The notes below the pieces were generated by a model, which was not told where the DNA came from, made no database searches, and saw nothing but the letters and a program-made list of their open reading frames with translations. Positions 1 to 64,000 of a stretch of 64,000 nt of DNA are shown piece by piece. Origin of the DNA: Mobula hypostoma (lineage: Eukaryota); contig NC_086097.1 in the NCBI RefSeq assembly GCF_963921235.1, positions 57,538,001 through 57,602,000 of the forward strand, given 5' to 3'. The number at the start of each line of letters is the position of its first letter. The stretch's first letter is position 1. The position numbers and the translations under genes are program-made.

Positions 1-114
1 CATTGTAACTTTAAGCACATTTATTTTTTCACTATTCTTTTGAAGGGCTAATAATGTGAAATGTTAACTTTGTTCCTCTCTCTGTTGCGTCATTGCGCTC
101 TATTGCACTCTCTC

Positions 115-312
115 AGAGCGTCATAGGAAGTCATTCCTGCCTGTGGCCATCAAACTTTACAACTCCTCCCTTGGAGGGTCAGACACCCTGAGCCAATAGG
201 CTGGTCCTGGACTTATTTCCTGGCATAATTTACATATTACTATTTAATTATTTATGGTGCAACTGTAGCAAAAACCAATTTCCCCCGGGATCAATAAAGT
301 ATGACTATGACT
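115..312 (+). mobile_element. Rex1/Babar LINE 3' end
   Basis: Encodes RKSFLPVAIKLYNS, typical of the Rex ORF C-terminus; ends aatttcccccgggatcaataaagtatgactatgact. Confidence 0.7.
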
Positions 313-405
313 TTTGATGCTGCCTTTGTTCTAATTATAATTAAGTAAAAGAACTGAGTTTATTTCACGACTTCTATTTAATCCTACTTGTTTTTATGTA
401 TTTAG

Positions 406-596
406 GAATCTGAGATTGATACTGAGTATCAAGGATCACCCGAACGAGGGATAGAGTTAGAAGGCTTTGCTGAGTCCATCTCTGCTTTTAACAAGGGTCC
501 ATCGTTTCCTCCCTTTGTTCCTGCCGTTCAGCCAACTGTTGACATTGTTGGAGTAATAGAACGCAACATGTCCTTAGAAGATCAGTTGATCGAGAG
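406..596 (+). CDS. KIAA0586: TALPID3 internal coding exon (window exon 1)
   Basis: tttag|GAA acceptor, AG|gtagtt donor (phase 2). Translates ESEIDTEYQGSPERGIELEGFAESISAFNKGPSFPPFVPAVQPTVDIVGVIERNMSLEDQLIE, resembling recalled human TALPID3 [36 protein letters not shown]. Confidence 0.88.
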
Positions 597-1339
597 GTAG
601 TTAATATGCTTAAGATACTGAAATGTGAATTGTATATATTGATAATCTTAACTAAATTAGGGGATGCTGTGTAGAAAAGAATCTTAAATTGAAGTTCCAT
701 TTTATATTAACACATTGCTTGCTAACCCTTATTGGTGCACATTGTAATATCCAAACATATTCACTGACTCACTCACATGCTTCCATTGCTCAGTCCAATA
801 TATGTCAACTGCTTTCCTCCCACCACCCTCCCCATTCCTGAATCAAAGCTTGCTCCGTACCTTCCTCTACTCTCTGATCTTCTTCTGCCCTGCTACAGGG
901 AGAGGTCCCTCTTCCTCTCATGCACTGCCTTCCTTCAGCTGAAATCCACCCACATTCCGAGCCATCATCTGTCCTATTGTCCTTTGTTCCCAACTGCATC
1001 TTGAAAACATTCCCAACCCATTTTGGTTGTAGCCAACTTGTGGCCCAGAGCTTCCAATCCCAGCCAAACCTGCTTGCCTGCTGCATAGCTGGCTGGGTAC
1101 TCCTTGATGCTCCAGCTGTACACTTGATACCATTCCTGGCCACACTATGACTGCATTCTTGCCCATAGTCCTTCTGCATACTTCCCTCTGGACAGAGTCG
1201 CAATTCAACTTGTGATTCATGGCTCGAGCTACACAATTGTATCACAATCTTGGACATGCTTCAGCCCACAGCTCCCAGTTCCAACCACTCTCTAGCCACT
1301 GGTTCCATTTTCCATACCTGGCCCCAATCCTGACAATGC

Positions 1340-1742
1340 TCTTTCTCCGTACCTCATATGCATGTTGCCTCAGAAAAGCAGTAATCGTAATCAAAGACCC
1401 CACCCACTTTCTCTTTATCCTCTCTCCCATCAGACAGAAGATACAAAAGCCTGAAAGCACGTACCATCAGTCTCAGGAACAGGTTCTGCCCCGTTGCTAT
1501 CAGACTTATGAACTCTTGTGCTATAAAATGGACTTTTCAGAGTCTACCTCATTATGATTTGCACTTTATCATTTGTCTGCACTGCACTTTTCAGCAGCTT
1601 TTACACTTTATTCTGCATTGTTATTGTTTTACCTTATTCTAGCTTAATGCATTCTGTAATGGTTTGATCTGTATGAACAGTATGCAAGACAAGCTTTTCA
1701 CTGATTCTTGGTACAGCTGACAATAATAATCCAATACTAATA
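1340..1742 (+). mobile_element. Degenerate Rex1/Babar-like LINE 3' fragment
   Basis: CLRKAVIVIKDPTH motif, shared with the Rex copies at 5.0-5.7 kb and 25.4 kb, followed by a 3' UTR. Confidence 0.6.
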
Positions 1743-1904
1743 TGTGGATCCATTTCCAAGGCATTCGGTCCACACATGAGCTCCTCTTCTCTGTTTGTAT
1801 ATCTGACTCCTTTCCTGGCATCTGATCACCTGCCCACAGACTGCAGGGGAGCAGCAGTGAATGGCGATGGCTGTCAATGCCTATGCAGCTTAAAATGAAT
1901 AACA

Positions 1905-4065
1905 CTGATACATGCTTGGACACTGGGATGTTATGTCGTAACCGTACAAAACATTGGTGAGGCCACACCTGGAATATTGCATGTGGTTCTGGTTGCCATA
2001 ATAAAGAAAGGATGTGATTGAAGTAAAGTGAGTGCAGAAAAGTTTCACAAGGATGTTGCTAGAAGTGGAGGGTCTCAATTATAATGAGAGACTGGATATG
2101 CTGAGACCATTGTTCCTGGAAGAAAGCAGATGGAAGAATGATCTTGTAAAGGTTTAAAAAATCATGAGGGGTATAGGTAGTGAAACATTCATTTTGTTTT
2201 ACCTTGGAGAAGAGAATCTAAAGCTAGAGATAATAGGTTTAAGGTGAGAGAGGAAAGAGGGGACCTGAGAGGCTGATTCATCACAGTGAACCTGATGGTA
2301 CCCAGGGTACTTAAGGAGGTGGCTTTAGAAATCGTGGACGCATTAGTAATCATTTTCCAATGTTCTATAGATTCAGGATCAGTTCCTGTGGATTGGAGGG
2401 TGGCTAATGTTGTCCCTCTCTTCAAGAAGGGAGGAAGAGAGAAAACAGGGAATTATAGACCTGTTAGCCTGACATCGATGGTGGGAAAGATGCTGGAGTC
2501 AATTATAAAAGATGAAATTACGACACATCTGGATAGCAGTAACAGGATCGGTCTGAGTCAGCAAGGGTTTACGAAGGGGAAGTCGTGCTTGACTAATCTT
2601 CTGGAATTTTTTGAGGACGTAACTATGAAAATGGACAAGGGAGAGCCAGTGGATGTAGTGTACCTGGATTTTCAGAAAGCCTTTGATAAAGTCCCACATA
2701 GGAGATTAGTGGGCAAAATTAGGACACATGGTATTGAGGACAGAGTACTGACATGGATTGAAAATTGGCTGGCTGACAAAAAACAAAGAGTAGCGATTAA
2801 CGGGTCCCTTTCGGAATGGCAGGCGGTGACCAGTGGGGTACCGCAGGGTTCAGTGCTGGGACCGCAGCTGTTTACAATATATATTAATGATTTAGATGAG
2901 GGAATTAAAGGTAACATTAGCAAATTTGCCGATGACACAAAGCTGGGTGGCAGTGTGAAACGTGAGGAGGATGTTATGAGAATGCAGGGTGACTTGGACA
3001 GGCTGGGTGAGTGGGCAGGTGCATGGCTGATGCAGTTTAATGTGGATAAATGTGAGGTTATCCACTTTGGTGGTAAGAACAGGAAGGCAGATTGTTATCT
3101 AAATGGAGTCAAGTTAGGAAAAGGGGAAGTACAACGAGATCTAGGTGTTCTTGTACATCAGTCACTGAAAGCAAGCATGCAAGTACAGCAGGCAGTGAAG
3201 AAAGCTAATGGCATGCTGGCCTTCATAACAAGGGGAATTGAGCATAAGAGCAAAGAGGTCCTTCTGCAGCTGTACAGGGCCCTGGTGAGACCACACCTGG
3301 AGGTCTGTGTGCAGTCTTGGTCTCCAAATTTGAGGAATGACATTCTTGCTATTGAGGGAGTGCAGCGTAGGTTCACAAGGTTAATTCCCGGGATGGCGGG
3401 ACTGTCATATGTCGAAAGATTGGAGCGACTGGGCTTGTATACTCTGGAATTTAGAAGGCTGAGAGGGGATCTTATTGAAACATATAATATTATTAAGGGA
3501 CTGGACACGCTGGAGGCAGGAAGCATGTTCCCACTGATGGGTGAGTCCAGAACCAGAGGCCACAGTTTAAGAATAAGGGGTAGGCCATTTAGAACGGAGT
3601 TGAGGAAAAACTTTTTCACCCAGAGAGTAGTGGATATATGGAATGCTCTGCCCCAGAAGGCTGTGGAGGCCAAGTTTCTGGATGCTTTCAAGAAAGAGAT
3701 GGATAGAGCTCTTAAAGATAGCGGAATCAAAGGTTATGGGGATAAGGCAGGAACTGGATACTGATTGTGGATGATCAGCCATGATCACAGTGAATGGCGG
3801 TGCTGGCTCAAAGGGCCGAATGGTCTACTCCTGCATCTATTGTCTATTGTCTATTATCTATTGTCTATTGAATATATGGAACGAGCTTCCAGGGGAAATA
3901 GTAGAGGTGAGACCAATTACAATGTTTAAAAAACATTTGGATGTGTGTATCGATAGGAAAGCATTCGGATATGGCCAAATGCAGGCAAATGGGACTAACT
4001 CAAGTAGGCAGTGTTTGCAAAAAAGAGTTGAACCAAAAGGCCTATTTCCATGCTGTATAACTTTA
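1905..4065 (+). mobile_element. Old CR1 3' fragment, split by a younger CR1
   Basis: LYKTLVRPHLEYC-like sequence at 1940-1990; resumes at about 3871 (NIWNELPGEIVE...FKKHLD) after the young insertion. Confidence 0.75.
2291..3870 (+). mobile_element. Young 5'-truncated CR1 LINE (family A) with open RT domain
   Basis: Uninterrupted ORF to stop at 3764 with NYRPVSLTS, YLDFQKAFDKVPH, GVPQGSVLGP and FADDTKL; (TCTATTG)n tail at 3836-3870. Confidence 0.95.
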
Positions 4066-4150
4066 TGACCCTCTCTATGCACGTTGTAATACCTGCCTAC
4101 ACAATTATGCATTTTAATGTCATCAAATGTTGAAATTTTTATTCCATTAG

Positions 4151-4263
4151 AGTTGAACAAGAAGTCATGTCACGGCTTATGAGTAAGATGTGTCCTATAC
4201 AACCTAAGTCACAAGTTATTCAGTCTGAAAGTGAGGAGAGTATGCTGTCAGACTCAGATATTG
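4151..4263 (+). CDS. KIAA0586: TALPID3 coding exon (window exon 2)
   Basis: cattag|A acceptor, G|gtaagt donor; phase 2 to 1. Translates (R)VEQEVMSRLMSKMCPIQPKSQVIQSESEESMLSDSDI, matching TALPID3 VEQEIMSRI...SDI. Confidence 0.92.
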
Positions 4264-5009
4264 GTAAGTCTCACCTTACCATCAGTTTAAAATACTGTGT
4301 TAAATCATATTTACTCATACTTAATTAATGGTTTCTTCATTCCATTATCTATTACGGTGCTCATATTAGGATTTTGTAATTTATCTCTTATTCTCCATCT
4401 CTTTATTTTTCTCTGTTTGCTTTGCTGTTTCCATACAACAAATGGCTTTCCTTGTCTGGATGATGGACTTTAGTAGTGTATCTTTGAAGAACTGCCTCTG
4501 GCGAGTAAAAGGACCAGCTTCTGACCTTACATTTCCCCAGTGAAAATTCTTTGCTTTCCATTTTGTGACCAGTGGTGAGAATATGGGTAAATTTGCTAAA
4601 TACACCATGTGGAAGTCGCAAGTTCAAATTCACATTTTCTGCAACACAATTAGTCATATGCTGATACATATCCTGACAGCCTTGCACAGCGTTCATTGTT
4701 AAGTGTTATCAATTAATCCAAATGCTCTGAACATGATTTTGGACTTATTGGTAGCTTTTTGGATCAATATTTCTGGAAAAGAATCTTCCCTTGATAAATG
4801 TGACATATCCTCATGATGCTTCTGTGGTTTTATGAGAGCCGATATTTTGTTTTCCTTCCCCAAATGTTTAAACCGTCACCATTAACAAAAAAGGCACTTT
4901 CATGAAAAAAGAATTGTTATGTGTAAACTAGGCATTTTTCATTTCTCTTGGAGCTGAGTAATTAATATGTAATTTTGTCTGCCTGATGTCTAATGGCCAT
5001 TAAAGCTTT

Positions 5010-5720
5010 TCTGAGCAGATTTGGCATGTCAACAAATACACTCAAAAACTTCTATAGTTGTACTGGGGAGAGCATTCTGACAGGCTGCATCACTGTCTGG
5101 TATGGGGGGTCTACTGCACCGGAAGCTGCAGAGAGTTGTAAATGTAGTCAGCTCCATCTTAGGCACTAACTTACAAAGTATCCAGGATATCTTAGGGGAA
5201 CAGTGTCTCAGAAAGGCAGTGTCCGTTATTAAGGACCTCCAGCACCCAGGGCATGCCCTTTTAGACCATAAGACCATAAGACCATAAGACAAAGGAGCAG
5301 AAGTTGGCCATTCGGCCCATCGAGTCTGCTCCGCCATTTTATCATGAGCTGATCCATTCTCCCATTTAGTCCCACTCCCCCGCCTTCTCACCATAACCTT
5401 TTCTCACGGTTACCATCAGGTAGGAGGTACAGAAGCCTGAAGGCACATACTCAGCGATTCAGGAACAGATTCTTCCCCTCTGCCATTGATTCCTAAATGG
5501 ACATTGAAGCTTTGGACACCACCTCACTTTTTTTAATATACAGTATTTCTGTTTTCGCACTTTTTAAAAATCTAATTAATATACGTAATTGATTTACTTG
5601 TTTATTTATTGTTTTATTCATTTTTTTCTCTCTGCTAGATTATGTATTGCATTGAACTGCTGCTGTTAAGTTAACTAATTTCATGTCATATGCTGGTGAT
5701 AATAAACCTGATTCTGATTC
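5010..5720 (+). mobile_element. Rex1/Babar LINE 3' fragment
   Basis: ESILTGCITVWYG...RKLQRVV...CLRKAVSVIKD...SGRRYRSL motifs; tail aataaacctgattctgattc. Confidence 0.8.
5262..5396 (-). mobile_element. Short CR1 3' end nested in the Rex fragment
   Basis: (AGACCATA)n on the + strand is a (TATGGTCT)n tail on the - strand; flanked by a cctttt duplication. Confidence 0.75.
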
Positions 5721-5829
5721 CATTTGTAAAAGCAGAAAATATAATTTTCTGTAGTGTTCTGTACAAGTATTCTGTTCTGAGAAAAGTTTCCAGAGCTAAG
5801 ATGATGAGTGTTACTATTTGCTTCCACAG

Positions 5830-6017
5830 TAGTAAAGGCTGCTGGTGGAGGAGGCTTGCAGCTGTTTGTTGATGCAGGTGTTCCTGTAGACTCTCAAATG
5901 GTTCGACAGATTGTAGATGAAGCACTTGCTGAAACTATTGCTGTAATACTGGGACAGCACCAGAGTGAAAGAAAAGTACCGATACAGGAACTTACTCAAC
6001 GAAGAGCACCTTCACCG
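5830..6017 (+). CDS. KIAA0586: TALPID3 coding exon (window exon 3); tandem CAGTAG acceptor, alternative start at 5833
   Basis: Translates VKAAGGGGLQLFVDAGVPVDSQMVRQIVDEALAETIAVILG...RRAPSP, the hallmark TALPID3 LQLFVDAGVPV...EALAETIAVMLG block. Donor CCG|gtaaga, phase 0. Confidence 0.95.
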
Positions 6018-7997
6018 GTAAGAAGTTCTATTGTTGCACAAAACATTGAAAATCTGAAGACATTAATCTCAATAGAGTGTATAAGAATGCAATCTGATAT
6101 TGGGCCTGAAATCTGATCAAACATAAGCGGCTTAGTATGGAACTGGGGAGTGATATGATCGTGTCTTTTAGTTTCTTAGCTTGCATTGCGGTATGTGATG
6201 CACGTACATTTACACTTATTATTGCTGGAACTAAGCTGCAGCATCAGCAGTTGCATGTTTATTACTAAATCATGCCTAAAATTATGCTGGTGTTTCAAAA
6301 CAATTATCTACTCCCCCAAGCTATCTGGCTAGATTGATATAAAAAGTGAACATAATTCACATTAAAATCAATGCAGGACTTTGTATTCATGTTATATGTT
6401 ATATATCAATGAAAATACACCACTGAGCATTTTCTAATGCTTATTCCACTAGAAATACGTTTCAAGCTATCTAGATTAATTTGCCTAGAATCCTTTAAAG
6501 AAGAATGCATTAACCATTCTTATTAGAAAAATTCCTCAGGATAAAAATTCTACTCTACACTGTGTTTCTGAATCTTTCTATAATGGTCTCGGGGAGAAAA
6601 AGAGTTTAAGTATACCTACAAACATAAATAATTAGGAAGTATTAGAACAGATGGCCCCTTGAGCCAATTCTGCCATTCAATAAGATCATAGCTGATTCAA
6701 TTTTAACTTCAAACCTGCATTTTCAACTGCCCTCAGTAATCTTTCAGTACCTTCCTGATCAAAGATCTATTTATCTCTGCCTTAAAAGTATTCAGAGTAT
6801 TAGAAGTATTCTAATTCCACTGACATTTGAAGAAGATTTTTAAAGTCTCATGACCCTGAGAAAGAAAAATATATCATCTGATCTCTGTCTTAAATGGGTG
6901 ACCACTTATTTTTTTAAACAGTGACCTCTTTATTTTTGTAATACAGCCACAACAGCTATTTCCACACTTAGCATCTGCTGTCATTCCAATCTCAGCACAC
7001 TCCCTATGTGTACTAAAATTGACATGGGTCATTTGTAGAATTCAACTTAACCATATTATTGGAAGAAAATACTGCCATTCTTTGGGGCACTTTTTTAGCC
7101 CTTCTACACATGTTCACATCAGTAATATATTTTGGTGAATTGAATTAAAGCTTCCATCACGAGTTTATATTAACAGTCATCAGATTGTGCTGCATTTTGA
7201 TACTTGGGGTTGAAGGACTGTTCTTATAAATCACAGTGTATCTTCTTTTGCCTCTTTCCAGTCATCAGATTTTGAGATTTGGTGGGGATTATTTTTATAT
7301 ACACCTTATATGTGATTAGTGGAACTAGTCTCAGAATTGTATTATATTAAAGAATCTTTCTGTAAGGAAGCTAATTGACCTTCATATGGCACTTCTCTGA
7401 CAATCTAGCTTTGATAAAACACACGGCAGAGTGGAATTGTGAACTTATCATTCAAAACTACACACAAGATAACATAAAATTTAATTAATTCAGAATATAT
7501 TCACATTGTTTACTGGTGACATGTTAAAATTGCACAGACCATTGGATAGAATGTATTACGTAAATTTTGGAGTCAATTAAGATTTAGACAGGCAAATATT
7601 TAGTAGGACTCACTTTATATATCAATGGAATAATTAATTAAGAGTATTTTTTTACTACCATTCTGATATTTTTTCAAATAATATAAATCTGTGGTGTATA
7701 AAAAGAGAGAAAACTAGACTCTTACCAGGTTTTTTACTTCAAGTAAAGTGCAGGCAAATGCTTTTCTAACTAACTGCAAACAAAATCTGTTCATTTCTAA
7801 TTACTTCAGGCACATTTCCTTTCTTAGAATAGCAAATTGATGATAGAAAGCAGATGATTGGCCATAATAAACCTGAAATATTTTAGTCTTTTCCTTTATC
7901 AATTGATATCTTGGCCACGAGTGATGGAAAAATAAAGGTTTTAAAGTGCAAAATACAGAGTAGCATAAATATAATGTTCATATTTTGTGTTCAGCTT

Positions 7998-10900
7998 ATT
8001 TTTGATTAAACTATGGGTATTTTGATTAAACTATGGGTAACTATGGGTAAAGCGGCCAGTGCGTGAGTGGGCCAGTGAAGGAGTGGAGCTTTGGGGCTTT
8101 GACTCGAGAGGCTTTGACGAGAAGAGGCGGAGGACAAGCTAGCTCGCAGTTAGTTTTTACAATGTCTCCTGAGACGGTGATGTGGCTCTCATGTGAGATG
8201 TGGCAGTTTTGGGGGAGCTCCCCTCTCCCGCAGAGTCACATCTGCCAGAAGTGCATACGGCTGGGTGATCGGGAAGACCTTGTAAGGAATCTGGAGCAGC
8301 AGCTGGATGACCTTCGACTCATAAGGGAGAATGAGGCAGTCATAGATGAGAGCTACAGGGAGGTAGTCACACCTAGGCTGTCGGAAGCAGGTCATTGGGT
8401 GACATTCAGAGGGGGGAAAGCGAAGGTGAGCAGACAAGCAGTGCAGAGCACCGCTGTAGCCATTCCCCTGAATAATAAGTTTACCGTCTTGGATACTGTT
8501 GGCGGGGATGACTGACCAGGTGTGAGCCACGGTGGCAGGGCCTCCAGCACTGAGTCCGACCCTGTGGTGCAGAAGGGTGGGACAGAGAAGAGGAGAGCTG
8601 TCGTCATTGGAGACTCTATAGTCAGGGGAGCAGACAGGAGATTTTGTGGATGTGAGAAGGACACCCACATGGTTTGTTGCCTCCCGGGTGCCAGGGTCCG
8701 GGATGTCTCTGACTGGGTGCATGACATCCTGGTACGAGAGGGAAAGCAACCAGAAGTCGTGATACATGTTGGGACCAACGACATAGGCAGGAAGAGGGAT
8801 GAGGTCCTGAAGTGTGAGTTTCGGGAACTAGGCAGAAGGCTGAAGAACAGGAACTCAAGGGTGGCATTCTCAGGATTGCTGCCAGTGCTACGTGATAGTG
8901 ATGCTAAGAATTGGAGGAGATGGCAGTTGAATGCGTGGCTGAGGAGTTGGTGCAGGGAGCAGGATTTTAGATTTTTAGATCATTGGGATCTCTTCTGGGG
9001 AAGATGGGACCTGTACAGATTGGATGGGTTGCACCTGAACTCAAGGGGGAGCAATATCCTTGCAGGTAGGTTTGCTAGCATGGTTCGGGAGGGTTTAAAC
9101 TAATTTGTAAGGGGGATGGAACCCAGAGTGATAGAGCAGTGAAAGAAGTGCATGGAGTAAAGCCAGATCTAACATACAGAGAGGCTTTGAGGAAAGAGAA
9201 GCAGAATAAACGGTGTAAAGACAGTAAGGTAGAAGGGCTGAAATGTGTGTCCCTCAAGGCAGGAAGCATCAGGAACAAAGGTGATGAACGGAGAGCTTGG
9301 ATACATACATGGAATTATGATGTAGTGGCCATTACAGTGACTTGGCTGGCACCAGGGCAGGAATGGATTCTCAATATTCCTGGATTTCAGTGCTTTAAAA
9401 GGGATAGAGAGGGCGGAAAAAGGGGAGGAGGGGTGGCATTACTGGTCAGGGATACTATTACAGCTACAGAAAGGGTGGGTAATGTAGCAGGATCCTCTTT
9501 TGAGTCAATATGGGTGGAAGTCAGGAACAGGAAGAGAGCAGTTACTCTACTGGGGGTATTCTATAGGCCCGCGGTAGCAGCAGAGATACAGAGGAGCAGA
9601 TTGGGAGGCAGATTTTGGAAAGGTGCAAAAATAACAGGGTTGTTATCATGGGTGACTTTAACTTCCCTAATATTGATTGGCACCTGATTAGTTCCAAGGG
9701 TTTAGATGGGGCAGAGTTTATTAAGTGTGTCCAGGACCGATTCCTGTCACAGTATGTGGACAGACCGACCAGGGGGAATGCCATACTAGATCTAGTACTA
9801 GGTAATGAACTGGGTCAGGACACAGATCTCTCAGTGGGTGAGCAGCTGGGGGACAGTGACCACTGCTCCCTGGCCTTTAGCATTATCATGGAAAAGGACA
9901 GAATCAGAGAGGACAGGAAAATGTTTAATTGGGGAAAGGAAAATTATGAGGCTATAAGGCTAGAACTTTCGGGTGTGAATTGGGTTGATGTTTTTGCAGG
10001 GAAATGTACTATGGACATATGGTTGATGTTTAGAGATCTCTTGCAGGATGTTAGGGATAAATTTGTCCCGGTGAGCAAGATAAAGAATGGTAGGATGAAG
10101 GAACCATGGGTGACAAGTGAGGTGGAAAATCTAGTCAGGTGGAAGAAGGCAGCATACATGAGGATTAGGAAGCAAGGATCAGATGGGTCTATTGAGGAAT
10201 ATAGGGAAGCAAGAAAGGAGCTTAAGGGGCTGAGAAGAGCAAGAAGCGGGCATGAGAAGGCCTTGGCGAATAGGGTAAAGGAAAACCCCAAGGCATTCTT
10301 CAATTATGTGAAGAAAAAAAGGATGACAGGAGTGAAGGTAGGACCGATTAGAGAATACTAATGAATACTTCTCTTCGGTATTCACCAATGAGAGGGAACT
10401 TGATGATGGTGAGGACAATATGGGTGAGGTTGATGTTCTGGAGCATGTTGATATTAAGGGAGAGGAGGTGTTGGAGTTGTTAAAATACATTAGGACAGTT
10501 AAGTCCCTGGGGCCTGACGGAATATTTCCCAGGCTGCTCCACGAGATGAGAGAAGAGATTGCTGAGCTTCTGGCTAGGATCTTTATGTCCTCATTGTCCA
10601 CGGGAATGGTACCGGAGGATTGGAGGGAGGCGAATGTTGTCCCCTTGTTCAAAAAAAGGTAGTAGGGATAGTCCGGGTAATTATAGACCAGTAAGCCTTA
10701 CGTCTGTGGTGGGAAAGCTGTTGGAAAAGATTCTTAGAGATAGGATCTATAGGCATTTAGAGAATCATGGTCTGATCAGGGACAGTCAGCATGGCTTTGT
10801 GAAGGGCAGATCGTGTCTAACAAGCCTGATAGAGTTCTTTGAGGAGGTGACCAGGCATATAGATGAGGGTAGTGCAGTGGATGTGATCTATATGGATTTT

Positions 10901-12037
10901 AGTAAGGCATTTGACAAGGTTCCACATGGTAGGCTTATTCAGAAAGTTAGATCCAGGGAAGTTTGGCCAGGTGGATTCAGAATTGGCTTGCCTGCAGAAG
11001 GCAGAGGGTGGTTGTGGAGGGAGTACATTCAGACTGGAGGATTGTGACTAGAGGTGTCCTACAAGGATCTGTTCTGGGACCTCTACTTTTCGTGATTTTT
11101 ATTAACAACCTGGATGTGGGGGTAGAAGGGTGGGTTGGCAAGTTTGCAGACGACACGAAGGTTGGTGGTGTTTTAGACAGTGTAGAGGATTGTCAGAGAT
11201 TGCAGAGAGACATTGATAGGATGCAGAAGTGGGCTGAGAAGTGGCAGATGGCGTTCAACCCAGAGAAGTGTGAGGTGGTATACTTTGGAAGGACAAACTC
11301 CAAGGTAGAGTACAAAGTACATGGCAGGATACTTGCTAGTGTGGAGGAGCAGAGGGATCTTGGGGTACATGTCCACAGATCTCTGAAAGTTGCCTCACAG
11401 GTAGATAGGGTAGTTAAGAAAGCTTATGGGGTGTTAGCTTTCATAAGTCGAGGGATAGAGTTTAAGAGTCGCGATGTAATGATACAGCTCTATAAAACTC
11501 TGGTTAGGCCACACTTGGAGTACTGTGTCCAGTTCTGGTCACCTCACTATAGGAAGGATGTGGAAGCATTGGAAAGGGTACAGAGGAGATTTACCAGGAT
11601 GCTGCCCGGTTTAGAGAGTATGCATTATGATCAGAGATTAAGGGAGCTAGGGCTTTACTCTTTGGAGAGAAGGAGGATGAGAGGAGACATGATAGAGGTG
11701 TACAAGATAATAAGAGGAATAGATAGAGTGGATAGCCAGCGCCTCTTCCCCAGGGCACCACTGCTCAATACAAGAGGACATGGCTTTAAGGTAAGGGGTG
11801 GGAAGTTCAATGGGTATATTAGAGAAAGGTTTTTTACTCAGAGAGTGGTTGGTGCGTGGAATGCACTGCCTGAGTCAGTGGTGGAGGCAGATACACTAGT
11901 GAAGTTTAAGAGACTACTAGACAGGTATATGGAGGAATTTAAGTTGGGGGCTTATATGGGAGGCAGGGTTTGAGGGTCGGCACAACATTGTGGGCCGAAG
12001 GGCCTGTACTGTGCTGTACTATTCTATGTTCTATGTT
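7998..12037 (+). mobile_element. Near full-length CR1 LINE (family B): ORF1 (Zn finger, coiled coil, SGNH esterase) plus ORF2 (APE endonuclease, RT), disrupted
   Basis: ORF1 8162-9103 has CxxC, GDSIVRG, HVGTND and DGLHLN, with an in-frame TGA at 8513. ORF2 about 9140-11973 has MGDFNFP, LDLVL, SDH and FADDTK, with frameshifts or deletions near 9570, 10360, 10660 and 10950. (TTCTATG)n tail. Confidence 0.95.
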
Positions 12038-13092
12038 GTATTGTGTTTGAATGCTTAACGTTCAGGGCAATAAATTTGACATGATCCAATTTATAAATCT
12101 GGTGTAACTTTTTTTTTCCTTTGTAAATCAAAGATGTATTTATTTTTCTTTTTTTGCATAAACTCTTTGTTCTTTGTGAAATGATTTTAAATGATAGATA
12201 AAGCATCACAAAATATTTCAGAAGACCTCTGCTTGTTTGTCAATGGATAACCAAGTCCCCTGGTCTTATTCTAAGTCACGCAATCCTCTTCTTTGGTATG
12301 TGCAAGGTTATTTCATCTCATTCAGGGACTTCTGTCCCAGACTGGACTGGACTGAGCATCAGCGAGTACAGTAGTGCCTAGGACCTGGCTTAGATATACT
12401 GAGGGGGCAAGGTTGGGGAGAGTATTGCTGAATCCATGAGCCTTTTTTTTTACTTAATCATTTGTAAAATAAAATTATTCGAAGTGTTGAAAATAATCTA
12501 AAAAAATGAAATAAAAAACAGTGTTAATTGAAAGGATGTTAAATCCTTTATGATCAAAAAAGTATTGAAATAAAATAAAGGGGGGAAAAAGCATTTAGCT
12601 TCCCTACTGAAATGAAAAGTGTCTCAAATTCAACATTCTTAGCTGGAAATCTTGCCTCTGCCATTAGAAATCCTTCATTAGAACAAAGTGCCATATCCAG
12701 TGGTAACTCAATAAATCCTATCCTTAAGTTGGTCCATACAAGCACTTCAGACCTGTTGGCCCAATATTTTCTCAACAGTTCTCATTTACTGGATTTATGA
12801 TAGATTTACTGTCAAATCTTTTACGTCTTTTCTTTGCTACTGTGCTTCCACATGGTCATATTGTTGAGTTCCAAGAAAGAAGATTGATAAACTTATCAAA
12901 GAATTAAATTTCAAAAGTCCTGTTACAATTACTCAGAATGAGTTGTCAATATCTTAAAAATGGTTTCCCCAAACATTACCACTCTAAATTCAACTTATCT
13001 CTGAACTCAAATCCAAACACTTAAAGAAGTTAAAATCATCACCAAATGTTGATCTGTGTGTCTGGTTCATTAGAACTTTACTATTCTTACAG

Positions 13093-13255
13093 ACAATGCT
13101 GATTCCAACACCAGATCCAACCCCCAGACAAACCCCATCACCTCCAGCAAGAGATGATACCCGTATTCAAACCCCAGACATCACACCCCAAGATTCTGTT
13201 GAGAATGAATCAGGATCAGAGCCAGAATTGGAGCCTTTAATGAAATCAGCACTGA
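13093..13255 (+). CDS. KIAA0586: TALPID3 coding exon (window exon 4)
   Basis: ttacag|ACA acceptor, A|gtgagt donor (phase 0 to 1). Pro/Thr-rich TMLIPTPDPTPRQTPSPPARDDTRIQTPDITPQDS..., like TALPID3 TPLPTPQPTPPCSP...VKTPDSSP. Confidence 0.88.
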
Positions 13256-13789
13256 GTGAGTATGCTGCATGTTTTCCATTAGGTGCAAGTGAGTTTTTTT
13301 GGACATTTAAAATTCTCAAGCACATTATATTATATTTGAACAATTATTGTAATAATTATTGCATAATAATTCCTTCTTATTATCAGTCTATTTTTTGTGT
13401 ATTCATGTCTGCTTGATCCAAGTTTAACTAGATGTGACTGAGTGTATGTTTAGTTTAGGTTGGTCAGGTCTATATTCTAATGATGCCTTTAATTTGGGAG
13501 AGGTGCTATTGGTCTGGGTCAGTGTTTTATCCAGGTCAGCCTGATAAACTTCCGTGAAGTTGATAGTTTCGGATGGATTTATTCGATATCTTGTTACCAA
13601 ACAGATTACTACTATGTTCAAGGTTGTTGTGTTTATAATAATAAAGTTGAGCGTGGGAAATATTACTGCTGGGACTCACATCAGGTTCATATTGGAGTTG
13701 TGTTTTAATCTAATAATTTTCCATTCCCCATCAATATGTAAGTATAATTTTCCACGTGACAAAAAGAAGTTTTGGTTTTGTAGAATAGT

Positions 13790-14500
13790 GAAGTGCTATG
13801 TCGCAGCGGCCTTTCCGGATCCAATAAATGGTGCATATATGTGTCTTAAGCATATTTCTTGTGTTCGCAAGACCTTGTTAAACATTGGTAATATAAAATA
13901 CCGCAAGTCCAGTTAATTGGTTCATTGGTGAGTGGGGAGCTGCGTGGCCTAGGTTGTGTAGACCAGGCCCTCATGCTGTGACATCACCTGTTACAGTCAT
14001 GCAGGGAAAGAGGCGCTAGTGGTGGTGTAGGAGAGAACAGAGGCACAGTGCATGTACTGGAATCAGTGCTGAGTTGGGTACTGGCCTCTCTAGGTTGGCC
14101 CCTGCGGGCCAGCTCTCCCACTGGGGATCTTTTCCAGCATTCGTTCCCTGAAAAGCAAGTTGGATTGCCTTCATCTGCGGTTGATCAAGCGCGAGACAAG
14201 CTGATTTGCCTTAATCTGCAAATGACCCAATGTGAGATGAAGAACTGCTATGTGATTGTTCTTGCAGAAATGTGGCCCAGGAAAATATCCCAGGCACTAT
14301 CTTCAGGTCTTGCAACTCAGGGACTTGTGACTGTATTAATATTATTTTTGTGACTATGTGCTATCATAACGATACAGTGTGTACTATGTTCTGTGTGTGG
14401 CTGTATGTACTGTGTTTTGCATCTTAGCCCCAGAGGAATGCTGCTTTGTTTAACTGTCTGTGTATGTATGGTTGAATGACAATTGAATTTGAAGTTGAAC
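13790..14500 (+). mobile_element. Non-autonomous internally deleted Rex1-like element, copy 1
   Basis: 5' region plus APE start (LTQCEMKNCYVIVLAEMW) joined directly to a 3' UTR ending in a ttgaa repeat; collinear with 52681-53309. Confidence 0.65.
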
Positions 14501-15067
14501 CTTTAACAAGCAGTGCACAAATAGGAAGTTTGTTTTTTAAGAGGAAAGAATGTACAGGCTCTCAAATTCACTTGGGATCCTCCTGATTTCCCAGTAGAAC
14601 ACCTATGAGACTCCACCGGAACCTACAGCAAAAGAGCACAGATAGCTTGAATAAACTATTATTTCCCCATATCTCCTGCCATATTTGCAGCCTTTTCATT
14701 GATGCTGAGAAGTTAGGTCATTAGTCTGTTGAAACATATTAAGTCTAACTGACAATGCACTTAGCTGGAAAATGAGCTTCGATTCATAGTCTGATTATAT
14801 TTCTCAACATTTATTCAAGTCACGACAACATGAGTTCCATTAATGTAAGTATTCCATCAGGTTCAATGCTCCTGTCTATATTTGATCCAGTTTACCTCCC
14901 TATAATTCAAATTATTAAATGGAGGACTATTTCTAGCAAATGTAATCTTAAATAATTTTATTTCCTGTTCCTCTTAGAAGCTTACCAGCCACTCTACTTC
15001 TTGCCTATTAATTATCCAGCTGAGAGCTGTAGTGGATTTGAAATGTTGTCATTAGCAATCCGCTAAA

Positions 15068-15830
15068 CTAGTGGTTCCCAAACCTTTTGGGTTACTGCCC
15101 CCTTGACTCGCAGACCACATCTTCAGCTTCCCCCTCAACCTTTCCAGTCGTTACATAAAAATTAAAAAGAATTTTGATTTATAATACACAGTGAAAGAAA
15201 ATAGGAACTGCAATTTTAAAGCAGTGAAAAATAATTGCAAAAATTATTCAAATCTATTTAAAGCTTCAAATAAAATTATTTCTTTATTTCATTAGAGTGA
15301 AAATAATTTTTTCACTGTTTTCACTGTGCAATGTTGGAGTGCACATTACTAATCCAACTATTCACTACTTCTTTGCTTTTTCATCTTTCAATGAGATGGA
15401 TAGGCTCGGTGCAGTGATATCAGCTTCTTAACATCAGACTGAATATCACTCAGAAGGAGTATCAGATTGCCATGTTCGGTAATTTGCAGTTTGTTTCATT
15501 GCTTTGAAAAAAGTTGGGCGATTGCACTGAAACCATGATCCACTAAGTGTGATGTTGGAAAGGCAATAAAGAACATCTTGACCTTTTTCCACAGTGCAGG
15601 ACAGCATTTCTTTCTGCAACCAAAAATCTTGATACGATTATTTGAACTTCAGCTGAGTCATTTTGTAGTGAGCTCAGGTTTTCATCCTTCCTGTTAATAT
15701 CTCATTACAAGTGTTCAGGAATGGATTTATTACCCAATCTAGAATTTGGATCAAGAGAAGGTCCTGAAATCTCTCAGTGTCTTTATGCATCTCAAATCTC
15801 CCAAATGTCTTTATGCAGCTCACCCATTAG
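15068..15830 (-). mobile_element. hAT-Charlie/Buster DNA transposon 3' remnant
   Basis: TIR-like ctagtggttcccaaacc at 15068. Minus strand 15388-15600 reads PALWKKVKMFFIAFPTSHLVDHGFSAIAQLFSKQ*NKLQITEHGNLILLLSDIQSDVKKLISLHRAYPSH*, a hAT C-terminal dimerisation domain. Confidence 0.85.
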
Positions 15831-16162
15831 GGATGAATGGTTACACACATATGCAGACATATGGCATTAGTGTAGATGGACATCATGGTCAGCGTAGACA
15901 TGGTGTGTCAAATTACCTGCAATACTTTTCTATGTTATATTTTCAGAATGAAGATCACTTTTTTTTTAGTTTGGATGAGGTGAAATTTCTTCTTTCAGAG
16001 AATTATAATTATTTGGAAGTCTATGCTCTAGAAAAACACACTCGGAAAACTGGAGGAACTCAGCAGATTAGGGAACAACTAATCCCTAGGGGCGGGGAAA
16101 GAGGCTAGCTAGAAGGTGACAGGTGAAGACAGGTGGCTAGAGAAGTTCCGATAGGAGAGGAG

Positions 16163-16388
16163 TAACACACACAAAATGCTGGAGGAACTCAACAGGCTAG
16201 GCAGCATCCATGGAAAAGAGACTAGTTGATGTTTTGGGCCAAGACCTTTTGGCAAGACTGCCAAAGGTTTTCGGTCCGAAATGTCGACTGTACTCTTTTC
16301 CATAGATGCTGCCTGGCCTGCTGAGTTCTTCCAGCATTTTGTGTGTGTTACTTGAATTTCCGGCATCTGCAGATTTTCTTTTGTTTGT
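16163..16388. mobile_element. Palindromic Penelope terminal-repeat insertion
   Basis: 13-bp TSD gataggagaggag at 16150-16162 and 16389-16401; about 95-bp imperfect inverted arms. Confidence 0.85.
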
Positions 16389-16800
16389 GATAGGAGAGGA
16401 GAGTGGACAATAGGAGAAAGAGACGGAGGAGGGGACCCAGGGAAAAGTAACAGGCAGGTGAGAAAGATAAAAGATGAGAGTGGGGAATGGAGAGTTTGTT
16501 CACTGGAAAAACTGATATTCATGCCATCAGGTTCGAGGGTACCCAGTCCTCCCAGGTGAGGCATCACTTCACCTGCGAATCTGTCGAGGATATCTATTGT
16601 GTCTGGTGCTCATGATGCAGTCTCCTCTACATTGGTGACACCCATCGTAGATTGGGGGACCGCTGCAGCAAGCGCATCTGCACCATCTGCCACAAGTGGG
16701 ACTTTTCGGTGGCCTTACATTTTAATTCCAATTCCCATTCTGATGTGTCGATCCATGGTCTCTTCTTGTGCCAAGAGGAGGCCACCCTCAGGGTGGAGGA

Positions 16801-19430
16801 CAATAGACAATAGGTGCAGGAGTAGGCCATTTGGCCCTTTGAGCCAGCACCGCCATTCACTGTGATCATGGCTGATCATCCACAGTCAGTATCCAGTTTC
16901 TGCCTTATCCCCATAACCTTTGATTCTGCTATCTTTAAGAGCTCTATCCATCTCTTTCTTGAAAGCATCCAGAAACTTGGCCTCCACAGCCTTCTGGGGC
17001 AGAGCATTCCATATATCCACCACTCTCTGGGTGAAAAAGTTTTTCCTCAACTCTGTTCTAAATGGCCTACCCCTTATTCTTAAACTGTGGCCTCTGGTTC
17101 TGGACTCACCCATCAGCGGGAACATGCTTCCTGCCTCCAGCGTGTCCAATCTCTTAATAATCTTATATGTTTCAATAAGATCCCCTCTCAGCCTTCTAAA
17201 TTCCAGAGTATACAAGCCCAGTCGCTCCAATCTTTCGACATATGACAGTCCCGCGATCCCAGGAATTAACCTTGTGAACCTACGCTGCACTCCCTCAATA
17301 GCAAGAATGTCATTCCTCAAATTTGGAGACCAAAACTGCACACGGTACTCCAGGTGTGGTCTCACCTAGGGCCCTGTACAGCTGCAGAAGGACCTCTTTG
17401 CTCTTATACTCCATTACCTTTGTTATGAAGGCCAGCATGCCATTAGCTTTCTTCACTGCCTGCTGTACTTGCAGGCTTGCTTTCAGTGACTGATGCACAA
17501 GAACACCTAGATCTCGTTGTACTTCCCCTTTTCCTAACTTGACTCCATTTAGATAATAATCTGCCTTCCTGTTCTTACCACCAAAGTGGATAACCTCACA
17601 TTTATCCACATTAAACTGCAGCTGCCATGCATCTGCCCACTCACCCAGCCTGTCCAAGTCACCCTGCATTCTCATAACATCCTCCTCACGTTTCACACTG
17701 CCACCCAGCTTTGTGTCATCGGCAAATTTGCTAATGTTACTTTTAATTCCCTCATCTAAATCATTAATATATATTGTAAACAGCTGTGGTCCCAGCACTG
17801 AACCCTGCGGTACCCCACTGGTCACTGCCTGCCATTCCGAAAGGGACCCGTTAATCGCTACTCTTTGTTTTCTGTCAGCCAGCCAATTTTCAATCCATGT
17901 CAGTACTCTGTCCTCAATACCATGTGCCCTAATTTTGCCCACTAATCTCCTATGTGGGACTTTATCAAAGGCTTTCTGAAAGTCCAGGTACACTACATCC
18001 ACTGGCTCTCTCTTGTCCATTTTCATAGTTATATCCTCAAAAAATTCCAGAAGATTAGTCAAGTACGATTTCACCTTCGTAAATCCTTGCTGACTTGGAC
18101 TGATCCTGTTACTGCTATCCAGATGTGTCGTAATTTCATCTTTTATAATTGACTCCAGCATCTTTCCCACCACCGACGTCAGGCTAACCGGTCTATAATT
18201 CCCTGTTTTCTCTCTTCCTCCCTTCTTGAAGAGAGGGACAACATTAGCCACCCTCCAATCCACAGGAACTGATCCTGAATCTATAGAACATTGGAAAATG
18301 ATTACCAATGCGTCCACGATTTCTAAAGCCACCTCCTTAAGTACCCTGGGATGCAGACCATCAGGTCCCAGGGACTTACCAGCCTTCAGACCCAACAGTC
18401 TATCCAACACCATTTCCTGCCTAATATAAATTTCCTTCAGTTCATCCATTACCCTAGGTCCTTTGGCCCGTATTATATCTGGGAGATTGTTTGTGTCTTC
18501 CCTAGTGAAGACAGATCCAAAGTACCTGTTCAACTCGTCTGCCATTTCCTTGTTCCCCATAATAAATTCACCCGTTTCTGTCTTCAAGGGCCCAATTTTA
18601 GTCTTAACTATTTTTTTCCTTTTCACATACCTAAAGAAGCTTTTGCTATCCTCCTTTATATTCTTGGCTAGTTTACCTTCGTACCTCATTTTTTCTCCGT
18701 GTATTGCCTTTTTAGTTACCTTCTGTTGCTCTTTAAAAGTTTTCCAATCCTCTTGCTTCCCACTCGTCTTTGCTATGTTATACTTCTTCTCTTTTATTTT
18801 TATACTGTCTATTACTTCCCTTGTCAGCCACGGCCTCCCCTTACTCCCCTTAGGATCTTTCTTCCTCTTTGGAATGAACTGATCCTGCACCTTCCACATT
18901 ATTCCCAGAAACACTTGCCATTGCTGTTCCACTGTCATCCCTGCTAGGGTATTGTTCCATTGAACTTTGGCCAGCTCCTCCCTCATAGCACCATAGTTCC
19001 CTTTGTTCAACTGTAATACTGACACTTCCGAGTTTCCCTTCCCCCTCTCAAATTGTAGATTAAAACTTATCATATTATGGTCACTATCTCCTAATGGCTC
19101 CTTTACCTCGAGGTCCCTGATCAAATCCTGTTCATTGCACAACACTAAATTTAGAATTGCGTTCTCTCTGGTAGGCTCCAATACAAGCTGTTCTAAGAAT
19201 CCATCTCGGAGGGACTCCACAAACTCCCTTTCTTGGGATCCAGTACAAACCTGATTCCTCCAGTCTACCTGCATGTTGAAATCCTCCATAACAACTGTAG
19301 CATTACCTTTGCGACATGCCAATTTTAACTCTTGAATCAGCTTACACCCTACATCCAGGCTACTGTTTGGGGGCCTGTAGATAACTCCTATTAGGGTCTT
19401 TTTACTCTAATTTCTCAGTTCTATCCATAA
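16801..19430 (-). mobile_element. Young CR1 LINE (family A): partial APE plus RT, one frameshift
   Basis: 670-aa ORF 19322-17310 plus C-terminus 17365-16886. A single +1 insertion (17367) relative to the copy at 2291-3870. Tail caatagacaatag; gagga duplicated at both junctions. Confidence 0.95.
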
Positions 19431-20264
19431 GAGGAGCAATACCTTATAATGTGTCTGGGTACCCTCCAACCTGATGGCATGAATATCACCTTCTGATGAA
19501 CAAATTACCCCCCACTCTATTCCCCACTCTGACCTTTCTCTTCTCCTCACCTGCCTATTACTTCCCCCTGGTTCCCCTCCTCCTTCCATTTCTCCTGTTA
19601 TCTCCTCTCCTATCAGATTCGATCTTCTCTAGCCTTAGACCTTTCTCCACCCACCTAGCTTTGCCTATCACCTTCCAGCTAGCTTCTTTCTTCTCCCCAC
19701 ATCTTTTTATTCTGCCATCTTCCCCCTTCCTTCTCAGTCTTGAAGAAGGGTCTCGACCCAAAAGTTGTCTTATCTATTCATTTCCACAGATGCTGCCTGA
19801 TCTGCTCAGTTCCACCAACATTTTGCGTGTGCTACTTTGTATTTCCAGCGTCTGCAGACTTTCTCATGTTTATGTTCTTGAGTGCTGTGGAGACAGAGAC
19901 GTCGAATATATTCAAGATGGAGTTTGATCAATATTTAAGCAACAAGTCAAGTAGTCTGGGGAGAGTGGGAAAGTGGTGTTGAGATGACCAGGCTTGGGGG
20001 TGAATTGACTATTTGTGCTTCTGTTTCTTACATTTCAATGGAAAAAGTCTATACAAATTCATATGTATATTACTCTTAAGAGTTTAAGATGTTAGGGTTT
20101 ATTCAGGAGTGATGGGATGATATATGCTTTCCACATGTTCCATCAGTGATAAAAAAGAGTTCATAAAATAAATAGAAGTAGATATTAGAAAACAATTACT
20201 TACAGAAGGTGCTTAGAATACAGAATTCTCAAGCAGAAACTGTAGTTGGGAAGGGGATTCCAAA

Positions 20265-20419
20265 CAACACACATCAAAGTTGCTGGTGAATGCAGCAGGC
20301 CAAGCAGCATCTGTAGGAGGAGGTGCAGTCGACGTTTCAGGCCGAGACCCTTCGTCAGGACACCAGCAACTTTGATGTGTGTTGCTTGAATTTCCAGCAT
20401 CTGCAGAATTCCTGTTGTT
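20265..20419. mobile_element. Penelope-derived fold-back mini-insertion carrying a hammerhead-like motif
   Basis: 13-bp TSD aggggattccaaa (20252-20264, 20420-20432); 24-bp perfect inverted repeat caacacacatcaaagttgctggtg. Confidence 0.88.
20328..20361 (-). ncRNA. Minimal type I hammerhead ribozyme-like motif (Penelope-associated)
   Basis: Minus strand GUC-CUGACGA-A-GGGU(CUCG)GCCU-GAAAC-GUC-GAC: conserved core boxes, helix I GUC/GAC, helix II, no proper helix III. Confidence 0.6.
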
Positions 20420-21529
20420 AGGGGATTCCAAAAATTGTTTTAAAAGGATTTGAATAAAGAGGAAGATTAACAACTATGGCAGAAGGACAGGACATGGGGA
20501 TTAGACAGTGCGGCTTCTCTAGAGAAAATTGCTTGTATAGAGTCTAACTGAATGACAGTTACATTTTATGAATTTTTGAGCAGTAGAACTGTTTTTAACT
20601 GAAGACAGCTTTTCTATTTTTTGAATGTAATTTTGCAAAATTTTGTACTTCAGCTATTGTGGAGACTATTCCCAGAAGACTGTGTTACTATGGTAACTAG
20701 CTGCTCTATCAAATAGACTGGAGTAGATTGACACCAATAGTTTTCCTTCATGCTTCTCTTCCAGAAGCTTATGAGTTCAGTTAACCTGTCATGGAAACGC
20801 CAAGTTGATTGAAGGTGCTTCAAAGAGAAAAAGGGGAAAAATTATGTGTAGTTCTTGCACTGAGAAAGAGAAGGAGAAATGAGAACAATTACATATATAA
20901 TCCCTCTATTCAGTGGCTGGAGAAGTAAATAAATAATTTAAGTATCGAGATTTTAAAAAGTAGGACAATTCTTTATTCTGTTACTTAAACAGGTTCCTGG
21001 TAACTTGGAAATCACCTTCTGTTTAATACTCTGAAAGAGATATTGAAAAGCTGCAAAGTTAATGAAGGAACAATTGTGATTCATAGTCATTCTGATAGAA
21101 GAAAAACTGAAAAAAGATGTGGGTGAAATTACAGGCAGATCAATGGTATCTGTTTCAGCAAAAATGTGTGGGCTTGGTTTTGTGTTCTTTAGTGCAAAAC
21201 TGATAGCAATGCCTCACTGTGGAAATCTGTAGAATGGCATGCTCTCCCTGTGAAATGTGGGAGATTAGGGAATTGCCAATTGTCTCTGACTACTATGTCT
21301 GTAGGATACTTCTTGCGTGCATCTACCATAGACAAGGACATGGAAACTTTTGAGTTTGGGTTAAGGATCCATAGTATCTCAGAGCATGAGAACGCTATTT
21401 AGGAGGAAATATTGGATGTCCTGAAATGCAAAAAGGTGGTTAAGTCCCTGGGACAGGCCCAGCTATATCACAGATGTTATGGGAAGTAAGGGAGGAAATT
21501 GCTGGAGCCCTGGCAGAGATTTTTGTAAC

Positions 21530-21633
21530 ACACATCAAAGTTGCTGGTGAACGCAGCAGGCCAGATAGCATCTCTAGGAAGAGGTACAGTCAACTTTTCA
21601 GGCCGAGACCTTTCGTCAGGACTAACTGTTGTT
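21530..21633 (-). mobile_element. Penelope-derived mini-insertion
   Basis: 15-bp TSD agagatttttgtaac (21515-21529, 21634-21648); same family as 20265 and 56255. Confidence 0.85.
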
Positions 21634-22792
21634 AGAGATTTTTGTAACCTTGTTAGCCCTGGACGAGGTACTAGAAGACTGGAGTGGGGCTAATATTGAG
21701 CTTTTATTTAAAAAGGGCAGTGAATATAAACCAAGGGCTACAGGCTGGTGAACCTTATGTGAGTGGTGGAAAAGTTATTGGAGAGGATTCTGAGAAACCA
21801 GGGTTATTTGCGTTTGGAGAGACAGGAGCTGACTGAGGATAAACAGCATGGTTTTGTGCATGGGAAATCATGTTTTTCAAATTTGATTGAGTTGCTTGAG
21901 CTTGCCAATTGGATGCAAAATTGGCTTGATGGGAAGAGATGGAGGGTGGTAGTGGAGTGTTACTTTTCATGTTGAAGGTCAGTAACCAATGGTACATTAC
22001 CAGGCTCAGTTCCATTGTTGTCTATCATGAGATTGATTTGGATGAGAATGTAGGTGTCATGATTAGTAAGTTTGCGAACATCACTAAAATTGATGGTATA
22101 GTGGGCACTGAAGAAGGATGTCTTCAATAAAATTGGATATAAATCCACTGGGAATATGGGCAAGGGAATGGCAGTGAAATTTAACTCAGACATGTGGAAG
22201 GTGGTGCATTTTGAGAAGTTAAACCAGGACAGGGCCTACACAGTAATGACAGGGTGGGGAGTGTTGGGTGCAAGTACTTAGTTCCCTGAAAGTGGCTACA
22301 CAGGCAGACAGGGAAGTGAAGTGTGGCACACTTACTTTCATTGTTGAGGTTCTGAGTACAGGAGTTGGCTTGTCATGTTACAATTGTACAAAATGTTAGT
22401 TAGACCATACTTAGAGTATTGTGTGCATTTCTGGTCACCATACTGCAGGAAGGCTGTAATTAAGCTAGGGAGGATGTAGAAAAGATGCACAAGGATGTTG
22501 TCTGGATTGGAGGACTTGAGTTATAAGGAGACATCAGATGAGCTGAGACTTTTTCCTGGAGCAAAGGAGACTGATAGAAGTATATAAAATTATGAGAAGC
22601 AGAAATAAGGTTGATAGCCAGGGTCTTTTTCCTGAGGTAGGGGTGCCTAAAACTGGAGGGCATAGTTTATGGTGGGAGAGAAGGGGGTTAAAAGGGATCT
22701 GAGGAGTACATTTTTCACACAGAATATTTAGCATCTGCAATGGGATGGTGGAGGCAGGTACGTGAATGAGCAAGGGATCTGGACATAATGTA

Positions 22793-23795
22793 AACACAAA
22801 ATAATCTGCAGATGCTGGGGTCAAAGCAACACGCACAACACGCTGGAGGAACTCAGCAGGTCGGGCAGCATCCGTGGAAACAAACATTGTACGAAAACCT
22901 CCACAACTTCCACCACCTTCAATAAGACCCCACCACTAAGCACATCTTTCCCTCTCTACTCCTCTCCACTTTCCGCAGGGATCATTCCCTCTGTGACTCC
23001 CCGGTCCACACGTACCTCCCCACAGATCTCCCACCCGGCACTTATCCCTGCAAGCGTAAATGCTACACCTGTCCCTACACCTCTTCTCTCACCACCATTC
23101 AGGGCCCCAAACAGTCTTTCCAGGTGAGGCAACACTTAATTCGTGAGTCTGTTGCGGTCATCTATTGCATCCTGTGCTCCCAGTGCGGCCTCCTCTACAT
23201 TGGTGAGACCCGACGCAGATTGGGGGACCGCTTCATCGAGCACCTCTGCTCCATCCACCACAACAGACAGGATCTCCCGGTTGCCACCCACTTCAACTCT
23301 GCTTCACACTCCCATTTGGATATGTCCATAAATGGCCTCCTCTACTGCCATGATGAGGCCAAACTCAGGTTGGAGGAGCAACAACTCACATACCGTCTGG
23401 GTAGTCTCCAGCCCCTTGGCATGAACATTGAATTCTCCAGCTTCCGGTAATTCCCTCCCCCTCGCTTCCCCCATCCCAGTTTCACTCTGCCCCCTCCCCC
23501 AGCTGCCTATCACCTCCCTCATGGTTCCGCCTCCTTCTACTACCCATTGTGCTTTCCTCTATTCCTTCTTCACCTTTCCTGCCTATCCCCTCCCTGCTTC
23601 CCCTCCCCCACCCCTTGACCTTCCCCCTTACTGGTTTTTCGCCTGAAACCTACCAGCCTTCTCCTTCTCACCCTCCCCCCACCTTCTTTATAGGGCCTCT
23701 GCCCCTTCCCTCTTCAGTCCTGAGGACAGGTCTTGGCCCAAAACGTCGACTGTTCATTTGCACGGATCTGCCCGACCTGCTGAGTTTCTCCAGCG
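22793..23795 (+). mobile_element. Penelope-like element (Neptune type) 3' part with GIY-YIG endonuclease
   Basis: YPCKRKCYTCPY Cys linker, then VIYCILCSQCGLLYIGETRRRLGDRFIEH...GMN; inverted 5' arm; 15-bp TSD tctggacataatgta (22778-22792, 23796-23810). Confidence 0.9.
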
Positions 23796-24633
23796 TCTGG
23801 ACATAATGTAGGCAAGAGGGACTAGCATAATGATGAGCGTAATCCAGAGGGCTGAAGGGCCCATTTCTGTGGTGTACTGCAAGCAAATTCAGAATTCTTG
23901 CATAGATTTCTACATTTGCACCCAAGTTACCCAGCAACTAGTTATTGATAGTTTCACTGCTCAGCTCCATTAATTGTGAAGCAATCCAATGGTAGAATGT
24001 GACGTTGTGGCAATTCCCCAATAATTTCACTAAGAAATCGGCATGAGCAACTTGCTCAAGTTCAAGTAGAAAAATAGGGAACGTTTCTGCTTTGATACCA
24101 ATGGAGGAGAATGGGTTTAAGAGATGAGGGTAAGTGTTAGTATTTTTAGATGTTTAAAGATGTTTAGATGGTTTGTGTTTAAACTTTTTGCATATGTGAT
24201 TTTTCAAATGTTTAAATATATCAACAATTGTGACAGCCAGTAAAGCCAAAGGGCACAGCTTAACATTTTGTCAGTTTAGTTCACTTGGCCATCTCATGGT
24301 TTTTTTGTCAATCTAGGTGGCAGGATCCAACTCTGTCACAATCAACAGCACCCTGATCCTTCCCTACCTACCATACTGCTGTCCATTTGTTGCTATTTTT
24401 ATATCATGACACTGTTCAGGGCCTCATCACTATAGTTGTTTAGCAAAGTTATCACTGCTTTGTACAGCAAGGTTTCAGAGATGGATGTAAAAAAAATGAT
24501 GCTGATATAGTTCAGAGATCACCATTGATTACAAAATCCAGCCATTAATAAAAGTAAAGGTCTGTCTCAATTGTTCATTATTACTCTTACAGCTGTAACA
24601 TAATCAATAATACATATTTCTTTTAACAAACAG

Positions 24634-24871
24634 TCGTGGATGATATCGGACTAAAACCTGCAGAAAAATCTAGCCCTGTTGTTACTCCTGTTATCACGCC
24701 AATTCCTACTCTTTCAAGAGTATCCACACCTTCGCCAATATCACATCCAGCCTTGAGGAGCAATTCAGTGCTGTTGCAGAAGCTTCCAAATCCCTGGGGA
24801 GATGCAGAGCTCCCTCTAGAGGAAGAAAATCCTAGCCCAGCCCAAGTAGCAGCACCACAGCAAAGAGGCAT
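24634..24871 (+). CDS. KIAA0586: TALPID3 coding exon (window exon 5)
   Basis: aacag|TC acceptor, AT|gtaagt donor (phase 1 to 2). Contains VTPVITP and LPNPWGDAELPLEEENP (human LPKPWGDGDLPLEEENP). Confidence 0.95.
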
Positions 24872-25171
24872 GTAAGTGAAAATGTAATGCTTCCTACCAG
24901 CATATCTTGGTATATGTAATCTTTTTTTTAAATCTTAATTGCTTATCCTATTAACTTTTTAATTATTCCATTCACATCTGTACTAATGTCATCAAATCCT
25001 CTTGATTGGTTAAATACCAGAGGGCACAACTGAAAATTGGCACAGACTGTTATAATAAAAATTAAAGTATACAGATACATTTTGACTACAGCCCAAATTC
25101 ATGAGTATATGTAAAATTAAAAAAAATGTTTAATGGAGCCAAAGGAGGAAGAGAGTACACTGAAGGCAAGA

Positions 25172-28113
25172 TATTAGATTAGATTCAACTTTATTGTCAT
25201 TGTGCCGAGTACAGATACAAAGCCAATGAAATGCAATTAGCATCTGACCAGAAAAGCAAAAGAATAGTACTATTTACAAAATAACTGCAAATAAAAATAA
25301 GTGCTACAGCATACAAATATAAAAGTACTGAGACAGTCCAATATGGGTGCAATATTGCTTAGCGCTGTGATGTGAGGTTCAGCAGAGTCACAACCTCAGG
25401 GAAGAAGCTCTTCCCAAGCCTGGTGGTGCGGGAGTGGAGGCTCCTGTAGCACCTACTGGAATGGAGGAGAGTAAAAAGTCCATGGTTAGGGTGAGATGCA
25501 TCCTTGATAATGCTTTTCGTCCTGCCCAGGCAGCATTTATGGTAGATGTTCTCAATGGCGGGCAATTGGGTGCCGATAATCTGCTGGGGAGTTTTCACCA
25601 CCTGCTGGACTGCTTTGCAGTCCGATACGGGACAATTTCCATACCACACTGAGATGCAGTTGGTGAGTATGCTCTCAATGGTACAGCGGTAAAAGTACGT
25701 CAGTATCCTGGGACATAGGTGAGCTTTCTTGATGCTCTGCAGGAAATAAAGGCGCTGTTGTGCCTTTTTGATCAGGATGGAGAAGTTCAGGGACCAGGTG
25801 AGATCATCGGAAATGTGGACACCAGGGAACTTGAAGCTTGATACACGCTCCACTACAGCTCCGTTGATGTAGATGGGAACATGAGTGTGGTTCCTAGCAT
25901 GCTGAAGTCCACAATAATCTCCTTGGTCTTCTGGGTGTTAAAGGCCAGGTTGTTATCGGCACACCACGTGGCCAGGTGCTGGACCTTGTCCCTGTAGGCC
26001 GTCTTGTCATCCCTTCTGATCAGGTCAACCACCGTGGTGTCGTCTGCGAAATTGATTATGGAGTTAGAACCGTGTATAGGAACGCAATCATAGGTGAAAA
26101 GGGAGTACAGAAGATGGCTCAGCACGCAGCCTTGAGGCACACCGGTGTTCAGTGTGAGAGTGGAGGAGGAAAGGTTGTCTAATTTAACTGATTGGGGTCT
26201 CTCCAAGGTCCAATTGCAGAGGGATCAGCTGATACCAAGCTGGCAAAGTTTGGCAATCAGTTTGGAGGAGATCACAGTATTGAATGCCGAACTAAAGTCA
26301 ATGAACAGCATTCTGACGTAAGAGTTGGGGCTGTCCAGGTGGGTCAGGGCAGAATGAAGTGCCATGGAGATGGTGTCCTCTGTAGACCTGTTGGTGAGAC
26401 AGGCAAATTGATGGGGGTCCAGGGTAGTGGGCAGACAGGATTTCAGATGTGATAGAACCAGTCTCTCAAAGCACTTTGCAATGATGGGGGAGAGTGCAAC
26501 TGGACGGAAGTCATTCAGGATGTGGAATGCTTCGGCACTGGCACGATGGTGGCGATCTTGAAGCTTGTGGGGACAACCGCCTGGGCCAGGGACAGATTAA
26601 AAATGTCCGTGAAGACCCTGGCCAACTGCACTGCACAGACTCTGAGCACACGGCCAGGTATTCCATCTGGACCAGCTGCCTTCTGTATATTCAGCCTGCT
26701 CAGGGTGGCGCAAACATCAGAGGTGGAAAGTGAGAGAGGCAGTTCACCAGGTGGGAGATCCGCTTTGAGGGTGACCTCCTTGTTCCCTTGGTCAAAGCGA
26801 GCATAGAAGTAATTGAGCTCATAAGGGAGGGAAACAGAGCTGGATAAAATAAAGATAAAGGCATCCGTTAGTCTTGCGAGACCATGGATCTGCGCCTGGA
26901 AAGTCTTCACTCTCCAGGGTGCAGGCCTAGGGAAGGATGTATGGAAGACTGGCAGTTGCCCATGCTGCAAGTCTCCCCTCACCACAACACCGATGTTGTC
27001 CAAGGGAAGGGCAAGGGCCAATATAGCTTGGCACCAGTGTCGTCACAGAGCACTGTGTGGTTAAGTGCCTTGCTCAAGGATACAACACGCTGCCTCGGCT
27101 GGTCACAACCTTCAGGTCGTTAGTTGAGTGCCTTAACCACTTGGCCACGTGCCCACACAGATGGAAGGGAGCACAGTACTAGATGGTTTGAAGTCTGTAA
27201 TAATCTGTATGCCATACCACATGCACTGGGGGTTCAAGGAGTTGAAATGCTCCTCGATTCTCTGTTTGTATATGTGTTTAGCCTGAGAGGTTCCCCTCCT
27301 CAGGCTGGCCCTGGCTGAGCTGTAAGCCTTCCGGTCTCCAGACCTGGAGGCTGAATCTCTGGCTTTGAGCAGGAGGCGAACCTTTCTGTTCATCCATGGT
27401 TTCTGATTGGGGAAAAATTTATTTGTTTTTGTGATGTCACTCTATCTACACACTTGTTGATGTGCTCAAGGACAGAGTTGGTCAATGTTAGTCTTAGAGT
27501 CTGTGGTGACATAGGCAGCAAATGTACTCCAGTCTGTATGCTGGAATTGGTGCCGAAGAGCAGAGTCAGCACCCTCCAACCAGATCTTAGTAGTCTTCAT
27601 TGTGGTTTCACATGTTTAATGACCAGGCTATACTTGAGAAGCAGAAACAATGAAAGATGGTCGGACTTTCCCAGGTGGGGGAGGGTAGTGGCTTTGTAAG
27701 CATCAGCCACATTTGTGTAGACATGATCTATTTCCCCTTGTGGTGCATGATACATTTTGGTAAAATCTTGGAAGTAGGTTTCAATGGTTAGAGTCCCCAG
27801 CGACAATAAAGGCTCCGTCTGGATGCAATGTCTGCAGTTTGCTAATGGTGGCACTGAGGTGTTTCATGGCTACTTGAATGCAAGTCTGCAGTGTCCATAC
27901 TAACTCCGGAGGTAGTTGGTTGAAGTTGAATGGATGGTCCAAAACTGTGTTGGTGCATTGGTAGTTAATGACCAAAAGTGACTGTTTGTTGTAAGTGTAG
28001 TTCACATAACTGAATCGAGCGAACACGCGGGAAACAAGCAGATAAATTAACACTATTTTTCAAAATCCGGTAAGACACTGAGCCTCACGATACACACGCA
28101 CCGCTGCCATTTT
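25172..28113 (-). mobile_element. Rex1/Babar LINE, both ends present, internally deleted and frameshifted
   Basis: APE remnants (FIVAGD, HLGKSDH); RT motifs [31 protein letters not shown] and ESILTNCISVWYG; (AATCT)n tail at 25172; aaaatggc 5' end near 28113. Confidence 0.88.
26845..27154 (-). mobile_element. tRNA-derived SINE with RTE-like 3' part, nested in the Rex element
   Basis: Minus strand starts gggcacgTGGCCAAGTGGttaagg (A box), contains ccttgagcaaggcacttaacc, and ends catggtctcgcaagactaacggatgcc followed by (tttat)n. Confidence 0.75.
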
Positions 28114-30199
28114 AATACCGCACTGGACAGGATATTGACATGCAGAGTGATTATCTTGAGTGCTCAGAGTTTGACCAGACAGTTTAAATTTACCACTGGT
28201 CCCAAGAAGGAAAAGATGCATCAAAGCATTTATCAAGGGCACAAGGGTATGAGAACTTAGTGGCAAAATACATGGTGACCAACAATGGTGTCTGGGTCCA
28301 AGAGATCAGAATCAGAGAATGAGAGGACTGGATGATGGAAAAGGGAGAAAAAGATATTGGTTAGGAAGATAAAGGTTTAAAAATGTGGATACACACTAAA
28401 AAAAATGGGGTTCAGGTCATCAATAGAAATAGCAACAGAAAGTGACCCAAAGTTCTATGAAGAGTAGAAGATGCTGCTCTGGATAGGGATGCATAAGAAT
28501 GGTGGGTACCAAATTTGTAATTTCAGCATCAAAGGAGAGAAGAGGAGATTGCCTGTCGAGGATAAAATATGTTGTCTGGCCTATATTACCAATGTACACT
28601 TATTTTTATGCAGAACAAACCCTGTGCAGAGATAAATGTTGTCACAGAAGTGGAGGTAGCTAGCTACATTTCTGCAGAAGATGTGCAATTGGCTTGATGA
28701 TGTAAGAGGATGAAAGAAGAAGTTGGAATTGATGGGAAGGGTTTGGAATTGTGCACATAGTCAAAGATTTTTTCATTAGTAATCTAGATTGAATTTAGAC
28801 TAATTCAGCACTGAAAACCAAATGAAGAACACAGACAAATAATAGCATATATTTATGTAACAATTGGAAGGGTCTTTAATCAGTGCTGATGTTTATACAT
28901 TTAAAAAAATTTGTATCTTCCTTTGAGGAGAAATTGCAAATCTTAATATGGTGTTTTGTCCTAAGACTACTTCATTCTTGCCAATTTCTCTTGAATATAC
29001 TATATGATGATAATTTTTTTTCAGAATCAGGTAAATTGAAGGAAAAATATTGCATTCTACTAAATTTGAATGTGCAAATGTTCACACATCATCAATATTC
29101 ATAGAATTCCATTGCCTGCTAGTCTTACAAAGCTTTGGCATTTTAAAATTCACATTGAACCATCTCTTGTTCCTACATCGTTTGTGCTCTTCTATTTTCA
29201 GGCCTTGTATACCATCCAGATTCACCTTTAAAGCTTGAATTTTTCTGGTAAATGGAATGTAAAGAAACTGAAGATATGCTACAATGTAAAGAAGTGATGT
29301 GAATGCAAACTGTTGCTGTATTTATTTTCTGCTGCCTATTTCTTCCCATTTCCTTTCCTTTTTAATGCTGGGTGGTGGAAAATGTACACCTTGGTTCAAC
29401 TCAGTTTTAAAGAACACAAACCAGTTAACAACAGCTGGTCTTTTACCTCCTGTCCAGTTTTATTTCCATTGAGCTTAATACGAATGAAAATCACGTGTAG
29501 TGTTTGACCAGCTGTCATGCAGATAGCGAACACTTTATGCTTTCAACAAAGTTTAAAATAACCACAATATCTCAAGTTGAATGTGCTGTATATTTGCTCA
29601 TTATATTGTGAAGGTCACAGGAAAATAGTTTTTCCAGCTCTTTTATGTCCTAACCAGTATTCATCTTCACTTAGCAATCATCTCTGGAATATTACTACTG
29701 CAGGTAGTTGAAAGACATGTTGTGATCTGCTATTGTATACTTAGTGAAAAATGAAAATTAAGCATTTTAACAATATGATATCTGGCTGTAAAATTGGTCT
29801 TTGTCAATGTGCAAAACATATAGGAGCCACCATCTGACAGTTTTTGTTATGTTGTTGTGGTGCCACAATGGCAGTAAACTCTGAGTGACAGCTGGTACTT
29901 CATCCATTTTACTAATACAATTTAATTCCATAATCATTTGTGAATTTATAGTATCTGCCATGTTTGTCAAACTCCTGTAGCTTGTAGTAACATAAAATCT
30001 AGTATCATGACAATTCAAACCGTATGTTACAAATCAGTTTGGTACACATCATATGATTCAATTAAAGGAGCTTTCTGGCCATTATTATGCATCATCTGCA
30101 AAAACTGAATAAAAATGCCCTGTAAGAAGTGACTTAAATATCATACAGAATAATAGATTGATGAGCATAATTTAATACATCTTATTGCTTATGTGATAC

Positions 30200-30720
30200 T
30201 GGTAAGCTCAGTTCTGATCGCTTCACTACAGGAAGGATGTAGAAACTATAGAAATGATGCAGAGGAGATCTACAAGGATGTTGCCTGGATTGAGGAGCAT
30301 GCCTTATGAGAATCGGTTGAGTGAACTTGGCATTTTCTCCTTGGAGCGACAGAGGATGAGAGGTGACCTGATAGAGGTGTATAAGATGATGAGAGGTATT
30401 GATCGTGTGGATAGTCAAAGGCTTTTTCCCAGGGCTGAAATGGCTAACATGAAAGGGCACAGTTTTAAGGTGGTTGGAAGTAGCTACAGAGGGGTTGTCA
30501 GGGTAAGTTTTTACGCAGAGAGTGGTGAGTGTGTGGAATGGGCTGCCAGCGACTGTGGTGGAGGTGGATACAATAGGGTCTTTTAAAAGACTCCTGGATA
30601 GGTACATGGAGCTATGGGTAACCCTAGGTAATTTCTAAAGTAAGTCATGTTCGGCACAACATTGTGGACCAAAGGGTCTGTATTGTGCTGTAGGTTTTCT
30701 ATGTTTCTCTGTTCTATGTC
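30200..30720 (+). mobile_element. CR1 3' fragment
   Basis: QRRSTRMLPGL...RMRGDLIEVYK; (TTCTATG)-like tail. Confidence 0.85.
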
Positions 30721-30879
30721 ACTACCAGTTTATCTTGATACCCTGAGCTGTTACTGCTTTCTGACACAGTCCAGCCAAAACTTTCTCCTTCTTCTGTGTA
30801 CTTAGTGTGAGAATTGGAGTAGTATTCGTGATTTAAAGTACTTTTTTAGATCTTTACTGGTTAATTGATCACCAGAAGA

Positions 30880-33470
30880 TGAAGGAACTGAGACCAAAGG
30901 TGGACATAATAGGTCTGGAACTCACAGGACAACTGAACAGTCAGAATTGGAAATTGTGCAATAGAACAACTGTTAGGAGACGAAACATAGGAGGGCTCAT
31001 CCACATTTTGGGTGAAGCTCCAAATTAAAACAGGTAAAATTATGCTGATGGGATTATACGATAGGCCCACTAGTAACCACTAAGGAGTAGAGGAACAGAT
31101 ATATAGATATATTATGGAAAAGTGCATGAACAACAGAGGATTGTCATGGTGGGGGACTTTAACTTCCCCAGTATTAATTGGAACATCCTTAATGCAAGAG
31201 GCTTAGATGATGTGGCTTTTTTTTCAGAAGGGTTCTTGAAACAACATTGGACAATCTAGTAGAGTTGAAAACAAGCAAGAATTGTTTTTGGGGAATGAGC
31301 CAGGCCAGGTGACAGACCTGATAGTGGGTGATCGTTTTGGGAATAGTGACCACAACTCATTATGTTTTAACATAGATATGAGTAAGAATAAAATCAAATC
31401 TTACTGGAAGGTACTAAATTGGGAGAGGACAAATTACTACAGGATAAGACAGAGACTAATGGGTGGTGACTAGGAGCAGCTGCTGTCGGACAATTCCATG
31501 TCTGATATGTGGGAGCTGGTTTGGGACCACTGATCAGAGATCAAGGGCAGTATGTTCCAAAAAAGAGTAAGGACGAGGACGATAATGTAACGGAACCCTG
31601 GAGGACCCAAGGGGTCCTAAATTTAATGAGGACATATACAGAAGGTTTAGAAAGCTAAAATCAGACTGAGCCCTTGTGGAGTATGATAGCTGAAAAGTGC
31701 TAAATTAGGTGATTGGGAGGCCACAAAATGTCCTTGGTGAGTAGGATCAAGGAGGATCCCAACATATGTTACACTTATTTTAAGAAAAAGAGAATAACTA
31801 GAGAGAGGGTAGGTCCACTCAAGGATAAAGGAGGGAATTTGAGCTTGGAGTCAGGGGAAAAAAATGGCTGAGGTATTAAATGAGTACTTTGTATTAAGAA
31901 GGATTTAGAGGATAGTGAAGGTAGAATGCCAAATGTGCTGGGGCATTTTGAGATTAAGGATAAGGTAGTGCTGGATCTTTTGAAGGTGTTAAGTTCCCAG
32001 GGCCTGATGGCATGTATCACCAGAATATTGAAAGAATCAAGTGAGGAGACTGGGGGCTTTGACAAAGATCTTTGTTATCACTACCAACTGGCGACGCTGG
32101 CAGGTAACAAATGTTTTGTGTTTCTTCAAGAGAAGGGGTAGAGATAATTGAGATACCTCTAGGCCAGTAGCCTCACATTAGAAGTAGTGAAGCTGTTGAA
32201 GAGGGCACATGGGATTGGATTTATGCACATTAAAAAAGGCATGGCCTACTTAGGAGCAGTCAGCATGACTTTGTGTGGGGCAGGTCATGCCTTACAAACT
32301 TAATAGAGCCTTTGAGGAGGTGACAAAGGATCTTAATGAGGGTAAGGTATTAGACATTATCTACATGGACTTGGGTAAGGCACTTGATAAGATCCCTCAT
32401 GGTAGGTTGATTCAGGAGATAAAGATGCGTGGGATCCAGACTGAATTGCAAGTTTGGATTCAAAACTGGTTTTCCCTTAGGAGACAGAGAGTTGATGTGA
32501 AAGGTTGTCATTCTGCCTGGAGGTGCATAAAGAATAGTGTTTTGCAAGGACTGGTGCAAGAACCTCTGTTGTTTGTGATTTATATCAGTGATGTTGATGA
32601 TAACGAGATGAGTGACTTGTAAATTTGAAGATGACACCATGATTGGTGAAGTTGTACACAGTGTAAAGGACCATCAAATAATACAGAGGGATGTACACAC
32701 GGACCGAAAAGCCACAGATAGAGCATAATTTGGGCAAGTGATGTTGCACTTTGGGAAGTCAAATGAAAGGAAAAGGTATATAGTTAATGACAGGCCCTTT
32801 AATAGGTACAGAGGGCTTATGGAGTTCAGGTCCATGGTTCACTGAAAGAGACTACGCAAATGGATTATGTGGTAAAGAAGGCATAAAGCATACCTGCCTT
32901 CATTTGCTGAGGTGTTGAGTATAAGAATAAGGAACCCATGTTGCAATTATATAAAAATTCAGTCAGCCTGGACTTGGTGCATTGTGTACTGTTCTAGGCA
33001 CCCCGTTATAGGAAGGATGTGGAGACTGTGGAGAGGGTGCAGGCATGTTTCCCTGGATGCAGCCTGGATTAGAGAGTATGAACTTTAAGGAAAGGTCAGA
33101 CTGATTTGGGTTGTTCTCCCTAGAGGGTCAGAAGGTTAAGTTGAGATCTGACAGAGTTTCTTATGAGAAGTATAGATAAGGTAGACAGCCAGAATCTTTT
33201 CCGCAAGGTAGCAATGTCAAACACCAGAGGCCATGCTTTTAAGTTAAAGGGGTAAAGTTTAAAGATGAAGTGAGAGGCAAGTTTTTTTCAATGCAGATAG
33301 TATTAGGTACCTGAAATAGGTAACCAATGGTAATGGTGGAATCTGACTATGGTGGAGCTTAAGAGGCTTTTGGATATACACATGAATATGAAGGGAATGC
33401 AGGGATATAGATGATAAACAGGAGGAGGACATTTACTTTAAATTGGCATCATGATTGGCACAATATCATT
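30880..33470 (+). mobile_element. Old degenerate CR1 ORF2
   Basis: VGDFNFP, GNSDHN, IYMDLGKALDKIPHGRL and LLFVIYISD remnants with many stops. Confidence 0.8.
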
Positions 33471-33477
33471 GGCTGAC

Positions 33478-33745
33478 ACTCCAGGGAAAACAATCCCATT
33501 TTGTCCAATCTCTCCTAATAACCACTACACTCCAATCCAGGTAACATCCTGCTGAACCTCTTCTGTACCCTTTCCATGCCTTCACATACTTCCTAATAGT
33601 GACCAGATAGTCAAAATATTCAATTATAATAATCCAAACATGACTGATCCAAAACATTATACAGCTGCTACATGACCTGTCAACTTTCATACTCAGTGCC
33701 CCAACTAATGAAGCCAAGCATGCTGTACATCTTCTTAAAAACCCC
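33478..33745 (-). mobile_element. Old CR1 fragment
   Basis: Reverse-strand remnant of the CR1 ORF2 C-terminal region. Confidence 0.55.
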
Positions 33746-34975
33746 AATAACTTGTGTAGTCATTTTTGGAACTTTTCATGCATCTCACCATTGTAACATT
33801 ACTCAAATTATTTTTCTTGTCTGTGCTCCGCTTTTGCTTTTATTATCTTTACTTGACCATTTGTCATAAATATTTTATTTTGCTCGTTAAGTATACATCA
33901 TTCAGGATTTGCACAAACCACACTACTAGTTTGATATGATTTTACTTGAACTTTAATTGTAAATTCTGTTTTGCTATTATGTTCTATTTCACTTTCTCAC
34001 TGGTGAAATAATCTAATCACCGAAAGCTCACTTATGCAATTATTTGTTTATGCTTTTGCCTTCTTGTGTTTATTCACAAAATCGTATTTGCACAAGCATC
34101 TCACCTTTGTCTAAACTGACTTTTTTGGTAGTGAATTGCAGGCCAATCATCAACAAGTCTTTGTGTATGTCCTAATAGTTAATCCTTCAGAAAAGATGAG
34201 GTCACACATTAACTACATGCATGTCCCAGCTGTCAGCATCTGTCATGCTATCAGCCATCAACAAAGAAATTTGGAGACAAGTGTGTTCCTGATAGTCTTG
34301 TGATCTGAGAAGGGTCAAAAAGAGTACTTTAAAATAGCTTGATGCATGTTAGTGAGTTGCAATAAATGTGTCTTGCATGGTATTTTCAAAATTTCTGATC
34401 AAAAAGATGTGCTCCTTTTGCCATTATCTTATGAAAATTAGAAGCCTTTGTTTTCCTTTTAGGTAATCAATGTAAAGTTTTTTTGGCATAAGATGAAGTC
34501 AGCATAACAAATATATCACCTCGCCATTTCAATTGCCCTAATACATGTCAAATCTATTTAGTTTATGTCAGAGTCCCCTTTTCTATGAATTGCGAATATA
34601 AGACTTTGGAATTATCACTTCATTTGAAATCAATCTTAATGTCTTATGATTTTATATTTTATGATAGACTTGGTTTAGAACTAATAAGTGGCTGAGTTAG
34701 TCCTGTCCCAGTGGCAGGAAGTCCCAAGCAGTTAGAGATCAAAGCAGATAAAGGTATGACATGGGATAATGATGAACCACATCAACAGAATTTGGTCCAT
34801 TAGGCTTTCAGAGTTCAGGTTTATCTCTTGAAATAAGTATTTATTTCTCATCTGGATTTATATATTTATAAGAGACATTACATTTATCTATTTATACTTA
34901 CAGTTCTGAGCTATTTCATGAGCATTTTAATATTATTACTGTTTGTTCATTAATTTTTATTATGATCTGTTTCAG

Positions 34976-35220
34976 TATCATGTCAGTAGCAAAAGATGAA
35001 GAACCTGAGAACTTAATTCAGCCTCCTCTACATTCAACTGCCCCTGAGAGTCTTCCATCACATGTGCAAGCTCCAGCACCCCCTTGTCAATCACTGGCTC
35101 AATCTGCATCCACTGAGGAGAGTAGCTCAACAATCTCTGTTACTGAAACCGAGACTGCTGATCGAAACATTTCTGAAGGAGAGATCCTAGTAAGCCATGA
35201 GCAGATGGCTGCAGCAAACG
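34976..35220 (+). CDS. KIAA0586: TALPID3 coding exon (window exon 6)
   Basis: ttcag|T acceptor, G|gtatga donor (phase 2 to 1). IMSVAKDEEPE...ISVTETETADRNISEGEIL matches TALPID3 VMSVAKDEEPE...VTETETLDKPISEGEIL. Confidence 0.95.
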
Positions 35221-36254
35221 GTATGACTATTGAAGACCATTAACAGGCCATTAATTATGTAGGAAGTAGAATGTTACACAGTACTGTAGAAATAGAATTA
35301 TGTGCCGTGTTGAAAAATGCTAGCCATAGTTCACTGAAAGCTAAATAGATTAGAGACCTGGATGGTGCAGGGTATAAGCTATCTTTTCAGCTTATCATAT
35401 GCTTGAATTGCATGCAGATGAATGGGTTGAAGGTTTAGTTTTTTGGTTGAGAAATGCTGAACAATTTCATCCATATGGTAGTGAAAGTAGATACATGATC
35501 TAAGAGTGCCCAGTTAAGGATAAATTACACTACTTCAAATCAGCCACTGAGAGAAACCAAAACACTTGTACACATGTTTTTGTGCACCAGATAAGCATAA
35601 CAGATTGAGCTGTACGATTCAATACGACAGATAGGATCATAACGTCATACAGCATGGAAGCATGCCATTCTGCCCATAACATCCATGCTGACACGTGGGC
35701 ACCCATCCATTTTAATTTCCATCTTCCAGTACTTGGCACATATCCTTCAATTTGTATACTTTTCAAGTATTTGTCCAGGCATCTCTAATGCCGTTGGTGA
35801 CTCTGCTTCCACTGCTCTCTCTCTGACATTGTATTTCTTTCCTAAACTATTCCAATATCCTTTCGTCCTCGTGTTTATGACGTTGGTGGCTCCACTAAAT
35901 GTAGAGGGAGTTTAGGAATTTGAGGGAATCTGTTGGATATGATTTTATGCCAGAAAGTGGCACCATTGATCAACTGTGGTATATTTGAATGGTGCAGTAG
36001 GCATGAGAAACAATGTCCTATCACTGTTTCTATTTCTTATGCACCTTTCCAGTACTTCTCTTTGCTTATATTCTCTGTAGAAGTTAATAAGTACATTGCA
36101 GTTCACTTTTCCTTGCCTATATGGGCATGGTGTCTAGGTGGTTGAAGACTTCTAATACGGGGTGACAGCTAATATAGCCAACATTAACAATGCTGCCTCA
36201 CAGATCAAATAATCAAGTTCTAATTCTGACTCAAACAGATTGCACATTCTCTCT

Positions 36255-36478
36255 GTGATTATGTAGGTTTCCCAGAAGGATTAAAGTGTCTTCTCTCTTG
36301 TCAAAGATATGTAGGTTAATTGGCAACTGTAAATTGGCCCGAGTGTAGATGAGTGACATAACAACCAGGAGGGTATTGAAAAGGTGACAAAGAAATAAAT
36401 GCGGGACTGGGATTGATGGAAATGTTGTGAGAACGAGCATGGACTCAATGGACTAAATGTTTTCCTTTGTGTCATAAA
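36255..36478 (+). mobile_element. Degenerate V-SINE (HE1-like) fragment
   Basis: Core ggttaattggcaactgtaaattggccc shared with the 57.2-57.5 kb copy. Confidence 0.5.
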
Positions 36479-37459
36479 GAATTATGGGAATATCAAAAGA
36501 GAGGCAGATGTGCACAGGAGGCCAGAGTCTGGAGGGGTGAGATCATTAAGAAGCTTAAGATTTTGGATGAAAATTAAATTTAAGCACTGAGGCCAGCAAG
36601 AAAGGAACGAAGGATACATTGTTCTAGACTGGTATATGATAAGGTAGGCAGAAGTTTCTATGATCTGAATTTGATCAAAATTAATGCTCTTGGAGGATGG
36701 GAGATCACCTAGAAGAATAATTCTCCCAGTGGCCTTAGTTACACTTAGCATCAATGGCAGGCTATTATTTATATATTTGACACCAGGCTACAAAAATAGA
36801 TACTCCAAGCCAAGCTTTGTCATGGCAAGAGGTTACCAGTGGACATTGACAATGCTTTATGATGTTCTCCAAATTTCCTTAAATTATGTAACATCTTCAC
36901 TAACTCAGGGAATCCTTGGTCTTTGACCATTTCAGTGAAGATAAAACATTCTGGCTGGTATTGATACCCTTGAGTCCATTTATTGGGAGAAGAATCTCAC
37001 AAACTACTCACCTGTCTATGCTGTCGAGCACCTCTCATGCCATCTTTGGCAGAATCTGTGGGACTCACATTAGCCTATCAGCCATTTTAAAACCCAGAGA
37101 ATGGAGTGGAAGCAAGCTGTCTTTGATTCCAAAGAGCCACCTAGGAGAGGAGAGGGAGAGGCAGAGGCCTTAATACCAACTGAATTGAATATTTAGCAGA
37201 TTGAAAGACTTTCAGTAGTCTGTTGGGATTAGATCTTAAATCAACACCAAAATGGTGTGACAGGCACTGCAGGAGTTTTGCCCTCGTATTTTCCAGTGAG
37301 TACTGAATAGACAATATATGTAATTATGGTATGTGTAGGAGGGAATCATTTTCATTTCAGAGAATCAGTATAATTTTGAATTTCAGAATGAGTAATTCTT
37401 ATGCCTGTGTGATTCTGAATTTTCTCTGTTCTGGTGTGTAATTGTCATCATTTTTTCAG

Positions 37460-37536
37460 CCTTAGCAGAAGGAGGTATATTTCTTCCAAACCTCAGTGAT
37501 AGTCTGTCTAGCACACTCCTTGATGCTCAAGAAATG
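37460..37536 (+). CDS. KIAA0586: TALPID3 coding exon (window exon 7)
   Basis: ttttttcag|CC acceptor, ATG|gtaagt donor (phase 1 to 0). (A)LAEGGIFLPNLSDSLSSTLLDAQEM, cf. human LTNLNDSLSSTLHDAVEM. Too short for the ORF track. Confidence 0.92.
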
Positions 37537-39529
37537 GTAAGTTTGCAAAACATGTCTTTTTTTACAATTTGCCCACTGAATTCTTTGCATTAAAATTCAC
37601 TGCTATCCTCACTATTTCTTAATTTTATTTCCTTTGTTTTTCCTCAGCATTCTGTTTCAATGTTTTTCTATTACAAAAGAGGAAATCAGCCAGTGTCTCA
37701 GCTACTAATTGCTACCTAATGATCCACTAGAAATGGAAGTATCAATGTCAGCAGTGGACAGGAACAGGCTCTGTAAAGAAATGCCTGTGTGCATTCACTG
37801 TATTAATTATGGTTAAATAATGGCAATTTGGCTGAAGTGTTGCAAGCTATAGAGCAGCTAAGGTATCCCCCCCATCTTAAAATTAATGTATTCAGAAAAA
37901 GAACAGGACACAGAATTAGCAAGAGAAACAGAGGAGTAAAATAAGATCTGAAATCTTATCCCTTTCCATTATCAACTCTAAGTGTCATAGAGCTTAAATG
38001 CTAGACATTCTTTATTTCTATTCCAACTGAATATTGAAAATTATTTATATAGCAGGCTGTGTCTTTTAGATGCATAAACAAATGGTGAACTCTGTTCTAG
38101 ACAAAACTCTATTTTTGAAATGTGAATACATGCCAAAAATGAGAAGCTTGGTTTTTTAATGTCATCAATGAGATCATAATCAATAAATTGCCAAATTATC
38201 CCAAAGAATGTGAATTATCAGCAACACTTGATTATTACATTACCCTCAGAGACAAGTAGTCAGTAAATGTAAATTGATGCATTACTGTCATTAACTGTTT
38301 TTGATTGCATTCATATTCTTAATATAAAATGTCAAGAAAATAGACAACTTTACAGTAAATGTAATGGATGTAAAGGATTGCTAGGGGCAATATACAGGCA
38401 AAGTCTAAAGGGAGTTTTATATGCATTTAATAGGAATTTGGAGAAGTTAAAAACAGGTAGGTATCATTGATCTCCACAGGGCTCCAATCCCCTTATTCAA
38501 CTTCCCTCATTGTTCTTCCTAGAGATCTATTGTACTTCTGTAAGTCCTAATTGCCACCGATGTGGTGAAGGCAAAGGACAGACAACATGTTACCACATGG
38601 TGCTCAATGATCACTGCAAACAATTGTAGCCAGACAAACTTATAACACTGATATGCTGATTTAGAATAGCACAAAACCTGCAAGTTTATTTAATTTTAAA
38701 TGTAATTCTTGATATATACAGCAGGTGGTGTTATGAGTTCTCTTCTCACATTTTGATATCTTCCTCTGGTTCTTTTTTCATTTAACTTGGTGACTGGAAC
38801 ATCAGAAACCTAAACATCCAAATGCTAATTACTGCAGGTACAGCAAAATAAAATGAAAGCAAATATGCTAGAAGGAAATGCTCCTCTAACTATGAAATAA
38901 TTCTAGTATTTACTCATTTCTAAAATCCAGACATTATGAAAATAAACAATTGTTTTAACCATTTTATTTTTCTTGTGTCATCTCTTGAAATTTATCCATT
39001 CCATCCCTCCATTAGACACATCCTCCTCCATCCCAGCTACCTAGTATTGAATGTATTAGCCAAGGCTCATGGGCCACCCTGCCAATATTTAAGCAGCCAG
39101 AAGCTCAGGAACAACAGGATGAATATGAGTGGTGCTGGGGGGGACAGTGGGGAAGGATGCAAGGTAGATTTATTTACTAAAATATTTTGCAGGCAGCAGG
39201 AAAGTCAGTATTCCAACCAAATTGATTTGCATTACAGGTATTCTCCCTTCCCCCCCCCTATCTCTCTCTCCTCTCCCCCCCCCCCCCACTTCTCTTTCAT
39301 TTATGATGGACCAAACAATAAGTGGTCAAAGCTTCTTGGTTGGTGATTTTTTATTGTTATTTTTGCTCAGGGATATAGCGTGGTAACAGGCCCTTCCAGC
39401 CCAATGAGTCTGTGACCCCTATTACAACCAGTGACCAATTAACATCCTTTGGAATGTGGGACGATCCATAGCACCCAAAGGAAGTGCTTTGGGTCAGGCA
39501 GAGAATATATAAACTTCTTACAGACAGCA

Positions 39530-40452
39530 AGTCTCTTGAGTCTTGAGCTTGGCTGCAGGACCCTCGAGCCTTGGGTTCTTGAGTCTTGAGTTTAACTGCA
39601 GGATTGTCAAGGCTAGGGTTCTTGGAGCTCAGAGACAGACTGGGAACTGAAAATCAACATAGAGCCAGGACTTATCCTTCAACAAGCCAGGACTCATCTT
39701 TAACATGACACTAACCTGAGACAGGACAGAACATAAACAGAGTCAGGACTTATCCTGAGACAAGCCAGGACTCAACTTCATCTGCACACCAAGGTGGGAC
39801 AGGTCTCTCCATCAGGTAACAGCAGAATGGCTAGACTTACCCAACAGAGGCAAAGCCAAGTCAAGACAGATTCCACCCCCCCCACACAGGGCAACAGCAA
39901 AACAGTCTGACTTACCCCACAGAGGCAAGGACAAGACAAGACAAGACCCCCATAGGGCAATGGCAAAACAGCCTGACTTACTCCACAGAGGCAAGGACAA
40001 GAGACAACACCAAAGAACAGACAGATAGATCCATCTCTGCTCCAGGGTAGCTCTGAGTCTCAGTTCAGCCAGCAACCTCAGCTGGCTACAGATACATCCA
40101 GATCCCTACCTAGCTCAGAGTAGCAGGCAGCCACTCAGCTGGCCCAGGAAACAGCCAAATCCATATCACAAAGACTACTCCAACAAGTGGCAACAAGGCT
40201 CCATGAAGCAGTGGTTCTCCAACCAAGCCTAGAGATCACAAATGGTTTCACTAGCAGATTGCTCTAAGGGGGACTGACAGGACAAACCAGCAGCCCACCC
40301 CCACCCCCAAGGCTACTTATATTGCAAGCCCAAAGATGGGAATCAGGTGCCTATGATTAACTCAAACAAGGGACAGCTGGAAGACCCGGAGTCCTGAGTC
40401 CACGGACCAGACCGTGAACTGGAATGCGGACTTCACGGACCGGACCATGACA
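39530..40452 (-). mobile_element. LTR-like element with internal tandem repeats, one end visible
   Basis: Minus strand begins TGTCATGGTCC at 40452, then cacctg and tataa motifs; two ~80-bp and three ~65-bp imperfect direct repeats at 39635-40010. Confidence 0.5.
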
Positions 40453-40599
40453 GTACCTTAATATTGTGAATCAGGACGTACCTGCAGAATGGGATAATGT
40501 GCAAGAGACAATTAGGAAAGAGATCAGGCATCAGAAAGAAACAATGAGGGAAAAAAAAGTGATACATTCTGACAATCTGGTGACTTGCATCCTAAGGTT

Positions 40600-41670
40600 T
40601 TTGTTGAGGATGGCCATAATGTCAAAGTTCAATAGATTCTAGAATGGTTCCCACAGATTAAAAGGCAGCAAATGACATCTCATTATTTAAGAAAGGAGAG
40701 AAGAAGAAAATGGAGAACTACAGACCAGTTTGCCTCAGGAGTAGGGAAATGCTATTAAGGAGTACAATAGCATTAAGATTGGGCAGTATTAACATGCTTT
40801 TATGAAAGAAATTCCTGTTTTGCAATTCATATAGTGAGTTCTTGAGGTTGCTACTGGCAGTGGATGTGGTGTACGTGAACTGACTGAAAGCCTTTGATAA
40901 GGTGTCATACAAGTGATTATTAAAGAAAATGAGACTATATGGCTTTTGGGGTAATATACCGATTTGATTTCATGACAGAAAATAGAGAGTGGGAACAAAA
41001 GGATCACATTTGGCTTGTGAGACTGTAATGAGTGAGTGCTGCAGCTATTCATAATCAACGTCAGTGATCTAGCTGAAGAGTTCAAAGATAATGTATCCAG
41101 TTTTACTGACGCAAACCTGGTAGAGGTTGGGTTTGTGGTGATTGCAGACAGCAAGTCAAGTGAATGGCTCAGGGTATGGGAAATGAAGACAATGTGGGGA
41201 AAATGTAAAGTTATCTGTAATGGACAAAAAATAGAAAGTCATAATATTTTTAAACTGATGACAGATTGAAAGTTCCTGAAATTAGAAGTGACTTGGTGTT
41301 CTTATGCTAAAATATTTAGTGATAAAATTTGCAGGTATGGTATGCAATTAAAAAGGCAAGCTACATGTTAGTCTTTATTGCAATAAATATTTGAGTACAA
41401 AAATAAATGCATATTAGTAGAATTTTATAAAATGCTGGGGAGACCGTATCTGGAATATTTCGTACGTCTGGTCTCCCTTCTTAAGGAAGGACATACATGT
41501 GACAGAGGGACTATAATAAAGATTTACCAATTGATCCTTGGGCTGAGATCTTATCCTTTGAGGAGGCGTTGATAAGATTGGGCTTATATTCTCTAGAGTT
41601 CAGAAGACAAGGGGGTAATCCATTTGAAATTAGTAAATTCTTACGGGGCTTGACAGGATAGATTCAGGGA
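40600..41670 (+). mobile_element. Ancient CR1 RT remnant
   Basis: FKKGEK...NYRPVCL, KAFDKVS and LGRPYLEY remnants. Confidence 0.65.
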
Positions 41671-41674
41671 TAAA

Positions 41675-41890
41675 AAAATAGAAACTGCAGAAAAATAGCT
41701 CAGCAAACCAGGCAGTTTTTGTGGGAACAGAAACAGTTAATGTTTTAGATTGAAGACGTGTCATCAGAACTGAGCAGAGTTCCGATGAAGGGACTTCAAC
41801 AGAAAAATTAATTGTTTCACTTTCCACAGATGGCCTGATCTGTTGAGTTATTTTCCTGCATTTTCTGTCATTTCAGAGTTGCAGCACCTG
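41675..41890. mobile_element. Old palindromic Penelope terminal-repeat insertion
   Basis: Degenerate inverted arms centred near 41775, each with a decayed hammerhead-like core (tcatcag / ccgatgaaggg...gaaa). Confidence 0.55.
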
Positions 41891-42397
41891 CAACTGAGGA
41901 GAAAGGAACTGGGAAGATTTTTTCTTTGTCCTGAGGAAATGTTCCTGGATGAAAAAAAGAAGCAGCATTCATTCAAAGGAGAAAAGGTGGAAGAAATAGA
42001 AATTTAAGAGCATCTCCACCCTGAGCTAGAGAGCACTAGATTTTTTTGGTATGTGCAACCTGTAATTCTGTGAATTGGTTGTTAAACATGGAATAACTGT
42101 CGGGATTTTTGAATCATATGTCTTAAATTTATGTTCAGTGTTATCATGGTGAACTAGGCCTCATAGCTAAGACCCAAAAGTATCAAAATAACTTGTTACT
42201 TTACGCCAACAAAATGAGGATGCTCAATCTAGTGCTTTATACAGAAACCCAGAATTACAACTTGTTAACTGCAAATTATCTTGAAAATATAGTTCAAGCA
42301 TGAAACAGGATGTTATTAAGGATATTATAGGAGTTATAAAAATGCTAACAGTTTATTTGCATTTCTCTCTTAAATTTAACTATTTTGGTTTGCTCAG

Positions 42398-42526
42398 GAT
42401 GAAGATCCTCCCAGTGAGGGACAAGTTATCTCAAAGCCATGCAAAGGACTACACAAGTACTCACTTGGCAGAATGTTACCCAAAGTTAGCCAGTGTATAT
42501 ATCCTCCACAAGTACATCATCATGAG
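42398..42526 (+). CDS. KIAA0586: TALPID3 coding exon (window exon 8), symmetric phase 0-0, 129 nt
   Basis: gctcag|GAT acceptor, GAG|gtaaaa donor. DEDPPSEGQVISKPCKGLHKYSLGRMLPKVSQCIYPPQVHHHE, cf. human EDDPPSEGQVI. Confidence 0.9.
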
Positions 42527-43552
42527 GTAAAATGTAGTGTACTTTGTAATAGGTTTGTTGCTTTGTATGGATTCTCCATTAACTATGTACTACACCAAAG
42601 TAGAGTCTGGATGCTACATGGAAAAATGCTTCAAGGATTCTGATGATTACTGAGAAAGAGAAAGGCCATTAGGAATCCATAATATTGCCTCCAGAAAAGA
42701 AAGCCATATTTTATAAACTTATTTAAATTTTTCTGAGAAAGTCATCGGGGGCAGGGGTGGGGGTGTTGGTGGATGAAAAAAATTCTGGTTGTTGCGTCTA
42801 TCTGGAGGTCAAAGTCTGTTGTCAATAGGAATTTGACTCATTGATTAAAGAATTGGCTGCATTCTTGTAGGCAAAAAGTTGCAGAAACTCAACAGTTCCA
42901 TTGCTTCCAAATTTAAATTTTCAGATTAATTTTTTTCACATTCTAACCCTAAGCTTTTTCCTTCCCAGGAGTTTGCATTGTTGCTAGTAGGAAGAAAGTC
43001 TGATTACTGATTACGTACAAATTAAATGTCCTCCATCATTTAATAATGTTTGTGACTGATTGAACTGTAACATCAACACTGCATTGCCATCAGTCCACAG
43101 TAACATTCAATCCCGTACTTATCAAGCATCTTTTTTTTGTTCTTTAAAAATATTAATGTTCAGCAACTTCTCCATTGTACTTTGAGGCAGTAGTGAGCTC
43201 TCTGAACCTAAGTAAAAATACTTATGTAATAGATTGATTCTTAGGATGGGAGGTTTGTCCTATAAGGAGATTTTAGGCATACCAATTTAATTATCTCTAG
43301 TATTTAATAGAATGAGAAGTGATCTAACTAAAACACAGAATATTTATATGAGGCTTGGCAGAATAGATTCAGGGCTGATGCTTCACCTAACTGGGGTGTC
43401 TCAAAATAAGTGGTACCATACAGTACTGAGATTTCTTCACCCTGAAGCTGTTATTACTGAACCTTTGAAATATCTTTTCCCAGAGAAAATCAAGACCCAG
43501 TCAATGAGTATATTCTTGACAAGGTTTGGTGCTTTTTTTGAATGGATATATA

Positions 43553-44977
43553 CAGTGCCATGCAAAAGTTTGGGCACCCCTGGTCAAAATTTCTGTTACT
43601 GTGAATAGCTAAGCGAGTAAAAGATGACCTGATTTCCAAAAGGCATTAAGTTAAAGATGACACATTAATATTTTAAGCAAGATTACTTTTTTACTTCCAT
43701 CTTTTACAGTTTTATAATAACAAAAAAGGAAAAGGGCCCGAAGCAAAAGTTTGGGCACCCTGCATGGTCAGTACTTAGTAACACCCCCTTTGGCAAGTAT
43801 CACAGCTTGTAAACGCTTTCTATAGCCAGCTAAGAGTCTTGTCTGGGGGATTTTCGCCAATTCTTCCTTGCAAAAGGCTTCTAGTTCTGTGATATTTCTG
43901 GGCCGACTTGCATGCACTGCTCTTTTGAGGTCTATCTACAGATTTTCGATGATGTTTAGGTCGGGGGACTGTGAGGGCCATGGCAAAACCTTCAGCTTGC
44001 ACCTCTTGAGGTAGTCCATTGTGGATTTTCAGGTGTGATTAGGATCATTATCCTGTTGTAGAAGCCATCCTCTTTTTATCTTCAGCTTTTTTACAGGGTG
44101 TGAAGTTTTCTTCCAGAATTTGCTGGTATTTAATTGAATTCATTCTTCTCTCTACCAGTAAAATGTCTTGCATGCCACTGGCTGCAACAAAGCCCAAAGC
44201 ATGATCGATCCAACCCCGTGCTTAACAGTTGGAGAAGTGTTCTTTTCATGAACTTCTGCACCCTTTTTTCTCCAAACGTATTTTTCTCCAAGCTCATTGC
44301 GGCCAAATGTTCTATTTTAACTTCGTCAGTCCACAGGACTTGTTTCCAAAATACATCAGGCTTGTTTAGATGTTCCTTTGTAAACTTCTGACGCTGAATT
44401 TTGTGGTGAGGACGCAGGAAAGGTTTTCTTCTGATGACTCTTCCATGAAGGTCATATTTGTGCAGGTGTCGCTGCACAGTAGAACACTGCACCACCACTC
44501 CAGAGTCTGCTAAATCTTCCTGAAGGTCTTTTGCAGTCAAATGAGGGTTTTGATTTGCCTTTCTAGCAATCCTACGAGCAGTTCTCTCGGAAAGTTTTCT
44601 TGGTCTCCCAGAGCTCAACTTGACCTACACCGTTCCTGTTAACTGCCATTTCTTAATTACATTACGAACTGAGGAAACGGCTACCTGAAAACGCTTTGCT
44701 ACCTTCTTATAGCCTTCTCCTGCTTTGTGGGCATCATTTATTTTAATTTTCAGAGTGCTAGGCAGCTGCTTAGAGGAGCCAATGGCTGCTGATTGTTGGG
44801 GCAAGGTTTGAGGAGTCAAAGTATTTATAAAGCTTTGAAATTTGTACCACCTGGCCTTTCCTAATGATGACTGTGAACAAACCATAGCCCTAACAAACTA
44901 ATTCAGGTCTGAGACCTTGGTAAAAGTTATCTGAGAGCTCAAATCTCTTGGGGTGCTCAAACCTTTGCATGTCACTG
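43553..44977 (-). mobile_element. Tc1-family DNA transposon (DD34E type), defective
   Basis: TA-flanked TIRs cagtgccatgcaaaagtttgggcacccc and ggggtgctcaaacctttgcatgtcactg. Transposase remnants GEGYKKVAKRF, GRPRKLS, WTDE, QQDNDP and SPDLNIIEN, with frameshifts and the probable start ATG mutated. Confidence 0.93.
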
Positions 44978-46149
44978 TATGTGTGTGTGTGTATGTGTAA
45001 TGTAATGATGTAAAGATGATGTAATGTTAGTAAGCCCCACCTGCGGAGGGGTAAAAATGAGGTTTATCAATTTTTTTAATAAAAGAACTTGGAAAAAAAA
45101 AGCTATGCAAGAATGGGCATGTCTTATGAGGCATGGACAAGCAACTGAAACGCAGCAAACTGTAGAAACTAGCTAAAAATACAAACTGTTAAAAATGGAA
45201 CTAGTAGTTAGTATCTCTCCCTACTTAGTGGAAATCCTCAGGGTGAAACCCCTGGAAGAGAGATGATTTCAATAAAAGATTTATGAAGCTATGGCTATAG
45301 CAAGCACCAGCAATAGCGAGACGATATCAGCAGAGAGTAGTGTCCAAGATCTCTACCATGCAAGTGGGAATTAGTTCTGTTAAATCATACCAAGGGATTT
45401 GGTTGGTTTTTTTTTTGAGTATATATTGTGAATCATCTTTCTGTGGATACCCACCATTTCATCCAACAAAGCAAGAAACAAGACAGTGAGCCACCTAAGA
45501 TCGAAGAACCAGTGCGGTAACGAAATGCTTCAAGATGTAGAGGATTTAATTCGGCTGGATGTATAAGTTTACTTCTCATGCGAAGGATCTGAATTTGCTT
45601 TTCAGGAAGAACTGATTTTTTTTGAAGACTTTGATAAGTGACTGAATGAGATTAATTTTGTTTAAAAGTTGTGATATTGGAGAATTTGTTGTGAAAGGAG
45701 TTAAGCTGTATATATTTTTTTGAATTTGAATTTGTAGACATACTGACCTGAAACTGAAACTGAGGTTAACCATAATACTAAAAAAAAATAGGAATTCAGT
45801 AAGTTTCCTAACTAACTAGAGATAAATAAAAAGGCAACTGTTAGTCTGTAAACTTTTAAATAAGGAATCACACTAGATCTAATTAGTTAAAGAAATTGGA
45901 GTAATAAAGGTTATTCTAATGAATCTAACTGATTCTAACTAAAAAGGAAGTTGGTTTTTGTTGATACCTGACATTTGGAACCTAAGCAGAATGTTTAAAT
46001 TTTGAATGGTGCCTACTCATGTAAATATTTTGTTTATATATCTTTTTATAAACAAAACTTACCTTCAGAAGTATGTTTTCTATTCACTGCCTCCTTTCGA
46101 TACCTAGAGCTTCTGATCAACCACTAGCACCTAGATTAGTACTACGTAA

Positions 46150-47260
46150 TTAGATTTTCTCATAAAGAGTGCAGCGACCAGTTGCAGGAGATAAGACAAG
46201 CACTACACAGGTGTTATAGATAGCTGGAGAGAAATAAGCAGTAACACAATTCAGAACTGTTCTGCTCAGTGTGGTTTCAAGCATTCAGGCTTCAAGAATG
46301 CTAGAAATGACTGTGAGTGAAAGTGAAACAATTTCAATACTTCATCAAGTTACGAAGAATTTGAAGGTATCAACAATCATCTTGAATGTTACAATGAAAA
46401 AGAAGATTTGGAGGATGCAATCATCAAAAGCACTGTATGAAGGAAGTCCGTTATCTGCACTCGGTGTCTGCGCTGACTTTGTTCAGTTGGTGGTTGTCTG
46501 TCGTATCCACCGATGACAGGAAACCTGTGTGGGAGAGTTTTTAAAGTGGAGAAGCCGTTGCACTGGGGTAGTTCCACTCTTTCAACCTCAGAAGTCCTGG
46601 TTCAGTGGTCACAGATGGGGTCTTCCTGGTTGCAGTGATGACCATGATTTATTTTATGCTTTATTATTTGCTTTCCATGGAGTGTTGCAGAACTGCCTTC
46701 TTGGCAGTTGGATCTCACTGTAAATCTCATACACCCACTCCACCAGAAATGACTTCACATGCATATCACCTATATCACTGGGGTATAAGGCCCACCAGAT
46801 ATCCTCAGCTGGTTTAGCTCGCCCATTGAAGCAGTGTACCAGGGGTGTGGCCATCGTTGCATGCAAACAGCTACTTGGAGCCACAGGTGAGCGCCGAGTG
46901 TCTTGGGGAAGGGGAGAACCAAAAGTGAGTGAGCTGGCCCAGACTGGACATGACAAAGCCCTTCACCAGAGGTGATGCCCCTCCCTGGATGCACCGTACA
47001 TGACAACATAGAGTGGACGAATTCCTCCATGGATAACTGTTAGAAATAGCACACTGTTTTATAGTACTGCAGAGGTATTGGTAGTGTTCTAATTTGTCCT
47101 GTATTTAACTTAAATACATAATCTGTTATTCAGTTAATCAGAAGTTTGTCTTTTTTTTAATACTTCTTTAACTATTTCCATGAAACTTTGGCTAATTGGG
47201 GCGGCAGCTTAACTGTGCCAAAATATACTGGTCCCGATGTGTTCCAACCAGAATCCACTG
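46150..47260 (+). mobile_element. pogo/Tigger-like DNA transposon 3' remnant, with an unrelated (possibly RTE-derived) insert at about 46490-47035
   Basis: DSWREISSNTIQNCSAQCGF resembles the Tigger AW..V...TI.NCF..GF motif; terminus ...gaatccactg followed by TA at 47261. Confidence 0.55.
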
Positions 47261-47267
47261 TATATCT

Positions 47268-48935
47268 TAGAGTCATAGAAAAGAACAACACAGAAACAGG
47301 CCATTCAGCCCATCTAGTCCATGCAAAAACCATTTAAACTACCTACTCCCATTGACCTGCACCAGGACCAGAGCCCTCCATACCCCTACTATCTATGTAC
47401 TTATCCAAACTTCATTTAAACGTCAAAATCGAGCTCACATGCACCACATGTGCTGGCAACTCATTCCACACTCATGACCCTCTGAGTGAAGAAGTTTCCA
47501 CTCATATTCCTTTTAAACTTTTCACCTTTCACCCTTAACCCATGACGTTTGGTTGTAATCCCACCCAACCTCAGTACGAAAAGCCTGCATGCATTTACCC
47601 TATAAAATCTCCTCTCAATTCTCTATATTCCAAGGAATGAAGTCCTATCCTATTCGATCTCAGGTACTCCAGACCGGGCAACATCCTTGTAAATTTTCTC
47701 TTTACTCTTTCAACCTTATTTACATCTTTCCTGTAGGTAGATAACCAAAACTGCACACAATACTCCAAATTAGGCCTCACCAATGTCTTGTACAACTTCA
47801 ACATAACATCCCATCTCCTGTACTCAATACTTTGATTTACAAAGGCCAATGTGCCAAAAGCTTTTTTTATGACCCTATCTACCTGTGATACCACTTTCAA
47901 TGACTTATGGACCTGTATTCCCAGATCCCTTTGTTCTACCGCACTCCTTGGTGCCCTACCATTCACTGTGTAAGAACTACACTGGTTGGTCTTACCAAAG
48001 TGCAAGACCTCGCACTTTGTCTGCGTTAGGTTCCATCGGCCATTTTTCAGCCCATTTTTCCAGCTGATCCAGATCTCTCTGCAAGCCATGATAGCCTTCC
48101 TTACTGACCACTGCACCCCAATCTTGGCGTCATCCGCAAATTTGCTGATCCAGTTAACCACGTTATTATCCAGATCATTGATAAAGATGACAAACAACAA
48201 CAGACCCAGCAGCAATCCTTCCAGCACACCACTAGTCACAGGCCTCCAGTCAGAAAGGCAACCATCTACTACCACTCACTGGCTTCTCCCACAAAGCCAG
48301 TTTACTACCTCATCTTGAATGCTGAGCGACTGAACCTTCTTGACTAACCTCCCAATGGGACCTTGTCAAATGCCTTACCAAAGTCCATGTCGACAACATC
48401 CACTGCCTTGCCTTCATTTACTTTCCTGGTAACTTCCTTAAAAAACTCTATAAGATTAGTTAGACATGACCTACCATGCATGAAGCTATGCTGTCTATCT
48501 TTAATCAGTCCATATCTATTCAAATACTTATATATCTGGTCCCTTAGAATACGTTCCAATAACTTTCCCACTACTGATGTCAGACTCAGTGGCCTATAAC
48601 TTCCTGGTTATGTTTAGAGCCTTTCTTAAACAGCAGAATAACATTGGCTATCCTCCAATCTTTTGGTACTTCTCCTGTCCCTAAGGATGTTTTAAATATC
48701 TCTGCTAGGCCCCCGGCAATATTTACATTTGTTTCCCATAGGCCCTGGGAATTCATCCACCCTGTTTTGCCTCAGGACAGCAAGACATCTCCTCTGTAAT
48801 CTGTATAGAGTCCATGAAGTTGGTGCCACTTGGCCTTACTTCTATAGACTGTTCTGAGTAAATCCAGATGCAAAAAATTTAAGATCTCCCTTGTCTATTT
48901 TGGCTCCACACATGGATTACCATTCTGATCTTCCA
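47268..48935 (-). mobile_element. CR1 RT fragment, degenerate
   Basis: ORFs 48571-48344 and 48275-47595 with SCLTNLIEFF, FADDAK and LVRPNLEYCVQFW. Confidence 0.88.
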
Positions 48936-48959
48936 ACATATGGAATACCATTCTTCTCT

Positions 48960-49252
48960 TTCATGTGTGTCTAACAAACAGAATAACAGGGCATGTATCA
49001 CCAGATTCAAGCTCAGCTTTTGAATGGACATCTCATGCATTAAAGATTAATTCTTGAAATCCCTATCTACCTTGTCACAGTCCTTGCACTTTATTTGTTG
49101 CCCTGCATTGCACCTTCTCTGTAGCGGCAACACCATATTTTGCATTCTCAATCTTTTTACTACCTCAGTATGTTTACATATGGCATTGTTCATCTGAGTG
49201 GCATGCTGCCGAAGTTTTTCTTCTCAGTGCAATTGACAATAAACCAATACCA
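48960..49252 (+). mobile_element. Rex-like 3' UTR fragment
   Basis: Similar to 1440-1740; ends aataaaccaataccaat. Confidence 0.5.
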
Positions 49253-49924
49253 ATGGTGGACAGTTAGGAATAGAAGCTTGTCAGCCTCGACATGCTTAGC
49301 TGGAGGACATCAGCATCTTTTTGTTGTGATGAATTTGTATATCTGTGGATTGGTTGTGAAAACAGGAAGGCTGGTGGGAATTGCCAATCATGTGATCTAG
49401 ATTTATTTTCAGGCTTATCATTGATGAACCAGGTTTCAGTAGCCAGGGCCAAAATACAAGAGTATCATGTTACTGTCCTCCAACAAAATTAGGATACCAA
49501 TCCTAAACTTCTAAAATAGCCCCAGAATTACAATTTATTAAGTCGAAATTATACTGAAAATATTGTTCAAACATGAACCAGGATCCCATTAGGGATAAAA
49601 AAAAGTTATAAATTCTAACTATGTCTACTGAGACTTCAAGAAAGCATTGGATTTCACAAGTTGAAGTATACTATCTCAGCAGGAGTTTGACTCATTGGTT
49701 TGGGAATTGGTTCCATTCCTATAACCCAGAGAATTGCCCTCACTCAGTAGTCCTTTGCTTGTTACATCTCCCAGACTAGTTTACATTACATGAGGAGTTG
49801 GGCAATAACTTTCCAATATAATTGTTCACATTATGGTCTTGAGTTCTTTTTCTTTCTCCAGTAGTTTGAAAGAGGAAGTTATATTGTACAAAAGTACAAT
49901 TTAAAGCTAATGCATCATTTAATA

Positions 49925-51350
49925 TTTGCCTGCCACCGAAACAGTTCTATGGCTAATGTCATCTTTCTGGCCCTACACTCATTTCTGGAGCATCTGGGCA
50001 GTAAAGACACTAATGTTAGAATACTGTTAATTGCCTACACCTCCACCTTCAATACTATAATTCCACCCAAACTCAACTCCAGACTCCTAAACCTGGGACT
50101 CAACCCCTCCTTTTGCAACAGGATCCTTGACTTCCTGACCAACAGACCGCTAGCAGTAAGGACAGACAACACCACAGCCACAATTATTCTCAACACTGCT
50201 GCCCCACAAGATTGCATTCTACTCCCTGTAGATTCACAACTGTGTGACCATATTCTGCTTTAACTTCGTCTGCATGTTTGCAGATGATAACACCTCACTG
50301 CGACATATCTCAAATACTGATGAGTCGGAGGACAGAAAAAAGAGAGAAAGCCAAGTGATATAGTATGATGACTGCAACCTTTCCCTCAATGTCAACAAAA
50401 CAAAGCACTGGTCAATGACTTAAGGTGTGGGGAGTTGTGTTGCAACGAATGAGGCGAACCCAAGCGCAGGACACAGGCACGGAGGATGTGTTTGGATGCA
50501 GACGCGGGCGTGAGCGTTGAGTGGCAAACAGGAGAGTGTGCAGGAAGGCAGGAGACAGGCAGAACTGATCTTGACACTGAGCGACTGAGTTTCACAGGTA
50601 AACCTCGGAACTGGAGTAGAACTTAGAAAACTTATCTTGACACGAAGAGACTGGGTTTCGCAGGTAATTCTTGGTCCTGAAGCAAAACTTAGAACACACA
50701 GTCCTAAGCGGCCGGGAAACGTTAATTACCACACAGGCAAAACCAACGATCTGGCAACTAGTGGATGTAAAGCTGGGGTTCTTATGCTGCAGGTCTTGAT
50801 GAAAACCAGGTATGCCATCATCAAAGGGAATTAGCAGAAAATGGGGAATTAACGGTCAAGACTGTGTCAAGTTGTAGTGCACATATTTCTGTACTTGGTG
50901 CTGAAGTTGAGAGGTTTAAGTGTTTCAAGTCACTAGGAGTGACCATCACCAACAGCCTGTCACCAGCGCTTTTGCTTTCTTAGAAGGCTACAGAAATTTG
51001 ACATATCTCCTTTGATCCTCACCAGTTTTTATCAATGCACCAATCTGGATGCATCACAGCTTGGAATGTCAACTGCTCTGCCCATGACCACAAGAAACTG
51101 CAGAGAGTTGTAGACAACAGTTCAGCACATGATGGGAACCAGCCTCCCCTCCATGGATTCTGTCTATACTTTTCAGTGCCTCTGTAAAGCGGCCAGCATG
51201 ATGAAACATCCCACTGCTCCAGACATTCTCTCTTGTTTTACCTTGTACTACTTCAGTGCACTGTTGTAATGAATTGATCTGTATGGATTGTCTGCAAGAT
51301 TAGTTTTTCACTGTACTTCAGCACATGTGACAATAGTAAATCAATTTACC
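49925..51350 (+). mobile_element. Rex1/Babar RT fragment, degenerate
   Basis: STFNTIIPPKL, CNRILDFLTNRP, NTAAPQDCIL, FADDNT and HKKLQRVV remnants. Confidence 0.8.
50438..50869. mobile_element. Solo LTR (432 bp) nested in the Rex fragment
   Basis: TG...CA termini with a 5-bp TSD agttg (50433-50437, 50870-50874); the host Rex sequence resumes afterwards. Confidence 0.75.
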
Positions 51351-51479
51351 AGTTTGATGCTTCATTTGATTGTAATGTCAATTATGGCTTAACCTTGCAC
51401 CTCTCTGCTCACCATGTATTACACTACTTTAAAAATATGCAAAGATTTCTTCCACTTCTCTTTGAGAAAGAGAAATTCA

Positions 51480-53645
51480 AAGACTCACCACTATCTAAGA
51501 GAAAAGAAGTAATATTTCTGTATTAAATGGACAACCCTTAGTTTTGAACAGTGACCCCTAGTTCTGTGTTTTCGCACAAGTGAACTTGTCCACCTTGTCA
51601 AGATTGCTCAGGCGTTCATATACAAACGTTTGTATTTCAGTTTCACTCTTCTAAACTCCAGCATTATTCATCTTAGCCCGTGTCAATATTCCTCTTAGGA
51701 CCATGTGCCTACTCAAGGTGTTAGTCAATTTCATTTCTTCTGAGCTGCTTCCAACACATTAAAATCAATCCTTAAAAAAGGAGATGAAGGTGATGGAGCA
51801 GTGATTGACCGGTGTGTTGTCTGGGATAGAATGGTTCAGTTAGGAGGAGAGACTGGATAGGCTAGGATTGCTTTCCATGGAGCAGAGGCTGATGGGTGCC
51901 CTAACAGAGGTACACAAAATTATGGGGGGCACAGATTCAGAGGAAAGTAGAAACGATTTCTCCATAAGAAAGATGTCTAAAAAAATGAGGCATTGGTTTA
52001 AATTGAGGAGTAAGGGGGTTAAAGGCAATCTGGGGAAGTTTTTTTCACTGGGATGATGTTTGCAATCTGTGTACTGCCAGAAATAGTAGTGGGGGGGTGG
52101 TATTTCACAACATTTAGGGAGCTGGCTGAGCACCAATTAACAAGGCATAGAAGGATACAAATCCAGTGTTGGTATTGTGATTAGGGTAGATGGTACTCAA
52201 TGGTTAGCAAGGATATTTCTGCCCTCAGAGTATTACTGAGACCACACAGTCTTTGTACAAACTCTCTACTTTGATTCCCTTAGTGATAAACAATGAAATT
52301 CTCTTTGCTCTCCTCAGTACTTGCAGTACCTGCGCAAAAACTTTTTTTCAAATCATGCACTGGACCACTCCCATCCCTCCATATCTCTGAGCTCCAAAAC
52401 CTCTCACCATTTAGGTAATATGCTTTTCTTTTCCCTGCCAAAATAGAGATTTGCATATTTTTGCACATTGCCAGCTTTTAGCCCACTTTGTGACCTCTTT
52501 ATATTCTCTTTACCACTAATTTTACCATATGTAAAAAAGGATGTGCTGGCATTGGAGAGGGTCCAGAAGTGGTTTACCAGAATGATCACGGGAATGAAAG
52601 GGTTTAATGTATGAGGAGCATTTCATGGCTCTGTACCTGAAGTTGCTGGAGTTAAGAAAAGTGAGAGGGGATTCTCATTGAAATGGTGCAACTATGTGTC
52701 TTTCTCGTGATCTTTGGACACTGGTAATATAAAATACTACAAGTCTCGTTCATTGGTTCATTGGCGTGATTGATGGTGGGTGAGCTGCATGGCCTCGGGT
52801 CCTCATGCCATGGTGTCACCTGTGGCAGCCACCCAGGGGAGGAGATGCCAGGGGCGGTGGGGGAGAGAATGTAGGTGTGGCAGGCATTCTGGAATCCGTG
52901 CTGGGTCAGGGGTTGGCCCTTGCCGTCTATCTCTGCTGTCGGTGCTGCCCTCCAGTGTTCGCTCCTTGGGAGACATGGTGGCTTGCCTTTGTCTGCAGCT
53001 GGCCCAGAGCGAGGAAAGCTGATTTGCTTTCGTTTGCAGCTAACCCAGTGTGAGATGAGGAATTCCTTCATCCTTCTTGCAGAAATGTGGCTTCAGGACA
53101 ACATCCTATACGCCATCAATCTTCGGGCTACGCCATTCAGGGACTTGTGCTAATGTTATTTTGTGACTGTATGTGCTATTGTAATTATTTGTGTTGTGTG
53201 CTGTGTGTGATACTATGTACTGTGCTTTGCACCTTGGTCCTAGAGGAACACTGTTCCTTTTAGCTGTATACATGTGTATGCTTAAATGACAATTAAAGTT
53301 GAACTTGAACCCTGCCGAATATTGAAAGGCCTTGATAGAGTGGGCGTGGAGTTGATGTTTCCAATAGTTGGAGAGTCCAAGACTAGAGGTGACAGCGTCA
53401 GAATAAAAGGAAGCCCCTTCAGAATAGAGATAAGGAAGAATACCTTCAGCCAGAGTTTGGTGAATCTGTGGCATTCATTGCCCAGTCATTTAAAGTGGAG
53501 GTTGATAGGTTCTTGATTAGAAAGGCCATCAAAGGTTACAGGGAGGAAGCAGGAGAATGTGGTTGAGAGGGAAAATCCGCCGTAATTGAATGGAAGAACA
53601 GATTTGTTGAACCAAATGTCTTATTTTTGTTCCTATGTCTTGTGG
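51480..53645. repeat. Cluster of old CR1 3' fragments in alternating orientation
   Basis: Fragments at about 51480-51780 (-), 51830-52210 (+), 52230-52520 (-), and 52530-52680 resuming at 53310-53645 (+). Confidence 0.6.
52681..53309 (+). mobile_element. Non-autonomous internally deleted Rex1-like element, copy 2
   Basis: Collinear with 13826-14500; LTQCEMRNSFILLAEMWLQDNI; tail gttgaacttgaa; interrupts a CR1 fragment at ttgaa. Confidence 0.7.
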
Positions 53646-54559
53646 ATACCCAGTCATCGTAACTGTTGGGCAGATTTAAGAATGTAACAAGATGTGTAAC
53701 ACAGCAGGATGCTATCCAGCCCTACAAGTCTGCTCCACCATTTGCCAATGTTGTGAGTGATCTTCTACATCAACATAATTTTCCTTTTCACCACCCCCAC
53801 ATCACTTGATTCTCTTAGTATTCAAATATCTTTTGATTCCATTTTGAACAAACTCGATCACTGAACTTCCGCAGTTGTTGGGGTTGTGGAATTCCAAAAA
53901 CTCACCACCCTCTAAGTAGAGAAATTCAAATTCCAATCCAGTTTGGTTAATTATCATGTACACCATGAAATCTCTTGCTCACATGAAGCGCACAGAGTAA
54001 CAGGATACAGGATAGTAATAAATAGCATAAATAGAGTAATGAGCACAAAATAACAGAATGATGCAAGATTGTAGTGTGATTTGAAGTATCACACTAAAGC
54101 AAATCAGCTTTCCTCGCACTGAGTCAGCTGCAGACAAAGGCAGTACTGATGGCAGAGACGGTCTGCAGGAGCCAACCCCTGACGCAGCACAGATTCGAGC
54201 ATGACCACTGCATCTGCAAAAAGATATGCTGAAGTGACAACGACAAAGTGATGGAGAGAGGTAGGATTAATAATCCGACAACCTGGCAGCTCCCCTCCTG
54301 ATGAAGGGGAAGTGAAAGAAGTGATTAGTTCAGAAGTCTGAAAGTAGTGGAGAAAGAAATACTTCTTAATCTGGTCATCCAGGATTTCAAACTCCTGGAA
54401 CTTCTTCCAGAAGGTAGAAGAGAGAAAATGGAATCCATCCATCCTTGATGGGACTATTAGCCTTCCTGAAGCAGTGCACTGTGATGATAGACTGGATAGA
54501 AGGAAGTGAGGACTGGACTCTGTTTACCTCACTCTGCAGGTTTCTCATCTCAAACCTAA

Positions 54560-55840
54560 ACAGTCCACAACTTCTTCAAAGACTTTGCAGGAAAGGGAGA
54601 CCACTTTCCTATATCCCAGACTGTCAAGCCCTGTATAAATTTTCACATTTCAAATGGATTTCCTCTCATTTTTCTAAACATGAATACGTCTAGTCTACTC
54701 AATCTCCTCATTCAGTGTACCTACAGTCCATGGAATCAACCCCATGAACTTTCACTTCAAGAACAGCCATTCTTAGCGAAGGAGACTAAAACTGTACTTC
54801 AGCTGCATTGTCTGCAAGTGCAGCAAAAGGTCTGTCTTTCTGTATCTAAACTCTAAATGAATCCTAATAGCTAGTTTCATCTATATGTTGGCTTTAAGTG
54901 ACTTGTGTCAAAATACATCTAAGTTTGTTTTTGAGCATCAGCACCACCCAGTGTCACATTTAAAATATGATTTTTTTTCCAGCTTGTACACTCAAGTAGT
55001 TAACTTAATACTCTTTTTTTCACGTTACATACTACTTTGTTCTTCACCATTTGCTCAGTTTGTTCATATAATCCTCAAAACCTCTTTACACCCTCCCTTG
55101 TACTCACAATCTCACCTGGTTTAATATCATCAGCACACTTGGAAATATAACATATAGTCCGTTCAGCATGATCATTGATACAAACTGCGAATAGCTGGTA
55201 GGCACACAGGTGCTGATACCCATAATGCCCACAAGCCTCTGCCTGCCATCTGAGAAGGATCCATTTATTCACGATCTTTGTTCTTTTTTCATTCAGTAGG
55301 CAACTCTCAGTCCATGAGAATATATTATCCCCAATTCCATCCAATCCAATAGTGCAAGATTTCCAAAATTTTAAATACATCATATTGCCTTCATCCTCCT
55401 TATCTATACAACTAATCACATCCTCAAACTGAGTAGATTAATCAAGCATAATTTTCATTTCGTAAATCCTTGCCAATTCTGAGTAATCCTATGATTCTTT
55501 TCAAGGTATTCTGTTCCTATGTCCTCTGTGTTTTCTCTCCTAATGATAAGTTAACAGATAGATACTTACATGAAATTATGGAGATGCTCTTGCTACCCCC
55601 AATTGAAACAGAACCTATTGAAGAATATAGAATTAGGAAGATGACAACTGAAGCATTCAATGTCTCTTTGAACACCTCTTTCAAAATTCTGGGTCATGAG
55701 TTGTCAAACCATTGCCTTTCAACTTCACTAACTATTCAGAGTGATTTTTTCTGGCAAATACTTATTACCTTCAATTCCTTAGTATTGCTAGACTTTTAAT
55801 TCTTTAATAATTCTGGGAGGTCTTTTTGCAATTTCTTTCA
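54560..55840 (-). mobile_element. Ancient CR1 remnant
   Basis: Minus-strand remnants such as DEGNMMYLKF, WTESCL and ISKCADDIK. Confidence 0.55.
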
Positions 55841-56254
55841 TGAACTATGTGGCCTTTCCATGTCAACCATACACATGTTTGTGGTATTGTGTATGTTGTT
55901 AACAGTAAGTGCCCAAACCAAGTTACTTCATTGTATTAGTAATGCATAATATCATTAAGTTAACATCATTGCAAATTGTACTTGATTCAGGAGCAAAGTT
56001 AATTCATATAAATGGCATCGAATGACTAAATTACGGAAGAAATACAATTCTAAATACCAATATAGTACATTGGGAGTTAATCTGAATTATAATCTTGGAA
56101 GTATAAATAAACAATTCAAATAGATTTGCAATAAATTGTTTTCTTTGGATAGATTTTAGCCGCTGATATATTTCCACCACCACATTGTTTGATCTGTGTA
56201 TTTTGTGTGCACTTATAATTTACAAAACTGTCTGGAGATCACCCATTTCATAAA

Positions 56255-57008
56255 CAACAGGAATTCTGCAGATGCTGGAAATTCAAGCAACACACATCAA
56301 AGTTGCTGGTGAACGCAGCAGGCCAGGCAGCATCTGTAGGAAGAGGTGCAGTCGACGTTTCAGGCTGAGACCCTTCGTCAGGAGACCCGACGCAGACTGG
56401 GAGACCGCTTTGCTGAACATCTACGCTCTGTCCGCCAGAGAAAGCAGGATCTCCCAGTGGCCACACATTTTAATTCCACATCCCATTTCCATTCTGACAT
56501 GTCTATCCACGGCCTCCTCTACTGTAAAGATGAAGCCACACTCAGGTTGGAGGAACAACACCTTATATTCCGTCTGGGTAGCCTCCAACCTGATGGCATG
56601 AACATTGACTTCTCTAACTTCCGCTAAGGCCCCACCTCCCCCTCGTACCCCATCTGTTACTTATTTTTATGCACACATTCTTTCTCTCACTCTCCTTTTT
56701 CTCCCTCTGTCTATACCCCTTGCCCATTCTCTGGGTCCCCCCCCCCGTCTTTCTTCCCGGACCTCCTGTCCCATGATCCTCTCGTATCCCCTTTTGCCTA
56801 TCACCTATCCAGTTCTTGGCTCCATCCCTCCCCCTCCTGTCTTCTCCTATCATTTTGGATCTCCCCCTCCCCCTCCAACTTTCAAATCCCTTACTCACTC
56901 TCCCTTCAGTTAGTCCTGACGAAGGGTCTCGGCCTGAAACGTCGACTGCACCTCTTCCTACAGATGCTGCCTGGCCTGCTGCGTTCACCAGCAACTTTGA
57001 TGTATGTT
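56255..57008 (+). mobile_element. Young Penelope-like element 3' part (GIY-YIG C-terminus) with inverted 5' arm
   Basis: ETRRRLGDRFAEHL...RLGSLQPDGMNIDF; about 95-bp near-perfect inverted arms; TSD acccatttcataaa (56241-56254, 57009-57022). Confidence 0.92.
56912..56947 (+). ncRNA. Minimal type I hammerhead ribozyme-like motif, sense to the TALPID3 pre-mRNA
   Basis: AGUC-CUGACGA-A-GGGU(CUCG)GCCU-GAAAC-GUC-GACU; predicted cleavage after C56943. Confidence 0.65.
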
Positions 57009-57212
57009 ACCCATTTCATAAAACTTGTCAAAGTGCACATTAAGAATAATTAAATGCTGAGTTTGCACATTTTGTGCATCATAATAATTTCTCAATGACC
57101 TGTAACTTAAATATTTTGGCCTGGTGTGTGATCATTGCTGCGCTCTAAATCCAGATATTGCTCTGACAATTGCCCTGTAAAAATATTAAGAAGTATGTGA
57201 AGCCTCATTTAT

Positions 57213-57505
57213 AGTGGTACATTAGTAGCGTAGTGCGACGCTATTACAGCTTGGAACATCGGAGCTCGGAGTTCAGTTCCAGAGTCTTCTGTAAGAAAAT
57301 TTGTACGTTCTTCATGTGTGCACAAAGGTTTCTTCCAGGTGCTTCAGTTTGCTCCCACACTCCAAAGGTGTGCTGTTTAGTCGGTTAATTGGTCATTGTA
57401 AATTGACCTGTGATTAGTCTAGGGTTAAATCAGTGGGTTGCTGGGCAGCGTGGCTTGGTGGACCAGAAGGGCCTGTTCCATGCTGTATCTCTAAATAAAA
57501 TTAAA
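57213..57505 (+). mobile_element. V-SINE (HE1-like) with CR1-type tail
   Basis: tRNA-like head with ggagttcagttcc B-box-like motif, core ctcccacactccaaag...ggttaattggtcattgtaaattg, CR1-like gaagggcctgtt...gctgtatctctaaa end. Confidence 0.75.
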
Positions 57506-57693
57506 ACATGTAATGTAGACTAGGAGCAGTACATGACTTATCTCTGCCATACAGCGAGGACATAATCGTCTTATGTGACTGAGTGATACCTCTGGCAAAT
57601 TTTATGTTTGCTCTTGGGATATTGAAGGTGATATGTGATTTTATCAAATAATGACAAATTTAATATGTAGTTACAAAACGTATCAATTTTTAG

Positions 57694-57828
57694 TCACAAG
57701 AGGTACTGCAGATGCTGGAAATCTAGAGCATACACACAATGTGCTGGAGAAACTCAGCAGGTCAGGTAACATCTATGGATGGGAGTAAACGGTCAACGTT
57801 TCAGGCTGAGACCCAACATCAGGACTGG
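57694..57828 (-). mobile_element. Penelope terminal-repeat mini-insertion
   Basis: 9-bp TSD aatttttag (57685-57693, 57829-57837); mutated hammerhead-like core. Confidence 0.75.
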
Positions 57829-58149
57829 AATTTTTAGAGTGTTTTCAGGTGTTTCCATTGTCAATGACAGTCAAACTGTAGCCAGCTGCATTTTCTTCAG
57901 AGAAGTGACTATGTTATCAGATCAGTGTAATTTATTCTACATAGTATTAGTGTGGGCGTTTAATACTTCTATTATTAACCAGGGAGAACAGCTATAAATG
58001 ATCTTAAACTATGATAAAATGATCAGACATTTAGAAACTGTTGGAAAACAACTATAATTAAAAACAAATTTTAACAAACTGATAAAATAAATTCAATATT
58101 TAACAAACATAATTTAATAATTGAATGGCCTAGTAATACAGGTATGCAT

Positions 58150-58418
58150 CTAAGGTGATAAGGGGGAAGTTCAAAGGAGATGTGCAGTGCTGTTTTTTAA
58201 TACTGAAAGTGATGAGTACCTGGAATACACTGCCAGGGTTGGTGGTGGAGGCAGATACAATAGTGGCATTTAAAAAGCTCTTAGATAGGCACATGAATAT
58301 GAGGAAAGGAGGGATATGGATCCTGTGTAAACAAAAGGTATTAGGCATCATTTGCTTAATTAGTTCATAGATTGAAGAGCCTGTTTTCATGCTGTACTGG
58401 GTTAACTTCTATGTTCTA
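58150..58418 (+). mobile_element. CR1 3' fragment
   Basis: GKFKGDV...WNTLPGLVVEADTIVAFKKLLDRHM. Confidence 0.75.
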
Positions 58419-58719
58419 ATACAATGCAGATGTTTTTTTCTGTGGTTAAACTGTATTACTCTGACAGTGCAAATAGGAATTTATGTTATGAGCTGTATAT
58501 AAACTGATCTGATAATGATAAAATAATCCGTTTTAGAAATGTTTCATGCCCACCATAAATGATGCAATATTATTACATTTTTAGAAGTAAAATGTGTGAA
58601 CTATTAATATGAAACTCAACACTTTATATCTATGGTTACTGAGGCTGTTACATTGTGCTTCGGTTTATTATTCCCCCTTCAAGATTTTACTTGTGTGCTA
58701 TTTTCTTTTTGTCACTTAG

Positions 58720-58903
58720 AACTCTGATAATGATAGCAGCACGGGACAGATTAGTGAAGGCCAAATGCCCAGACTTACGAAAGCAGCAGAAAGCATCCTG
58801 ATTGGACAGCCACAAAACATCAATCGCTCCTCAATAAATAATTACGTAAAAATGCCACAAGCAAGACGCTCACCATCACCTGGGCAATTCAATACTCAAA
58901 CAG
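58720..58903 (+). CDS. KIAA0586: TALPID3 coding exon (window exon 9)
   Basis: cacttag|AAC acceptor, G|gtaatc donor (phase 0 to 1). NSDNDSSTGQISEGQMPRLTKAAESILIGQPQ...SPSPGQFNTQT, cf. human [23 protein letters not shown]. Confidence 0.92.
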
Positions 58904-59409
58904 GTAATCAGTGCAAACTAGCTATTTTTTGAATATGGTCATTTGGAAAAAGTAAATTCTGTTCTACTTATCTATTGTCTGGCGTGCATCAAAACTGTGT
59001 TTTGTTTATTTCTTCGAGCTTCAGAGTTCAATAAACAAGATATCTTTTCTCATTTGGATACTGATTGGAGCTGAGTACATTGGTAGAAATGATTTCTCCA
59101 TTGTAATTTTACCCCTATTTTACTACACTTGTTTGACATCTCTTAATGCATCCTAGCTAGAAGGTATGCCTAATAACCCAGAGTAAGGCACTGTTCTTTG
59201 CCAGTTTGTATATGAAAATTGTGCTTTAGTTTGTTTTTGTATTACTACGTATTCAGTAAGGAAGTAACAGACAAGGTTAAATGCTTTTGACAACTTTCAC
59301 CATTCTCTTCTCTTGAAATCACTAATAGATTACCTTGAAACCTCCAGTAGATTCCATGTATAATCTCAGGAAGTGCAGGCAAAACACTCAGTGACCACTT
59401 TATTAGTTA

Positions 59410-62400
59410 TAATAGAAGTTATAGAACACTACAGTACAGAACCAGGCCTTTCAGCCTATCTAGTTTGTGCCAAAACATTAATCTACCTAATCCCATCGAT
59501 CTGCACCCAAACCATAACCCTTCATACCCTTTTCATTCATACACCCTTTCAAATTTATCTTAAATGTTGGAATCAACCCCACATCCACCACTTGTGCTAG
59601 CAGCTTGTTCCACGCTTTAACCACCCTCTTAAGGAGTTCCCCCTCCCTCATGTTCCCCCTTAAACATTTCACCTTTCATCCTTAACCCATGACCTCAAGT
59701 TGTAAACTCAACTAACCTCAGTGGAAAAAGTTATTTTGCATTTACCCTATCTATACCCCTCATTATTTCAAATAGCTCTGTCAATCTCTCATCAATTTTC
59801 TACATTCCAGAGTATAAAGTCCTAGCCTATTCAAGCTTTCATTTTAACCCAGGTCCAGAAATCCTGGTGATTTTCTTGTAAATTTTTGCTCCACTCTTTC
59901 AATCTTATTTACATCTTTCCTATTGGTAAATACTCAAAACTGCACACAATATTCCAAATTAGGCCTCACTGATGTCTTATACAACTTCAACATAGCATCC
60001 CAACTCCTGTAATCAATACATTGATTTATGAAGGCCAATAAGCCAAAAGATTTCTTTATGACCCTATTCACCTGTGACACACCTTTCAAGGAATTATGGA
60101 TCTGTAATCCCAGATCACTCTGTCCTTCTGCACCCCTTAGTGCCCTCAAACTCATTGTGTAAAACCTACTCTGGTTGGTCCTTCCAAATTGCAGCACCTC
60201 ACGCTTATCTGCATTAAATTCCATCTGCATTTTCCAGCCCATTTTCCCAGCTAGTCCAGAGCCTGCTGCAAGCTTTGATACTCCTCCTTACTGTCCACTC
60301 CCCCCTCCCCCGCCATCTTGGTGTCATATGCAAATTTGCTGATCCAGTTTACCACAGATTGTTGATATAGATGGCATGAAGGGATATGGGGAGAAGGCAG
60401 GACATTTGGGCTGAAAGGAAAATTGGATCAGCCATGATGAAGGCTCGATGGGCCAAATGGCCTAATTGGGCTCCTATATCTTATGGTCTTAAGGTTATAG
60501 ATGAAAAACAACAATAGATCCAGCACCGATCCCAGTGGCATATCATTAATCGCAGGCCTCCATTCAGAGAGGCAACTTTCTACAGCCACTCTCTGGCTTC
60601 TTCCGCAGAGTCAATGTGAGATCCAATTTGCTAGCTCATCTTGAATGCCAAGTGACTGTACCTTCTTGACCAACTTCCCATGAGGGACCTTGTCAATGGC
60701 CTTGCTATGGTCCATGTAGGCAACATCCATTGCCTTACCTCATCAACCTTCCTTGTGACTTCCTTGAAAAATTCTAAAAAATTGGTTAGATACAACTTAC
60801 CATATGCAAAGCTGGGCTAACTATCCCTAATCAATCCCTGTTTATCCAAATACTGAAATATCCAGTCTCTTCCAATAACATTCCCACTACTGATGTCAGA
60901 CTCACCAACTTTTAATTTCCTGGCTTATTTGTAGAGCTTTCCTTAAACAATGGAACAATTTTAGCTATCCTCTAATACCCCAGCACCTCACTCATGGCGA
61001 AGGATGTTTTAAATTTTGCTGCTAGGGCCCCTGCAATTTCTGCACTAGCCTCTCACAGGGTCCACGTTGTCAGGCCCTGGGGATTTATTCAAGCTAATTT
61101 GCCTCAATTCAGCAAGTACCTCCTTCTCTGAAATCGGTATAGGGTACTTCACCCTGCTACTGCATTGCCTCAAACCTATCGTCTCTGTGTCCATCTTCAG
61201 AGTAAATACAGATGCATAAAAGCTGGGTCTCAATATCTCTCGAAAACCCAAGGCTCCCTAAAGCTGTTGTCCTTGCCTTTTATTCTGACAGGAACATACT
61301 AACCCTGTACTCTCAAAATTTCACTTTTGAAGGCCTCCCACGTATCAGTTACATCCTTGCCAGAAAACAGCCTGTCCCAATCCATTTGATGTCATCAAAA
61401 TTGGCCTTACTCCAATTTGGAATCTCAACCCAAGGACCAGACCTTTCCTTTTCCATAATTACCTTGAAGTTAGTGGCATTATGATCACTGGTTGCAAAGT
61501 GTTCTTCTGCACAAACTTCTGTCACCTTCCCTGTCTTATTCCCTAATTGGAGATCTAATGTCACCACTCCCTCTAGCTGGGACTTCTATGTACTGATGAA
61601 GGAAACTTTCCTGAACACATTTGACAAATTCTTTCCCTTCCAGCCCTTTTACAGTTTGGGAGTCCCAATCAATATGTGAAAAGCTGAAATTACCTACTAT
61701 CACAACCCTATGTTTCTTGCTATAGTCTGCGATCTCTCTACAAATTTGCTCCTCTAAATCCCATGGACTGTTAGGCGGTCTATAATATAATCCCATTAAC
61801 GTGATCATACCTTTCTTATTTCTCACTTCTACCCATAAAGCCTTAATAAATGAGCTTTCCAGTCTGTCCTGATTGAGCACTACCAAGACAATTTCCCTGA
61901 CTAGTAATGCCACCCCTCCCCCTTTAACCCCTCCCATCTACCCTGTATAAAGCAATGGAACCCTGAATTTTTAACTGCCAGTTCCACCCCTCCTGCAACC
62001 AAGTCTCACTAATGGTGTTCTTCTGATTGTCATAATTCCACATGCTGATCCATGGTCCAAGCTCATCCACCTTTCCTGCAATACTCCTTGCATTGAAATA
62101 CAGTATATGCAACTCAGAACATTAGTCTCAGCATGCTTGACCTTTTGATTCCTGACCTCGTATGTAGGTTTAACAACATCTTTCTCCACAACCACTCCTC
62201 CATCTGTTCTGGCGCTCTGGATCCCATCCCCTTGCAACTCAACTAACCTGCCTGTGCAACACACGCAAAACAGTGCAAACCATCCCTTCTGTAAAGAATC
62301 CAACCTTCCCTAGAAGAGTGTCCAATGATGCGAAAATCTGAAGCCCTCCGTCCTGCACCAACTCCTTAGCTACATGTTAAACTGTATGATCTTCCAATTT

Positions 62401-63005
62401 TTGGTGTCATTAACACATGACATGGGTAGCAATCCTGAGATTACAACCCTGGAGGTCCTACACTTTAAATTAGCACCTAACTTCCTGAACTTACTTTGCA
62501 GAACTTTGTCACCCATCCTTTCCATGTCATTGGTACCGACATGGACCATGACCTCTGGCTGTTCACCCTCTCACTTTAGAGTGCTGTGGACCCAATCAGA
62601 GATGTCCCTGACCCAGTCACCCAGAAGGCAACAAACTATCGAGCAATCTTGTTCTCATCCGCAGAAACTTCTTTCTGTTCTCCTAACCAATGAATTCTCT
62701 TATCACTACAGATTGCCTCTTCTCCCCCTTCCCTCCTGAGCCACAGATCCAGACTCAGTGCCAGAGTCCTGACCACTGTGATTTTCCTCTGCTAGAACAT
62801 GCCCCCAACAGTATCTAAAGTGGTATACCTATAGTTGAGGGATACAGCCACTGTGGTACTCTGCACTAGCTGCCTATTGCATTTCCCCCTCCTGATGGTC
62901 ACCCAGTTACCTGTGTCCTGCACCTCCCTGTATGTCCTGAGTATCAACCCCTCAGCCTCTCAAATGATCTGGAGTTTATCCAGTTCCAGCTCCAACTCCT
63001 AAACA
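59410..63005 (-). mobile_element. Old near full-length CR1 (ORF1 esterase plus ORF2), degenerate
   Basis: HVGTND at about 62530, YFNARSI, GLYYRPPNS, SDH and RPNLEYCVQF remnants. Contains a 122-bp CR1 3' end (+, 60374-60495) with TSD tatagatg. Confidence 0.85.
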
Positions 63006-63010
63006 CGTAT

Positions 63011-64000
63011 TTAGAACATAGAACATAGAATAGTACAGCACAGTACAGGCCCTTCGGCCCACAAAGTTGTGCCGACCCTCAAACCCTGCCTCCCATATAA
63101 GCCCCCACCTTAAATTCCTCCATATACCTGTCTAGTAGTCTCTTAAACTTCACTAGTGTATCTGCCTCCACCACTGACTCAGGCAGTGCATTCCACGCAC
63201 CAACCACTCTCTGAGTAAAAAACCTTCCTCTAATATCCCCCTTGAACTTCCCACCCCTTACCTTAAAGCCATGTCCTCTTGTATTGAGCAGTGGTGCCCT
63301 GGGGAAGAGGTGCTGGCTATCCACTCTATCTATTCCTCTTATTATCTTGTACACCTCTATCATGTCTCCTCTCATGCTTCTTCTCTCCAAAAAGAGTAAA
63401 GCCCTAGCTCCCTTAATCTCTGATCATAATCCATACTCTCTAAACCAGGCAGCATCCTGGTAAATCTCCTCTGTACCCTTTCCAATGCTTCCACATCCTT
63501 CCTATAGTGGGGTGACCAGAACTGGACACAGTACTCCAAGTGTGGCCTAACCAGAGTTTTATAGAGCTGCATCATTATATCGCGACTCTTAAACTCTATC
63601 CCTCGACTTATGAAAGCTAACACCCCATAAGCTTTCTTAACTACCCTATTTACCTGTGAGGCAACTTTCAGGGATCTGTGGACATGTACCCTGAGATCCC
63701 TGTGCTCCTCCACACTACCAAGTATCCTGCCATTTACTTTGTACTCTGCCTTGGAGTTTGTCCTTCCAAAGTGTACCATCTCACACTTCTCCGGGTTGAA
63801 CTCCATCTGCCACTTCTCAGCCCACTTCTGCTTCCTATCGATGTCTCTCTGCAATCTTTGACAATCCTCTACACTATCTACAACACCACCAACCTTTGTG
63901 TCGTCTGCAAACTTGCCAACCCACCCTTCTACCCCCACATCCAGGTCGTTAATAAAAATCACGAAAAGTAGAGGTCTCAGAACAGATCCTTGTGGGACAC
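63011..64000 (-). mobile_element. Young CR1 (family B) 3' part, runs off the window
   Basis: Nearly identical reverse complement of about 11050-12037; FADDTKV; (TTCTATG)n tail; frameshift in the A-run near 63390. Confidence 0.95.

Follow-up and report, generated by a model that had tools for sequence, protein, structure and literature searches.

The introns of TALPID3 in Mobula hypostoma, in a window of 64,000 nucleotides (the whole stretch analysed, contig NC_086097.1, positions 57,538,001 to 57,602,000), contain a recurring sequence that resembles a minimal hammerhead ribozyme, which raises the question of where these motifs come from and whether they act in the host transcript. Very likely, they derive from the minimal type I hammerhead in a Penelope-like retrotransposon's terminal repeat (pLTR), truncated insertions of which are present in these introns.

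Motif copies in the TALPID3 introns

The initial annotation listed nine sites, and the profile and structural searches of the window find the motif at all nine, as 11 copies, with both strands occupied at two sites. A search with a structural descriptor, a kind of check that had been proposed, returns 90 rows, most sites being counted in two registers, and none in each of five shuffles. By profile search, the window contains 14 repeat pieces and a genome sample of 1.6 Mb contains 300, and the same search of the reversed sequence gives no repeat pieces at E≤10. The Rfam scan gives no hammerhead family match at E≤5, which we take as a limit of its models. All 12 core positions are intact in only four of the 11 copies (20327-20361, 21588-21623, 56350-56383 and 56912-56947), and the core, at least 3 bp in both helices and the palindrome are found together in only two (20327-20361 and 56912-56947). 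The features are listed below, motif positions being counted with the core's C as 0, with the predicted cut after +27.

5820..5999, plus strand: TALPID3 exon, profile positions 882-941 (profile match)
16161..16392, both strands: old head-to-head pair of short element ends, with a 13-bp target-site duplication
16224-16259 (minus) and 16258-16289 (plus), within 16161..16392: decayed motifs meeting at the helix I edge
19736..19771, plus strand: decayed motif, three core changes in the alignment, within an older truncated copy's pLTR
20267..20419: young insertion, a minus-strand piece (+93 to -3) joined to a plus-strand tail piece, with a 13-bp target-site duplication
20327-20361, minus strand: intact motif of the young insertion 20267..20419
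21527..21635, minus strand: short piece, +92 to about -9, with a 15-bp target-site duplication
21588-21623, minus strand: motif in piece 21527..21635, core whole, palindrome broken
22795..23798: older insertion made up of an inverted tail piece, the end of the GIY-YIG coding region (23028-23447), a pLTR rich in pyrimidines, and the motif, with a 15-bp target-site duplication
23716-23751, plus strand: motif in the older insertion 22795..23798, G12 changed
41682..41892: two decayed motifs forming an old head-to-head pair, at about 41735-41772 (minus) and about 41778-41815 (plus); a target-site duplication was looked for and none found
56252..56383, minus strand: inverted tailed piece, +129 to -2, with motif 56350-56383 (core whole, helix I shortened)
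56382..57010, plus strand: 5'-truncated element end with endonuclease C-terminus (56382-56624), pyrimidine-rich pLTR, motif and tail-less end; 14-bp target-site duplications enclose it together with the inverted piece 56252..56383
56912..56947, plus strand: intact minimal type I hammerhead motif, with helices I and II of 4 bp each (G10.1-U11.1 in helix II), core, extra A and palindrome; predicted cut site after 56943
57694..57828, minus strand: older piece, short and tailed, that stops just 5' of the motif, with a 9-bp flanking duplication
57791-57826, minus strand: motif in piece 57694..57828, A9 changed

The TALPID3 profile matches are collinear on the plus strand, at window positions 400-594, 4152-4280, 5820-5999, 13099-13236, 24663-24851, 34977-35225, 37456-37536 and 58717-58806; four of the eight are weak (E>0.05), and the exon for profile positions 1190-1231 is not located in the window. 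The matches from 5820-5999 to 58717-58806 bracket the motifs, all 11 lying between collinear exon matches and none overlapping one, in agreement with the intronic placement given by the initial annotation. This location has no special meaning because the density of the copies equals that of the genome sample and only one intact copy, 56912-56947, is on the TALPID3 sense strand. The intronic copies are likely inert, truncated insertions. That some of them are working ribozymes affecting the processing of TALPID3 pre-mRNA is very improbable: the intact sense-strand motif would be in place for such a role, but its insertion is young, the copies are no denser here than in the genome at large, the window has no further intact copy on the sense strand, the head-to-head pairs are on opposite strands, and single minimal motifs show no cleavage in vitro (PMC4209133).

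Every motif of the window is located in the pLTR of a Penelope-like element. In a full-length copy elsewhere in the genome (L061), a motif, an open frame of 1,043 residues and a second motif follow each other with a motif spacing of 3,514 nt, and the tandem motif pair of L062 is 3,516 nt apart, both pLTRs of either copy having the motif. The open frame starts 3' of the motif, at a distance of about 70 nt, and about 300 nt downstream of this frame, which encodes reverse transcriptase (RT) and GIY-YIG, the motif is found again in the pLTR. Pfam RVT_1 and GIY-YIG match the L061 frame, both below the Pfam cut-offs, and the GIY-YIG cut-off is passed by window 23028-23447. The single ORF P0001 has RT together with GIY-YIG at the C terminus, the homologs listed for it have PF00078, some also PF01541, and its linker between RT and endonuclease, C-X4-C-X2-C, fits CX2-5CxxC. 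The pLTRs, the inverted truncated partner and the optional tail of 30-40 nt are all present in this element, and the insertion holding 56912-56947 is young, being 96-98% identical to L061. The pLTR position, the full-length copy and the RT and GIY-YIG frame support the earlier assignment of the motifs to minimal type I hammerheads of Penelope-like terminal repeats.

Conservation, pairing and predicted folding

The motifs fit the published min-HHR consensus of Penelope-like elements (PLEs; Cervera and De la Pena 2014, PMC4209133), sharing with it the type I topology, the core boxes, the extra base after A9, G at 10.1, a two-base palindrome (15.2-16.2) replacing helix III, the short helix I and the pLTR location, as well as the many solo copies and the close pairs on opposite strands. 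An uncharacterised variant had been proposed from the extra A and the lack of helix III; both, like the palindrome, are hallmarks already published for this class. The motifs differ in having helix II at the short end (4 bp), G10.1-U11.1 in the youngest subfamily and C/U-rich flanks, and there are 52,761 exact 22-nt matches genome-wide as compared with about 9,000 motifs in Xenopus, obtained with different counting methods. The searched supplement text of that study has no shark or ray row.

In young, middle-aged and old copies alike, the core letters of CUGANGA, GAAA and NUH are the commonest at every core column. The extra A (between 9 and 10.1) is present in 188 of the 194 sampled copies, and 51 of the 194 retain core, helices and palindrome. 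The CG palindrome in place of helix III would be suited to dimer folding, as also suggested earlier, and is eroded by CpG decay in old copies. At position 11.1, U is present in 42 of 46 young copies, forming the G10.1-U11.1 pair, and C is the commonest letter in middle-aged (27/40) and old (50/101) copies.

Among the genomic copies, two-sided changes are near expectation for all helix pairs, and copy-to-copy covariation is therefore rejected as a sign of selection; the core is also kept no better than the 3' flank within this lineage (0.113 vs 0.134, p=0.25). The helix II variants quoted as keeping their pairing are one-sided changes and not compensatory ones, so that the claim of selected helix II pairing is not sustained. 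Copies within the genome thus show neither covariation nor extra conservation of the core. Across related elements (about 50% protein identity), the core is retained, with covariation in helix I. In a core-only search, 15 of 26 related loci, representing about six families, carry the core on the sense strand 95-151 nt after the ORF; the extra A and a helix II of at least 3 bp are present in all 15, and a helix I of at least 3 bp with family-specific letters in 14, such that helix covariation is found between families. At the remaining 11 loci, the sequence examined downstream of the ORF, up to 450 nt long, has no core.

In a model that ignores core tertiary contacts, other folds are predicted to be more stable than the hammerhead, both for the monomer (-6.0 for the hammerhead vs -10.0 kcal/mol) and for the dimer (-9.5 vs -28.3 kcal/mol), and four stretches of the window have folding z-scores between -0.17 and +0.70, which is not unusual. 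It is possible, though less likely than not, that the motif has lost its cutting in this lineage and is kept as promoter sequence, for protein binding or as a folding element beside the RT start sites. Such a loss would agree with the more stable predicted hairpin that buries the core, and with the change to U, in the most recently active subfamily, of a C11.1 that is highly conserved in the published motif, whereas the prevalence of the core letters in copies of all three ages and in about six related families speaks against this reading.

Ends of the insertions and the 5' edge

Target-site duplications of 13-15 bp are found at all five insertions tested, and a duplication is also found at one of three further, older insertions. 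The pieces have two 3' ends, at about +93 and +130, and of 14 complete inverted pairs 13 combine a tailed with a tail-less end. The 5' ends of 15 of 59 young pieces are at the ribozyme 5' edge (-11..+3), with a peak at -3/-4, and none of the 59 is at the cut site (+26..+30). Genome-wide, 9.2% of the 5' ends are at the edge and 1.0% in the cut-site window, a difference of about 9-fold, and among 100 matches listed the 5' ends at -2/-3/-4 number 8/23/27 and those at -6/-7/-8 number 3/5/6. These data show a discrete end at the ribozyme 5' edge, and cleaved RNA is a minor template at most.

The cut site being only a minor breakpoint is also what a loss of cutting would give; against this, 31 of 100 listed breakpoints within +24..+32 are at +28 (hand count). 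However, 15 of these 31 have microhomology of 3-4 nt with the partner, and CpG decay can also shift rows there. Breakpoints at the cut site are therefore not taken as proof of cleavage, given also their absence from the sample of 59. In the Anolis carolinensis element Poseidon (PAc; Frangieh et al. 2024, PMC11167929), hammerhead mutants have no effect on insertion in vitro and no reads end at the cut site, yet the motif cuts upon protein addition.

A tentative explanation of the edge, put at slightly short of even probability, is that helix I supplies, with its first base, the beginning of the element RNA, so that the ribozyme edge is also the start site of the promoter, and that internal priming 100-135 nt downstream mass-produces solo-hammerhead insertions. 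By analogy with studied relatives, two motifs of an active element would pair via the palindrome, probably with the help of the element protein, and cleave weakly after +27. Both DNA strands would be nicked by the endonuclease, and from each DNA end reverse transcription would be primed at one or the other of two internal sites. The preferred reading of the ends seen here, at about even odds, is an RNA start where helix I begins (-4) and a less used one near -8. With a start at -4, priming in the first pLTR would run off after 100-135 nt, scattering solo motifs.

There is a real possibility, at clearly less than even chances, that the pile-up reflects a splice acceptor or a block to reverse transcription and not a transcription start. 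A pyrimidine tract and two AG dinucleotides, before -6 and -2, are found upstream of helix I, and the two groups of end counts could reflect exon ends that match by chance. A splice acceptor is also in line with Penelope of Drosophila virilis, in which an intron ends at the helix I 5' end (PMC4209133) and the start site is 46 bp upstream of that intron (PMC2377424). On the other hand, about 38 of the 100 matches listed adjoin an inverted piece of the element directly, leaving no room for an exon (hand count), an inverted partner is present at 11 of the sample's 15 edge pieces and the other four are without common upstream sequence, and related elements are U-rich before helix I, mostly without AG. 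A block by a bound protein or structure may also give such a pile-up. No paper on the chondrichthyan motif or the 5' edge pile-up was found in a search mostly outside the subscription literature; Lunse et al. may include shark or ray motifs.

Comparison with known elements

PAc has a frame with RT and GIY-YIG, a pLTR hammerhead, two reverse-transcription start sites that bound a 30-40 nt tail, and cutting and extension of both DNA strands, all as considered here. PAc belongs to Penelope/Poseidon and its ORF starts within the hammerhead, unlike the frame 3' of the motif and the cysteine linker of the present element; a 5'-end pile-up at helix I is not described for PAc in the sections consulted. 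The features of the Neptune clade described in Craig et al. 2021 (PMC8557442) are also similar: a C-terminal GIY-YIG, the CX2-5CxxC linker, partial tandems, and an inverted 5'-truncated partner with the tail at one end only. Nematis also carries a zinc-finger-like linker. Non-LTR retrozymes (bioRxiv 10.64898/2026.07.22.740005) likewise have type I hammerheads from PLE pLTRs and are reported in the sole chondrichthyan sampled; they are head-to-tail tandem arrays, whereas the window has single or head-to-head truncated insertions and no head-to-tail tandem hammerhead units among its copies.

The motif class, the dimer model and the placement in PLEs are already published, and the present finding adds an example from a cartilaginous fish in which the copies are very numerous. 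PMC8557442 treats the role of the hammerhead in PLEs as an open question. With a young element that is intact and with breakpoints by the thousand, this genome makes the questions of the start site and of protein-assisted cleavage easy to test. If the RNA does start at helix I, this would explain the single minimal hammerheads scattered through animal genomes, and genomic breakpoints would become a map of PLE transcription starts.

Motif copies and their host element

The 36-nt motif is present in eleven copies across nine sites of the window, and every site is flanked by collinear TALPID3 exon matches, in agreement with the initial annotation, which had described a motif recurring inside TALPID3 introns. 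All 12 core positions are intact in four of the eleven copies, and the core, both helices and the palindrome are intact in two, at 20327-20361 (minus strand) and 56912-56947 (plus strand). A structural descriptor search, of the kind proposed in that annotation, gives 90 rows, compared with none in five shuffles, and a profile search of the repeat over evenly placed genome samples totalling 1.6 Mb finds 300 pieces, compared with none in the reversed sequence. As both controls are empty, the signal exceeds chance, and the motif family is a genuine feature.

The host is a Penelope-like retrotransposon (PLE). The DNA preceding the 56912 motif encodes the C-terminus of its endonuclease, and window positions 23028-23447 exceed the Pfam GIY-YIG cut-off. 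At L061, the genome locus used as reference for the breakpoints, the motif is followed by an open frame, containing RT, a cysteine linker and GIY-YIG, and by a second motif 3,514 nt further.

L061:4404-7949 (minus strand of contig G000:C1): a young, complete element whose 1,043-residue frame is uninterrupted and whose two motifs are identical

The closest named homolog of the L061-frame protein is from Chiloscyllium punctatum (72%), as would be expected for a cartilaginous fish. Further tandem element copies are seen at the genome loci L062 and L211-L212. The endonuclease peptide has 166,738 first-look candidates across the 3.48 Gb genome, there are 52,761 exact matches to a 22-nt stretch of the young motif, and a rough extrapolation from ten large sampled contigs gives ~650,000 pieces and ~110,000 intact-looking motifs.

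The window also contains long inverted pairs (2301-3851 with 16799-18350, and 11054-12040 with 63012-64000; 95-97% identity), which are probably young copies of another retroelement, and a 63-nt unit that is repeated three times at 39806-40009 (spacing 66-75 nt). Open frames at 8516-9687, with an apparent esterase-type ORF1 and then a putative endonuclease start, may resemble CR1/L2-type LINEs.

Insertion ends and the 5' edge

Target-site duplications of 13-15 bp are found at all five window insertions of one tested set; among three older window insertions tested, one has a duplication of 9 bp and two have none. The 3' ends of sampled pieces cluster near +93 and +130, in line with the pair of RT start sites and the tail described for Anolis Poseidon in PMC11167929. 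Both ends are complete in 14 of the 17 inverted pairs, and 13 of these 14 combine one end of each kind. At L250 and L280, related loci in metagenome contigs, the second motif is inverted too, with the same head-to-head layout. In the L061 pLTR, a stem-loop that spans both RT start sites is predicted between +55 and +125, counted from the motif core, and between-subfamily conservation of the tested +47..+79 part is as good as that of the hammerhead core.

Signed positions are numbered from the first core box, whose C is 0, such that helix I is formed by -4..-1 and +28..+31, and the predicted cut site is between +27 and +28. From 62 pieces that are at least 90% identical to L061 and reach a 3' end, three were dropped (two at sample edges, one extending to the reference end). 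Of the remaining 59 5' ends, 15 are at -11..+3, seven at -250..-12, four at +4..+60 and none at +26..+30, around the cut site; the binomial p of the edge pile-up (~1e-13) overstates the case, since the two halves of a single insertion enter as separate counts. Genome-wide, a breakpoint at -8..0 is seen for 4,880 of 52,761 anchors and one at +24..+32 for 1,153 of 113,654, the two anchors representing somewhat different subfamilies and catching deletions as well. A hand tally of 100 listed edge rows gives 5, 12, 8, 23, 27, 11, 3, 5 and 6 breakpoints at positions 0 to -8, respectively. Among 100 listed rows of the cut-site window, 31 are at +28, 15 of these with microhomology; in rows such as G000:C1:103023576 and C1:139170726 the whole core is deleted between flanking short direct repeats.

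The sharp edge at -4 may correspond to the element RNA's 5' end, a reading to which we give slightly less than even chances; the sequence at this edge is consistent with the general initiator consensus. The edge may instead mark a splice acceptor or a site where RT is blocked, but splicing is disfavored by the ~38 of the 100 listed edge rows that join the inverted partner directly, with no exon between.

Published relatives, cleavage and selection

The extra A and missing helix III, initially suggested to be an uncharacterised variant, are already described in PMC4209133, and the motif family belongs to the published class of PLE minimal hammerheads. That study also lists the palindrome, solo copies and nearby opposite-strand pairs, the only local difference being G10.1-U11.1 in the youngest subfamily (42/46). 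A shark or ray row is absent from the searchable text of PMC4209133 and its supplement; a 2026 bioRxiv preprint reports PLEs as well as hammerhead repeats from one chondrichthyan.

The location, structure, decay and breakpoint pattern of the motif element are observed. Hammerhead cleavage, judged from studied relatives, would be weak and would need two motifs and probably also the protein of the element, since the consulted text of PMC4209133 describes a single minimal motif as inactive and dimers as having low activity, and that of PMC11167929 describes the Anolis Poseidon hammerhead as cleaving only with protein and as dispensable for insertion. This agrees with the folding prediction, in which a core-burying hairpin is more stable than the hammerhead fold.

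Ribozyme selection is not observed among copies within the genome. In 107 old copies, the deviation of eight non-CpG core columns is 0.113, compared with 0.134 for the 3' flank (p=0.25), and paired and two-sided change counts are near expectation at every helix pair, so that the excess conservation and covariation considered initially are not found among genomic copies; the helix II variants previously read as kept pairing are one-sided changes. CpG decay explains much of the motif loss.

The cross-family set comprises 80 related loci from metagenome contigs, of which 27 extend to the end of the ORF, 26 of them with sufficient downstream DNA. A core-only search downstream of the ORF finds a sense-strand core in 15 of the 26 (95-151 nt from the ORF), compared with two of the 26 on the antisense strand; 11 loci show no core. 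The 15 core-bearing loci represent about six families and are not independent cases; the extra A and helix II are present in every one of them and helix I in 14, the helix letters varying by family. Across related families, sequence comparison indicates that the motif is under selection as a ribozyme.
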